DNA of 63,747 bases, the filler included, from Atractiella rhizophila (taxonomy: Eukaryota), in the NCBI GenBank assembly GCA_021432655.1. It is 3 parts of 3 records of this genome, joined end to end, with 100 filler letters (N's around TTAATTAATTAA, not from the genome) between each part and the next. Parts side by side here need not be neighbours in the genome. Positions count along the whole stretch, not along the records: positions 1 to 28,197 come from MU271735.1; positions 28,298 to 56,427 come from MU271736.1; positions 56,528 to 63,747 come from MU271809.1. One strand, 5' to 3'. The notes under the pieces were generated by a model that did not search any database, had not been told where the DNA came from, and worked only from the letters and a program-made list of their open reading frames with translations. Every line of letters begins with the position of its first letter. Position 1 is the first letter of the stretch. The translations under genes were made by a program, and so were the position numbers. This document shows positions 1-63,747 of the stretch, one piece after another.

Positions 1-486
1 CAGCAAGAGAGGGACATCACTCGTCCCTACAACCTCTCAGCACAAGAAGCGAACATCGCTTTCCGAGAGTACCTCACTCAGGCGGTTTATACCCAAGCGT
101 ACGATCTGGAGATCTTCGAGAACCAGGCGCAGTCGCTCACCCCCTCCCATCCTCGACTCATCCACCCCATGACCCCCTTCTCAGTACTTTTCCAAAACCC
201 CTCCCTCCCCCCGATGTACTCTTTCAATCACCCCAAACTCGAATTCACCTCCGTATCGAAATACGGCCCCTCTCTATCTTATTGCTCGCCACTCCCAGAA
301 CGGCCCCCGCCTTTCTCGCTGACCGATAACATCAATTGTCCGCCATCTCACCCGACAGATCTGAATGGGATCTGTTGGGATCCGGACGGCGATTACCTCT
401 ATTGTGGAGGTGGAGAATGGGGAATCGCAGAGTGGAAGGTGGACTCGTTCGCGCGGGGAACTATCGCGGGAACGGTGCTTTGTTGA
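1..486 (+). CDS. 3' end of a gene (5' part outside the window); ends in a WD40-like repeat
   Basis: Frame is open from base 1 to TGA at 484-486. C-terminus DLNGICWDPDGDYLYCGGGEWGIAEWKVD looks like a terminal WD40 blade. Confidence 0.5.
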   Translation, partial: QQERDITRPYNLSAQEANIAFREYLTQAVYTQAYDLEIFENQAQSLTPSHPRLIHPMTPFSVLFQNPSLPPMYSFNHPKLEFTSVSKYGPSLSYCSPLPERPPPFSLTDNINCPPSHPTDLNGICWDPDGDYLYCGGGEWGIAEWKVDSFARGTIAGTVLC

Positions 487-1089
487 TAGTTGTTGTCGAA
501 AGTACAAAAGAATGTGGATAGGTCTGGATCGTGGATTGGCTGTCTCGGATTGGATTCGTTCACGCGGTTCGATATCATCTTTTTAGTACCAGTTAGATCT
601 CCTCTTCTTTTAAGATTCCCTTCCTTTTCCTCCTTTTTTCTCACCAAAATAACTACGACTTTCGGGCCAGAAGTTGTATGAGTCCTTCATTTGGATTTTC
701 TTCTCCCTGTTGTAGTATTATTTCTTTGCGACTCAAACACTGGTTCAAAACGCTACCATTATCGGTGTTGCCACTTATCTTCTCTTCCAGAGGTTGTTCG
801 GTTCACTTTGGCTATTTTTTCTTTCTTCTTTGGTTGGTTGGTTGGTGTTCTGCTCTGCTCTGACAACGCAAGCCTCAAGTTTTGATACCCATTCAACTGT
901 CTGAGAATCACCTCAAATTTTCGTATTTCAATGTGGACTGAATTCGTGGCACTCTCTAACGCTTTCCCTCCATTGCATGAAATTTTATCACATTTATTCC
1001 CATCAACCATCTTCAGAGTCTGCAGAGCCGAGAACGGTGACTGTACATCTGCACTACCAGGATGCTAACACCGTGGCACATAACGCTAC

Positions 1090-3011
1090 CTAAAACATGA
1101 GTTCCTCCTCTCCTAGCAACTTTTCCAGATTCCCTCGCCGAGGCACCAATTTGACGTCGTAAGGAAGAGGTGAAGAGATTCCAACGCTCGTATATCTTGT
1201 TGCAGGGTCCATGCGGACCTCCGGCGATTCCTCTTTCGTTGGTAGAATCTCGAATGCCCACAGCAGATGGGTTAGGTTTATGAAAATTGATCGTTCTGCC
1301 AGGTACATCCCTGGGCAAATCCTATGCGAGAGGGGAAATATCACTTCGCAGTAGCAGCGACGAGTGGAGTGAGATCGTACCGTCTGCCGTGACCAAAAGC
1401 AAAGTGCCTCATGTCAGTTCGGAGTTGGCCATCCGAGTCCAGCCAGCGTGAAGGACAAAAAGTCTCGACATCTTTGCCGTATAGCTCAGTGCTTCGATGA
1501 AGTGACCAGCTTTGGGCAAAGACGAGGGAGTCTTTTGGTATTACCCAACCATTCGGCAACTTCTCATCCTGCATCATTCGATGTGGAAAACCTGAATCCG
1601 GTTGTCTGTGGTCCGCCAGAATTTAGAAGTGAAACTCACCTCCAGGCGTTGCGCCACGGAAACGTATCACTTCTTTGACGAAGGCTTGCGTGTAAGGAAG
1701 ATTGGGCATGTCTTCAAAACTAGGAGCTGCAGCCAATCTCATCAGCATGCTGCAGCTAAGTAGACCAACGGTCGCACTCCTCTGTCTTCCCACCACATGG
1801 TCGATTTCTTCTTGTGCAGTTCTCTGAGCATCGGCGTAAGTCACCGCGGTGAGAAGGGCACTGAGAAGAGAATTCCATCAATAGCTTGGCCAGTGGACAA
1901 AGGAAATAAATACTGATTGATTGTAACTGCCGTAGAGTCGCTTCCTGCGTGGAAAAGAGATCCTGATAGCCAGGCAAGCTCATCATCCGAAATGTTATAT
2001 TCTACATTTACTGTCAGTCTTCATGCTAGCGTTAAATCAAGCAATGTACCTTTCTGGCGCTCAGTAGCCCAACGAATTACGCTAGGCTCGACACATCCTT
2101 CATTCTACGCACTGTCAGCTTGTGGTTTCTGGGCTCAAACGGAACACGGACAACGTCCTCTCTTGTCTTTTTCATCGAGAGACGATAGTCTTGCAGCTGT
2201 CGCTCATGCGCTTGTTTCGGCTGGGCGAAGTATCCAGGGAGAAATCTCAGCCAGGGAAAATACTGCGCCGATTGTCAACACATATAAGCACTTGGCGAAG
2301 ATTTACAGCACATTTCCAAACACCAGGTGTCAATGCGCCAACCAAACTCAGGTTCCATTGGAGTGCCATCCTCAGATTTTCGTCGTCCATGGTCGTCCTC
2401 TGCCTTTTTGCAAACACGGCTGTCTGAATAACAGAGGCAGCATAAGCATGAAAAGTCCTTCTGAACTGTTCAAATTCCACCACAACACTTTTGTTCCCTT
2501 TCTGATACTGAAGCATGTCTCGCAAGACGTTCCTTGCCGCCCTCTCGGACATGGGTCCATAACTTTCAGCAGCCTGAGGCATCAGAGCATGATGCACAAA
2601 TTTCCTGTACCTCCTGAATTGAGGGCCATACCTCGCGAAAAGGAGTCCCATCTGTCCCGTTAATACATTGGCGACTGCGTTCGTGGGTCGATCAGCAGAT
2701 GTGGCATTCCGCTTTTCCAGAATATCGAGCGCAATGTCCGGACTGGTTATAAGGAAATTGGGAGGAGCAAACGCCCCTTGGTGAATAGTTATGATGCCGT
2801 TCTTCGCGTACGGAGAGATGTGCCAATACAACCAAGCCTTGACGCCTGCAGGAACTTGAAAGACGCCATAGATGTTGGGGGATGGCCCGGGAGGCAACTT
2901 GCGACGGTAGTTGCGATTGATGAACAGCCAACGACTGAGGATACAAAGGAACAATAGGGCACCAATCAGTGTTGGAAGAGAAGAAACAGTGTGACCATTT
3001 GACACAAACAT
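1090..3011 (-). CDS. Cytochrome P450, multi-exon (CYP64-clan-like)
   Basis: N-terminal TM anchor followed by LPPGP; I-helix AWLSGSLFHAGSDST; ExxR (KEVIRFR); FCPSRWL; heme motif FGHGRR|ICPG split by an intron. Confidence 0.92.
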
Positions 3012-3362
3012 ATTCGGCAACAGTACCACGGAAATGTCGATAGAACTTGCGCACCACCCATATATCAGGGTTTATCTGGCATCTTATCATCGATGGAGGC
3101 GGCCAAAATTGAACCCCACAACGGCTCATAGGAATGCGGGGACTGAAAGAAGAGGAGGATAAAGCCAAAAGAGTTGAGGCTTTGAACTGATTAAAAACAA
3201 AGAATAACTAGACCGTTGTGTACAGGTGGACTACTTGAAGTCTCTTAACAACGATGCGGCGCAGCCCAAAGGCAAGATGTCAGCAAGGTTCAGCTGACAT
3301 GAGGAGTGTCCTTTAAAGCCTTCCAATGCACTGATCTATACATCAGTGCGTTAGAATGAGTA

Positions 3363-6148
3363 TCACCGCTGCAAACTGCGCTCGAAGTCCCGCTCTTGAT
3401 CCTCCAATTCTAACAACCGAGGGTCCTTCCTCAACTTCTCCCTCAGGTCGCGATCTGACACCTCTGACGGTCGTCGAAGGCGATGAAGATGTGTTGTGGA
3501 ATCCAGCTCTTCTTCCGAATCTGATTCCGAACCCGACTCAAGGACGTGATGTGGCCCAGCAAGTGACGAAGACGATGCGTTATAATCATCGGCCATTGAA
3601 AGTCGCGTACCATTTTCGCTCTATCCAAATGATCAGCGACTTTGCGTGAATAGCAGGACTTCAACCGACATCGAAAATGACGCTTGTGTTCACTTGCTCG
3701 TATGCACCACGACTCCGGCCTGCAGACAAGAAGCCAGCTTCTTCATCTGCATTGGGCCGTAGTTGAATGTGGTCCCCTTTACGGTCACGGTAAAGTTTCA
3801 TATATTTGAAGTAGTTGTCTACTCTCTCGTTAGAACTTAGAAAGACTAGAGAAGTGGAATGATTACAGAGCCCGATTCCTACATCTGATGTCAGAATGCA
3901 GATACGAAACAAGAGCAGAACGGACCAAAAAGAGTCACAGCTAAACCACTGATATTGATCGGCGTGAGTTGATCCCCAAAAACGATCGTGGCAACGACGA
4001 TAGTGCCAACTTCTTTGAAGATACCGCAAACAGAACTGTACCTGCGTCAATTCCTGAAAACGGGGGGGAAATATTATGTACAGAGTTACAACGCTTGTGC
4101 GCTGGATCAGTCCGAATTCGCTGACGTTCATGCAGAACGCCAGACATCCCGGAACTGTGATAAGTGCGAAGGTTTGAATTGTCTTCCAAAGTGTCCCAAA
4201 CGCATCTTCATTTGCGAAAATTGTGAACCAACCTATTAATCCATCAACTTTGGCTTTTCACAGAGACGAGCTGGAAGGACCTTCAGTGAACATCGATATA
4301 ACGGCTAGAACCGTACCCATGATAGGTGCCAGAAAGAATAGCGTAGCAAAAGGGTTGTTCATCCCCATTGATTCTTTATCAAGCAGGATTTGAGTCAAGC
4401 TCCAACGCAGTCCACCAAGCGCGGATGCTAGATGAATCGAGTTAAAGGTAAGAACGTCTCTCTGGCGCTGACAGGAAAGCAACCGACCTGTTAATACCGC
4501 TGCCATGCCCCCGAAGTCGAATTGTGTCTCTCGGCTAACCATGAGGACAACTCCGACTGTGATGATTGCGATGATGCCGGTGAGCCGCCACGATGGCTTT
4601 TCAAGTCGGAATATGAAAGCAAAGAGCAGGACGAAAGCGAGGACGGATGATTTGCACATAGCTACCCATCCGCGTTATCCCATGCTTGTATACTCCGGTA
4701 AAGTGAAAACGAACTGTAGAAGCTAAGAGTGATGGTCTTCATGCTGAAATTACTCAGACCGACATCCAGACCTGTTGCCAATCCACAAGGAGCAGCCTTC
4801 GTGCTGAATCGGCAGTGAGCAACGCCTAAGGGATAGTTAAAGCTTACAAATAATCATAGCGGGATGGACGGGTGGATGGGCGGAGAGAGGAGAAGATAGA
4901 AAGGGTGATAGAGCAGAGGATGAACTGAATTAACATATGTAAAGATGTGACGAAAAGTGGATATCCAAAGTTGTAGTGATCTGCTGAAAACATCCACTTA
5001 TCTGGCACCTTTCATTAGTCAACGGTGTTGATAACATGACGTAGCTCACTGTAGACGCTGATTAATGTCGAGAAGAGGTACCTGTGCAAAAGGATGTCAG
5101 AACGCATTACAAAACGTGATAAGTAACAGGATAACGCTTTGAACAAAGTTGGGGAAACAAGACTAGGAGCAGGGGTGCTCGACTTCTGCCAGGAAACCCA
5201 AATGCAATCAACTGGGTTTGCTGACAAAACATCACATCTCTTATGGCAGTGAATAGCACGGCTTGCTAAACTCAGACACGCTTCTTCACAAATCAACGTA
5301 GGAGACATTGCAGAATCCGCACACAAGTAACAGATAGATGTCGTCGTCGATTGAAACTCTGCAATTTTATTTAACGCGCCGCTGTAAGAGTCCTAGTGCC
5401 TAGCCCCGAATTCTCCAGCGTGGTAGACCACGGCGCCATCGCAAGTGCAATAGAAAGAGCAAATTGAAGAAGTACTGGTGGAAGATACAAAATCAAAGGT
5501 TGATCATGGCATGGCGAAAGTTGCTCTGGAAAAATGTACACAACCAAGGCTTTCAATTTGAACTGCTCGCCTATATGCGTCAAGCATGTTTGAATCGTAA
5601 ACTAGCATCCAACATCATGCTCGGAGCACATAATGCGACTTCTGGCACAAATTCAGCACTTTCGCTTTGCGTCTGCATTTCGCATTACCCCGGGCAAAGC
5701 GGAGTTTGTGCGTAACAGCTTGCATACCACATTTTACTCGTCCAAAACTGAGCAGACATCAGAAAAAGGAAAGAGCGTAACCGTTCTGCGCAATGAAAGG
5801 TCACGGTTACCACGAGAAATGGTAAGGGCGCAAACCGCTCCACCTTCAAGACAAACGGAGCAAGAAAGAGGTGTGTCCATGTTTTGAGGAAACAGAAACG
5901 TACCATCCACCAATAAAAGCCAGAGTCTTCATGTTCTCCCTCCAAATCCTCCTCCTGCTCCCCACACTCCCTCTCCTCCGATGTCTAGTTTCTTTTCTAA
6001 CCGGCTCCTCCACCTCAGCATCCGCATATTCGTCCCTCCTTATCCCTCGCTCTCTCTTCGCCTCTGCTCGCTCGCGCTCGAGCTCCATCGTCTGTCGTCG
6101 CTCTAGTTCTAGCGACTCCAACTCGCGCTGCTCTGAAATGGCATCGTG
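3363..6148 (-). CDS. Nucleotide-sugar/triose-phosphate transporter family (SLC35C2/Ymd8-like). The first 18 codons lie in the mirror block (complement of 7204-7257)
   Basis: Exons give FIGGW|YLFSTLISVY, MCKSSVLAFVLLFAFIFRLEKPSW, LGGLRWSLTQILL and NPFATLFFLAPIM. The complement of 7204-7257 reads MQAAKFLNSSVYDVSSLT and joins HDAISEQ at 6148 in frame. Confidence 0.85.
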
Positions 6149-7257
6149 ACCCGCTACCTTATCCCGCGGATCGTACCTTCTAATCAATGGTGGCATTTTA
6201 ACCCTACGTACTCACCCTAGGAGCTGTAATTTGTGTCCGACTTGTAGCACGTTTCGTTTATTACAGGTCGAAGGTTTATGCGACTCAGATGAGAGGACGT
6301 TTCACCTCGAGTATTGCGACGCCTAGTGAGAACGCCACGACAGTTTGGGTTTAGATTTTCCTTCTGGTCGCATCGTAGAGTTATTTATTATGAGATACTT
6401 GAACAGATCTTTCGTTGATTTCGTGGGTTTAGATTTGCTTCTCGTCGCATTGTAGAGTTCTTTATGTGAGATACTTGAACAGATCTTTCGTCGATGCGTC
6501 TTAAGCACGCCAATATATCGAGTGTCCACTCTTGCGTCTTAAAAACTCGCTAATTTTAATCTCTCGGCAAGTGAGATTTAGTACCGTATACCCCAACTTT
6601 TTTCACCTCAATAGGACGTCGGAAAGGAGTACGTATGTCCGAGTAGTGTAGTCTCCTTTCCGTTCATCGTACTGGGTTCAGAGTTGAAACACGTCAGTTT
6701 TGTTTTGCATGAGATGAAGCTGGCGTAGGAAGGACGGTCATGGTGACTCGACCGCAGGTGATTCCGGCGACCGCTGGAACTCTCCAGAGCTTGACCTCGA
6801 TCTCGGTCACTATTGCGGTGGCAAGGAGAAGCGCCCATACCTTCTGCTCTCAGACGCTTAGCGCGGACGACTTCGGAACTTGCTGTAAAACCCTACCTCG
6901 TCGACCCCTACTCCGGCCCCTCCTCCACCTCGACATCTTTATCTTTTCCACCTTTTAAATACTCCGTCTTTCTGAGTCTTTTTGCTAGCTACAACCAGGA
7001 ACAAACTCAGGATTTGCGGCCAGCGCACTTTAGGTGGTTAAGTTAGGAATAGTGTCCGCCACTAAAGGAGAAAAGCTTAAAGATACTATGTCGAAAAGGC
7101 GGGTGTAGGCAGGCGGACGTTGGTTGTTTGTTTAACCTTGTTTGGTTGATGTTCAAGGTGACTGGTAAAGGAGACTAGAATATAGGAATATAGGGTTTTC
7201 TCGTACGTTCGTCGGTTCAAGGAGTTGTCGAGGCATATGCTGCAGAGAAGGAACTGT
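6149..7257. other. Mirror-reversed block 1 (left flank of the 25-N gap): transporter start, shared promoter, ILV2 exon 1 and intron 1 (copy A)
   Basis: Read right-to-left without complementing: ATG at 6887 gives MSFKASAGAIRRLSSSIPAKRNGG...DAVEVE, then intron GTACGT(6711)...CTAAT...TAG(6169), then RPIPSP. Confidence 0.93.
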
Positions 7258-8513
7258 NNNNNNNNNNNNNNNNNNNNNNNNNCAGGACGTAGCGCCACTG
7301 GTGTAAGCAGCGAGGTCCAGGTCTTCACTGCTCGTGTTGAGGTCCGAAAGGCGAACGAGATCGCATAGGGAGTCGGTATACTGGCCGAGGGACAAGTACT
7401 GCGCCCTCCTGTTTCAGTTTCACAAAGCTCAACATCTAGCGTAGCTTTTGGCCCTCCTACCGAGGTGGTCCCATCGGCTTCTAGACGAACTGCAGCACAG
7501 ATGCGTAGTAGAGCACCTTCTAAACCGGTGGACTATCGGGCTGCTTCCTTACCAGGTCTCCAAGCCGCGCAACCATCCGTGGGTACTTCTCCGTCGAGTT
7601 CGAGACTGCTTCCTCATCAGCCCCAGCCAGGACCACCTTGTCAACTTCCCTTGAAGACCTTCAACCCTCTACCTTATCCCGCCGGACCATAGTTTCTAAT
7701 CAATTCCGGCATTTTAACTTTACATACTCACCTTAGGAGCTGTAGCTAGTTTGTTCGACTTGTAGTACGTTTCGTTTATTACAGGACAAAGGTTTATGAG
7801 ACTCAGATGAGAGAACGTTTTAACCTCGAGTATCCGACGCCTAGTGAGTAACGCCACGACAGTTTGGGTTTAGATTTCCTTCTCGTCGCATTGTAGAGTT
7901 ATTTATGAGAAACTTGAACAGATCTTTCGTCGATGCGTCGTAAGCACGCCAATGTATCGAGTATCCACTCTTGCGTCTTACAAACACGCTAAATTTTAAT
8001 CTCTCGCCAAGGGAGATTTAGTACCGTACATCCCAACTTTTTTCACCTCAATAGGACGTCGGAAAGGAGTACGTATGTCCGAGTAGTGTAGTCTTCTTTC
8101 CTTTCATCACACTGGGTTCAGAGTTGAAACACGTCAGTTTTGTTTGCATGAGATGAAGCTGGCGTAGGAAGGACGGTCATGGTGACTCGACCGCGGGTGA
8201 TTCCGGCGACCGCTGGAACTCTCCAGAGCTTGACCTCGATCTCGGTCACTATTGCGGTGGCAAGGAGAAGCGACCCTACCTTCTGCTCTCAGACGCTTAG
8301 CGCGGACGACTTCGGAACTTGCTGTAAAACCCTACCTCGTCGACCCCTACTCCGGCCCCTCCTCCACCTCGGCATCTTTATCTTTTCCACCTTTTAAATA
8401 CTCCGTCTTTCTGAGTCTTTTTGCTAGCTACAACCAGGAACAAACTCAGGATTTGCGGCCAGCGCACTTTAGGTGGTTAAGTTAGGAATAGCGTTCGCCG
8501 CTAACGGAGAAAA
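6149..8513. repeat. Imperfect direct duplication, 6149-7074 vs 7664-8513 (same ILV2 5' locus assembled twice)
   Basis: Near-identical sequence on both sides of the gap, with substitutions concentrated in the intron; both copies decode to ILV2 exon 1. Confidence 0.88.
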
Positions 8514-8917
8514 CCATATGACAGAAAGGCTGAAAACCTCTTCAGCTGGTGGGGACGAGGATCAGCACAAAAGGGGTTGAAACAGCTTTCTCAATAGGAC
8601 AATGAATAGTGCAAAACATTACGCAAGACTGTAGGAAAACGTGTCCATGGAGAAGAGCTGTAATTAGTCGCAGATGTCACTCGATGCAGTACAATTGTTA
8701 TGGCAACTGATTACTTTCCACGGTCTATTCACCTACAAAAGTCGTCTAGTGATGTTGAAACCTATAGGTGAAAAGCAGTGTAGAAATGTATACAATTAAG
8801 TCAAGTAGGAGACGAGATAGTGGGAAAGATAGAAGAGGAGAGAGGCGGGTAGGTGGGCAGGTAGGGCGATACTAATAAACATTCGAAATTGATAGGGAAT
8901 CCGCAGCGAATGAGGAA
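7283..8917. other. Mirror-reversed block 2 (right flank of the 25-N gap): 5' part of ILV2 (copy B)
   Basis: Right-to-left reading gives [92 protein letters not shown]. It ends at 7283 and continues in frame with ALSDGTP at 8918. Confidence 0.97.
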
Positions 8918-10744
8918 GCGTTGTCGGATGGCACGCCGCTCGTTGTTTTCTGTGGACAGGTTGCGACGAGCAGCATTGGGAGCGATGCGTTCCAGGAGGC
9001 AGACGTGGTGGGAATCTCGAGAGCATGCACCAAGTGGAACGTCATGGTGAAAGACATCGCTGAGCTTCCACGGAGAATCAACGAAGCCTTTCACATCGCA
9101 ACCTCTGGAAGACCAGGACCTGTCCTCGTCGACCTCCCCAAAGACGTCACGGCCGGAACCCTCAAAGTCCCCATCCCTTCGAGGTTCACGGCGCCGGAAA
9201 TGATCAACGACTCGCTCCCATCCAACCCATTCGGTCGCTCGAATCCTCTCTCCCCTTCCTCCTCCTCCTTCCCTCCGCCCGATCCACAACTCATCACTCG
9301 AGCCGCAGCGCTCTGTGCCGTCGCTAAACGTCCAGTCATCTATGCTGGTCATGGCATCATGTGGTCACCTGGCGGACCGGCGCTCCTCAAGGAACTAAGC
9401 GATAAACTGAATGCGCCAGTGACGACCAGTCTGCATGGATTGGGAGGATTCGATGAACTCGACGAAAAGAAATCCCTTCATATGCTCGGAATGCATGGAA
9501 GTGGATACGCCAATATGGCGATGCAAGAAGCTGATTTGATCATTTGTCTGGGAGCAAGATTCGATGACAGAGTCACCGGAACACTTGACAGTACGTCCTC
9601 CTCTCTCTTCCCAGATCACCTTCTCCAGACTAACCTAATCATTGTGCGGGTAGAATTCGCACCTGCTGCTCGCGCTGCTGCGCTGGAGCGAAGAGGTGGT
9701 ATCATCCACTTTGAAATTCAACCGAAAAACATCAACAAAGTGGTGAATGCCACCGTCCCCATCGAAGGAGACCTCTCTCATAACCTAGGCTATCTCCTCC
9801 GCATGCTATCGAACACTCCTCCAGCTCGAGAAGAGTGGTTCAACAAGATCGCGCAATGGAAGAAAGATTTCCCTTGGTATTATGAGCCTTCGAAACCAGA
9901 GCAAGGAGAGTTCATGAAGCCTCAAGAGGTCATCGAGGAACTCGATGCTTGGTGCGAAGAGTATGGGAAGGAGAATTGCTTGATCGCTACTGGTGTGGGA
10001 CAACATCAGATGTGGGCCGCTCAGCATTATCGTTGGAGACATCCAAGGACTATGATCACCAGCGGTGGACTCGGAGTGCGTCCTTTGTATACCAATATCT
10101 AGAATGTGGCTGACATTGGTTAAAGACGATGGGCTATGGACTTCCAGCCTGCATCGGAGCCAAGGTGGCTGCACCGAACAAGGTCGTTGTAGATATCGAT
10201 GGAGACGCATCTTTCTCGATGACAGCGATGGAACTCGCCACCGCTGCACAGTATAACATTGGTATCAAGGTCCTTGTAATCAATAACGAGTTCCAGGTTC
10301 GTTTTCCCTGAACCGTTTCGCCTGCGGACAGAGCTAAGGGAGATATAGGGCATGGTCGTCCAATGGCAAGACCTCTTTTACGAGAATCGGTACTCGCATA
10401 CCACGATGAAGAACCCTGACTTCGTTTGTGCGTTTTCTGTCTACTTTGCCCTTGACGTTCGTTTGACGGGACAATGTAATCAGCTCTCGCAAAAGCCATG
10501 GGCGTTCATGCCATCCGCTGTGAATCGAAAGCAGACCTGCCTGCCAAGATGAAAGAGTTCATGGAGTATGATAACAACAAACCGATCCTCTTTGAAGCAC
10601 GAACCGTCAGAATCGAACATGTGTTTCCCATGGTAGCTGCCGGCAAAGCGTCAGTTTTTATTTCCTTTTCTCTTCCGTGTGCTGACGATGGGCTGTAACA
10701 GTCTCAATGAATTCATCATCCATCCCAACCTCCGGAAAAAGTGA
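8918..10744 (+). CDS. ILV2: Acetolactate synthase catalytic subunit, mitochondrial (normally oriented 3' portion)
   Basis: GQVATSSIGSDAFQEADVVG, GRPGPVLVDLPKD, MLGMHG, GARFDDRVTG, TGVGQHQMW, TPP motif DIDGDASFSM...NN; stop TGA at 10742-10744. Confidence 0.97.
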
Positions 10745-11102
10745 TTTTTGTTTCTCGGGTACTTTCTCATCTTCATCGTTCTCTGGAGGTCTGTTCTGCG
10801 GGTCTTTCTGATTACTCTTCTTCTTCCCCAAAACAAAAGGCAATGTCGCCCTCCGTCTTTGTACCAATGTTGGGTTAGGTTCGCATGTATGCTCTTGCCA
10901 TTAGTTGGAGTGCAAAAAAGCCTATCTGGCTTTATTCTTATTAGGTATCTCCTCCAGCAAAACATTCTGAAACCAGGAAAAGTAGTGTTAAGATAAGGAG
11001 CTGATGAGTTGTAAAGCGCAAGTGGAGAAAAAACCATCACACGTGACCGCATTTGCGGCAGACTTCCTAACGCGCTGACGACCAAAAACTTCTGAAAGAA
11101 AG

Positions 11103-12433
11103 ATGGCACACTGGGCAGGACGGTTAATGGGTGCGCTCCTCTCTTATTGCGTTGTCAGTCTAAGGCGATTTTGGTGAAAAGTTCCCACGGCGGTGGGCTT
11201 TGCGGCCCTCAGCTCTGCAATTTACGATGTACCTGGTGGACACCGGTTCGTTGACTTTTCGTATTACTAAGGGAGGAATGAAGGCTGACTTGGGCTGGCG
11301 GGATAGGGCGGTACTGTTTGACAGGTTTCAGGGAGTGAAGGATAAAGTACGCTCTGCTGTTCGACATAGGCATTGACCCAAGGTTGTGAGGGTAGCCTGT
11401 GAGCGAAGGAACGCACTTCCTCATCCCCTGGCTCCAAGTCCGTCCTTCCCTTTTCCACAAGAAGCTTCACCAAACCATTTTTCGTACAGCGTGCCATCCT
11501 GTATGATGTGCGCATCAAGCCGCGGAACATCTCCACGACCACCGGTTCGAAGGATTTACAGATGGTTTCCCTCACACTCCGTGTCATGAGTCGACCAAAC
11601 GTCTCTCAGTTGGCCTCCATCTACCGTAATTTGGGATTGGATTACGACGAGCGTGTGCTTCCCTCGATAGGAAACGAGGTGTTGAAGGCTACTGTTGCCC
11701 AATTTGATGCCAGCGAGCTTATTACGCTCCGCGAGGTCGTGAGCAGTAGGATCAGAGAGGACTTGTTGAAAAGGGCAGGGGAGTTTGGGATTGTGCTGGA
11801 TGATGTTTCAATTGTACGCACTTCCATTTGTTTTGGAAGATGAATTGGCTGAGGTGATGGTGGTGGGGAAGACTCACATGACTTTCGGCACGGAGTTCAC
11901 GCAAGCTGTAGAAGCGAAGCAGGTTGCCCAGCAAGGTGCGCCACTTCAGTTGCTACAAACTGACCATTCATTCTTGCGCAGAGGCGGAGCGTGCCAAGTT
12001 TGTTGTTGAGCGGGTAGGTGTCCACGCATTCCTGAGCTTTCTTCCGTTTCGCCGCTCTCTCAAACCGTTTGCTAACGTGTCGATTATGGTGGGAATTAGG
12101 CGGAACAAGAACGACAAGCTTCCGTCATCAAAGCTGAAGGTGAAGCCGAGGCAGCGACCATCATCTCGAAAGCCCTTGACCGAGTACGTTTTCCGCACCC
12201 TGCACCCTCAATCTCTCCCTCTCGCCCTTCTTTTTCGCCCTCTTCTCTTAAGGGTTGAATACTTGAATACCAATGACTGTTGGGGATAGGCCGGCGAAGG
12301 TCTTGTACAACTGCGACGGATTGATGCTGCGAAAGAGATTGCTCAGACGCTCAGCAAGAGTAAGAACGTCACGTACCTCCCCAGTGGACAAGGAGGAAAC
12401 GGTCTTCTCGTTTCCGTCCCTGCTGATCGATAA
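11103..12433 (+). CDS. PHB1: Prohibitin 1, multi-exon
   Basis: [77 protein letters not shown]. Confidence 0.95.
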
Positions 12434-12935
12434 AGAGGAGAGAAAAAAGGAACTGTTCAAGTTTACCACTTCGTTGCATTGCACCATTCTATTGTCCATC
12501 CAAACTGCTCGAAATAGTGAACAGTCCCATTTGGAAAGCTGTCCCCGTTGGTAATGCACGCCGACCTCACAAAGTGTCTTACCGTATCAGCAGTTCTCCG
12601 GGAGTATTATAGGTCACGAAATCCGATGGCATGCGAGTGGTGCCATATTGCTGCTGAGCAATCACTTCTCCTTTGCCAGTATAATTATAATAGTCCATCT
12701 TTCTTCGAAGTCGTCTACCGTCCAGCGCACTTGAGTCTGAAGCTGTAAGCAAGCGGAGCTGCTCTTGAGAGTAATCCCAAAATATCGGCATCCAATCGCC
12801 TGTGTTCTTTATCTCAGTTGGTGCAATCGCTTCGACGTCATTGGACGTCTCGCTAACCTCTCAAAAGGCAAGCTCTTTCTGATCTGTCACTCTAAGGGCA
12901 ATTCTCTGCTTTCAGCAACGCATCACCAAGAGTTT

Positions 12936-15719
12936 ATGCTCATCTTCAGGCACCTCAGCCGAACTGCCCTTTCCAAATCACCCACATCCCAAGCATCAAT
13001 CCTTCCTCAAAGTCATCACCTGTTCCAGAGGCTCCCATCCAACAACCTTAGTTACAGCTTCGGTTACAAAGCTCGAACTCTTTGTGTCACTGCCCCAGGA
13101 AGAATGTCACAACGCCAACACGTAGGGAAGGTCTCTGATCTCCAAGATGGGGAGATGTAGGTCATCTCGTTCAGATCCCACTTCACCAACTCTTCAGCCA
13201 GCTGCAGAAGCGTTTCTTGCTTAAATGCTCAGAGCCCTGATCTTGTTCTTTGTAAAGGAAATCAATTCCTTTCAATGGCGATGAAGAGAATCCTATCCTC
13301 CTCTCTAAGATAAAGGGAAGTTACTATGCGACAACCGCTAAGGTGCATGCCTTCCTTCATTTTACCCTCCCAACCTCTAGATCCGTACTAACATCGTAGG
13401 GTAAAGTGCACTCACTTTGGCGCTCCCCTCGTAAAAGGCGTTCTCGCTTGCTCTGGAACACTAGGTGCGTCTACCTCTTCTGTTTTCCAGCCTCGTGGAC
13501 TGACGATCCGACATGTAGTCTGTCCATGGCACGGCGCGAAATTCAATGTCTGTTCTGGTGACATTGAAGACGCACCAGGTGTCGGAAACCTGCACTCCTT
13601 CCGCGTTCGTGTTGCCTCCCTCTTAGCGTCCTATCCAGCTCGCTTACCCTTCTAAAGGTGGAGGTGTCCGGAGACGATGTTTACGTCCACGCAGACCCCA
13701 ACGTGGTAAAATCGAGAATTCGACAACCAAAGCTTCGCTCTTTGAGCAAAGGAGGCCACGGAGTAGTCATCATCGGCGCTGGTGCAGGAGGAGGTCATGC
13801 GATTGAAGGATTGAGAGAGGCGGGATACGAGGGCAAGATTACCATTATTGGACAGAAGGAGTGGCCCTCTATTGACAGGACGAAGATTTCGAAAGCTCTA
13901 ATTACCGATCCGGCAAAGATTATGCTGAGGAAGAACGATTTTCTGGAAGGCGAGTTAGGGGTTACGCTCAAGCTTGGAAAGGTTTGTTCTAGTTGTTGGT
14001 TCAAGGTCCCAAGAAAATATAATAATGACTTGTGCAGAAAGCAGATGCCATCGACTTTAAGTCGCAGGTGGTAAAAGTGGGAGGAGAGGAGGTCCCATAT
14101 GATAAGCTCATCGTCGCAACTGGAGGTACACCGAGGGTACGCATGCCATTCGATTCTGCCCCCCTTCTGAACTTGTTGTATGGTGAAATAGACCCTTCCT
14201 CTCCCCGGAGCTTCTCTCTCTAACATTCACGTCTTGCGCGACATCGACGACGCTGTTGCTATCACGAAGGGATTGCCAGCGGACGAGAAGGGGCCGAAGC
14301 CTAACTTGGTCATCGTCGTAAGATAACCTCAATCTCGCCTCGCTTCCCTTATTTAGTTGGAGCCCTGATCCTTGATTGATGACGGGCAGGGGAGCTCCTT
14401 CATCGGTATGGAGCTTGCAGTCGCTACGGCGCAGAAAGCAACTGTAAAGGTCATTGGCATGGAGAAAGCGCCATTTGAACGGGTTTGTCACCTTTATTAC
14501 ACCTCAATGATGAGGAACGAAATAATCTCTGCATAGATTTTGGGAGTTGAGGTCGGTAACGCGTTGAGAAAGGTACACTATTTTGGTGTTTTGGACTCAG
14601 TCCAGACAGAAGCTGATGGTTTTTTTTGTAGGTGCATGAAAGCAAAGGAACGAAATTCTTTATGGAAGCCGGCGTGGATAGGTTCGAAGCTAGTTTGTCC
14701 TTCACTCCTTTTCTATGAGCTGTACCCACTGAGTGGCACTATAGAACCGAACGACGCAACTAAAGTGGGAGCTGTCGTCCTAAAGTCAGGTGAAAAGATC
14801 GAGGCAGACATTGTCGTATTAGGTGTCGGAGTAGCGCCGGCAACTGAAGTGTTGAAGGCTTCTAGGACAAGTGGAGGCGACGGAATCAAGTTTCAGCAGG
14901 ACGGGAGTGTTGAAGTCAATGAGAAGCTGGAATTGGTGGGCGTGCAGAATGTATATGCGATTGGTATGTCGCTCTCCTTCCTTCCTTCCACTTCTCTAGG
15001 GGTTTCGAGGGCGATGGCTGATGCAAACGGAAAGGTGACATCGCGACATATCCTGATCCAGTCTCCGGCGAGTTGAATCGCATTGAGGTGTGTTCTTCCG
15101 CTGCATTAACGCTTTGAGCTTGAACTGGATGATGCAACAGCACTGGAATGTCGCCTCGAACATGGGACGCTGTGCAGCCTTCAACATCGCCAATCCCAGC
15201 GCGGGACAACGATTCGACAAAGTTCCGGTCTTCTGGTCAGCTCAAGGGCAGCAAGTCAGGTATGCCAACGGATCCAGTCTCGCGAAGAAGTTCGATGGAC
15301 TCTTTATCGACGGATCGCTTGTTAGTCCCCCTTTCGCTACCTCACACAGAAAGGATGACAAGTTGATTGCATTCTTTTTCGGCAAGGATGACATGAAATT
15401 CGCTGCTTGGTATACGAAAGGAGACGAAGTTGTTGCTCTCTGCACGGTTGGAAGGGATCCAATGGTGCGTTTGCAGCTTTATGACGGGGTATCAAGTAAA
15501 ATCTTCTCTAGGTATCCCAAGCGAGCGAGTTGTTCAAGTTGAGGAAGATGCCGAAAGCAAGCGAGGTTTGTATATTCCTCCATAATAACACGATCGCTAA
15601 TGTCTTCGCCTCATGTCCAGATCAAAAGCGGAAAGGCATGTGGTTCCTCTTTGATTGCTGATGCCATGAGACTAATACGATTGTTTCTACAGAATATAAT
15701 GGACATCAAACTGGAGTGA
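12936..15719 (+). CDS. AIF-like (AIFM3/Aif1-type) Rieske [2Fe-2S] plus FAD/NAD oxidoreductase, many short exons
   Basis: Rieske motifs CTHFGAPL and CPWHGAKF; VIIGAGAGG; IDRTKISKAL; YDKLIVATG; SFIGME; HWNVASNMGR; VPVFWSAQG. Confidence 0.92.
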
Positions 15720-15866
15720 AGTTCGTGAAGTTCAAGGAGAAAGTTGTCAAATTGTACTCAATAACAAACGCAATGCACAGGTTTTATCAACCTCGAATTC
15801 CGAAATGCTTCCTATTACATGACCAGTTATCCCCCGACTGCCGTAATGCGAAACCTGAGAGGAATA

Positions 15867-17224
15867 TTAAAGGCCAAGGTGTTGGTCAGAGTCCCCCAAC
15901 TCATGACCAAAACGATAATTGACTGTTCTTGCCTTCGTTTTGGAGGGAAAGAGGAGCTCGCCCTCTTCCTCTTTTGCTGCACCGATGAGAGCGAGGAGAG
16001 GGAGGGAAGGGGACTGGCTCCAGTCGAGAGAAAGTGCGAGAGTGGAGCGGGCATTGTTCGTGAAGTGGGTGATGAGGTTTGTAAGGTCTTGAGCTGGCGG
16101 AGTCTGCAGGGAGGGAGCGTTCCCGCTTGTCCCGATGAGGACAATACCTTGTGACCTATTGTTGGTTAGGAGAAGTCTTCAGCCTTGAGAGCAGAGTGAG
16201 GAACGAAGGACGAACCTGTATTGTGAAAGACATTCCCCCATCCGGAGGAGCGATTTAGGGTTGGTGTGAGGCGAGATAAAGGCATGGACTGTTGGAAGAT
16301 GGGGATGCTTTTTGTCATACGACAGAATATCCTCTATTGGCTTGGAACTGGATGCACGAGTGCCTTCAACGACATTTGTCAGACGTGGTTTAAACGGAAG
16401 AGAAAGCTGAAATGATCACTTTTGATGGTTGTGCTTGGGATGTTGCACTTTTGGAGCGTGTAGTAAACGTCTTCGGATTGCAAAGTGTTGGAGCCGAGAA
16501 CAGTTTCGTAGTTGCCTCCCCTGCAAACCAACGTTACCTCGCTGGGGTCGAGGAAAGGTGATGACGTACATCGCTGCAGAGTCCATCGCAACTTGAACAA
16601 CTTCTTGACCAGGGTTTGTACTACATCTCAACATTAATTGAGAACAAAATCGTTGCAGAAAAGACGCACTCCGCTAAATGGAGCGCAAGGATCCCATTCA
16701 GCCCATTCAAGCTACCAATCTCATCCCCAATCTTCTTCCAAGCAGCTTTATTCTCGTTCGACGGCACTTCCGCTTCCATCCACAAGTCACTTGCTTTCCC
16801 AAAAACCACAAAACGGAATGAAATGCTCACATGAGGTTATAAAATATAACGGCATCCGATGCTCCTTCTTCTGCGCCTCCTTTTTCGGACTTGTCAACAC
16901 CACCGCATCCTTCCCAAATATGGACTCCTCCTCTTTCTTCCCCACCCGTGGTGGTTTGATGGATACGAGCGAGTCGCCGCTTATGGCTGAGAGGGGATCA
17001 TGGTTTTCCACGATGGGGATTCTGTCCTGAAGACTTTCAAAGCCACACGGCGTCAGCACACCGTTTCTGTCATCTGGAACAGGACGAGGCACGCACCGTT
17101 TGGCAGCCAACCAAGTGGCGTCCTGTTTTGTGGTTCGTAGGGTAAATAGAGAGGGCAGGACAAAGGAGAGAGCTCCGAAGAGGAGACCAAGCAGGACGAG
17201 GCGTGAATCTATCCCAAATGCCAT
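15867..17224 (-). CDS. Hypothetical protein with N-terminal TM anchor and a distant LigB/DODA extradiol dioxygenase-like region
   Basis: Spliced ORF from MAFGIDSRLVLLGLLFGALSF to RMPLYFITS, then LPTVHAFISPHTNPKSLLRMGECLSQY|RSQGIVLIGTSG. The family call is a by-eye resemblance. Confidence 0.55.
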
Positions 17225-17449
17225 GGTCGTTTGGGAACAGGGAACAGAACATTGTGTGAAATCACGTGCTTCGCAACAACGCGTCGCGACGCCTTCGCTT
17301 CTGAGGAATAGGATTTTGGCGTAAGTTAGACGGTTCTTGGACCCAATCAGTATTGATCGATATTGCATTTCAGGCAGCTGATAACTCCCTGGACAGCTGG
17401 AAATGGACCGCCCCTAAGCCGCAAAAATGCGCGGTAATTGAAAGGAATT

Positions 17450-18630
17450 GGAAAGAACTCAACTCAATCTCCCTTTGTGCCTGTCAAACGACCCCCAGCG
17501 GCCGCCTTGTCACCAAAATCAGCACCTGAATCTGTCCAACTCTCAAAACGGGAGAGGTCGAGGAGAAAACACAGAGAGGGAAGCAAGTCTAGCGCGGTGC
17601 ATCCTAACTTCGAGGTGTAGGAGGCAGAGGCGGAGATGCGTGTCTAAAGCATCCTTGACATTGAGAGCTACGCGCGGTAGGTTGGAGTCTCGCTCCAGGG
17701 TGTGGAGGAGGGTTAGGAGAGAGAGGAGGCTTAAGCGGTCGGAGTTTATGAAGAGCTCCTCTATCTTTCGAGATAGCTTATCGCACAGCAGGAGGAGAGG
17801 GAGCGAGAGAAGCCGAAGTTTACCTTCGAGACCTCCATTGAGCCTGCCGTAGCAGAGCTCACACTTCAACTGCTTTGCGTGGTCTGCGAGCGCTGTCCGA
17901 TGCTCAACCCTGCACTCGAGCAGGTACATAACTCCTAAGAATACAGATCGTTACCTCTATCAGTAATTGCGCAGCGAGGTAGAGAAGTGTTCAAGCTATC
18001 AGAGGTGTAGGAAGGATATGGACTTGTCTATGGAAACTTGCTCGAGTACAACAAGGCTATCTACCCTCCTCTCCATCAGCTGTTATGACAAGTCTGCCTG
18101 CTTCCTAAGCTCGCGAAGGTGAGCGTGCTCCATCGCCATAGGGTTATACAGGAAGGCCAGCTTTCTCCGCCCAAGCCCCTCGCCTTTCTCCAGCAGCTTT
18201 AGGTACAGCTCCAACCACGCGCCTAGGAGTGTAAGAGGAAGGAGTCTGAGCATGACAAGGTGAAGGAAGGGGAAGGGTTACGAAGAGGACAACAACCAAA
18301 CTTACCACAGACTCAGGTATCGGGCTTATGAAGGTGAGCTTGAGGGCGAACTTAGACCTTTATCAAGCCAGAGTGGCACCTCTCTCTCTCTGGAGCTTTC
18401 CTGACCACCTACAGCTTGCTCCGAAACCAACCCCCTTTCGAGCGACGCATACGGTACAGCAGGTTCAACACGAGAGAAAAATCGGTGTTTGGTCTCTCAA
18501 GAGCTATGGGTTTTAACTACCAGCACCTTTACCGTGACGACCGGACTCTCCCTCCTTATGAACTTCGAAAATAGCAACCCCTCTAAACCAACCTGCTGGT
18601 TGCTAAACTGGGAGCGGAACTTGGGAAAGA
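17450..18630. other. Mirror-reversed block 3 (left flank of the 172-N gap) holding a ~300-aa hypothetical ORF; left edge approximate
   Basis: Right-to-left reading from ATG at 18319 stays open for about 290 codons (MDSDTIQTNNRRSIGKGKEVEQYESEEG...YRYLVRVEALESFVRLNSIVDYLSSHL...). Confidence 0.88.
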
Positions 18631-18802
18631 NNNNNNNNNNNNNNNNNNNNNNNNNNNNNNNNNNNNNNNNNNNNNNNNNNNNNNNNNNNNNNNNNNNNNN
18701 NNNNNNNNNNNNNNNNNNNNNNNNNNNNNNNNNNNNNNNNNNNNNNNNNNNNNNNNNNNNNNNNNNNNNNNNNNNNNNNNNNNNNNNNNNNNNNNNNNNN
18801 NN

Positions 18803-20315
18803 ATGCCCGCATACGACAGAACAGAAGACTTTGCCTCAACGTTCGACTACGGTAACCTACACCTTATCGTAATTCTTCGAGTAGTTCAAAACCCTCCGCA
18901 GTCGTTGTTGTTGTCCGAGTCGTCGTCGGTCTCTGTAGTCTCATATTCGGAGGTGCTGGCGGTGTGCTCATAGTCTCGAGCATAGGTGGAGGAGGTCCAG
19001 TTCCGCGAACCAGTGTACGGCTTCCTTTCGGTGGTGGCTTCCTGTCGATAGTTGGCTGTCCACGCGTACCACCTCGACGTCCCTGTCCTGTCGTCGGGGA
19101 AAGTTCCATGCGAAAAGAAAAGTAAGAGAATGACGACCCTTCACTTACACAAACACTAAACAAAACCTTCCAGTAAGCTGCGTACAACCCGGTCAAAGTG
19201 CTACGGAGTGGGCTCAGGTAGAGGTTCAGAAGGAGCATAATGTGGCCAGAAGCATTGCTTCGATAAGTGCTTAGAGTTGATTACAGAGTTACAAAGCTGC
19301 TACGCGTACGCCGTATACTCAGGCCACTACCTCGCTTCCGATTTCGCGAAGAGTCTTGTTCCAGTATTTGTAGTTCGCGCCGCTCTGCTTTAATTGTCGT
19401 CTCGAAGCCTGACCTATAAAGTGCTCTTGTTGTTCAGCAGTGGTGGACCTTGCTGTCTAGACGTACCGGAAAAGCAAGTCCTTCGTCACGTAATATGTCT
19501 CGACCGCCAATTCCTTCCCTTCCTCTTCCCGATGGGACTCTATGCTAACTAACAGCCATTCAGTTCAAGGAGGGAGGAAAGCCTAGGAGACTCGATTATT
19601 ACCGAAACATTTTGACGTCCGTTTCCGTAGGTGAGGGCGTTTAGTGCAGGTTTTCTAGTTTGGTCGGCACTACCTCGACTACGTTTTTCTCGCGAATGCA
19701 GGGATAGGTCTAGGAGTGTTACGCCCGCACCAGTAGCATGTTGAGCTGAGGCTGCGAGGTAGCTTGCTAAAGTGCACCCGCTCCCTGAACCTGTAACTGC
19801 CCGCCTTTAGCGCGCCAAGTTCTCCTGGTTTCGCCCTGCTACTCCTGACATGGTAGAGAACTAAGTAGTTAGCATTTCCAACTCATGGCGACTCAAAAAC
19901 TCGCTACGGAACCGCAGTCAAAACACTCAAATCAAGAACGGGAGAGGTGAGGTGAGGGGACCAAAGAAAAGCTCACGGAGCCATAAGACCTACAAACCAA
20001 GAGACTCAAAGCCACCATTACTACCTGCTATGCCCTCTAACAGTGAGAAAGAAATAAAGAAGCTAAGCCTGAACACAAAGACCAGAGAACCAAAGTACAA
20101 GGTTCAAGACATACCTTACGCGCGTATGTACCTTCTCGTAAAGAGCCAAGCAAGGAGAGATCAATGAAAGCCAATTACAACCGACTGACCATACTACTTC
20201 CTAATAAAACACAAGCAATAAGAAGCAACACAAGTATAGCAATATGTGATAGGTCTGGTCTGTTCTGGTCTGTTCTGTGTTTTGGTTAGTCTTAGGTTTA
20301 ATTAGTTTGGTTAGG
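18803..20315. other. Mirror-reversed block 4 (right flank of the 172-N gap); right edge at 20314 or 20317
   Basis: Complement-only reading shows canonical introns (GTATGC..TAG, GTACGC..AAG, GTAAGT..CTAAT..CAG) and a DUF1771/Smr protein. Confidence 0.93.
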
Positions 20316-20390
20316 AAGGCTTCTGGTAAGGACTCTTGGGACGTCGCCAGCTATCATGTGCTGTTTGTTTATCTGTTCGATGTTGACCAT
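18803..20390 (-). CDS. DUF1771 + Smr domain protein (Ypl199c-like). Starts at 20390 on the minus strand; the rest is the complement of 18803-19862
   Basis: MVNIEQINKQHMIAGDVPRVLTRS joins LRA|IKKLIK; LRNEAIHESQLMSQCFDDAHAAYESGDGAKAK; DLHGLFVQEA; IVG|KGIHS; HNAGVVIV; ends DDEDCTIS*. A few single-base indels are present. Confidence 0.88.
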
Positions 20391-22345
20391 CCTGCCGTCG
20401 TTGGCTACGTGTGCGAAAGAAGGACAGCTCGGCGGGTGTGGAGCAGAAGGTGAGGTCGTGGTTTGGAGACGGGAACAAAAGAATAAAGTCGGACCAGAAC
20501 CAGAGAGCGACCAGATCGCAAACCAAGCGATCGCTAGCTTTCTACTCCCTCTTCTTAAATAGCAGCCAATAAATAGTGCTCGGCCAGCAGTAGGACTCTC
20601 GTGAGCTGGATGGGAAAAATTCCAGCTGGAGAGACACGTGTGATTGCATTTGGCTCAAATTCGCTTACGTAGGGCTGGAAAACGTGGAGGAGCGGGGCTG
20701 TTGACGCACGGAAGTCTTAAGAGGCAAGGAAGTAAGCATGCTCATGTCACGATAATGTTCAGATAGGTCGTAGTGATGAGGGAAGAGAGAGCGAGGTTTC
20801 CTTGAGTATTTGCTCATTCCTCAAGATTAAGTCCTCCCTTCCAGAAAAATCCTACTTCTTAGCAGTTAAGCTGGCTGAGGACCTTTAATCGGTCACTTTA
20901 CTTCTAGAGCTGGGGGAAGTCCAGCTTATCTGGTCGGTATTCTCGCGACCTGCCGTTTAGCAAAGATTGGGAAGGAAAGGAAGTGGATGTAGCAACTTTC
21001 CACTTGATTCTCGCTTTTACCACCCTTCCATCTCATTTCTTTCACCCATGCGTGAATTGTATGTTCCCCAAGTCCGGAAACTGGTTAGGTGTGGCTATCC
21101 TTTATGTCGCCTCTTTGACTTTCCAAAAACCTCTTTACATCTGTTCATCATCTTTCCCCGAATAATCAAAGTCATCTGTATAACTGGCGCCTCAAGCTCT
21201 GGTATTTTTGCACTCAAGGTATTCGATCTATGAGATCAAAGCGGTTCTTGGTTCGCCGTCATGAAGTATTTGATCGATTGGATCAGGGGTTCTTTGAAAC
21301 TCAGCGTGGGCAGAGAATTACATTCCATCTGGTACCGAGGCTCATGAACAGTTCCCTTTAGCCAGGTTTATTTCTGGTCTCTCTCTCCCTCATCTGACTC
21401 CAAGTTATCGTATGGCCCAAAAAAAAGTTATCGAGCAAAGTATGGTGCTTGCTTTGATACGTCGATTGTGGTTTGTAAAACGTCTCCATTTCGGACCAGC
21501 ATCTATCCATTTTCACACATACTGGACTGAGCAAGCTTATTACATCTTGCCTATGCGGTGAACGTTGACGGCTTTCGTCTAATCAACCAAATCAGGAATT
21601 AAGGAGATTACATGCGCCTTCTGCGAGTGGAGAGTCCCTACAGAAGGTGGAATCACCAGATAGAGGAGAATTTGGGTGACAGGGACCGAGATAGATGGAC
21701 TCAAGACGTACCATTTGACAATGCAGATCAGCTATGTGCAATAGCAAGCAACTATCCCTATTACATCATAACGACATTGAACTCTCGGTGGAAAGTAATG
21801 GAGTAGTTAGTGCCCGCTCATCAAGGAAGAAATCAAGAGAAGAGAACCATAGCTACTAGACACGAGGCATCATTCTTCTTCCAGAAACTATGCAAAGTCG
21901 ACTGTCAGCATTCAGGCACACCTGAGGCGGCCTCCGGTGTACGATTTGATGCTTCTCCCCAAATCCCAACCAAATTGGAGAAATCACCCCGGAAATCAGA
22001 TATAAGCCCTTGCTTCGGCAGATTGCGACAATAACCCGAGCTGAATATGATTCATGATTGCGCTGGTCAAAGGTTCGCTCCATGAACCCGGTCAGACTTC
22101 TGGCTCTGGGATAAATGTAGAATTCTGAGAGTGGAGTTATAACCCGAACATATCGGGTCACTCAACAACTCGGTAAATTCCTTGTGCGATCACAGCTTAC
22201 ATAGTTCAGTAGCGTTGTGGAGAGTAGACGAACGGAGGAAAATTGATAGATCATGAGACGACCTTAATTGCATGGCATAACGAAATCGAAACAACAGAAT
22301 CTGCATATCTCCTCCTGGCTCAGCTAATCTCTCCCACGACTTCGT

Positions 22346-22631
22346 TCATCGGTTCTATAACGTAAGGCAATCTCAACAACCCATTCTGCCAACAAAGCAA
22401 GGGGACCACGGACCTTCACGAAACCGATGGCAGCAGACTTCTCCCGAAAACACTGTCTGCACAAGTCCAGACCATACTTCCTAACCAAACCAGCTTGATG
22501 CGAGCAAAGGCGGCATGCCCTGCTTCCCTTTCCGTACTTCCTAGGGCGGCTGAACCAAACCTATTCCCATGACATGCACCTCAGTGAACAATTAAGGCGG
22601 ATCATCGGAGGCTGACGCTTTGATGGGTCAT
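22346..22631 (-). CDS. RPS29: 40S ribosomal protein S29 (uS14), 3 coding exons
   Basis: [56 protein letters not shown]. Confidence 0.96.
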
Positions 22632-22864
22632 TCTGTGAGAAAATCAGTATCCCTGCTTGCATAAATAAAAGGGCGTACTTTGTAGAAGATAAAGAGAATA
22701 CTTAGCCCTGAACCGAAAGGAAGCGCCAAAGGTGGTGAAAGGTAGAAGTGGTGGCTTTTGTTTTTTTGGCGGGATCAAAGCTTACCATCCTTGCTGATTG
22801 GCTTCTTGATTTTCGACGACGGCTTTTACTTTCTTCTCCATCTTTTCCCTAAGGTAAAGGCAGG

Positions 22865-24075
22865 ATGGGTATGTATATTCCTGCTATTACAGACGTACGA
22901 TGCTAACAGAATGGTGAAGGTATCACTAGGGACTCTCGGTTCGTATTCACCTCAGATTGTTGGCTCGGTTCTGATGGTCAACCCCTTCCCTATTCAACCT
23001 CCCGTCCTCAAAATCTATTATATTTTAACGTGTCACTGTTTCTGTCGTGCTGCGATGCATCTCTATTGTAATTTGGGATAATCCTGCAGTCGTGAGTATT
23101 TCATTTGCTGGGAGCAAGTTGGGCGAGGCCGTCACATATGATGATCTTTACTTCTTCTCTCCCCGTCTTATCGACCTTGAGGAGACATTCAGAGAACTCC
23201 GGGCCGTCAAAAGCTCGGAGGTGGGACTTAGGTCCTATAAGCCAATTTTCTGGACTGATGTTCGACCTCGCCCACTTGCTCAAGTGACTGATGATGAGAG
23301 CATACATTGACGATCTGTTCATCGGATAGACAAGCGCTCCGCTTCTGGAGCTAAACGCCCTCAATATCGCAAGAAGCGAAAGTTCGAGCTGGGACGTCAA
23401 CCCGCTATGACCAAACTTGGAGCGAAGAGAATCCGAACTGTTCGCACTCGTGGTGGTAACACTAAGTACCGAGCACTTCGTCTCGAGTCCGGAAATTATG
23501 CTTGGGGATCTGAGAACGTGACGAAGAAGACGAGGATCATCGGTGTCGTTTACAACGCCTCCAACAACGAGTTGGTCAGGACCAACACCCTGGTCAAGGG
23601 TTCCATCATCCAGATCGACGCTGCTCCTTTCAAACAGTGGTACGAGAGCCACTATGCTGTTCCGGTCGTCAAGAAGGGTGCCAAGGTTCGTTTTCCTACA
23701 CTCAACCCCCCAAAAAATACAAATGTGGGATGTGGGATATAGGCAAAGGAGGCTGCCGATGCCGCCGCTGCTGAGGCTGACAAGAAGCGCTCGAATCATG
23801 CCACCCGTGAATTGGAGGCGAGGAAGAAGGAGGCGAAGATTGAGCCTGCGATTGAGGGTCAGTTCCAGGCTGGTCGTCTCTATGCTGCCATCAGCTCGAG
23901 ACCCGGGCAAAGCGGACGATGCGATGGTTATATTCTGGAGGTGCGTTTACCTCAAAGCTCCTCTTACACTCCCAATCTTCTGCTTCTGAGATGCTGATGA
24001 AATTGACTTTAGGGCAAGGAACTTGAGTTCTACCTCCGAAGGCTCCGAGCCACAAAATCGAAACACGCGGCCTAA
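22865..24075 (+). CDS. RPS8: 40S ribosomal protein S8 (eS8), multi-exon
   Basis: [66 protein letters not shown]. Confidence 0.97.
23133..23263 (+). ncRNA. Candidate intronic box C/D snoRNA in RPS8 intron 2
   Basis: Box C ATGATGA at 23138-23144 and box D CTGA at 23255-23258, enclosed by a long inverted repeat (gagcaagttgggcgagg at 23112 / cctcgcccacttgctc ending 23281), within a ~390-nt intron. Confidence 0.8.
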
Positions 24076-24621
24076 TCTTTGTGTGCTTCGTCTTCTCCCT
24101 TCCCCGTCGTTGTTTTTGGGGTTCACCCATCACCATGTCTCACTTATGCCTTTTCTCTCAATGCAAACTTCTATGATCCCATCTCAACTGGCCACGGGAG
24201 AGAAAGAATAACATGCTTGCATGAACGAGGAACCTGCTTTGCTACATATCGACGGTCATTAAGCGAAGATTACCCAGAGCAAAACAAGGGAACTATTTAA
24301 ATGTAGTTAGATAAGAAATCGTTCGAAACAACTTGGATCGTGAAGCTATAAAAGAGTAAATGATGTTGACATAATATCCATTCCCCTTCCTTGAGGATAT
24401 GGCGAAGACGATGCGCATTATGACACTTCCACAAAGAAACACTGACAGCTTCAGTCTCAACGACGACGACGAGAACAGTATAAAAACGAATCCCGAACCC
24501 AGAACTGATGTACTACTGTAGGCGAGGGTGGTTAACACAACAGCTCAAAGGTCCATAAAATATACCCATCCACCCTCCAAGTAAACAGATCAAGGAACAA
24601 ACCACCACTTGATTTCGACAC

Positions 24622-27336
24622 TCAACCATCAAGGTACCCATTCTTCTCTAGGAATTTGTCAACTCCCGCTTTACCCCATCCGCCTTGGAATCCAGTCGGT
24701 GAATGCCTACCGACCCCAGAAGGCTCTAAGTCGACTTCTAAGTATTTCTTGTCGCTATTCCCAAAGTAGTTCTTGAGATGCCGTGAATCCGGTGAGAGGA
24801 TGAGCATGTCCACTTTCGTCTCCGCCCTCCGGTGTCCGTGGACATTCGCCCACAGCGGCCGTGGTTGAGCCGAGTTGAAGTTTCGATCCCAGAGATCTCG
24901 CGCGGCAAGAGGGAGAAGGGGACGACCGTCTGCTTCGTCGTACCGGGATGGAGTCGGTGGTGGTGGCGCTGGAGGCGTTAGTTGTCCTTGGGGACGAAGG
25001 CGAGTGAGGAGGGAAGGGGCTGGAGTTGACATGGATCGTAATCGCGGAGGACGGGAGTCTGGGATATCGTCTGTTGGTGAAGGGTTAGGGAGAGGGAGAG
25101 ATGGGTCGGAGTCGGAGGAGGGGAAGTGGATTTTGGTCACTCGAGGCTTGGAGAGGATCCGACTGTTGGACCGTCCGATCACGAAGTCTGTGTTGGCCCT
25201 GCCTCCTTTCTTTCCCAAATCCTCAGCTCCTGGACAACTCATAATCCGACTGCGTCCTAGAAGCTCGAGAACTGTCGCTTGAGGAACGTGGAGTTCTGGA
25301 CTTCCGATCGATAGGGTCTCCGAGATTCTACTCAGGTCCCGCTTGTGAGATAGATGACCGCTCGCGGTGGTACTGCTGCTCCCATTCGCTTCTCCCAAGA
25401 TGGAGGATTCGTGCATCGAAGAGTCGGTGAAAAACGAAGATGCCGCTCGAAGCCCTCCAGACGTGAAGGTGGCGTCTTCTTCAGGGGAGCTCCTCCCTCC
25501 TCCCTCTCTGTCCTGTTCGGCTTCAGCGTCTTCTTCTTCCATCTCCCGCCTCCATTTCCTGAAACTCATTCCATCCGGACTAATAGCTCGATCCATCCAA
25601 TTCGAAACCGGATTCCCGTTCGCCTTCAATGCTTGGTTTGCCGAAAAGCTCCTAGGAGGTCCGTTGGGTCGTCCCCTGTCGTGTTCCCATACCAGCACTC
25701 CGCGATTGCTCCTCCTGGCCACTGAATTGGCGGTGAAGTCTTCGCTGTGCCGTCCTCCCAGCGCGGGGATGGGTGGATTATCGTTCTTGGATCCATCGGA
25801 GGCTACACGTCGATTGGAACGCGACATTCGACGGATAACTTTCCATGGGGACAGTTGTGGCGACCGTGAACGATGGGGAGAGACATCACGATGGAGCCTG
25901 AGGAGATGGTTTCGAATCTTTGCTGCATCTTCTGGAGACTATATCGAATAGATGAAAGAAAACACAGGAATTAGGTAAGAAGTAACGGGAATCAATGCAC
26001 TGAACAAAGTTTCGATCCCAGAGATCTCGCGCGGCAAGAGGGAGAAGGGGACGACCGTCTGCTTCGTCGTACCGGGATGGAGTTGGTGGTGGTGGCGCTG
26101 GAGGCGTTAGTTGTCCTTGGGGACGTAGGCGAGTGAGAAGGGAGGGGGCTGGAGTTGACATGGATCGTAATCGTGGAGGACGGGAGTCTGGGATATCGTC
26201 TGTTGGTGAAGGGTCAGGGAGAGGGAGAGATGGGTCGGAGTCGGAGGAGGGGAAGTGGATTTTGGTCACTCGAGGCTTGGAGAGGATCCGACTGTTGGAT
26301 CGTCCGATTACAAAGTCAGTGTTGGCCCTGCCCCCTTTCTTTCCCAAATCCTCAGCTCCTGGACAACTCATAATCCGACTGCGTCCTAGAAGCTCGAGAA
26401 CTGTCGCTTGAGGAACATGGAGTTCTGGACTTCCGATTGATAGGGTTTCCGAGATTCTACTCAGGTCCCGTTTGTGAGATAGATGACCGCTCGCGGTGGT
26501 ACTGCTGCTCGCGTTCGCTTCTCCCAAGATGGAGGATTCGTGCATCGAAGAGTCGGTGAAAAACGAAGATGCCGCTCGAAGCCCTCCAGACGTGAAGGTG
26601 GCGTCTTCTTCAGGGGAGCTCCTCCCTCCTCCCTCTCTGTCCTGTTCGGCTTCAGCGTCTTCTTCTTCCATCTCCCGCCTCCATTTCCTGAAACTCATTC
26701 CATCCGGACTAATAGCTCGATCCATCCAATTCGAAACCGGATTCCCGTTCGCCTTCAATGCTTGGTTTGCCGAAAAGCTCCTAGGAGGTCCGTTGGGTCG
26801 TCCCCTGTCGTGTTCCCATACCAGCACTCCGCGATTGCTCCTCCTGGCCACTGAATTGGCGGTGAAGTCTTCGCTGTGCCGTCCTCCCAGCGCGGGGATG
26901 GGTGGATTATCGTTCTTGGATCCATCGGAGGCTACACGTCGATTGGAACGCGACATTCGACGGATAACTTTCCATGGGGACAGTTGTGGCGACCGTGAAC
27001 GATGGGGAGAGACATCACGATGGAGCCTGAGGAGATGGTTTCGAATCTTTGCTGCATCTTCTGGAGACTATATCGAATAGATGAAAGAAAACACAGGAAT
27101 TAGGTAAGAAGTAACGGGAATCATTGAACTGAACAACTGACCGTCAAATAGTGTAACTCCTCCAACTCATCCAACTCGTCCTCCTCCAAATGTTCTCTAA
27201 ACCTCGACTGTTTCTTCCCCATCAGCTTGGGAGGGAGTTGAGCGGCCAAGAGATTCGCTTTCAGAGCTTCGATGAAGGTATTTGGATCCCTGCCATTGAC
27301 AGGGATCTCGAGAAAGGATCTCCCATTATTCTTCAT
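24622..27336 (-). CDS. Hypothetical low-complexity protein (2 exons), interrupted by a tandem duplication
   Basis: Exon 1 27336-27142 (MKNNGRSFLEIP...); exon 2 starts at 27067. Removing one 1129-nt copy gives a continuous ORF to the stop at 24622. Confidence 0.7.
24878..27135. repeat. Tandem direct duplication with 1129-nt period (24878-26006, 26007-27135)
   Basis: Matching ORFs are offset by exactly 1129 nt. Differences are mostly synonymous and cluster in the first ~510 nt. Confidence 0.95.
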
Positions 27337-28197
27337 GATTTTGATTATTTTGTAGATTTTGAGCGCAAATATGCGCTGTTGTTGGTCGTCGAGGATAAAG
27401 GGAGTTCAGGCTGGATGCTGGCTGGAGGCGTGAGGCTGTCGAATGAGATGGAGCTAGAATGTAGATGACGGTTGAAAAGGGGCAGTCAGCGCAATTAAGG
27501 TTCAGATTGCCGATTGGCCACGCGACCAGATCTAGCACAAAATAGAAACAAACTGAGCACGTGCCCGTCGCTATCTGCTTTTTTCGGAAAATGACGCCTT
27601 TCTGATGAGTGCCTTAATATGTGGTAGTATACGCACATACATATTTCATTCATATCTTCAAGCCGTCTTGGCCCGTCTTAACCTGAGTCTTAACGCAGTT
27701 CCTGTTAGGCTAGTCATTGCTCAAACTGCTTGATACAGATGATTTCTTTCTTTCGACAGGTGCTGTTCACTGTTGGAGCTTGGAGGACAAGGTGCTTGGA
27801 TCAAGGTATCAGATGCTGTAATCACTTCAATTCAAATCCCAACATGGAGCAGTATCGAAACATCAATGCACCGCCGATTTTAACTTTCATCACCTCCTTT
27901 CAACGCAATAACGAGGAGAGTTCCTGGAGCACTTTATCGTTGCCCCGATGCTGACGTAGAGTCGAATAGAAGTGGGAGCAACGCATCGGAAGCACTTTGC
28001 CCCGTTTTAGTGAAGGGAGGGTCTGATGATCAGCAGCGCGGGAGCTCTGGTTTTCTGTCAACATATCAGCTGATGGTTGTCACGACCGAAGGATATGTTC
28101 CCTTCATCTCGTCAATCATCGTTCGGCCTCGCCCCCGTACTAGCCCTCGGCGGTTCTCCAATTTGAAGCTCGTTTGAGCACGACTCTGGAATAGGAG

Positions 28198-28297
28198 NNN
28201 NNNNNNNNNNNNNNNNNNNNNNNNNNNNNNNNNNNNNNNNNTTAATTAATTAANNNNNNNNNNNNNNNNNNNNNNNNNNNNNNNNNNNNNNNNNNNN
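28198..28297. other. Artificial scaffold-joining spacer (44 N + TTAATTAATTAA + 44 N)
   Basis: Exact 100-nt symmetric structure; the 12-mer has stops in all six frames. Confidence 0.95.
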
Positions 28298-29841
28298 ACT
28301 TTTGGGCCAGCTCTTCCTCAGTGCGGTTATGCAATCTGGCATGTCGGTTAAGAGTATCCCTGGATAGACAGCCCTATCAGCATTGAATCCCACTAATAAA
28401 CGTAAGTCAAATTTTAGGTTAATCCAGTCAAACGCCGATTGCAAATGCTCGATCGAGGAGAGTGTTTGGCTCCAACAGTCGACGACTGCGGCAGCTTTCT
28501 TGGATGGGATGCTGCATTACATCTTTTCCGGCATACGGAAGTGAAAAAATCAACGAGCGTGAAGCTCCCAAAGTAAGTCAGTACTCTTGCGTGAGAAGGC
28601 ATGACGATGCCTATATGTGTGTCCGGCAAACGTCTTCGAGGATGCCAGATGATCAACCTGCTAGACGCAAGAATGGTTGTTTTCTTGTTCCGTCTCCGGC
28701 AACGTAAAACAAAATAGTAAAAAATTCATCCCGAAACCCTGTCCCTTGTTCGACTCAGAAGGAAAGGACTCACTGTCTGGCAAACGCTTTCCCGCAGACA
28801 GAGCAAGCGAACGGTCTATCGAGTGTATCTATGCGATCCCCGCGATCGATATCTCTTGTCAATCGGGAGGAAGCAGGCTTACGGGTTCTCTCGTGCCTCT
28901 GAGCATGTTCGAGCTTTTTGAAAGTCTGACGATTTCCGACCCGTAAAAATTACTTCTTTCGCTCAAATGACGAAAGGACCGACCATAGGGCAGTAAGAAC
29001 ACTGCGTTGGAGGCTTGGGGCCCGTTCTGTTACCCATTTTTACGTTCCTTTTACCCCACAAAAAAACTCGATTCGACTGTGGCTGGGTGCGGGGTAGTGC
29101 GGTTTCGCGTATAAAAGCGCTTTCACTCTGGCGGGGCAGCGAGGGGGCGCTAGCTGATGGAGTGAGAGAGTCCTTTTTGTTGAAGATGAAGATGAGCGGG
29201 CGATCAGCTGGTCGTCGTTATTAGTGCTGTCTGGGGTTGATGAACATCTGACCGGAAACTATATTACCTCCGCACGCACACTCCCGTCTCCTGGCTAGTT
29301 TGTGATATTTCTCAAGTGGCAGTCTTCGCGGATCCTGGCAGTCGTTGACCCACCTCAATGTCAGCGCCCTGATGCTCAGATGCAGTTCTTAATGCCTTGG
29401 TGGCGGAGCTGAGTTTTACACACAGGGTCGGAGGCAGAATCATGGAACTTAAACATTTCCAAATTACCCCAGGTTCCGGTGATTTGGAACACCATATCTC
29501 AACAGTTAACCTAGAGAAGCGTGGAAGAACCTTGGATGTCGACAGGTTGACGTCTCGAAGCCAGGTGAGAAGCACACCTATCGATGAGTTGATTCTCGAG
29601 GAAACACCATTGGTCAAAGTGGTGCTGTGTGCTGTCATGGGTAGGTGAAGAAGAACGTGTCATTCCTCCCGCCATTCCCCTACCTCGACCTTGGACCCAC
29701 CAAGGACACAAAGTCGCGAACGAAACATTATCGACAACTTCCAACGTTCGACTCGGGATCAACTGGTTTTGCCCAAGTGGAATGCAATGTCGTCGTGGTC
29801 CCGTGAACTCCGCACACAGGACAGAGCTCCACCTGCCGCCA

Positions 29842-32634
29842 CTATATCTCAGTCCAATCGACTCTCACGAGGCCACAAGCCATGCCGCTCGCGACGAGGG
29901 CGAACCTCCTCAAGCTGGGGTGCCAGGCGCAAGCCGTGACACCAATCTGTTCCGGCCAAGCGCCTGTCATAGACACATCTTGCACTCCAGCCCGTTGTTC
30001 TTCTTCCTTCTTCTTCGCCATTTTCCTCCCCACCGCACGCTGGTCTTGCCTCTCCTATTTACATCCCCCGATGATAGTCAGTGTTGCATCGCAGGCTAGC
30101 AACAAGAGCGCACCTCTGGTAGAATGTTGTCGAGCATCCGATACTCTAACGTCAGTCGATTGAAATCAATTCTATAGACCTTCTTGATGTACCGAACCTG
30201 TAAATCACTTTGAACACACAATGTTTACTCTATTCGAATCTGTTTGGACTGACAACGTGATGATGGCGCTTGAGATCTCTAAGCGTGTTGAATATCGACA
30301 GCGTCCCATCAGCGCTCGCACTGGCGATGAAAGGTTGACAATCGCTCGCCGCCAGTTCCTGTGCAAGATTAGGTATAGCTAGAGCTAACAGAATGAAAAA
30401 TTGTCGCACCCAGATACTGCCCCGATGCGATGACACGACTCTGTTAAGAACGAAGTGCACGGGTCTTATAGACGCTTGTCGAGTGTGTGCATCCGCATCA
30501 TCCATCAGCGGCGATCCTAGCCAGCTCGACCAGGTCGCGCTCTGATGGGTAACTAACGCGTCTCCATCAGTCAAGCCTTCCAACGTGTCGAAGAAATCTT
30601 AACCCCGTTCAACGAGAATTGGAATTGGAACAGGGTCCCTGATGTCTACCAACTTGTGCGCTCCATCCGTGCTTGCTGTGACGAGAGTGGTTGGATCCTC
30701 GTCAAGCGTCTCTTCGCCCTCTCCATTAATGTCTGCATATTTCTGCCATTTGATGGCACGTATTGGTCCCTCGTGGAGGGGAAAGTAATGCGTCGGAAGA
30801 GGGACAGATGGCTGCGACGAAAGTAATGCCGAAATAGCATAAACGGCGACCCAACCTATCACAATAACTACAAACCTCTCAAAATTGGTAAAAACGAACC
30901 ATTTGTAAGACCAATGGCAAGTGTATCGCTAGACGCCCAGTCGACGCAGAGACACTTAGCTGTCGAGTCGTTTATTCGAAGTTTCAACGCTGGTTTGATT
31001 TTCACTAGGACGATGTTGTCAACTCAGCCAAGCCTCCGCGCGAGAAGAACAAGCGAATTACAAAAAACGCTGTCCTCCTCCTTCACCTTTCCAACTTCCT
31101 TCACCCTCTCTGGCCGTGGTACATGGACCAGGTATGTGCTCCCATCCGTCCACGTAGCAGCAACCATTCCGAGGCCAACTCTCTTCTCCTTCGTGCCGAA
31201 AGGACGCCACTTGATTTTGAAAGGTTCTCCCTCAACGTCATCCAAAATCAATCCGACCTCAAGACGCATTTCTCGGCCTTCTTCGCTGCTGTCAGTTGAT
31301 GGGGAAAAATCAGAAGGTGCAGAACACGGAAGAGACCACAGCTGCAGCATTCCGAGCGCGTTGGGTGTAGGCGAGAGTGTGTTTACGGTGGATTGGGTTG
31401 CAACAAGGAGATACTCGATGGGCTGAGGTTCTTTGTGGTCTGGAAGGGGACACCATTCCACGGCCGTGACTGATGCACCAGCGTTGAAGATCCATCCTGG
31501 CTTTTGGGGGATATACGCGTCTATTCACTGCATCAGCTTTGTCAAGTTCCATGAGGAGACAGAATGCATACCCAATCGTGCACTGTCCCAACGACTGAAT
31601 GTGACTAGCTGTTGCCCCAGGTTGTCCTCATCTTCATCTGGTCTTGGGATTCCCATCCATACCGAGACCTTTTCTTCTTCTTCGGAGACTGTGGCCAAAG
31701 CAGAAGGATCGAGGAAGGATTCGATGTCAAAATCTGTGTCTTGAAACGGTTGATCCGTATCCGTATTCATACCGTCGACGCTAGGCTGAGATGGTACGTC
31801 CTGCTGTTTGCGGCGGACGCCATGTAATTGGTGTGGGAGGTATCGCTCTAGCTCCCTTTGTATCGTCAGCTTTACCACAAGCAAATAGAAAAAATACTCT
31901 TGACTAGTTAAAATACTCCATTCTGCCTCTTGCTCCACAACAGAACCAAGTCCTTCCCACTCCTCGTTCAGACCTTCAGCATCCCATTTCCCTTTGTCCC
32001 ACCCCATATCCTCCACAAACTCCCGGATAGGTCCAAAGGGACATGAACTCCAGACACCAGCTGTTCTTGAAAACGTAAACGCGTCCGTTTGCTCTTTGTT
32101 GACTGTCAACCCCTCGTCTAGACTCTCTCCAAGCGATACTTTGACGGGAGGGTACGACACTGGTCCGTAATTGGTCAGGTGAGGGGTTGTGAGGCCCAGA
32201 TTCTCGGCTTTGAGAGGATAGAGTTGGACAACGGTGTTTTTCTTGAGGAGGACGGTTGCTCTGGCGCGTAGAGTGAGGTTATGAGGCGGTTGGAGGAACG
32301 TAAGGGCAGAGAGACGATCAACGGCTGCTGTCTCGGAGCCCTTGGGTTTTAGAGCTTGGGAAGAGGAGGCAGCCTGAGCGCGACGAGTCGGTGCAACACT
32401 GGCTGATTTTGATGTGCGTTTCCGGATGCCATCGTCAGAAACATCGTCGTCCTCGAATTCTTCGGAATCATCGCTTACTGCACGAGAGCGCTTCTTTCCT
32501 TTCTCTCCTTGCTTTTTCGATCGCTTATCAGGCTCCTCAGCTGGTTCAAAATCGCTGCCTGCCTGATGATCTGCTGGTGCCAGGAAGTCGCTATAAGACA
32601 CTGCTTGTTTGCCTCGCGCAGACTTTCGTGACAT
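29842..32634 (-). CDS. TFIIIC WD40 subunit (Tfc6/Sfc6/GTF3C2-like), multi-exon
   Basis: Basic/acidic N-terminus; WD-like segments (MEWCP, IRAIKW, VTASTDG, IASASADG); C-terminal ACAWHP...ASGMACGLVRVD. Confidence 0.7.
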
Positions 32635-32795
32635 TTTCTATGTCTTCTGATTTATAAACGTCAAGTAGCTTGCGGTCGTCAGCGCGTTAGGTCTGGTGGT
32701 TTCAACAAAGAATGGAACAACGGAACCGGGTTCCTTGGGGAAATTTGGAAGGAAAGATTGATATTCGAGCATGAGTATTTCTCTGCTACTCTCTA

Positions 32796-34901
32796 TCACC
32801 GCTTCGAAAACTTCTTCAGTGGGTCCACCTTTCCCCTTCCTCTTCCACGACCACGTCCTCCCTTCCCACGACCTCTGGCAGCATTCTTTCCCCCATCACG
32901 ATTTATCCTTACATCACTCGCACTCTCTGCATTTGTATTGTCCACCTTTGATATTCTCGGCATGAGATAAGATGGTACATGCTTCATGTGCTGTTGAATG
33001 CGGGACGGGTGAAGGGTTTGGTCGTGTTTTAGGAAGGCAAGATCCGAAGGGTTCTCTGCGAAGTGTGCCTACGAAAAATCGTTCAGTGTTGACAGTCATT
33101 GTAATTCGAAAAGGGAGATTTACCTTCAGTTTAACGCTATTGACCGCCTCCTTCCTCAACTCAACCACTCGAGCCTCCCTGACCCTCGCACGCGTCACAC
33201 TCTTTAATGCATCCTCCATCCGATACCTAAAGCCTTCAACAGCTTTCCAATCGAACCCATATTCCTTGACTGTCCCCCCTCTCCTTCCCTGATCTCCCTC
33301 GATCCTTTTCCATATCTCCTCATCCATCTTAGCACTCTCCAGCGATATATCTCCCTGCTTCTTCAATCCCCATTTTTCCTTCGGCACAACAAAAGACAGC
33401 GAGATCCCCGTTCTCCCAGCTCGTGCAGTCCGCCCAACACGATGCGTGTACGAGCAAGAGGAAGGCGGAAGATCAAAGTTGAGGACGCAGGATACATCGA
33501 CAAAGTCTATCCCCCTAGAAACACCATAATCGGATGGGGCAGAGATTGCCTTCTTCGCCTTCTTCGACTGTGGTTGTTGGTTTTCAGAATTCTCTTTCCT
33601 TTTCCGCTTCTTCGGGTTAGAAGGCGGCTCCTCGGCTTCTGCCTCCTCAGTGTCGTCGGCAGGAGCTTGAGTGGAAATAAGCCCAGACAATGGGTCGGAG
33701 GCAAGGGTATCGTCCGTTACTTCGTCAGTTGTAATGTTCGTATCAGTCTCGATTCCTTGTAAACCGCTCTCGTCGGTAGCAATCAGGTAATCGAAAGAAC
33801 CTTTGTTGAACTCCTGCACCGCATGGTATCTATAGCATCGCTTAACGAACATATGACAGAGACAGAGAGAGTTGCACCTTGAATTAAACGGAAGCTCTGC
33901 ATTTAAGATTCCACTCTTAATCCCGAACTTTTCTAAGAACAATTTGACCTTGTAGGAGCGGTCGGTGGTGTTGACGAAGATGAGGGATTTGCCTTTGATG
34001 AGCTTGAGCTTGAGAATCACGTAGAGGAGAAGGAATTTGTCTTCTTCTGTGCATCTGTCACCCCGTCACGATCAACACCGTACCCCTGACAGTTAAAGAG
34101 AGATTGGCCCGAATGAGACGGTGACGAGAACATACCGCACACAGTACTGCGTCAAATCTTTCAACCCCTCTTTCTCATCGTTCACATCCACAAGCAGGGG
34201 ATCCCTCAACACACCTCCCTTTAAACCCTCCAGTTCCTCCGTGATGGTCGCACTGAGAACGACTGCCTGATACGAGGGGCTAATGTCCCACCCCCCAGAA
34301 AGGAGGGAGGAGATATCAGCCGCGGAATGACCGTAAGACAGGAGAAGGTCGGCTTCGTCGATCACGAGGTATCGGAGATGGGAGAGAGAGAGAACAGATG
34401 TGCGCAGGAGGGATAGACAGCGAGAAGGAGTAGAGATAACGAGGGCTGGCTTTTGATTGAGTATTTGTCTATGTGCGACCCCATTGAGCATTGCTCAAGA
34501 TAAAGCAGAGTGAATAAGACAAACTTTTGAGCACGATCACCTCCGCCTTCGGAGGAGTGGCAAGCATTGACTACAGAGTCTTCTTCGCCCCAAAGTCCTC
34601 TAACAACCCCTTCAACTTGCTCTCCGAGCTCCCTCGTCGGCACAAGTATCAAAACCTTGGTGCCAGCATCGCTCCCTTTTCCTTCATGTCTCTCACTGAG
34701 CAGCGAATGTAAAATGGGCAATAAGTAAGCCAAAGTCTTCCCACTCCCTGTTCGAGACCGTGCGAGGATATCACGGTGGGAAGACAGCAGATGTTGTATC
34801 AGCGTGGACTGGATCGAGGTTGGAGTGGTGAGACGCAGCTGGGACAACTTGGAGAGGAGTGTCGGATGGAGCGAAGGGGTCAGGCTCGAGAATGTGGCCA
34901 T
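32796..34901 (-). CDS. DBP9: DEAD-box RNA helicase Dbp9/DDX56
   Basis: ARSRTGSGKT, LVPTREL, VIDEADLLLSYGH, LSAT, LNAELPFNSR, YGVSRGIDF, YTHRVGRTAR, FRYRMEDAL, DPLKKF. Confidence 0.95.
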
Positions 34902-35615
34902 TTGGACGTTGGTGCTGAGCTGAGCAGCTCCTTGGACTAATATAAACCGGCTTTCACTGATTAGTCCTTGGATGGAAGTAAGAAAAAAGTTGGTTGTGCT
35001 TCACTGTGCGTCCTTGTTTGCCAAAGACAAGGACCAGATACTCATGAAGAGAAACAAGTGAGATGTAACTGCAGAGCGAGCTCCGCCTCCTGCTCCTGGG
35101 ATGTTACAATAAATTCATATGAGGCCAGTATGTTGAATGTCTCTCTGATTTCTCTGATGTCTCGATTGTGGGGAGTTTTAAGACTCGGAGGTTCCTGCTA
35201 TCATTTCTTCATTTTCGGACCTTTTTTTCGCCGGATGGTATAATCAAAGGGACATTACAATATGATACCAGCTTGAGCACTCTTTTGTTAAATCCGCTTC
35301 AGTTTTTCTTGAACTAATCTTTTCAAATTCATGGTTTTACCACTGTCACACCTTGTTCTGACAGTTATGACCCTCGACCTTCGTTCATCATTCTGCGTAA
35401 TTAAGATCCTCAGTGGTTTAAACCTAAACGACCATGACGTCCATTGCGTTGGTTGGCCGTCTTTGCTCAATTAGTAACAGCTGTCGTTGTTGTGAAAGTA
35501 GCCGTGGTGACTGAGAATTTTGTGCTCGCTTGTGTCAAATCTGCAATATTTTATGACTTTTCAGTTCACACGTACAACCTCAGAATAGTTGACTGAGACA
35601 TTGGCTTTGATTTGG

Positions 35616-36335
35616 TTACGCTCTAACATGTCCCTTTGTCGCCACCCATTCTGGCTCGTATCCTTCTCTTCCCAAAACTTTGTCTCCCACCTTTGCCGGA
35701 TGCGCGGCTGCCTGATTGTTAGAACGGCTTCAGAGCGTAAAAGGAGCAGTCTTCTTACCAACAACGATGGCAATGGCCCGGCACCATTCCGAGCTTTCAT
35801 TTACCCATTCGTGCATGGTTCCTTTATCACGGGTTTTAGTTTGTAACATGTCGACAAAACTGAAATTACCTCGTTGGACAATCAAGTCCCCAACTTTCAA
35901 GGTCTTTTTCTCTCCCGAATCAAGATAGCATGTGACTTCTCCTTTGACGACAATGGCATAATCTATGCTCTCGGTCCTATGCATGAAACCCTTGCCCGAC
36001 TCCCATTTCTGATTGGGAGCGAAATCGAGGACTCGAACATTCGTCCCTTCTTTATTCGTGATGTCGGCAACATCGTTGAACATGGGGTCTTGGAAGGGCT
36101 CATCGTTGCTGGCAGGCGTTTTTTCCGTCTCGTACAGGACCTGTTTCGTCAATTTGTTAAAAAAAGTTTATGAAACGAAGAGAGGTTGTACCTTCAGCCC
36201 AAAAGTCGTTGAGCCATTCAAGGATTCCATCCTGAACTCTTCATCGCCAACAAAGACGGCTTTTCCCTCCGCATTGTGGCCAGTGACGACCCTTCGAATG
36301 CCACGCAGATCGTTGACGAATGTAGGTGCAGACAT
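35616..36335 (-). CDS. Cupin-domain protein, 4 exons
   Basis: IRRVVTGHNAEGKAVF, MHRTESIDYAIVVKGE, GDLIVQRG|TMHEWVN. Confidence 0.88.
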
Positions 36336-37283
36336 GTTGCTGATGTTTTGCTCTTAGGGGATTTTTGAATGTAAGGTGCTGGTCGGTTGATTGCTGTGGC
36401 TCCAATGCCAACTATCGTCTCTTATATACCTCGAGAAGGTATTCAGTTCTCCCCAGCCGCTGTGTCATAACCATAGCATAGCATCAGGAACATTGACTGT
36501 GTAAGCTGTCCAGGATGCTCCACTCGTTGGAGTGGTGTTGCCGGACTAAGGAACGGCTCTTTTCGAAGAGTTCAAAGCGCAATGCAGCAATGGAGACGTT
36601 GACATCTAGTTTCCGACACCGAGCTCGGTCTGAGTCTTGGTACAGGATTATGTGAGGTCTAGGCTTGTCTAATAGGAAGGATTTTGCAAACGACGATGCG
36701 GCTTACCTCATGCTTACAAAATATCATGGTACTGAGTCCGCACTTCGAAACATTCCGGCAATATCCTGCTGTTTCACTTCTTTGACAAATTGTTTTTTTC
36801 AGGTAGGGATCAAGCTCATCATAAAGTTACTATGGCAATTACCCCCTTGACTCGAAACCATGAGTTATTCTTCATCTCAGCCTTTGATATTTTTAAGGAT
36901 GTCAAAGCCTCACTAACAAGCCTTATGCAGCTTCAACTCAGGATGGTCTCATTGGATGTGTCCCTATTTCTCGACATCACTGCCAGTGGTATTGGGGAAT
37001 TGGAGTCTGCCTATAGGAAACAGCACAGAGCTTGTGAACTGGGCCAGCAAAATTGCAGCACTCTAAAGGTGGCATACATTAAGCAAGCTACGTAGTTGAG
37101 AGTTACTTGAGAGTTGACTAGTACAGACTGCAATTACATCGGTTGCATGCTTGAAAATAGAAAGACATGAAATTTTCGTTTGAATCGAAAGGAGTCCATC
37201 TAATTTAATTAAGTGACTAATCAAAACCTCAACAGCAATTTCCAGCTTGCTCCAAACCAGCTGTGCTTGTCTCTTTCGACCGA

Positions 37284-39783
37284 TTAACCGTGAGGATGAT
37301 GAAAAGGTAATGGTAGAGGCCTCTGAATGCTAGGTTGAGGAGGTAAACCGTGAGGCGTCGGTGGCCCTGCATATCCCTGGAAATGAGAGGTCGGTTGGGC
37401 AGGAGGAGGGGACATCATCCCTTGATGATAATCTGGGAACGACTGCTGCTGAAACTGTTGAGGAGGGGGATAGGAGTGTTGATGATGTGGAGTAGGAGTA
37501 GGGGAAGGTTGAGGAGGGCCATAGGAAGGGTTATGTCCTTGAGGTGGGTGAAAAGGTTGATTGTGCTGCTGCTGTTGTTGAGGCGGAGGAGGAGGAAAGG
37601 ATTGGAACATCTGTTGATTCTGTATCGGAGATTGACGTGGGTAATAGGGTTGTTGTCCAGGCCCAGGAGTTGGAGTTGAGGGAGGAGGGATGAACGGAGC
37701 AGGCGTGGATGAGGGCAGATACGGTTGCTGGAACTGAGACGGATGTGGTGGCGGCCCAGGAGGACCAGTTGCAAACTGCGACGGTTGAGGCGGTGGTCCG
37801 TTCGCGAATTGGGGAGGCTGTGGAGGAGCAGGTCCGTTAGAGAACTGATGTAGAGGAGGTCCATTCACGAATTGGCTCAGCTGTGGAGGCGGTGGCGGAC
37901 CATTGGCGAACTGTCCCTGCTGAGGAGGGGCACCATTGGCGAATTGTCCGGGCTGAGGAGGGGGACCATTGGTAAATTGTCCGGGCTGAGGAGGAGGGCC
38001 GTTGGGGAAGTGTGACTGGTAAGGCTGCATTTGCGGTGTGGACGAAACGGATGGATGTTGGGCGAAGGTCGAAGGTGGAGGTGCATTGCCGTGTGCATTC
38101 CATCCCCCTCCTCCATCATCTTGATGCTGAGGAGGTAGAGGAGGAGGAGGTCCAGCCCATCCACTGTCTTGATGATGAGGGGGTGGACCTCCAGTTTGCG
38201 GCTGGAAGTGCGGCTGAGTGTGCATCATTGAACCGTGCTGTTGATGTCCATGTGCAAACGGTACTGGCGTCTGTGACGGCGCCGGCGCCGGCGCGAAGGG
38301 AGGAGGAGTTGGAGCATAGCCTTGAGCCGGAGGGGGGGTAGGGGCATAGTTCTGCAGATGATGAGGGGGACCAGGTGGTGGGAATCCTTGGGGTTGAGAA
38401 GGTGGAGGAGCACCCCATGGTTGTGCCTGTGGCATGACCTGAGAATATGCAGGATCGGGGAGCGGCCTTCCTGTTGTCCCAGGACGTTGAGACATATCGT
38501 TCCCTGCATACGCATTGAGGGAATCAACAGAATGGGAATGTGACAACGGCCCCCCTGGATGTGGATTCGGATGCCCACCGTACTGTTGCTGCATTTGTTG
38601 GTGAGCGGGAGGAGGGGTCGGTTGAGGAGTGCTCATTCGGTGTATAGGATAGGGATGCGGAGATGGAGCTTGTGCTTGAGGCGGTGAAGGTTGAGGTTGG
38701 GCATGCCAACCATTTTGCAAGGTCTGCGGGAGGGAGGTTGGAACGCTATTCTGCTTCGTTGGTGCCGGAGGAGGGAGCGGTTTATCAAGGCTCAAGGCTG
38801 ACAATGGCCTTGTCAGGATGGACGAGATATCGGCAGGATGAGAAGAGGAAGAGGAGCGACGGGGCGGTAGTGTAGGTTTGCCGCCACCTGCATTAAGTGG
38901 CGTCGGCAGCGCTCCCAAGTGAGCTGACATACGCCGGTTCCCCCCCGCTCCAGCAGAACCACCACCGGGAAAGAGAGACGGAGGAGGAGGGAGCGGTTGG
39001 TCCTGCTGGACTACAGGAGCGTTGGACCATCGTGGACGGAGAGAACTTGGGACATCGGCACTCGTACGGTGTGGACTGGAGGATTTGGACGGCGCTGGTA
39101 CCTTTGCGGGATTAAGAGGTTGCCATTGACCCTGTCGTCCCGATCCTACTCCAACAGTTGAACTGGGCGAAGGAGACGGCGTGGCCTTCTTGTGTGAAGG
39201 TGGAGGTTCCGCGTTCGAATAGAATGTCATCTCCATGTAAACCTCTCCACAAGGCTTCCCCTTATTCTTGATCGGCACCCAATCATCGAATTCTCCCTTC
39301 TTTAAAGTGGGTCCGATATCCAATGTTCCTTCTCCAATCAAGTCAGGATCGCGCGTGTCGTCGGCATAGCAGGCGATCTTGAGCAATCGATTGTTCCTTT
39401 CCTTCCTCAGCTCCTCTCCACTCTTTCTCTCCTTCGTCCCAATCTCTGAAACAGACGACGTGTTCCCCACGCCTCCTTTCCCATTGATTGATACCCCACC
39501 CTCTTCGAAAGCCTCTTCCAGATCCTCCCAAATGTCGAACCGAAACTCCTCATCCCACACAGGGTGCTGTCCTCCTCGTTTGTCTACTTTCGTCTTTTTG
39601 GATATTGAGCCGTAGGAAAGTTGACAGTAGGGATCTTGTTTTCCGATCTTTTGCTTGTTGGGGAGATTGCGCTATTCCAATCCCAATTGCTGTCAAAACA
39701 CTACTGTGGCAGTTGGAGAGAGGGAAGAGACGAACAGCTTTGATAGGTATGACCACGATCGTTCCTAGCATTTTAGGCGCCAT
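37284..39783 (-). CDS. C2-domain cytokinesis/ingression protein (Inn1/Fic1-like) with a long Pro/Gln-rich tail
   Basis: LGTIVVIPIKA, NLPNKQKIGKQDPYC, KTKVDKRGGQHPVWDEEFRF, GEVYMEMTFYSN, followed by a PXXP-rich region. Confidence 0.85.
37730..38003 (-). repeat. Coding minisatellite: about 8 degenerate ~33-nt units (NGPPPQPGQF[AT])
   Basis: Repeating units are visible in both the translation and the DNA (aattgtccgggctgaggag...). Confidence 0.8.
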
Positions 39784-40103
39784 GATGTACAAGCCTACTA
39801 GCGCTGATAGCTCGCCACTACTGCAAGTGTTTGCAACCCCAATAAAAACAAAACGCGAATTACCCCTGCCTCCACTGTGGATGAACAATGACGGCGCACC
39901 TGGACAGCTACCTCCTGAATTATTTTGCAGGAATTCTTGACCGATACTATTGTCTGACAATGTCACTCTTGCTGGTCTTGCTGAGAGAGGCTGAGCTGCT
40001 GTTCCTAAGCTGTCGAAAATCCGTGCCTTTAACTTCGTACTTCGTCGTTACTCGCTGCGGTTGAGTGAACGCCTGCACAGATCTCTCAGCGACCAAGGAA
40101 TAG

Positions 40104-41140
40104 ATGTCAGCGATGGCCTCCTCTCCCCTCCCAGCCGAGGCTGCCTCCACCCAGATATCCACTCCAGCAGCTGCCGACTCGAATCAGGCAGGCGGCCATA
40201 AGCTGGCGATAACGGAGCGTGGGGCGTTCGTGGATAAGCTGACGCTCAGGAGAGAACGTGATTTCTATGAGGTTCTCTGTCCTTCCTTAGAGAAACAGCA
40301 TGGCATTAAACTGCTGGGAGAATGGGTGCCTGCTTATGGCGGAATTTCAGAAGAAGGAGAGAAAGTGGAGGGGAAGGAGGTCCGTTCCTTTCTTTCGATA
40401 TTCCAATCAGTTATCTATATGAAGTGCGGTGTTGAAATTCACGCGATGGTTGGATGGGGAGTAGAAGTTGGTTTTGGAGAGCCTGGTCCATGAGTTTCTT
40501 CGACCAAATGTCCTGGACGTGAAGCTCGGCGTTCAGTTTTGGGACGAAGACTCCAGTGCGGAGAAGAGGGAGAGGATGGATAAGGAGACTAAGCGGACGA
40601 CATCTGGGACTACCGGTGTACGGTTCACAGCGTTCCAGGTGCGTCCTCCTCTCCTCACTCCATCCTCTCTCTCTTCCGCTTCAGCTTATTGTTTGTGGAT
40701 TAATCTGTTGTTGGAAGGTCTGGAATGCATCCGAACAGAAAGTGGATCGCGTAGATAAGACATATGGGAAGACGATCAAACCAACCGATCTCCCATCTGC
40801 AATCCGTCGCTTTTTTCCAATCCCTTCTTCTTCCTCATCTCCCCTGTTGTCAGTCGTCCGTGACTTCATCTCCCGCCTTCAAGAATTCTATTCCCTGTTG
40901 GAGCGTTTAGAGATCAGAGTACGCGGAGGGAGCTTGCTGTTTGTTTACGAAGGAGATGAACAGGCACTTCGCATTTTGAGGGAGAGCGGACAGAAGGGCT
41001 GGCAGCTCAGGATGATTGACTTCGCTCACGCTCGCACCATCCTCGATGGGGAAAGTGGACCCGATGAGGGGCTATTGATGGGTGTGAAAACACTTATTAA
41101 GTTGTTGAATGAGTGGGTGTTGGAGGTCGAGGCACTTTGA
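40104..41140 (+). CDS. Inositol polyphosphate multikinase (IPK family, Arg82/Ipk2-like), 3 exons
   Basis: QAGGH; PNVLDVKLG (PxxxDxKxG); SLLFVYEGD; MIDFAH; DEGLLMG. Confidence 0.9.
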
Positions 41141-42467
41141 CGATAAAGATGGATTCTGTAAATTGGCTGCAGAGGGAATTGTTAAATAACTGACAGAATG
41201 TTGAAATTACATTGCAAGTGTACAAGAGTTCTTTAAATCCATCCTCCTCTACCATTTGACTTTAGAGAGAGGTCCCTGATTACGACCGCTGTCTGCAAGT
41301 AGCGTGTTCTCCTAACAATGGAAATGCTGCGAGTAAATGTAAATGTGGTTAATGCTGTGCCTCTTTCCTCGGCCACACAGTGAACATTGTGTCCCTTGTT
41401 CAGTGAGACTGGAAATTAAAATTATTTGAATGGCTACAATTTTAACTCGTTTCAACAGCATACCATATTGGAAAAAGTTGGGACATTGCTTGGGCCGACA
41501 TCGGCTACCAGGAAGTTCTTTCTCTATAATGAGAAAGCAACGTCAAACAATATTAATATCAATTGAGAATATAGTATTATATTTGCTCGCCGAATGTTAC
41601 TCACGAGAAGAAACGAGGTTGAAGCACTAGATGGTTTCATTCAGGTTGTTCGAACGTAAAATAATTTTCTCCCGTCATTTTGCAGCCGTGCCTTTTGGAT
41701 GAAGTATTGAAGATGCAATACACCCATTAGAGCCGTGATTGATTTACGGAAAGAGAACAAACAATAAGGTTTCTGTCCTTAGCAAAGCGCAACAATCAGG
41801 GCAGAATCCAGACCAGGGGGTCAGTTGGTGGCTTCGATCCTTCGGTATTTCAGCAACATTCAAGCTATTAACTCTGATATCCCCAAAATCTTGAACAGAA
41901 TATTGCCTCTACGTTCTGTTCTACTGAAACAGATGGTTATCTGAGTGAGCGTCTCCAATGCCAAAGGCCAGTGCAACTATAGAATGATTGTTCACAATAA
42001 TCGCAATAATTGTTGACAATAGAGTGCGAGGGGTACAATAGGCTGGCAGGGAATTTTAAGAATATAGTAATAGACAAAAATTCAAAGACAAAAGGGTGAT
42101 GAGACGTCGTGTTTAGGCTGAGAAGTCGAAAAATATTGGTCCTCACGTGATCAAGCGCTTACTCCTTATGTCTACGAATGCATCGGGCGGGTGTCAAGTG
42201 TTTCATAGCGTCCATGAAGTAGAAACCTCTCTACTTTATTCTTCCAACTCGGATACTTTCCCGTTAGCGAAATTCCCACCACACGGATATTAGCATAATA
42301 CCACTTTTTCGGTTTAATCGCGTTTTGTTGGTGTGGCCATGTCCAATAAACGCGAGCGCAACGAGTTTGATAATATCGACCCGTACCTACTCTTAATAAG
42401 CAAGAAACCGCGTCTTCGAGGTTCATTGGATGATCAAACGTACGTTATTCTACTTTAGGGACAAGGG

Positions 42468-44244
42468 ATGGCAAAGGTCCTCACTTTTTTTTGACCAGGC
42501 CTTCAGACGCTTCCATTGGTATCCCCAACACGCCCTTCAACTTATCTGGTGACGCTACGTTGGCCACTGTGGCACCTATTCCTCGAAAGGCTAGTCGCAG
42601 CAACACTATTCTCAGCGTTGACTCCACAGCCGAATTGTCCACATATCCTGTGATCTCTAGCCCATACTTGACAGGGAATGAGTTTTCGACCGTTACCGAC
42701 GCGATTGCGCACATCAGGGAATGGAAGTAAGTTTCTAACGCGTAACGCACTTAATATACACCTTTCTCACATCCGTTTCATAGCTCGAAGAGTGGGAAGA
42801 ACAATAGCTTACTTTATCCTTGTACTCCACCAGAGCAGGCTATGCTGTAAGTTACATCAAACTCTTTGTATCGAGAGATTGATTGCTTCTCAGAATCGCC
42901 GCTCTTTTGATGATTCCTACAACATTCTCGCAGAAACATCAGAACTTCACTTCCCGACATGCCGGTTCCACGATTCAACCGTTGGTCAACACCATCAATG
43001 AATTGTTCAGACTGCCTGTCCTTGACCTCAGTGCCCTTGATCCACTTATGGCCTTTGCGTGGCACCATGCGGCACCAGGTAAAGGTCCCACCCTCTCGAA
43101 GAACAGGGCCGCGAAGGACGCTCCTGCTTGGCGCCTGAAGAAAGGTACCACCGATGATATCTGCGATAGCGATCAAGGAGAAGTAAAGATCTTGAAACGG
43201 TTGGTGAGGGCCTTGGAAGACGAGCGGAAGCGTAATAACCAGGACGCGATGGTTGGTAACATTTCCAGGCATTGGCCCGGTACGTCACTTCTTAACTTTT
43301 TGTGCTATTTTCTTGCGTCATTTACAGCTGTTGCACAGGTGAAGACAGCCTTGCTACCACAATTTATCGTTCCGGGCCGGAAGAAGGTACGCCGTTCGTT
43401 ATCTAATCTGTCAGGGCTAACTAGGTACCTAGCTATAAAAAAGGCTCACAACCCGTCTCTTCTATTCAAACAGACAGTTTACGGCCACGTATGGACTATT
43501 CTTCGACTCGTCGGAGGAAGGATTGTGCGAGATTCCGCGGTGCATCGCTTCTTGAGACATCTAGTCGATGCTTCGTTTTATGTAGGTGGCGGTGGCAACC
43601 GGGACGCGGAATGGAGTAAATGTAAGGACAACGTTATCGTATCAGGCTTCAAGATTGCCGATTTTTACAATGGCGCATTCCATGTCTTGTCAGGAATGCT
43701 TTATGGTCGCTTTGGAGGTGAATCCTTTCGTTACCCCAGGCTATAGAACTCAGCTAAAGCTAGTGGATGTGCAGTGGACTGTTTGAGCAGGAAGAATCAA
43801 CCAAAATCTAGTGCTCAAGTTCAACATCGACCGACTGTCAGGGAGCAGAGCGTACATGGACCGATTGTTCAACAGGAAACCGTTTGCGTTCAGTCCATGA
43901 CCAATGATCTTTCTCCATCCCCTAGCCAAAACTCCCCTTCAGCTCCAGCATCCCGTCCTCTCTCAACTGTTCCCGTCAAAACCGATGCCGATGTATTTCA
44001 GTCGGAGCAGGACGAATATTCGAGGGTGGGGGATGAGATCTTCGATGATGAGCTCCCCGAGCAAACCGACGGTGCTATGTCCCTGTTAGAGCGATTCGAG
44101 TTGGTTGATTGGCTCCAACACGTCCCGGAGGAAGGAGAAGAGGTTTCTGCTTCTAGTCTCCAGCGATGCTACGAGTACTGTAAGCGATCCAAGATCCCCC
44201 TTCTCGACGTCGACGATGAGTTCAACGTCACATTCCGCAACTGA
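42468..44244 (+). CDS. Hypothetical multi-exon protein, no recognised family
   Basis: Chain of + strand ORFs (42491-42730, 42883-43746, 43774-44244) separated by intron-like segments; exon structure uncertain. Confidence 0.4.
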
Positions 44245-44726
44245 GCGGAGTCCCCCAAAGGAGATATATTCTTCGGATTTGTTCAATAGGAGTTTTCTTC
44301 AATGAGCAGATACCTTCAACGATAGGGTCTGTTGGCGATAAAACGGACTTTGACTCGGAATATACTATGGATTTGTCTAGGGATTTGTGAAATGATTTGG
44401 AGTGCTTGTTTCGTATCTGTTGACTCATTCCTGTTTGTCATCATGATGATATCATGCAAAATATCAATTCATGGAACGCATTTTTGTGCCTACAATGTAG
44501 TTTAGCTACTTGATTGTTGGAACTAAAAGCTTGCACCATTGAATCTCAAACCTGTGTGCGGAAGGAACTAAAGGAGGTGGAGGAAAGAGGGATGCATATT
44601 TAGCTATAAGGGGTCAAAAGACAGGTCGGTATATTGCACAGATATATTTGTGGTCGTGTCAGGTGATTTAAGAGAAGAGAGAGACCACAAGATTCTATAA
44701 GGCAAGGTCAGGTTGTAGCAGATATA

Positions 44727-47294
44727 TCATGCGTCAGAGGTCATCTTCCATTCCGCCTTTCTAATCGCCTGTGCCAAACCCTCCTCCTGTTCCTGCAAAT
44801 AGACACCGATCGCCAATGCAAGTTCTCTCTCCCGCGGTGCAATCTTCACATATGGTCCCCAAACTTCCCCTTTCGTCGGATGGATCGCGCAGAAAAAAGG
44901 TATCAGCCTTTTCGCAAGCTCTGTTGCGGTTGACGGAGGGAGAAGCGAGGGAGGCGATTTTGCGAGGAGGTGAATGAATACGAGAAGGGACTGCGTCATT
45001 GTGTGAGACAAGATGTTGCTTATCAAGAGAGAGGTTCTTACCTTCGTTAACGGAGCGTTGGAAGCGCCAAGTTCCCATAGCCAACGAGGAAGAGAAAGTA
45101 CCCATTCTTGTAAACCAGCTTTTGTCTCTTTCGCTAGATATCTGAACGAGAACTCTCCTTTGAAACCCCAGCGCCCTTGCAGCTGTGGGACCATACAGAC
45201 GACTAAGCGTTTTCAATCAAGGGAATATACGAAAGCAAGCGCACCATCCACGTGGCCTTGATGAATTCGAAACCAACTACTTTCGCTCCGCTCGTTTTGC
45301 CCGAAAGCTTGAAGTTTTTCAAAACAGAGGTCAACGTATCATCCCTCGTTCGCAATGCGGAAGACGTGGAAATAAGACCCCATAGAGTGAGAAGCAGAGA
45401 GGTATATTCTTCTTTTGATAAGAGTGTTTCCTGTTCTCATTCATTGTTACATGATGAGTTTCCCGTTCCGCAGGGGACAGACTTGAGACACAAACCTGAT
45501 CCTCAAGTATCCTCTTCACGAACTCCCTCACACCATCCAGCAATGCATCCACCTTCTCTCCACCTTCAACCCTCTTCCTCTTCTTCCCTACCTCCACCTT
45601 CTCTCCAACTTCCTCTCTGCTGGTTTCTCCAGCATCCCTCATGGCGAAAGCCAACGAGACCAGCTCTGCGTATGCAAGGTCACACTCCCTCCTCTTTTCC
45701 TTTTCTGCTGCAGTTACACCTGCTTCCGCGGAAGGAAAGTATGCTCCCGCGCGAAAACAAAAGCGCTCCAACTCATCCCGAAGTTTTTTCTTCTCTTTAG
45801 CTCCATTTTCAACGGACAAGTCACAACAAGCGGCTCGATAAATTAACCGAGCACAGCGCATGATCTCGAGGACAATATTAAAGTGTATTCCACTCGCACT
45901 CGTGGAGGACGACGAGGACAAAATGAGTGGTAGGTGTTCGAGCAAAGTACTGTGGAGGCAAGGTCCCAGGAGAAGAGCAAGTTCGAGCTTGGTGCTTGGC
46001 ATGGTGCTGGTCTGGATGGTCGACGAAGAGGACGGGTAACTGAAACTGTTCCATTCTGCATCTGCAGAAAGCAAAGGATGCGATATTCCCCCCGATCCCC
46101 TCCCTAAGACCTCTACCGAAGGTTTGAGTGATACCTCTACCTCTCTCTCAGCTTCGACACCTGCCATAGCCCGGTTAAACGCATCGTAAGCTCTGTTGCT
46201 GTTGAATGAAGGTCGGAGAAAATCCATTCGCCTCTCATTTTCGTCCGTCCTTCTTTCCCCTTCCAGTACCTCCTGTAGGTACAGAGTGAGCGCACTCAGC
46301 ACTGTCAGCCTCGCTTGAGGGTTCAATTCAACTCCAAAACCCGGCGTCGTCCCGCTACCAACAGATGTGGAGGTGGAAGTTGTATGAGGTGTTCTCACAC
46401 CAGCCAGTCCTAATAGCCCTTCCAGCACCTTCGGTCCCCAAAGAGTGTTGGCGCCATCTGCAAAAGCGGAGAACAAGCCACGAGTCGCATGTTGTCTTGT
46501 TGCGGAAGACGTAGAGGAGAGAACGGAGCGGAGGATATTAACAGCATCAAGTTTAGGTTGAAGTGAAATGTGGGAAGTCGTCAAAATTGAATGCCTGATA
46601 ATTGGATCGAGTATCGCCTGGTGAGAACCACTGTGCCTGTCAGTGATGTCGTTCTGAGAGGCATGAGAAAAGAGTTTTGCGCACGGGAGGGATTCCAGCC
46701 GGCGAGTTTTCCACCAGCGCTTCAACGAAGGAATGCACTTTAGAGCGCACGACGGACTCGCTGGCACCAACAAGGCGAGCGATTGGAGTGACGACAGACA
46801 GGAGGACTTCACCGTACTGAGCGTCAGAAGCTGAGTCAAAAGGCAGGGTTTTCAGTATTTGGGTTAAACTGTGTACCGCATCTAAGCGAGTTCGTTAGCG
46901 ACGCCAGATACGAAAGATGCTGGACTAACCTTTACGTGTTGAGGCATTTGGGTGATTAAGGTGGGCAAGGAGGTCGGGAAGCTGCTGCGCTCGAGATGTT
47001 GAAGGGAGACTACCAAACGGAGTGGAGGTCGAGTGTATGGGTTTAGATATAGACTGCAATGGGAGGGTTATAGCTACGTTCAAGATGAGCGAATGAACAC
47101 TTCCGAAGCGAACAACGCACCCTTAGCCCTGAATGCAGTGCTGGTAGCATTCGAAGCTTGTTGCTTCCCTTTACCAACTTTTAATTTAGATTTCTTTCAA
47201 AACGAGACATTGTCAGAACCAATCCAAGCAGACGTTATTGGACGCTCACGGTAAAATCGCCGGCTTGTGTTTTTTGCTTTTTACTCTTTCCCAT
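44727..47294 (-). CDS. IPI1: Pre-rRNA-processing protein Ipi1/TEX10 (Rix1 complex)
   Basis: N-terminus MGKSKKQKTQAGDFT|KSKLKVGKGKQQASNATSTAFRAK; C-terminal WVLSLPRWLWELG and LIPFFCAIHPTKGEVWGPY. Confidence 0.85.
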
Positions 47295-47903
47295 GTCTCC
47301 TCTTATAAAGTTTCACTACCTAACTACTTCCCTGTCGAAAGCTTTATCAGTCTGTCCACCACAATTGCCGACGCTCTGGTCCTTTGCTATTTTGTTCTGG
47401 CTGATGATGGAAAAGTTATTGTGAGTCAGGATAAGGTACCTTTTTCCGACCGTGGACTGCAGAGCCTTTCTTTTGGGCAGGAAAGTTGAGAAAAGTTCAG
47501 TTCAGACGGATGATTGTGGTCTCGTAGTCTGGGATGTTTCTCGGCTTACTTTCATCATCGATGACTTGCTGGAGGACATGTTGGTTGGTGGATTCCTTCT
47601 TCCAAGTCGAGTTTGCTGGCAAACTCTGTTGTGCATATGTTTACACTTCCCGTCTTTTCAAAGACTCCTCAGAGCTGCCATCACCTTTAAACCGGTTTCG
47701 ACCCTATCAGCGCTACTCTGTGGTCCCTCTGCTCAGCGTAGCTACTGTGGATGGGGTAGGCAATCTCAAATACAGCATGAGGCTCCGACGCGAAAACGAA
47801 AACGCGAGCACCCATTAGGTGTCTACACAAAGAGGGGAGTAATTCAGACTTTGCATATAAACGGAATGTACGGGAGGTTGTCATTATCTTCTTACTTTGA
47901 TAA

Positions 47904-49914
47904 TTACCACCCATTCAGCTCCCTCCCAACACACGCCTGACAAGAAAATACACCTAAAGGATCCCTGGAACGACGTTAGCTCAACTTCCTAGTAGGAACC
48001 TTTAAGAACCAACCATTTCTTCTTTATGCTTAAGAGATTCGGGTAATTTGATCCCCAAAAAACGTCAGGGAATTCTGGATCGAAAGCATCAGCTTCATTG
48101 AGATATGAACCCAGGCCGTTGAAGTTAGCGTCAAGCGTAGCCGTCTGGGTCCTGATCTTGTTGATGAAAGCGTTCCTGTCATCTTGGGTTGCGCTGGACG
48201 TCCATCCCGTTCCGGAAACGATGTAGTGCCAGTCTGCGGTGGTTCGCCAAGCAGGATGAATCGCGGTGTCAGATGCAGAGACCGATTTTACAGCTCCGTT
48301 TGCAACTAAACACTGTAAATCGGCAAACGAGAGAGTGAAGCACAATTGACTAACCAAGATTAATGCTTGCAACGTCGAGAGAGAGGGAAAAGTTAGCGAG
48401 TTCAGCGGCGCGGTTGGCAAATATGTCATTCGAGAGTAGCCTGGAAGCGGCAATGCCTGCACTTCCTCCCTATGACAATCAACACGATATGATTAAGACT
48501 GTTTAGAACGATACCTGGGTTCCGGTTATGGTGTTATAATAGGTGATATAGTTTGGAGCGGTGAAATTAGTAAAGGTGTAGTTTGTGGTGGTCGAAGAGG
48601 CAGGTAAATCAATCGTCGATTTCAGAAAGGTGTAGTCGTCAGGAGTAGGATTGATTTTGACGGCTGACAAACTGACGACACGTCCGAAAGCAACAGAAAT
48701 CGAGCCGGCCCAAGAATTTTCTGCTAACACAGCGCCAGCTTTCAAAGTGTAACCATGTCAGAAAATGGCGTGTAGGACAAAAGTATCGACAGACCTTGGA
48801 ACACTTTCGTCAAATCAGGAAGCAAGTTATTTGGAGAAGTCCCTTGATATGCTGTGATGCCAACCAACAAAGACAATTGAGGACGGGTGATATAAGTTGC
48901 GGAAACGACAACGCCGAAAGTTGAGCCACCACCGCCTCTCAAAGCGAAGAACAGGTCTTGATTTTTGTATTTGTTGGCTTGAACAATTGTTCCTGCAGCT
49001 GTGACGACAGTAAATTCTAGGACGTTGTCAATCGCGAGTCCGTATTTGGGAGCCAGACTCGAGTGGCCCCCGCCCAACAAATAGCCTCCAGCAGCACAAA
49101 CAGTCCTCGCCTGCCCTCCAACAACGGTAACATTCTTTGCGGCTGCAGCGGCGTACATATCCTCCAAGCTCACGCCAGCGCCAATTGTGATCGCTGGAAC
49201 AGGAGTGCTGCTGCTGGGAGCTCCACTTTCGAGGAAGGCGTCAACGACATCAATGGATTGGAGGTTATGCGTCCAGATGGAAAAGGAGCCTTCTCCGCTC
49301 GATCTCCCAAGAAGATCATGGCCTGTTCTGCTTCAACACTTATCTCGTGGTACAAGCTAAACGGTCACGCACCGCTGCATTTGACTCGCAGTCTCAAGTT
49401 GCGGGTGGCTGCGAAGAGCACACCTGATAAAGTGTCAAATCGTATGACAGACTTTGGAGAGACACAGACCCTTCTGGACATCCTCAGCAGTAGTTGCAGC
49501 CAGTCCGTACACAGGCACCAGACCTTGCTCGCAAACTTGGTCTGCAGCTGTATCTATGAAGCAGGTACTGTTGCCTTGCTCCCAATACGTGCTGCGCTCC
49601 ACATTTCATCAAACTTCCTTCTTTGACATGTTTACTCACTCGAAATATGCGCCGGGAAGGCTCGATCGAAATTTAGTAGACGTGAAGTTCTGCTTAGCCA
49701 GATTGCAAGCGACTTCGTCGAAACCTGAGGTCCCGTTCCCGTTATTGTGGCAAGGGGCCGGAAGAGGTCTGGGGACAAGGAGCTTTCCATCTATGGTTTC
49801 GTTGAACTGTGACCACTCGCTGGTGCTTGGCCAACAGGACGTGTCTAAGGAAGTACAATACTTCTTTCCATAGACAGCAGGGAGAAAAGAGGCAACCCAG
49901 AAGAAGAGCAACAT
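47904..49914 (-). CDS. Secreted FAD-linked oxidoreductase (FAD_binding_4 + BBE domain)
   Basis: Signal peptide; CWPSTSEW; GHDLLGRSSG; VCAAGGYLLGGGHS; DLFFALRGGGGSTFGVV; SYLNEAD; FWGSNY; DPLGVF. Confidence 0.92.
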
Positions 49915-50624
49915 TGGCTAAATCGATGAATGGCGAACTAGAGGAACGAAGTTGATGAAGAGCGGACACGCTGACAGCTACGCAATTTTATACCCACTAG
50001 AAGTTTCATCAGTAGCTGATGAGGTTTCTTTCGCCCACGGTCCTAATAGTCTTAATGGGGTCATGCCAACGCCGAAGCAACTCTTCGGCGCGCAAGCACT
50101 ATAACAAAATGATGGACTCAGGACCGGCACCCATCCTGGGCAATACAAACATATAGAGGAGGACCTCTTAGCTTGATGAATTTAGATGTAGGCTCTAGCT
50201 GATGCGGCTTGTGTTGATCACAGCCTGTGATCGGGTTTGTCGAGGAGCTCTCGAGCGCGGCAAGGAGATGAAAAGAGGCGTTCTCTTGCATGACTGGATG
50301 AGCGCTGTGACGCGCGAGTAACTCGCTTGATAGCTCAAGCGCGCAAGAGTGAGCTCTTTAAAGGTCTGAGTCAAGGAGCTACACATCGAATTAAGGAGAG
50401 CTATCGCTCTAGGCAGAAAACCGCACAATACGCAATGTTACTTACTTGCACGCCGGCAGAACGTGACATGACGCCTCCTGCCCTAAGCCAGCCTTAGGCA
50501 CTTCTACGCCTGCTCTCCTTTAGGATCATTTCCAGGCAGTTTTGACCTCGTCGATTGTTTATTCTCGTATTTCTCTTGTTCTTTTCGGATCCGTTGAAAC
50601 GGCATCTGCGATCAAAGCACGACC

Positions 50625-52727
50625 ATGGAGAGTCTCGCAGTTTTCCAGCTTGTGCACTCAGAGCGCAACACCTACGGTATAAGAACTCGAGACTTCTCAC
50701 GCTACCAGTTTGTCCCCCATCATCACTTCCGCACTCATTGATCTTGATCTGATACAATGTGAGCAATCAGTACCCATTGCACGAGAAAGGTTGGAGAGCT
50801 CAGAAAGAAGCTCGAGATTGTGCAAACTACGGGGGCGAAACGGGGTATATATAAGAAGAAGGAGTTAGAAGAGGGGGATCCGAAGTATCTTGATCAAAGG
50901 TTCGTATACTCCCTTCCGTCAAAAGGGTTGGCTGTTGAGAAAAATGATGCAGGCACGCTTTGCTGCACCTCTTTTTGGCGGAGAGAGCGTGGGCACATGC
51001 GCAATCCCTCCCCAAGGAGGAGGCGAAGGACAGGCATCACGCTGATCGTCTTTTTTCAAAATCGACTGCCCACGCCTCTACCTTTCTGTCTCTTATCCAG
51101 TCCAACCCTTCCTACTCCCTCCGAACGACTGCAGAGGCGCAGGCATACACGTATACGCTCGAAGCCCAACGCTATTTCTCCAAAGCGAAAGCTCTTCCCG
51201 CTCTCTCTGCTCTCTGCAAGGCGTATGAGCTCCTTCAGGTCCTCTCAAAGTGGAACGAGGAGGAGAAGGGCAGTGATGTTGCCGACTCGATTAGTTTGGC
51301 GATAGAACGACTCGATGAGCTGGAAGTCATGATCCGCTTCTGCAACCACCAACTGCAACCAGGATCGAACGTTGACGCCGCCGCCATCGTCGCGGCCGAA
51401 AGGAAGCGTGAGCCGGATGGAGAGCTCGACGCTCTGCTCAGACGAGCGAATGAAGCTGCTACTGCTGCTGCAGTGACGCGGCCAGCGATTACAACTCACA
51501 AGAGTGTGTTCAGAGGGCTGGAAATCTCGGTGAGGAATGTGGAGGTTTCGAGAGCGTTGTTAGCGACTGACAAAGCGCTGGAGGAGTTGGGAAAGGAGAA
51601 GGAGAGACCGGGAGGAAAAAAGAGGATGGGTGCGAAGAGAATGGCTGAGTTTGACAAGTGTTTATCTACTTTGGGCGAGGCCGAAGGAAAGGCGGAAAGA
51701 GTGGTGAAGGACGGTCAGGTATGTTCTACCCCTTGTCTGTACTCTTTACCAACATGGGCATATTGCGGAACAGTCCCAAGGGAACTCTTCTCTCGAGCTT
51801 GCACACTCATACATCTCCTACAAACTCCTTACCACACGCATCCTCCGAGATAGTCTACTCTTGCAGGATGCTCTCTCGAAGCTCTCCGACAAAACTGCTC
51901 GCCTCACAACGACTTCCTACTCTCGGCAAGCGGCGCAGTCCACGTCTTTGTCTGGCCAAAGCAACCTCAACCCATCCATCTCGAAAAAGAGAGCCAAACA
52001 TACCCTTTCTGCTCGAATTGACAAAGCCTCATTGAAAGTCTACCCTGTGCTCATCAAGCTCCTTAGTGGCATCATTCTCTCCTACGAGAGTTTACGGGAC
52101 CACCGAATTGTCGAACAGGACACTTCTTCAGCGTCGACGGAAGATGGAGGGGACGGAATCACGGATCTGTTGGGAAGGATCGAAGCGAAGATTGCAGAGG
52201 AGAAGGCCGTCCGTGCGCTATATCTAGGGCACACTTATCGCCTGATGGAAAAGTACACTGAGTCTGCAGAGTGTTTAGCTCGTGGAGAGATCTACGCGAG
52301 AGAAGCAAGACGCTCCATCCTTATGAGTGGGGGCTTCTCACCTTCCGCCACCTCTTCTACGTTGCCAGTGACGGAGGCCACTCTTGCAAATCTGGAGACT
52401 TCGTTACAAGAAGCGAAAGCTAAAACGGCTCGCAAGTGGTTTGAAGACGGGAACGGAGCTGAGCTTCTCGCCAAGCTGGAAGGGGAGGGAGCGGTGGAAA
52501 AGAAGCCCACGTTCTACGATGTGGCTAGAAACTACGTGGCCTCGTTCGACATGGAGGCGATAAAGGAGAAAGCAGGTGTGGTGAAAAAGGAAGAAGCCAA
52601 GAACAAAGTCGTTGAACCACCTCCGAAGAAGGTGGAGGAAAAAAAGCCGACACCTGCTGCCATTGGTGAGGATAGAAAGGGAGCACAGAGCCCGGCGAGA
52701 GGATGGGGATTCTTTAGAAAAGGCTGA
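50625..52727 (+). CDS. SRP68: Signal recognition particle subunit SRP68
   Basis: MESLAVFQLVHSERNTYGIRTRDFSRYH, HCTRKVGELRKKL, LFLAERAWAHA, IRFC, KPTFYDVARNYV, GWGFF. Confidence 0.9.
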
Positions 52728-52893
52728 GAAGCCCTGTGTACGTTACACTCTGAACAAAAGAAATGGCGCAAAGTGTCGCAAGTACACCCATATGTTTCGG
52801 ACTGGGGTTGGATGAGGACAGAATGATGCGATTGACTTGCACTGCGAATAAATACTGTGAAGGAAGGGGTTCCTTTTTTGAGCAATCAAGAGG

Positions 52894-54416
52894 TTAACGC
52901 ATCTCGAGAGCCATCTGCTTCTCCAGTGCTTGCACCACCCGTGCATGAATAACGTTCACCTCCTCATTCGTTAGATTGCTAAACCACCGCCAACGCCATT
53001 ATTACTCCTCTGGTTCTATGCAGGAAAAGAGGAAGACAAACCGATCCATTGACCGATAATTGATGCGGTAACACAGGCCTGTCCTTTTGGTTTTTGGGTG
53101 AAGAAAGTTGTCGATCTATACAACATCATGTTTGTGTGGTGGTATCGGTGGGCTGCCGAGAAGAGAAGACTTACGAGAGTCACGCTCTCCACTAGGTCGC
53201 CGCACAGCTCTCGCACAATCTCACAGAAATCGTTTTCGTGAAAGGAGGTGGGAGCCCAGAAAGAGGTATCTTTATAGCAGGTAGGGTATTCTATTTCAAA
53301 CGAAGAGTTAATGCGACGAATGTTTGTATATGAGGAGGGACGAACGTACTAGAATAGGGCTTAAATTCATTTATTCTTCCAGCTTGGAACTGCGAAAGGA
53401 ATCTTTCGTCTTGGGACCAGAAAAGTCGGATATCGGGGATGTTGAACAGAAGCATGGCTATGCGTTCGAGGCCTAGCCCAAAAGCCCACCCCATCTTATG
53501 GCTCATCCCTTCGACCGTAATTGTCAGCATATCGTTTCATGATCCGTATGGACGAGAGGAAAGGAACTGATGACGAACCAGCTTGATTTAAAGTATGTTG
53601 CTTAATAATCCCACTCCCTAGCATTTCCATCCATTTTCCTTTGTACAATATCTCAACCTCGTAACTCGGGCTAGTAAATGGGAAAAAAGCGTCGATCCAA
53701 CGTATCTGTAGCTTTTCCCCAGTTTTCTGCAGTGGCTCCCTTAGCATTCCCAGGAACATGGTGTTGATGGTAGCTTTGAGATGCGCCACCGCCAAATCCA
53801 CTTCTTTCGGGTCGTGTTCAGGCTGGTAGTCGTTATCCTTCCCTATCCGAGTTGTGTCTTCGATAAGGACGTTCTCTTTACTTAGTTCCCTCTCCAGCTT
53901 CTCCGTGCGCGGTCCATAGTCCGACACATTTTCGCGAGCAACTACGTCCGCTCCTTCCATCTGGTGAAAGACTGGATAATGTGAATAGTCAATTTCATCC
54001 CTCCTATACACGTCGGCCGTCAAAATCCACCTGTCATGGCCCATTCTGAAAGTATCAACTTCATGAGCAGACGTATGGGTTCTGAGCATCGTGTTCTGGT
54101 TTAGGTAGTAGCTGTCCTTCACGCTCCTTCCGGGATGGTCAGGAGGGAAACCGAGCTCGTCGAAGTTCTTGTAGGTGGATACTATGGGAGATGGAGCTGG
54201 AATAGAAGTGTAGGAGCCGAGCGAGGAGTGGATGAGCGAACGGAGGATGCCAATAGGGTGCGACGGGTTCAGGTACAAGTTTTGGTCCTTCTTTGCGAGA
54301 ATAGACGGGGGAACGTTCATCCAGCTGTCGGGAGGGTACTGCGATGCATAGGAAGTTGATGCTGGGGCGGAATATTGGCGTTTGAGGGAGAATTTTGGAA
54401 GTCGAGTTGGCCTCAT
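52894..54416 (-). CDS. MSF1: Mitochondrial phenylalanyl-tRNA synthetase
   Basis: [65 protein letters not shown]-terminal anticodon-binding domain ([11 protein letters not shown]). Confidence 0.96.
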
Positions 54417-56427
54417 TTCGCTAACCCTGTCTCAGTTTCGCAGCATGCACGAGCACTTTCTGCTCACGAAAGAAAGGAGGCAATTCCTCCCAATCACAGC
54501 GACTAGAGTCCTCCTTCTGAAAGTATCCAAACTAGGCAAAGGAAGTATACTTTGCTGCGAACTTGTATATTGTTTATGTTGAAACCTTAACTTTATGCCT
54601 TCAATCCCAAGGAACATTATGTAGGTGGGGAAGGAGCGAGAGGTGGTGATTGGGGGGACGTGGATTCGTTAGAATAGGTCAAGTTTCGCTTGTCACTGTG
54701 AGGTGAGTGAAATTTGAAGGTGGAGTTTCCGCACGATTCCAATTTGTTGTAGTCTACTTGTCCTCTGATCCCGAAATGGTCAAATACGAATACATCTAAG
54801 GAAGTGACGATTTTGATAGCCCGACGTGAGAGAACTGAAGAAAGAGCTTGATTATTGTTGCACGGCATCAAGTATTTGTAGAATCTCTAACTTGATCCAT
54901 GTCGAGATCATTTCCCCCTGTTTCTTTTTTCTCCGACATATCGTTCATCTACGTAATAGTTGGAAGCAATTATCATAGAAGGGAAGTTATTGTGTGTAGA
55001 CGATAGAGTGATTTTTATTTTTCCTACCCAACTAAGGACAACAGTTGAGTTGTACTGACCTCACCATATGTTCGTTCGATCCTTCTACGTCTATACGTCT
55101 AGATCTCACAATGCTTTTAGACGACTATCACTTTTCTGACACTGGAAAGGTGATATGCGAACCTTTACTGTCATTCCCATCTGATCTGGGTATGGAATCA
55201 AGGGTTCGCTTTCCCAACTATGTAGACACCAGGCATCTGCTTTGAACAGTTTCATGATCCTTTTATTCCCAATAACGCGGTTCATTGGCTGTGCACGTTG
55301 ACTGCTACAAATCCCTATGCCTTTCCCCGCGCCCCTGCTGTCATCATATTACTCGCCGCTATAATCTCCAATGTGGGCAAAGTACTCTCGACGTATCTTT
55401 CAATAGCCCCAAAATGATACGACCAGTCCACCATGGCGATAAACCAAAGGGTCAACCGAACGAGAACCTGTCCATCGAATTTCTTTAAATGGGCCGCTCT
55501 ATATCGCCACACGAGACGGTATTGATCGGCTCTTGAATTGTCTCGCCAAAAAAATGACTTCTTGCCGTCGATGCCTCATCCAGCAGACCATGCAAGGCAT
55601 TTACTGCTTCTGTGGTGGGAACTTATGGAAAACCGCCTAGAACAACCTGGCGCACTCTTCACGATCCTAGGAACGTCACCCCCATCAAGACGTTGCCAAA
55701 CAATGCCTATCAAGCAGTGAGGACGACAGGGAACATGAAGCAAATGTCTGTGTACCTTTCATTCGCTTCGTCCCCGACTATATTTTGTGCCTTTTCTGCA
55801 CTTCACTACTCTGCTTTCGTTGAATCCGTCTGTGTACGACCGATCGAGGGGTTTACCTTTTGAGACAGCTAACTTGTTCCTTTCTGGCTGCAAAACGGAT
55901 ACCTCAAAATGGTGCGGAGGCTATTCATCGTGGTTTTATGTAGACTCCCAGCCATAAGGGACCAAGCGCTCGATACTCGCTCCAATGACAAAGAATACGA
56001 GGTAACTTCGGAGTCGCAGTATGCATCACGCGCATATCTTGGGTAAAGAAGAGAGCGAGAGGCAAACGAAACGAGGGGCGGCGCATCCAGATTAATCTGC
56101 AGAGGCTTATGAGTACATGCAAGAACACGTTTGTCCCTAGTTTTATTTCGATATGTTCCTTCCAAGTTAAGTTGATTCTCGCAAATTTCAAAATTCTGTG
56201 GCCTTGGTTGCAACGTTCCGTGGCGAGGCAAGGTTCGAAATTGAGTTTTTTATCCCATAACTCATCTATCTTCTTTCAGGAAAAATTGGGAGGACATTTC
56301 ATCATTTATACCGAAATGATATCGAATCTTGCTGTAAATATGAAGCAGTGGCATTCTGCAATGGATAAGTAACAAGAAGGTGCATCGAAAAAGGTCGGTG
56401 GCCATGCAATAACGCTGGCGAAGCAAA

Positions 56428-56527
56428 NNNNNNNNNNNNNNNNNNNNNNNNNNNNNNNNNNNNNNNNNNNNTTAATTAATTAANNNNNNNNNNNNNNNNN
56501 NNNNNNNNNNNNNNNNNNNNNNNNNNN
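56428..56527. other. Artificial scaffold-joining spacer (44 N + TTAATTAATTAA + 44 N)
   Basis: Same 100-nt structure as at 28198. Confidence 0.95.
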
Positions 56528-56886
56528 GTGGCGCCAGAATACACGTCGAGAAGCTCCACAGTCCGTTATTACCTGTCTATCTGTAAATCAACTAGAGGAA
56601 TGTGGACGAACCTCGATGACATTTGGATGTTTTAGCTCCTGGAGGAACTTAACCTCCCGAATGGCTGACATGTCCAATCCATCTTTGAACTGTCCAAGCT
56701 TAATCTTTTTGATCGCAACGTCCCGTCCCGTGGATAGTTGCTTAGCTGTCGCGGTTTCTCAGAAAGAGTGTTTGGTAAGATGGGAAATGGACCTTGGTGG
56801 ACTACAGCATAGGTACCTTCTCCTAGCTTCCGGATCTTCGTGTAGTTGTTAGAGATCCGTTCATTCGCTGCTTCAGCTGCCTCCAT
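56528..56886 (-). CDS. KIN28: CDK7/Kin28 kinase, 5' portion, truncated at the scaffold end
   Basis: YTKIRKLGEGTYAVV, VAIKKIKLGQFKDGLDMSAIREVKFLQELKHPNVIE|LLDVY. Confidence 0.92.
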
Positions 56887-56889
56887 GTC

Positions 56890-57870
56890 CACTTAGAGTC
56901 TCGACGGAAGGGAATGAACAAAGTGTAACCGTACTAGAGAAAACTAACCGGATAGTGACCAGTCTTCGATGGCGCATAATACACGCCAACCTCATGTCGA
57001 AGTACATTATCCTTTAGAGACATACCAAGCACAGAAGAAACCGTGAAGAAACCTAGAACGCAGAGAAGGCATGGAGCGGAAGGAATGTAGATTACTGAGA
57101 GGATGACGACGGGGAAGCTAGTCGCTGCTGGTAACCGTTTTGCTTAGAGGCGACGCGACTACCTTCCTTCCTTTACGTGCCTTCGATATTTTTTTTGCGA
57201 AAAAGAATAGAGACCATTATCTAAGCTCTTCCACACTAACAAAGCTTTTTGCCTTCAATTGTTTTCATTCCGATATTTTGGTGCGTAATGCTCAATTTTG
57301 CTGCTATATATCCATATGTCTGTTGGAGAATAGCGCTTCAGTATGCCACGCATTAGCTAACATCGCCTACGTCCAGAGAGCGCACTCCGAGTGACGAGCG
57401 CACTCCCTCCCGCAGCCACAGAAGGATACGTGTTTGAGTACAAATTCAGTGTACGGTGAGCCGGTTTCAGGAGGCCACTTTCAGTCTGCCAACGGATCGG
57501 TGGCACCGTAGGCTGTCGTACGTCCTCGGATGTGGTATTTCGATGCGACTCAAGCTGGTATGTTAGCTGACTAGTTCGTGGGCTGTGGGCAGAAGCACTG
57601 TCCAACTCTCCGGTCTGGCCAAATTGTTCTTCAACTAGACACTTTAGCTTTCGCCAGCCTCTCGCCTCGTTTGACAGGTTGTAGGGTTCAATTCAAGGCG
57701 ACGACTGGGTGCTCCCCATCAGGTCCGTTGGGACGGGTTGCTGCAGCAAGGTACTGGGAACATATCACCTAATTTTCAACATCTGATGTTCTAAAGTTAC
57801 GTCTACGGGAGTCCTTGTCCACGTTAACCGACTCATACCATGCTCTTTGGATCGTTTGGAGTTTAAGGAC
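56890..57870. other. Probable mirror-reversed block 5 (left flank of the 254-N gap); no gene recognised; left edge approximate
   Basis: Qualitative only. It has the TAG/CTA/ACG-rich texture of the other blocks; TATAAAA motifs appear only in the complement (~57185, ~57273); its position matches the other blocks. Confidence 0.6.
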
Positions 57871-58124
57871 NNNNNNNNNNNNNNNNNNNNNNNNNNNNNN
57901 NNNNNNNNNNNNNNNNNNNNNNNNNNNNNNNNNNNNNNNNNNNNNNNNNNNNNNNNNNNNNNNNNNNNNNNNNNNNNNNNNNNNNNNNNNNNNNNNNNNN
58001 NNNNNNNNNNNNNNNNNNNNNNNNNNNNNNNNNNNNNNNNNNNNNNNNNNNNNNNNNNNNNNNNNNNNNNNNNNNNNNNNNNNNNNNNNNNNNNNNNNNN
58101 NNNNNNNNNNNNNNNNNNNNNNNN

Positions 58125-59114
58125 ATAGAAAGTGAGGCGTAGGACTTAACGATAAACGAAAGCGGACAAGGGCAAGAATCTCCAGTATGTAGTTCCTTTC
58201 TTTTTATGTGCGTAGCGTTAACCAAACTTCGTGCCAGGGTCAAGGGCGGTAACCGCAAAACTCTCACGTAGGATTCGACGGACAGTCATGGGATTAGTGT
58301 TTCTTCGATAACAAGATGGTCGTCTTCATACGTCACAACGGACTAAACGTCGGACTAACACTTGGGGAAGCTTGTGTAGCTAGAGTGGCGGTCAGCCGGT
58401 AACAAAGCTCGGAGGAAAGTAGGATAACCTTGCAATCGAGCTTTTCAACAGCGTAATTCATTCCACTAAGTGGTTTTACTCCCGGTTTGTCGATTATATC
58501 TATATAATTATGTCTCGAGTCATATTTTATTTAGTTGGGTGGTGTTGGTTTCCCTTGTACGGAAATTTTTGTTACAGAATCACGGTAAAGAAAACACACG
58601 TTCAAGTTGCATGGTTCGCAAGTACTGGTGGTCCCTAGGGTGAAATTTGCTGAAAAGCGACTAGTTTGCTTAGCTTAAGGAGAAGTGCAACATGGGCTCC
58701 AACGATAGACTTAGTTGGCACTACTACCGCACCAAGACACCTAACTAGTGACGTTCCGGGTCTAAACGACGAACTCACGCTAACGGCTATATCAACTGTT
58801 CGGACAAAAGAGGAAATCACGCAGGACTGCTTTGACTAAATAGAATGGGGACACCATAGCAATCTTTTAGATTTAGCTCAAGTTTTCGCCCATGAACGCA
58901 CTCAACCGAGTAGCGGACACATTCTGAGCTTATGGGTCGGCAGTTTTTTCAAGAAGGGGACATACTAGGTGATATGAGTCAAGGAACGAAACTGAAGGTG
59001 ATTAACTGAATGTAATATCCACCATATAAGAACCTGGTAGCATATTCCTGCTAACAGGTTCCGTAATGTGCAAAATTTTCGTTTTATTTCCTTGTCTCGT
59101 TGCGGTCAGAAGTA
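58125..59114. CDS. GH16 glucanase paralog B, 5' half (mirror-written, with signal peptide)
   Basis: ATG at 59114 read leftwards: MKTGVALFLYFAFKTCNALDNRPYTMVQEYTTYN|GKNFFDGWVF, EPTHGLVNY, HVPFGCAVWPSFW, WPTGGEIDVFEG. TATATATA lies upstream at ~59175. Confidence 0.93.
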
Positions 59115-59960
59115 TAGAGCATGACAGGAAGATTGACTATGAACCTTACTTTCGAAAGTAGCGCAGGATCATATATATAGTCGGGACCCTTCCAACTTTA
59201 CCTTTAGTATGAGCACCACTCCACTCAATCACTAGAAGCTCGAAAATCACTAGAAGCTCGAAAAGGCACTGGCGACTCGCAGTCTAACCTGTCCTTTAAG
59301 GCTGACCTTGTGAAAAGTAGGTCATACGAACACACGTAGGCGCCGCTTTGCGATTTCATCGCACTGCTACTTCGTTCCTTAAGGGAGAAGTGTTTCGGGA
59401 CTATCATGCTACTAGTTAAGACGACGTTCAGTTAAGAAGCTCTTCCTTCATTGCTTTTGACTGCATGGTATTGGAGGTGAGAAGCGGATCAATATAACTT
59501 GGCAGAGAGGATATCATTACCGGACGGCCGCACTGTAAGGGAAGTGCAGAGAGGGACAAGCAGCGTATCAAAGTGTCATAACACTACCATCCATAGCCAT
59601 ACGAAGCTCGCCAAAGTTGCTTTTAGTCATAAAAGGTCTTAGACCGCTGCGGCAATCTTATCTATAACCTTGGTACGTATGCATTGTCGCTCTCCTTCCA
59701 TACTTTGGCCTCGACCTTTCATTCCCCAACGAAGAACTCCCTCCAAGAGCTTCCACAACTCGTTTAGTACTTCTCTCCCGCTTATCGCCCGACGCCTGGA
59801 ATCTCACCTCCGTCCTTACCTCCTATGCCCGCTATAACAGTCGTCCCTGCCATGTTCATTACCATGCTAGTCGTTTGTGTACGTCAAAAGACGGAGTTCA
59901 GAACTCAAGCAGTAAAGTAAAGATGGTTGAAACGATACGATGGTATCTCAGCAAGGAGAG

Positions 59961-61720
59961 GATGACTTTGTGGGACTGGGTGACTTAGAGGGTCATCCGT
60001 AAGACGTTTCAGTTTAAGTTCAATCAAGATCAGTGAAGTTATAGCTCTCGTACATGGAACTTCAACGAAGGGCAGGAGTGCTTTAGAAATGTCAGCAATG
60101 GACAACGCGTAAGCCAGGTGAACCCATACTCCTCTTCTACTGTTACTTCTGCGTGGTGTGGGTAGAACAACTTTACATAACGGGCGGGTTAGTGGTGTGT
60201 CAAGCTATAACTAGTGCTAAAAAACTAAAAACTTCGCGCAGCGAAGCAAAGGTAACGTTCCCAAGCGTATAGAACGATACCCTCACGGATCTAAGCGGCC
60301 TAACCCCCACTATAACGACCTTTGTTCGAGCCGCCCCTAAACCAGGGAGATAAATCTGAAGTGCTACTCATATTAAACTCTCTTCTACGCACGTATGTCC
60401 TTTCACGGACGTGGTCTTAGTGTAGTCAAGTGAGTAAAGACCATTTGTTCTGTCAGTAAATGGTCATCATATGCGGTCAACACAGTTTATTGTGTCGGAA
60501 GTCTGCACCTAGTCTGAACAAGGATTTGTTAGCTTCTCCTGAATGGGTCTGCGGGGGGACTTTGCAGGCTGCGACCAAACGGCATCAATGACCGTGACCA
60601 CAGAGGCTGGACTTCGCTCCATAATCTTATAACCGAAACTTTCCTCTAAGCGATTGGACTGTTGGATTTAAGACTAACAATCGGGGTCCTCTAAGTGTCA
60701 ACTCCAAAGAGCCGATGTGGGTGTGAAGTTATTGACGTTTCGCGACACACCTCACGAATGGCAGGGTCACCGTAAGTATCCACAGGAGCTCTCTCTTACA
60801 GTTACTACGAAGTCCTAAAGTTTCCTGTATGAAGTCTGACGTAGGGCGCGAGCATACGTCTCGTTAGACTAAAACAACAGGTAACAACCGAGGACGAGGC
60901 ATAAGGTAGAAATTCAGCGTATTGAAAGTGAGGTTATACGCCGACTGGAAGTTATTATAGTTAGAGAGGATGTGGCGACTATTCATGGTAAATGTCCGCC
61001 TCCCCTTACGAGCATGGTAGAACGCCGGTACACGGCCAAGGGTGCCAGGTCTTACGTCCGGACTGGGAACACAGTTGTTTCCTTGACCGTACTTTTGTTT
61101 CCGATATGGTTCATCGCGTAGGTATTCCGTCTACGGTTCGCAACTAGTGATCGAAGGAACATTCGTTAACGGCTTTTGTTGCCACGTGTTCAGTGGATAG
61201 TTTCTAGGTTGAACCTTGACAGGTCACTTACTCAGTTGGTAGAGAAGCAAAACCCCGTTCTACTTTTCTCTGGGTGCCAAGAAAACCACGACTAGAAGTG
61301 TCTCAAAGAGAACCAAGGTATCCGTTCTAACGACGATCTTAGGCCCCACTCTTAGTCCACTAAGAAGTACGTGCGGTACCAAGAGAAAGTTATTCTCGGA
61401 GTGAGACTTGACTCCTACTTGACTGGACTCCTAACTACTGACGTTCGGGAACGCTAACTCGGCAACGGAACAGCTGTATCAAGTGGACATGCTGCATTCG
61501 CGGTAGCAGTTATTACGGCCCAATTCCACGCCTGGTTCTGCAGTCTGCATGGTACGGTAAACATTTTAGAACGACTTTTCGCAGCGCGTAATTACTTCGA
61601 ATCTATACAAACATAAGTGAATGTCAGAGTTTTAAGGTCGACCTTTTCGCAGTCGCCAACCTTCATCTACCCCTTTCGGAATGAAGCGGTTGGTTAGGCG
61701 CGGTAACAAGCGGCACGAAA
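59961..61720. CDS. GH16 fungal Lam16A-like glucanase, paralog A (mirror-written; 5' end missing)
   Basis: Read 61720 to 59961: DWLAN|WNFET|QDFTNGM|VNYVDKATAQSQGL, RNSVKIS, HLPYGCATW|PAFW, catalytic EIDIIE, LHTSAGC, NIELCGDWAG, NAYWEIQWVRVFQ*. Confidence 0.93.
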
Positions 61721-62505
61721 CTTCTTCGAGCTCCTATGGGCAGTCCGCCGCCACTGCCCAGGGCGGAATCTGGGCTGTCCTGTACGATTCTCAAGGGATT
61801 TGGTACTGGTAGGGCGTTGACTTCTCACTTTGTGAATTACGCTGACCTTTATTATGCAGGCACTGGCCCAGGAGTCAGATCCCTGCTGACCTCGTCAGCT
61901 CAAATGTGACGCCAAATCCAGCAAATTTTGGTACGCCAATCGCTTACTGGGACGCGGCGTGAGTCTCCATTGTGTGGTGCTACACCATGTTCATCCATGA
62001 ACCGGCATAGGAACTGCAATATCAATACGTTCTTTGAGCCACAAAAGCTTCTCTTCGATATTACTCGTGCGTAGTTTCTCCAATACGAACCAGCCTTACC
62101 GTGTGATTAGTCTGTGGTGACTGGGCTGGAAACACATTTACAAGGTACGTTTTCCTGATTTCGAATGATTAAGTTGATTGAAAGAAACTTGTTTCAGTGC
62201 TGGTTGTGGGAGTGGTAAGCATTTCTTCAGTTAATGAGGAGTGCGGGTCCTAAAAGTCAACCAGATTGCAAGGCTTTTGTACAGACGGGCAATAATTTCA
62301 AGGTTCGTGGCTTATGCTTCATGGAATCTACTTACTTACGTTGACTTCGGCTGAAGAACGCTTATTTCGAGGTATTCTTTCTCTCTATCAAATGACAATA
62401 GTCTGACGCAGATTCTGTTCCTGCTCAGGTTCAATGGGTCAGAGTAAGCCATCTCAAGTAGCAACACATCTATCAGACTAAATGGTGATATAGGTCTTCC
62501 AATGA
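61721..62505 (+). CDS. GH16 glucanase paralog B, 3' half (normal orientation)
   Basis: SSSSYGQSAATAQGGIWAVLYDSQGIWYW|HWPRSQIPADL, FFEPQKLLFDITL|CGDWAG, NAYFE|VQWVR|VFQ*. Confidence 0.92.
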
Positions 62506-63747
62506 GAGGCTCATTCACGTTTTCCAATATGTTCTCGCGCTCCACATAAGCTATTGGAACGCCGATTCTTCCAATCATGCGCGTCCATGCAATATTGACG
62601 GCGTCAAGAAACAACTATGGTTGAGGTACTTGAGATGACCATCGTTCTTACCTCTTATCAAACTAAACAGACACACAAAACACTTGCTATGCTGACAAAG
62701 GCAGCAGTTTTTTTTACTTTGAATCACGCTTTGGATCGAAAGACATAGCTTGAAAACGCAGCATGTTGTAACGACGCGCGATCTTCATCAACAAGCCAAA
62801 TACAACAAGCAAGCAGGCTACTCGGAAGGATATCCTCAATCGGCCATGAATGATAGGAATGTGCTGCTGATGGATCCATTAGCTCCTCTTGATGATGGGT
62901 TTTAGATACACTCTCACAATGTCGCCAGCGGGCGACAGTTCAAAGATTTGATCTATATCCCCCCCCTCGACCCATATGTGATTTCACGCGCCTTCAGGCC
63001 TTCAGGCTTAACCCTCTTCTTTCCCCTTCAATTCCTCTAGGAACCTAAGAGAGCAATACTAGACACGAAAAGAGCAGAATCGCGCCCCGAGATTTCTTGA
63101 AACTGAAGAGAGCGCAAAAGTCGCCGAGTATATCCCCAACATACTAGCCGCTTTCCATCGGGCCTTTCTCCGGCGCGATTTCGCTGGGGATTTTGAGTAG
63201 AAGGAGGAGGGAGACGGAGCTCTAATTAGGTTATAGTCCGATCTTTCGTTGGAGAGAAGTCAAGCTTTCAACGACCACGGACGCTGAACTGTCGAAGCAG
63301 GTCCAAGGCATCTCAGTATCAAGGAAATCGGATACAGATATTTGAGGAAAATATAACATTTAGCAAGTACTCCCTTGATCTGGAGGGCTGAAAGGCGAGA
63401 TCCTGCATAGTCTGCCAGTATTTGAGTGGTGAGTACTCGCACACTTGCACACGAAACGACGTAGAAGTGGGTGGGATGCACCTTGCAACCTTCAAGGTGG
63501 CTCATCAAAAAACTCCCTTGCTCCAGTGTCATCTGCTATCTGCTATCAGAGTGCACGTATGGTGGAGAGTTCCAAAAGGCAAGAGGCAAGATTCTAACAT
63601 GGTTCCGCTGTGATTCTAAAAGCAATGAACTGATGAGCTGAATTTGACGAGGTTGCCTGCATAATCGCGCTCTTGACTGTTTGGCTTTCCAGAGGACAAG
63701 GGACCAAAGCTTAGCGGCCATTAAGTAATCACAGAGCCAAGGTATTG

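Follow-up and report, generated by a model that had tools for sequence, protein, structure and literature searches.

A 375-nt mirror repeat in the Atractiella rhizophila assembly record traced to gap extensions written backwards

The mirror repeat in this stretch of the Atractiella rhizophila assembly (GCA_021432655.1) exists in the record and not in the DNA of the fungus, and is a fault of the data rather than biology. We put the probability that it is an assembly artefact of backwards-written gap extensions at about 98%. Each of the 2 extensions was reversed in place without being complemented, separately on each side of the gap, and they hide the start of 2 ordinary genes, one for acetolactate synthase and one for a transporter. 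The window, by which we mean the whole stretch analysed, is 63,747 nucleotides long, and the features discussed here are listed in Table 1.

A blastn comparison of the window with its own reversed, uncomplemented copy gave one strong match, reported both ways, between 4814-5187 and 8913-8539 (375 columns, 97.3% identity, 9 mismatches, 1 gap, E 2e-180). A sequence-only reading had placed a match of about 365 nt at 4822-5187 against 8905-8539, and it was recovered there with an outer end 8 nt longer. The longest exact mirror run was 205 nt (4822-5026), followed by one of 104 nt, and the longest outside the match in the whole window was 21 nt. The arms are separated by a spacer of 3,351 nt, and the mirror arm consists of complex coding DNA (296 of 370 5-mers distinct, a purine share of 63% and no purine run above 15 nt).

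Table 1. Coordinates of the features around the gap, counted along the window.
Feature	Position	Strand	Content and evidence
Transporter of TPT/nucleotide-sugar type, correctly oriented part	3925..6148	-	Extends below 3925; spliced X4 contig, Atlas
Real arm	4814..5187		Ordinary DNA: transporter exons 2-4 and introns; covered by DNA contigs of X1, X2, X3 and a spliced X4 contig
One portion of the segment absent from the second copy	5188..6148		The rest lies in the record from 7257 to about 7075; 1,119 nt net for both together
Left gap extension, reversed in place	6149..7257		Zero contig depth 6236-7257; loose end at 6148; k-mer strand test. Contains the transporter start codon (record 7204), the upstream region common to both genes, and exon 1 with most of intron 1 of acetolactate synthase
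25-N gap	7258..7282		Remains between the 2 overlapping extensions
Right gap extension, reversed in place	7283..8917		Homolog matches to the reversed block; contig loose end at 5187. Of acetolactate synthase, contains the start (record 8326), exon 1, intron 1 (probably about 495 nt) and the N-terminal TPP domain (7573-7283); in its outer part the deletion junction 8538/8539, then the mirror arm
Mirror arm	8539..8913		Outermost part of the right extension, written backwards; represents 4814-5187 as found in the deletion-bearing copy
Acetolactate synthase (ILV2), correctly oriented middle and 3' part	8918..10650	+	Pfam TPP_enzyme_M and _C; homologs; tblastn

Sequences from 4 public runs (X1 to X4), all of them in the form of contigs, were compared with positions 3800-7257 of the window. 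Runs X1 and X2 represent one sample, from which the assembly may derive, while X3 contributed one 244-nt piece and was excluded as support. The DNA contigs of X1 and X2 covered 3800-6148, and depth was zero in 9 of 9 bins across 6236-7257, although zero depth by itself proves nothing. The left junction is demonstrated by a contig loose end at 6148, which agreed at 30 of 30 letters with the record read backwards from 7257. A loose end at 5187 agreed in the same manner (30 of 30 letters) with the record read backwards from 8538, which demonstrates the junction of a deletion in DNA contigs. The motifs of both loose ends were absent from the window forwards and as reverse complement. The mirror arm differs from 4814-5187 at 10 sites, 4 of which (5027, 5142, an insertion after 5154, and 5160) were among the contig rows listed; these marker letters and the sequence past the arm were found in contigs at 5027-5187 in normal orientation. 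The X1 contig tallies left no room for the difference at 5031.

The acetolactate synthase gene provided a second line of evidence. Its correctly oriented part was 59% to 66% identical to basidiomycete homologs, and 117 of the 120 homologs matched positions 7573-7283 read in reverse, with a median identity of 89% (tblastn); the remaining 3 were those listed without an N-terminal domain. In normal orientation, a single homolog among the 120 entered 6153-8917, where its alignment was extended through stop codons. The right junction was demonstrated in frame, as the reversed block continues into the gene at 8917/8918, and turning 7283-8917 in place yielded a single unbroken alignment, for example to residues 93-570 of homolog P0001. 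The reversed block covers residues 93-186 of this protein, in its PF02776 domain (103-218), and the domains TPP_enzyme_N, _M and _C follow in order, the latter 2 identified by Pfam and the first by tblastn on the reversed block. As written, the record is missing the gene's start along with its N-terminal domain; judged by sequence, the turned gene carries all 3 domains of the fungal acetolactate synthase large subunit (ILV2; PF02776, PF00205, PF02775), with no biological difference from it.

The transporter gene lies head-to-head with the acetolactate synthase gene, with a common upstream region of 316 nt. A spliced contig of X4 defined 7 GT-AG introns, the first of which spans 5082-5903 (822 nt), and turning 6149-7257 supplied the missing start codon, with a reading frame that stays open across all 7. 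The first Atlas match was TPT (0.96), and all of the 10 best matches belonged to one family or clan. The gene resembles the triose-phosphate/nucleotide-sugar transporter family (PF03151, SLC35-like) in its Atlas matches of 0.95 to 0.96 to TPT, UAA and SLC35 clusters and in its spliced transcript. It differs in that one copy lacks exon 1 and in the Pfam TPT score, which was below the cut-off (13.7 bits against 30, E 0.042) for a scanned piece of 133 amino acids that included an intron. A search of 3500-9500 as written against Rfam identified no known RNA family in the long first introns of the correctly oriented part, and gave 1 chance-level match, to SNORD98 in a mirrored block (23.6 bits against 50, E 0.34).

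Mirror writing was also detected at the other gaps. At a switch penalty of 15, a 5-mer strand test flagged 3 blocks, one around each of the 3 real gaps, so that 2 further mirrored blocks flank the other 2 real gaps of the window; mirror-written sequence would amount to about 9.1 kb of 63.7 kb (14%). Lowering the penalty to 8 added 11 short, weak segments, which we took as noise. The signal on the mirror arm by itself was weak (-0.018), and the partner of the arm was in the training set. Splice motifs, counted as mirror versus normal, gave 58 versus 43, 78 versus 53 and 346 versus 233 in normal regions, and the ratio was turned over in the 3 blocks (11 versus 21, 19 versus 25 and 37 versus 40), although these counts are confounded by background and were given no weight. 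The mirror orientation of the block, as claimed from the sequence, is borne out by the homolog matches to the reversed block, the contig ends and the 5-mer test.

The mirror match itself is the only observation in favour of a real mirror duplication, in which the cell would have copied 375 nt, or the full 2.7 kb, reversed and uncomplemented, and we consider this to have practically no chance of being correct. The left mirrored block has no contig depth, the contigs continue un-mirrored at 6148 and 5187, an essential gene would lose its N-terminal domain as written, and all 3 real gaps carry mirrored blocks; for 6149-7257, such a copy is refuted. We know of no templated mechanism for reversed, uncomplemented copying, yet complex DNA could be mirrored over 375 nt in the cell only by a mechanism of that kind. 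Long natural mirror repeats are simple tandem repeats with short spacers, which measure up to 100 nt in the catalogue of McGinty et al. (2025; PMC12214015). The arms share with these repeats, and with H-DNA motifs, the mirror symmetry of the written sequence on one strand. They differ in being complex exon-intron DNA with purine runs of at most 15 nt, in lacking homopurine-homopyrimidine or simple-repeat content, and in standing more than 3 kb apart instead of across a short spacer. Nor are both arms present in the DNA as written, as judged from the contigs over 5027-5187, and the mirrored block that was compared with contigs, the left extension, is without read support. The description of the match as a true mirror repeat therefore holds for the record and fails for the DNA of the organism, where the contigs and the acetolactate synthase homologs reveal an artefact.

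The artefact is best understood from the layout of the gap. Both flanks were extended into a gap of which N's are left over, the extensions exceed the true gap, and they were not merged. They overlap by about 0.9 kb (6424-7074 against 7865-8513 at 95.7%, and 6149-6419 against 7664-7934 at 86.6%), and the right extension overshoots the left flank to 4814. Acetolactate synthase exon 1 differs at 3 sites between the extensions, all of which are synonymous third positions only when read backwards. Reversal of the left fill, gap and right fill as one block was excluded, since, once reversed in place, the left and the right fill each connect to their own flank. In the best explanation, a gap between 2 contig ends was extended from both sides with consensus sequence during long-read gap filling, and the scaffold output placed the extensions correctly but mirrored them (probably complemented without reversal, or vice versa). 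The extensions came from different copies of the locus and therefore remained unmerged, leaving a 25-N, overfilled gap. The right extension runs from acetolactate synthase through a shortened upstream region to 5187 and on to about 4814; it reaches 5187 early because its source copy lacks 1,119 nt. Since it was written backwards, the part of it that overlaps the left flank shows up as the mirror repeat of 375 nt. The sequence-only reading had the right extension running back over the transporter gene in an overfilled gap; the overfill and the overrun stand, whereas exon 1 and most of intron 1 were skipped, so that the whole gene was not overrun.

At an overfilled gap, PBJelly leaves a remnant of exactly 25 N. 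Both the layout and the 25-N gap seen here make this program the likely source, which is an inference, as is the exact coding slip. The gap threshold and the "overfilled" class in the relevant part of the PBJelly description (English et al. 2012; PMC3504050) fit the observed gap: both ends are likewise extended and unmerged, with more sequence than the gap holds, and the 25-N remnant equals the minimum gap size of the tool, whereas that part of the text makes no mention of mirror-written fills. A search of published papers, judged in part by title, found no description of such fills. Another step, such as a different gap filler, a script for format conversion or subsequent handling of the files, is a less probable origin, with perhaps a minority share of the odds: the window consists of 3 pieces joined by 100-nt spacers and hence underwent further processing, but the mirroring is limited to gap-adjacent blocks, acts per side and has base-exact junctions.

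Once the right extension is turned round, a second, deletion-bearing copy of the region is seen, and this copy is real. It lacks 1,119 nt net, including exon 1 and most of intron 1 of the TPT-like transporter, whereas its acetolactate synthase start looks intact and bears synonymous changes only. Three sequence versions were present in the contigs at 5142-5194. It is very improbable that a chimeric read or an error of the consensus produced the jump from the upstream region to 5187 in an otherwise artefactual mirror, with no real deletion. The ends of gap-fill consensus are noisy, and the loose end is just 49 letters long in one contig per run, but contigs of both X1 and X2 have the same junction, the insertion after 5154, a marker of the mirror arm, occurs in contigs at depths of 152 and 124, and the X1 contigs together reach a depth of 406 at 5142-5160 but only about 232-254 at 5190-5390.

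We interpret the deletion-bearing copy as an allele at the locus. That it is instead a partial duplicate elsewhere in the genome, a question that concerns this side finding alone, is rather unlikely, if less so than the error just discussed. The 3 versions and the 2:1 depth splits upstream can be explained by a duplication, in a diploid or dikaryon, as well as by 3 chromosome sets, and depth in X2 does not drop right past 5187 (186-227 against 206-243). However, the 2:1 splits in both runs extend leftwards to at least 4023, which is more than 1.1 kb from the junction, and the acetolactate synthase start in the deleted copy looks intact, all of its changes being synonymous.

The case serves as a data-quality warning. 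Mirrored fills truncate gene models, here the ILV2 N-terminal domain and the transporter start, and produce false gene losses and orphan ORFs, and the fills themselves are invisible to BLAST, HMMER and read polishing; if the reading is true, such fills hide real exons from any six-frame search. Beside N gaps, long mirror matches of complex sequence and a reversal of the k-mer strand signal are cheap markers for quality control. The deletion-bearing copy is an ordinary structural variant. By a slight balance of probability, many gaps of this assembly are mirror-written and the locus has 3 versions, one without exon 1 and about one-third of the 316-nt region, which would probably make it a null allele, the genome being triploid or heterokaryotic.

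Alignment of the window to its own reversed, uncomplemented copy gave a single match, between 4814-5187 and 8913-8539, with 97.3% identity over 375 columns (9 mismatches, 1 gap, E = 2e-180). The sequence-only reading had claimed a mirror repeat of about 365 nt at 4822-5187 and 8905-8539, and both this repeat and the one strong match that it predicted were thus recovered from the record, with slightly longer arms. Within the arms, mirror identity was unbroken over stretches of 205 and 104 nt, as compared to at most 21 nt elsewhere in the window, and the match far exceeds chance. An H-DNA motif and a repeat expansion were both rejected: the mirror arm is complex exon-intron DNA with no purine run longer than 15 nt, and the arms are 3,351 nt apart.

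In a strand test in which each 5-mer was scored against its own reversed form, the signal was positive over normal DNA and negative at about 6089-8877, 17545-20343 and 57788-61735. The three negative blocks enclose all of the gaps in the window besides the two spacer joins, and with refined edges the mirrored blocks total approximately 9.1 kb of the 63.7 kb. Mirroring covers the whole gap-adjacent block, beyond the arm alone.

Gaps, spacers and mirror-written blocks in the window
Feature	Position	Remark
25-N gap	7258-7282	between the two arms
Left extension	6149-7257	left of the 25-N gap
Right extension	7283-8917	right of the 25-N gap
Second mirror-written fill pair	17545-18630 and 18803-20343	around the 172-N gap
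Third mirror-written block	about 57788-57870 and 58125-61735	around the 254-N gap
100-nt spacers	28198-28297 and 56428-56527	each 44 N + 12-nt all-frame stop linker + 44 N

The blocks around the 172-N and 254-N gaps are probably also mirror-written, as suggested by the 5-mer test and by longest open frames of 361, 187 and 141 codons in the mirror reading versus at most 135, 138 and 106 codons in the normal reading, the first two in the fills around the 172-N gap. In the mirror reading, the right fill of that gap contains a putative Smr-domain-like motif. The left edge of the third block was uncertain, with a weak signal back to 56713. The window joins three separate pieces (28,197, 28,130 and 7,220 nt), so that adjacency across the spacers is meaningless. 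A head-to-tail duplication of 1,130 nt (24878-27136, 98.3% identity) lies within a gene, close to where the first piece ends, and probably represents two haplotypes put in tandem by the assembler.

The window DNA is fungal and intron-rich. The gene at 8918-10650 had its best named homologs among the acetolactate synthases of Sporobolomyces, Rhodotorula, Pseudohyphozyma and Melampsora, and as written it encodes the middle and C-terminal domains without the N-terminal domain. Matches to the backwards-read window at 7573-7283 were obtained for 117 of 120 homologs (median identity 89%), the other three being those listed without the N-terminal domain, whereas in the normal orientation a single homolog extended into the block, by an alignment across stop codons. 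When reversed in place, the right extension meets 8918 base-exactly, with no base gained or lost, and residues 93-570 of one homolog (P0001) align unbroken. Further back, the reversed extension contains a start codon at record position 8326 followed by a 59-codon exon, which looks like a mitochondrial targeting leader, and a first intron of about 495 nt with an inferred acceptor site. Near its start, this intron holds a word that we take to be C-box-like.

The flank was present in four public runs, two of which (X1 and X2) represent one sample, from which the assembly may have been made. Contigs from the runs were aligned over 3800-7257; those of X1 and X2 covered 3800-6148, and depth was zero in nine bins spanning 6236-7257. 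In both runs, contigs had loose ends at 6148 and at 5187; the 30 letters listed for each were identical to the backwards reading of the record that begins at 7257 and at 8538, respectively. Neither string was present in the window when searched forwards and as reverse complement. For the right side, the evidence of mirroring comes from the protein match, the 5-mer signal and the loose contig end at 5187.

In another of the four runs (X4), a contig was a transcript of the gene on the minus strand, spliced at seven listed GT-AG introns, the first of 822 nt. In the reversed left extension, the start codon of this gene was found at record position 7204, with a frame open through all seven introns. 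By its Atlas features, this gene probably encodes a TPT/nucleotide-sugar-type transporter; the Pfam TPT match to the piece tested was sub-threshold. The transporter and acetolactate synthase genes are arranged head to head, with start codons about 316 nt apart. Both have a long first intron (5082-5903 and, reversed, record 8150-7656), as against 44-60 nt for other introns. An Rfam search of the first transporter intron found nothing.

Read backwards, the right extension follows 4814-5187 and resumes 212 nt upstream of where acetolactate synthase starts, which bears out the earlier claim of an overfilled gap with a right extension running back over the transporter gene. Its net shortfall against the left flank and left extension combined is 1,119 nt. 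The loose end at 5187 places this junction in real contigs. Among the X1 and X2 rows listed, at least 4 of the 10 arm differences were found (5027, 5142, an insertion after 5154, and 5160); the totals for each type of change could accommodate five of the other six but not 5031. Direct repeats flank the 25-N gap (6424-7074 versus 7865-8513, 95.7%; 6149-6419 versus 7664-7934, 86.6%), and the extensions differ at three exon-1 sites, all synonymous in the backwards reading. The two extensions derive from two real copies and were therefore left unmerged. A 74-nt tandem duplication (6346-6495, 89%) occurs in the acetolactate synthase intron of the left extension but not in that of the right extension.

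Three versions were seen at 5142-5194 in X1 and X2, and in each of these runs the variants upstream stood at a ratio of about 2:1. Heterozygous sites with depth splits of about 2:1 occur at 4023-5504, and the record changes version at 5142-5194, as in a mosaic consensus. At 3871, 4285, 4312, 4537, 4549 and 5027, the single contig of each of X1 and X2 disagrees with the record. Summed depth beyond 5187 drops in X1 and shows no immediate drop in X2, depth not being equal to copy number; three chromosome sets, a heterokaryon or a partial duplicate may underlie this pattern.

Each extension was correctly placed and mirrored independently, with base-exact junctions. The fill may have been complemented but left unreversed, or reversed but left uncomplemented, in a write-out step that accompanied the flipping of the scaffold. 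The gap definitions in the PBJelly paper give a gap as 25 or more N, and call it overfilled if extensions from both ends, with no identified overlap, are together larger than the gap (PMC3504050); the class likewise appears in PMC7757076 and PMC8848313. The 25-N gap and unmerged extensions fit this definition, and PBJelly is a candidate program. No description of mirror-written gap fills was found in the published papers searched. We conclude that the mirror repeat is a mirror-written, overfilled gap fill, which is real in the file and absent from the DNA.

Follow-up and report, generated by a model that had tools for sequence, protein, structure and literature searches.

Reversed but uncomplemented sequence beside the gaps of an Atractiella rhizophila assembly: five blocks attributed to an assembly artefact

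PBJelly writes out 25 N at a gap that it has overfilled. In the consulted portions of its descriptions, flank extension and "overfilled" gaps are reported (PMC3504050; PMC9635638), and a gap is defined as 25 N, the minimum gap length (PMC3504050). Assembly gaps also arise at heterozygous indels (haplotype splitting), while a biological inversion swaps the ends of a segment, complements it and keeps the 5'->3' polarity. An assembly error in which sequence is reversed but not complemented is not described in the consulted portions of the gap-filler papers, and none of the papers listed by phrase searches for such errors concerned assemblies, as judged from title and opening of the abstract.

The window analysed here, i.e., the whole stretch of 63,747 nt from Atractiella rhizophila (assembly GCA_021432655.1), carries three plain gaps and two artificial joins:

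7258-7282, unstranded: gap 1, a plain run of 25 N
18631-18802, unstranded: gap 2, a plain run of 172 N
57871-58124, unstranded: gap 3, a plain run of 254 N
28198-28297 and 56428-56527: linkers 44N+TTAATTAATTAA+44N, artificial scaffold joins

Backwards, uncomplemented text makes up five blocks (A, B, C, D and F; 8,989 nt in total), every one of which adjoins a plain N gap (5/5). An earlier note, made from the sequence alone, had proposed six mirror-written blocks, each abutting a gap; the mirror reading stood for the five, gap adjacency included, and was not confirmed for the sixth (E), the composition of which is normal-like on its right 620 nt. The five blocks are almost certainly an assembly artefact, in which gap-flank extensions received only half of a reverse complement. 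The note had likewise preferred assembly or gap filling to a polymerase product, and contigs from independent runs, restored proteins, gap adjacency and the overlap of A with B all agree with it. The backwards blocks are not a biological feature.

Reading direction was scored by a cross-validated 5-mer log-likelihood ratio (LLR) of as-written against reversed text. The LLR was -68.7 for A, -91.1 for B, -66.4 for C, -149.0 for D and -257.1 for F, the lowest chance excursion in ~52 kb of normal sequence being -27.5; per kb, the five blocks gave -56 to -95 vs +67 to +85 in five normal stretches. Bins of 250 nt averaged +18.5 in normal sequence (n=209; 4.8% below zero) and -14.3 in the suspect regions, the E region counted in (n=39; 87% below zero). 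No further block with a comparable 5-mer score was detected elsewhere in the window on scanning the ~52 kb of normal sequence. The 5-mer reversal score thus cleanly separates the blocks from normal sequence. Open frames that span junctions also lengthen on reversal, 407 aa becoming 530 aa, 136 aa becoming 396 aa and 118 aa becoming 283 aa; taken alone, frame length is decisive for C only (360 aa vs 134 aa). Canonical introns, which the earlier note had taken as a signal, proved uninformative: a count of the pattern GT..CTRAY..YAG gave 28 occurrences in normal sequence in its written order and 38 once that sequence was reversed, and does not discriminate between reading directions. Similarly, codon-usage scoring to the right of 61720 did not discriminate between frames.

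At gap 1, reversal restores a gene for acetolactate synthase; a protein of this type named Atractiella rhizophila (P0001) was used as the tblastn query:

6149-7257, unstranded: block A, left-flank extension of gap 1, border exact (contig loose end, ILV2 exon 1, LLR)
7283-8917, unstranded: block B, right-flank extension of gap 1, border exact (ILV2 alignment, copy of 4814-5191, LLR)
6519-6695 after in-place reversal of A, plus strand: copy of ILV2 exon 1 (P0001 match)
8918-10741, plus strand: normally written part of ILV2, residues ~189-709 (Pfam, tblastn with P0001)

The normally written part matches TPP_enzyme_M (5.1e-32) and TPP_enzyme_C in Pfam, and its introns (9590-9654 and 10075-10126) are present in RNA-like contigs. 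Residues 1-192 of P0001 have no match in the window as written, whereas residues 1-59, 60-94 and 93-192 align at 97-100% on B read from right to left, the last of these at 100% on 7582->7283; this was a check set beforehand by the earlier note, which had asked for protein matches after reversal. When B is reversed in place, residues 93-557 form one unbroken alignment over 8917/8918 with no mismatch at the junction, and the predicted repair of the ILV2 frame by reversing 7283-8917 was thereby borne out. Assignment as the large subunit of acetolactate synthase rests on the TPP-enzyme domains of the normal part together with full-length collinearity with the named orthologue. Residues 1-59 match a second time, at 100%, on block A (6887->6711).

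This second copy is part of a wider overlap between the two blocks, since A 6424-7074 and B 7865-8513 agree at 95.7% (652 nt), as do A 6149-6419 and B 7664-7934 at 86.7%. Therefore, the 25-N gap 1 is not a real gap. Such an overlap would be the outcome of extending both flanks with no subsequent merging, in keeping with the flank extension and overfilling reported in PMC3504050. Furthermore, 8913->8536 read backwards and uncomplemented equals the normally written 4814-5191 at 97.1% over 379 nt, and the far end of B represents a second haplotype without ~1.14 kb. Both haplotype forms occur in the run contigs, with loose ends at 5187 and 6148, and the sequence behind the loose end at 5187 is 8538->... 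read backwards. Differences between A and B are mostly substitutions, compatible with two haplotypes, and frames are intact wherever checkable; the "long-read-type indels" of the earlier note were not borne out. A and B were probably left unmerged owing to the haplotype difference. Gap 1 thus resembles gaps of haplotype splitting in lying at a site where one haplotype lacks 1.14 kb; haplotype splitting accounts for the existence of the gap, not for the backwards writing. A "transporter" had also been proposed at 6148; it was rejected, as the normal-side ORFs there have no Pfam match, are Ser-rich or Glu/Arg-rich and are not membrane-like.

Independent evidence for the order of letters comes from contigs of the runs X1 and X2. 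These are runs of one sample, which may be the sample behind the window itself; they check the text of the window against data, not against another isolate. At gap 2, they define the borders of two further blocks:

17548-18630, unstranded: block C, left-flank extension of gap 2 (X1/X2 loose end, LLR)
from 17442 across the C junction after reversal, plus strand: 396-aa open frame (ORF)
18803-20368, unstranded: block D, right-flank extension of gap 2 (X1/X2 loose end, LLR)
19806-20654 after reversal of D, over 20368/20369, minus strand: gene with a 283-aa frame (ORF)
19577-19888, after the 283-aa frame: frame with Smr-like domain (own Smr profile, mirrored ORF only)

The earlier borders of ~17450 and ~20315 were replaced by 17548 and 20368, where the loose ends of the run contigs place them; the border of C is ambiguous by one base because positions 17548 and 18630 are both A. 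Past 6148, the X1/X2 contigs continue with 7257->7228 read backwards (30/30 letters); past 17548, with 18629->... read backwards (29/29 compared); and ahead of 20369, they carry 18832->18803 (30/30), while a spliced contig of X4 has its last 6 letters before 20369 in common with the same order. The proposed comparison of sequencing data with both versions of the text hence came out for the reversed order at 6148, 17548 and 20369. The loose ends listed do not include the junction 8917/8918, the support for which is the protein alignment. Depth is zero in all four runs over the bins 6153-8907 and 17724-19927, although absent cover by itself proves nothing. Overall, the blocks are shown to be reversed in place and uncomplemented, their as-written form being absent from the run contigs at the three junctions.

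These junctions also bear on two other relations between block and genome. Composition alone cannot distinguish blocks that were complemented in place from blocks that were reversed, because the two kinds of text share their k-mer signature and their open frames; the contig-adjoining base of a complemented block would, however, already be correct, whereas the contigs past 6148 continue with uncomplemented 7257, 7256... and those ahead of 20369 carry 18832->18803, and residue 192 of ILV2 ends at 7283, residue 189 starting at 8906. The junctions therefore refute in-place complementing of A, B, C and D, and over the blocks as a whole it is extremely improbable. A biological inversion shares with the blocks the swapping of segment ends; it was rejected, since the relation here is reverse only and not reverse complement, and the blocks, unlike such an inversion, are uncomplemented and missing from the run contigs. 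That the mirror order is the real DNA of the organism can be given virtually no credence. No evidence in favour of it was found, three junctions have the normal order in the run contigs, intact genes emerge only once the blocks are reversed, and strand polarity rules out mirror order for any known polymerase or recombinase.

In block D, the frame that follows the 283-aa frame matched a Smr profile built in-house from 20 bacterial Smr domains (E 8.9e-4, in the mirrored ORF only, the match being limited to profile positions 2-39). The frame contains DLHGL, a DLHG motif being typical of Smr domains. A search of 20301-20654 (minus strand) against longer proteins returned no match.

Gap 3 is followed by the longest block, for which the evidence is of a different kind:

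58125 to ~61720, unstranded: block F, right-flank extension of gap 3, right border to about +-15 nt (composition, homology)
reversed F, the second gene continuing into 61721-62314, plus strand: two tandem GH16-like genes (motifs, paralog collinearity, profile)

The 5-mer score is negative in 13/14 bins of 250 nt, with a change point at 61735. GH16 catalytic motifs of the ExDxxE type (EIDIIE and EIDVFE) appear in the reversed reading of F only, and a comparison of F with its normal right flank gave E 2.8e-18 reversed vs 0.002 as written. At the protein level, the paralogs of F are collinear across the junction with the normally written exons 61774-62314. F is confirmed as backwards-written on the basis of internal homology and composition. 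A GH16 profile built in-house from 20 bacterial GH16 domains gave E 8.1e-4 on reversed F vs 6.7 as written, the match being one 45-aa exon; earlier thin profiles of 5, 4 and 2 sequences gave a best E of 0.064, none and 0.011, respectively. Neither phmmer with two bacterial proteins nor a search of 61685-61906 (plus strand) against longer proteins returned a match. With ILV2 and the Smr-like domain, these GH16-like genes are recognisable only after reversal, in agreement with the claim that the blocks hide real genes.

On the other side of gap 3 lies the sixth proposed block:

56890-57870, unstranded: block E of the earlier note, mirror reading unconfirmed; 57251-57870 looks normally written

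Its total LLR (+1.7) falls outside the normal and the mirrored distributions alike. The part 57251-57870 scores +22.5, a value reached by 0/120 mirrored windows, and the right 620 nt of E look normally written; an excursion as large as that of 56890-57250 also arises by chance in normal sequence. As written, E has no Pfam match, and it shows no internal homology in either reading direction. A kinase exon adjoins E; metagenome scans with one 25-mer from this exon and one from E each found 0 stretches.

For the five blocks, the proposed course of events is as follows. During work on the three scaffold gaps, each contig end would have been lengthened by sequence added into its gap, and the letters of each extension were written in reverse without complementing, i.e., with half of a reverse complement. 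With the letters reversed, the base that should adjoin the contig now stands next to the Ns, and in-place reversal of each block regains the true genome. Gap 1 formed at the heterozygous 1.14-kb indel, where overlapping extensions from different haplotypes stayed unmerged and 25 N remained. The faulty step, we infer, lay in a long-read gap filler that works by flank extension. As in gap 1, PBJelly is described in the consulted part of PMC3504050 as making additions from both contig ends while the gap stays open; in the manner of its overfilling, the additions at gap 1 (1109 + 1635 nt) are longer than the gap and stand unmerged, and the 25 N equal the minimum gap length of the program. Unlike PBJelly as described there, the added letters of the window are reversed and uncomplemented, and its additions A and B share 652 nt at 95.7%, yet were not merged. 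Alternatively, the gap filler may be innocent and the reversal may have been introduced after assembly, by file processing (e.g., of letter-case-marked stretches) or as a deliberate test alteration. The window consists of scaffolds concatenated via the linkers and has thus been post-processed, so that a later file-handling step could be at fault, and a correct full-length ILV2 of the species exists in the public protein collection. That protein, however, differs from the window (V467M), and its record places it on a contig of 42,954 nt; its origin may therefore be a different assembly or the second haplotype. Moreover, the blocks behave as gap extensions (running from contig end to Ns, with overlap of A and B, and with the other haplotype in B), and a later processing step would have needed knowledge of the block borders. 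We regard such later processing as unlikely and gap-flank extension as the source of the blocks.

As written, ~9 kb of the 63.7 kb is unreadable, which hides the first 188 residues of the essential enzyme ILV2, two GH16-like genes, one Smr-like gene and a 396-aa open frame. In gene calling, in orthology tables and in the training sets of machine-learning models, the blocks would pass for gene-free or novel DNA. The chance is slightly less than even that the error is systematic, such that each unclosed gap extension in this assembly, and in public assemblies from the same pipeline version, is backwards; if so, genes beside gaps would have been lost unnoticed and spurious "orphan" sequence introduced, and a simple k-mer reversal test would find all such blocks. 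The 5-mer reversal score is applicable to whole assemblies. The importance of the blocks thus lies in data quality; for the organism itself, they carry no biological meaning.

The earlier note took six blocks of this window to be written as mirror images (letters reversed, uncomplemented). Five of them do stand that way in the text, but as an artefact and not as biology, and the core of that reading was correct. In the following, corrected coordinates and true order refer to a block reversed in place, while descending coordinates denote letters taken backwards. The relevant features are:

6149-7257 and 7283-8917, blocks A and B, mirror-written
7258-7282, gap 1, 25 N
17548-18630 and 18803-20368, blocks C and D, mirror-written
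18631-18802, gap 2, 172 N
56890-57870, block E
57871-58124, gap 3, 254 N
58125 to about 61720, block F, mirror-written
28198-28297 and 56428-56527, spacers, 100 nt each, 44 N + TTAATTAATTAA + 44 N

Both spacers contain stops in all six frames, and the window accordingly consists of three scaffolds in a row; the third begins at 56528, and its start truncates a kinase gene (56591-56887, minus strand). The gene content of the window is fungal. A gapless tandem direct repeat of 1130 nt (24878-26007 and 26007-27136, 98.3% identity) is spanned by two long minus-strand frames of 438 and 393 aa, neither of which matched a Pfam family. Further, a 795-aa open frame (37287-39671, minus strand), with a C2 domain at its start (5.8e-12), sits in a region whose plus strand shows a strong GC skew (+0.31 to +0.37).

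Contigs from four public sequencing runs (X1-X4), chosen for containing the normal stretch 9000-17000, were placed on 4500-21000. Contigs of X1 and X2, two runs on a single sample that may be the assembly's own source, diverge from the window at 6148, 17548 and 20369 and then carry other letters, matching window 7257->7228 (30/30), 18629 downward (29/29; one base is ambiguous, as 17548 and 18630 are both A) and 18832->18803 (30/30), respectively. These loose ends place the borders at 6148/6149, 17547/17548 and 20368/20369, and the last six letters ahead of 20369 also occur in a spliced X4 contig. The junction letters show the blocks reversed in place; complementing in place is ruled out by the same letters at all three points. 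Depth on the gap 1 and gap 2 blocks as written was zero in all four runs, though missing cover is not evidence. Numerous single-letter differences in the run contigs fit a sample carrying two haplotypes. At 15565-15691 (ends GT..AC), the RNA-like X3/X4 contigs have 125 nt swapped for 13 different letters, which may be an allele or a further local assembly error.

At gap 1, the plus-strand frame 8879-10099 encodes acetolactate synthase (Pfam TPP_enzyme_M, 5.1e-32), its nearest relative being P0001, the named acetolactate synthase (ILV2) of Atractiella rhizophila. On the window as written, P0001 aligned only from residue 189 onward (8906-10741). The letter-reversed block B carries residues 93-192 (7582->7283, 100%), 60-94 (7682->7578) and 1-59 (8326->8150, 100%), with a second copy of the last match in letter-reversed block A (6887->6711). 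Reversing the blocks in place joins residues 93-557 into a single alignment spanning 8917/8918. It has just two mismatches, both distant from this junction: one sits at the edge of an intron, and the other is V467M (position 9803), a real difference of the window's ILV2 from the public protein. Reversal also lengthens the stop-to-stop frame, from 407 to 530 aa. The 'transporter' proposed at 6148 was not supported.

In true order, block B first repeats normal 4814-5191 at 97.1% identity, omits about 1.14 kb, and then copies block A (95.7% over 652 nt, then 86.7% over 278 nt) before leading on to ILV2. An X1/X2 contig departs from the window at 5187, and its further letters are exactly those that come next in B; this makes the shorter form a real second haplotype. 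The indel of about 1.14 kb is heterozygous and comprises 5192-6148 and the first 183 nt of block A (true order), being absent from block B and the X1/X2 contig and present in the scaffold haplotype. It is probably the cause of gap 1. Gap 1 is no true gap: the flank extensions A and B overlap but were left unmerged, so that 25 N remain. Gap 1 agrees with what two published sources (PMC3504050, PMC9635638) describe, namely the extension of flanks and 'overfilled' gaps; searching the literature by phrase turned up no description of such a reversal error. The 'long-read-type indels' invoked earlier were not borne out, as all checkable frames are intact and A and B differ mostly by substitution (over the 652 nt, 24 mismatches against 4 gap positions; 14 gap positions confined to the outer 278 nt of A).

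Once block C is reversed, a 396-aa plus-strand frame spans 17548, and once block D is reversed, a 283-aa minus-strand frame spans 20368. A profile from 20 bacterial Smr domains matches the mirrored frame 19594->19283 (E 8.9e-4), where DLHGL is present, and has no match on the text as written; by this sequence resemblance, the proposed 'Smr gene' in block D is plausible.

For block F, the evidence is internal to the window. Reversed F holds the motifs EIDIIE and EIDVFE on the same strand, while F as written has none of this type. It contains two paralogous genes, collinear with each other at the protein level: the first at corrected 58372-59800, the second starting at corrected 61062, passing 61720/61721 and entering normally written exons:

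61774-61812, exon
61870-61944, exon, 84% over 25 aa in the paralog comparison
62110-62139, exon
62264-62314, exon

Reversed F matched the normal right flank with a summed E of 2.8e-18, against a best of 0.002 as written, and a profile from 20 bacterial GH16 domains matched one mirrored exon (E 8.1e-4; as-written best 6.7). A change point at 61735 and in-frame alignment through 61720 set the right border to roughly ±15 nt.

Composition was assessed by a strand-symmetric 5-mer model, trained on unsuspected parts with each 2-kb chunk left out in turn and scored per position as log P(word) minus log P(word reversed). Normal 250-nt bins (n=209) averaged +18.5 (sd 12.8; 4.8% below zero), and suspect-region bins (n=39, the E region counted in) -14.3 (87% below zero). 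Block totals were -68.7 (A), -91.1 (B), -66.4 (C), -149.0 (D) and -257.1 (F); five normal stretches scored +67 to +85 per kb, and the lowest excursion in all normal sequence was -27.5. G+C content was ruled out as the source of the difference. 'Canonical introns', cited earlier for the mirror reading, are no discriminator: normal sequence gives 28 as written vs 38 reversed.

Block E, also claimed as mirror-written, totals +1.7 over 981 nt, outside both distributions (normal minimum 13.8, mirrored maximum -26.4). Its right 620 nt score +22.5, attained by 0/120 mirrored windows, and its left 361 nt -20.8; the fair scan statistic (-26.9) starts within a verified kinase exon and is equalled by normal sequence (-27.5, -25.6). 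Searches of block E gave no Pfam hit, internal homology or metagenome match, and on all this evidence it is not confirmed. Five blocks, 8,989 nt in all, should be reversed in place, and the mirror blocks matter for data quality.
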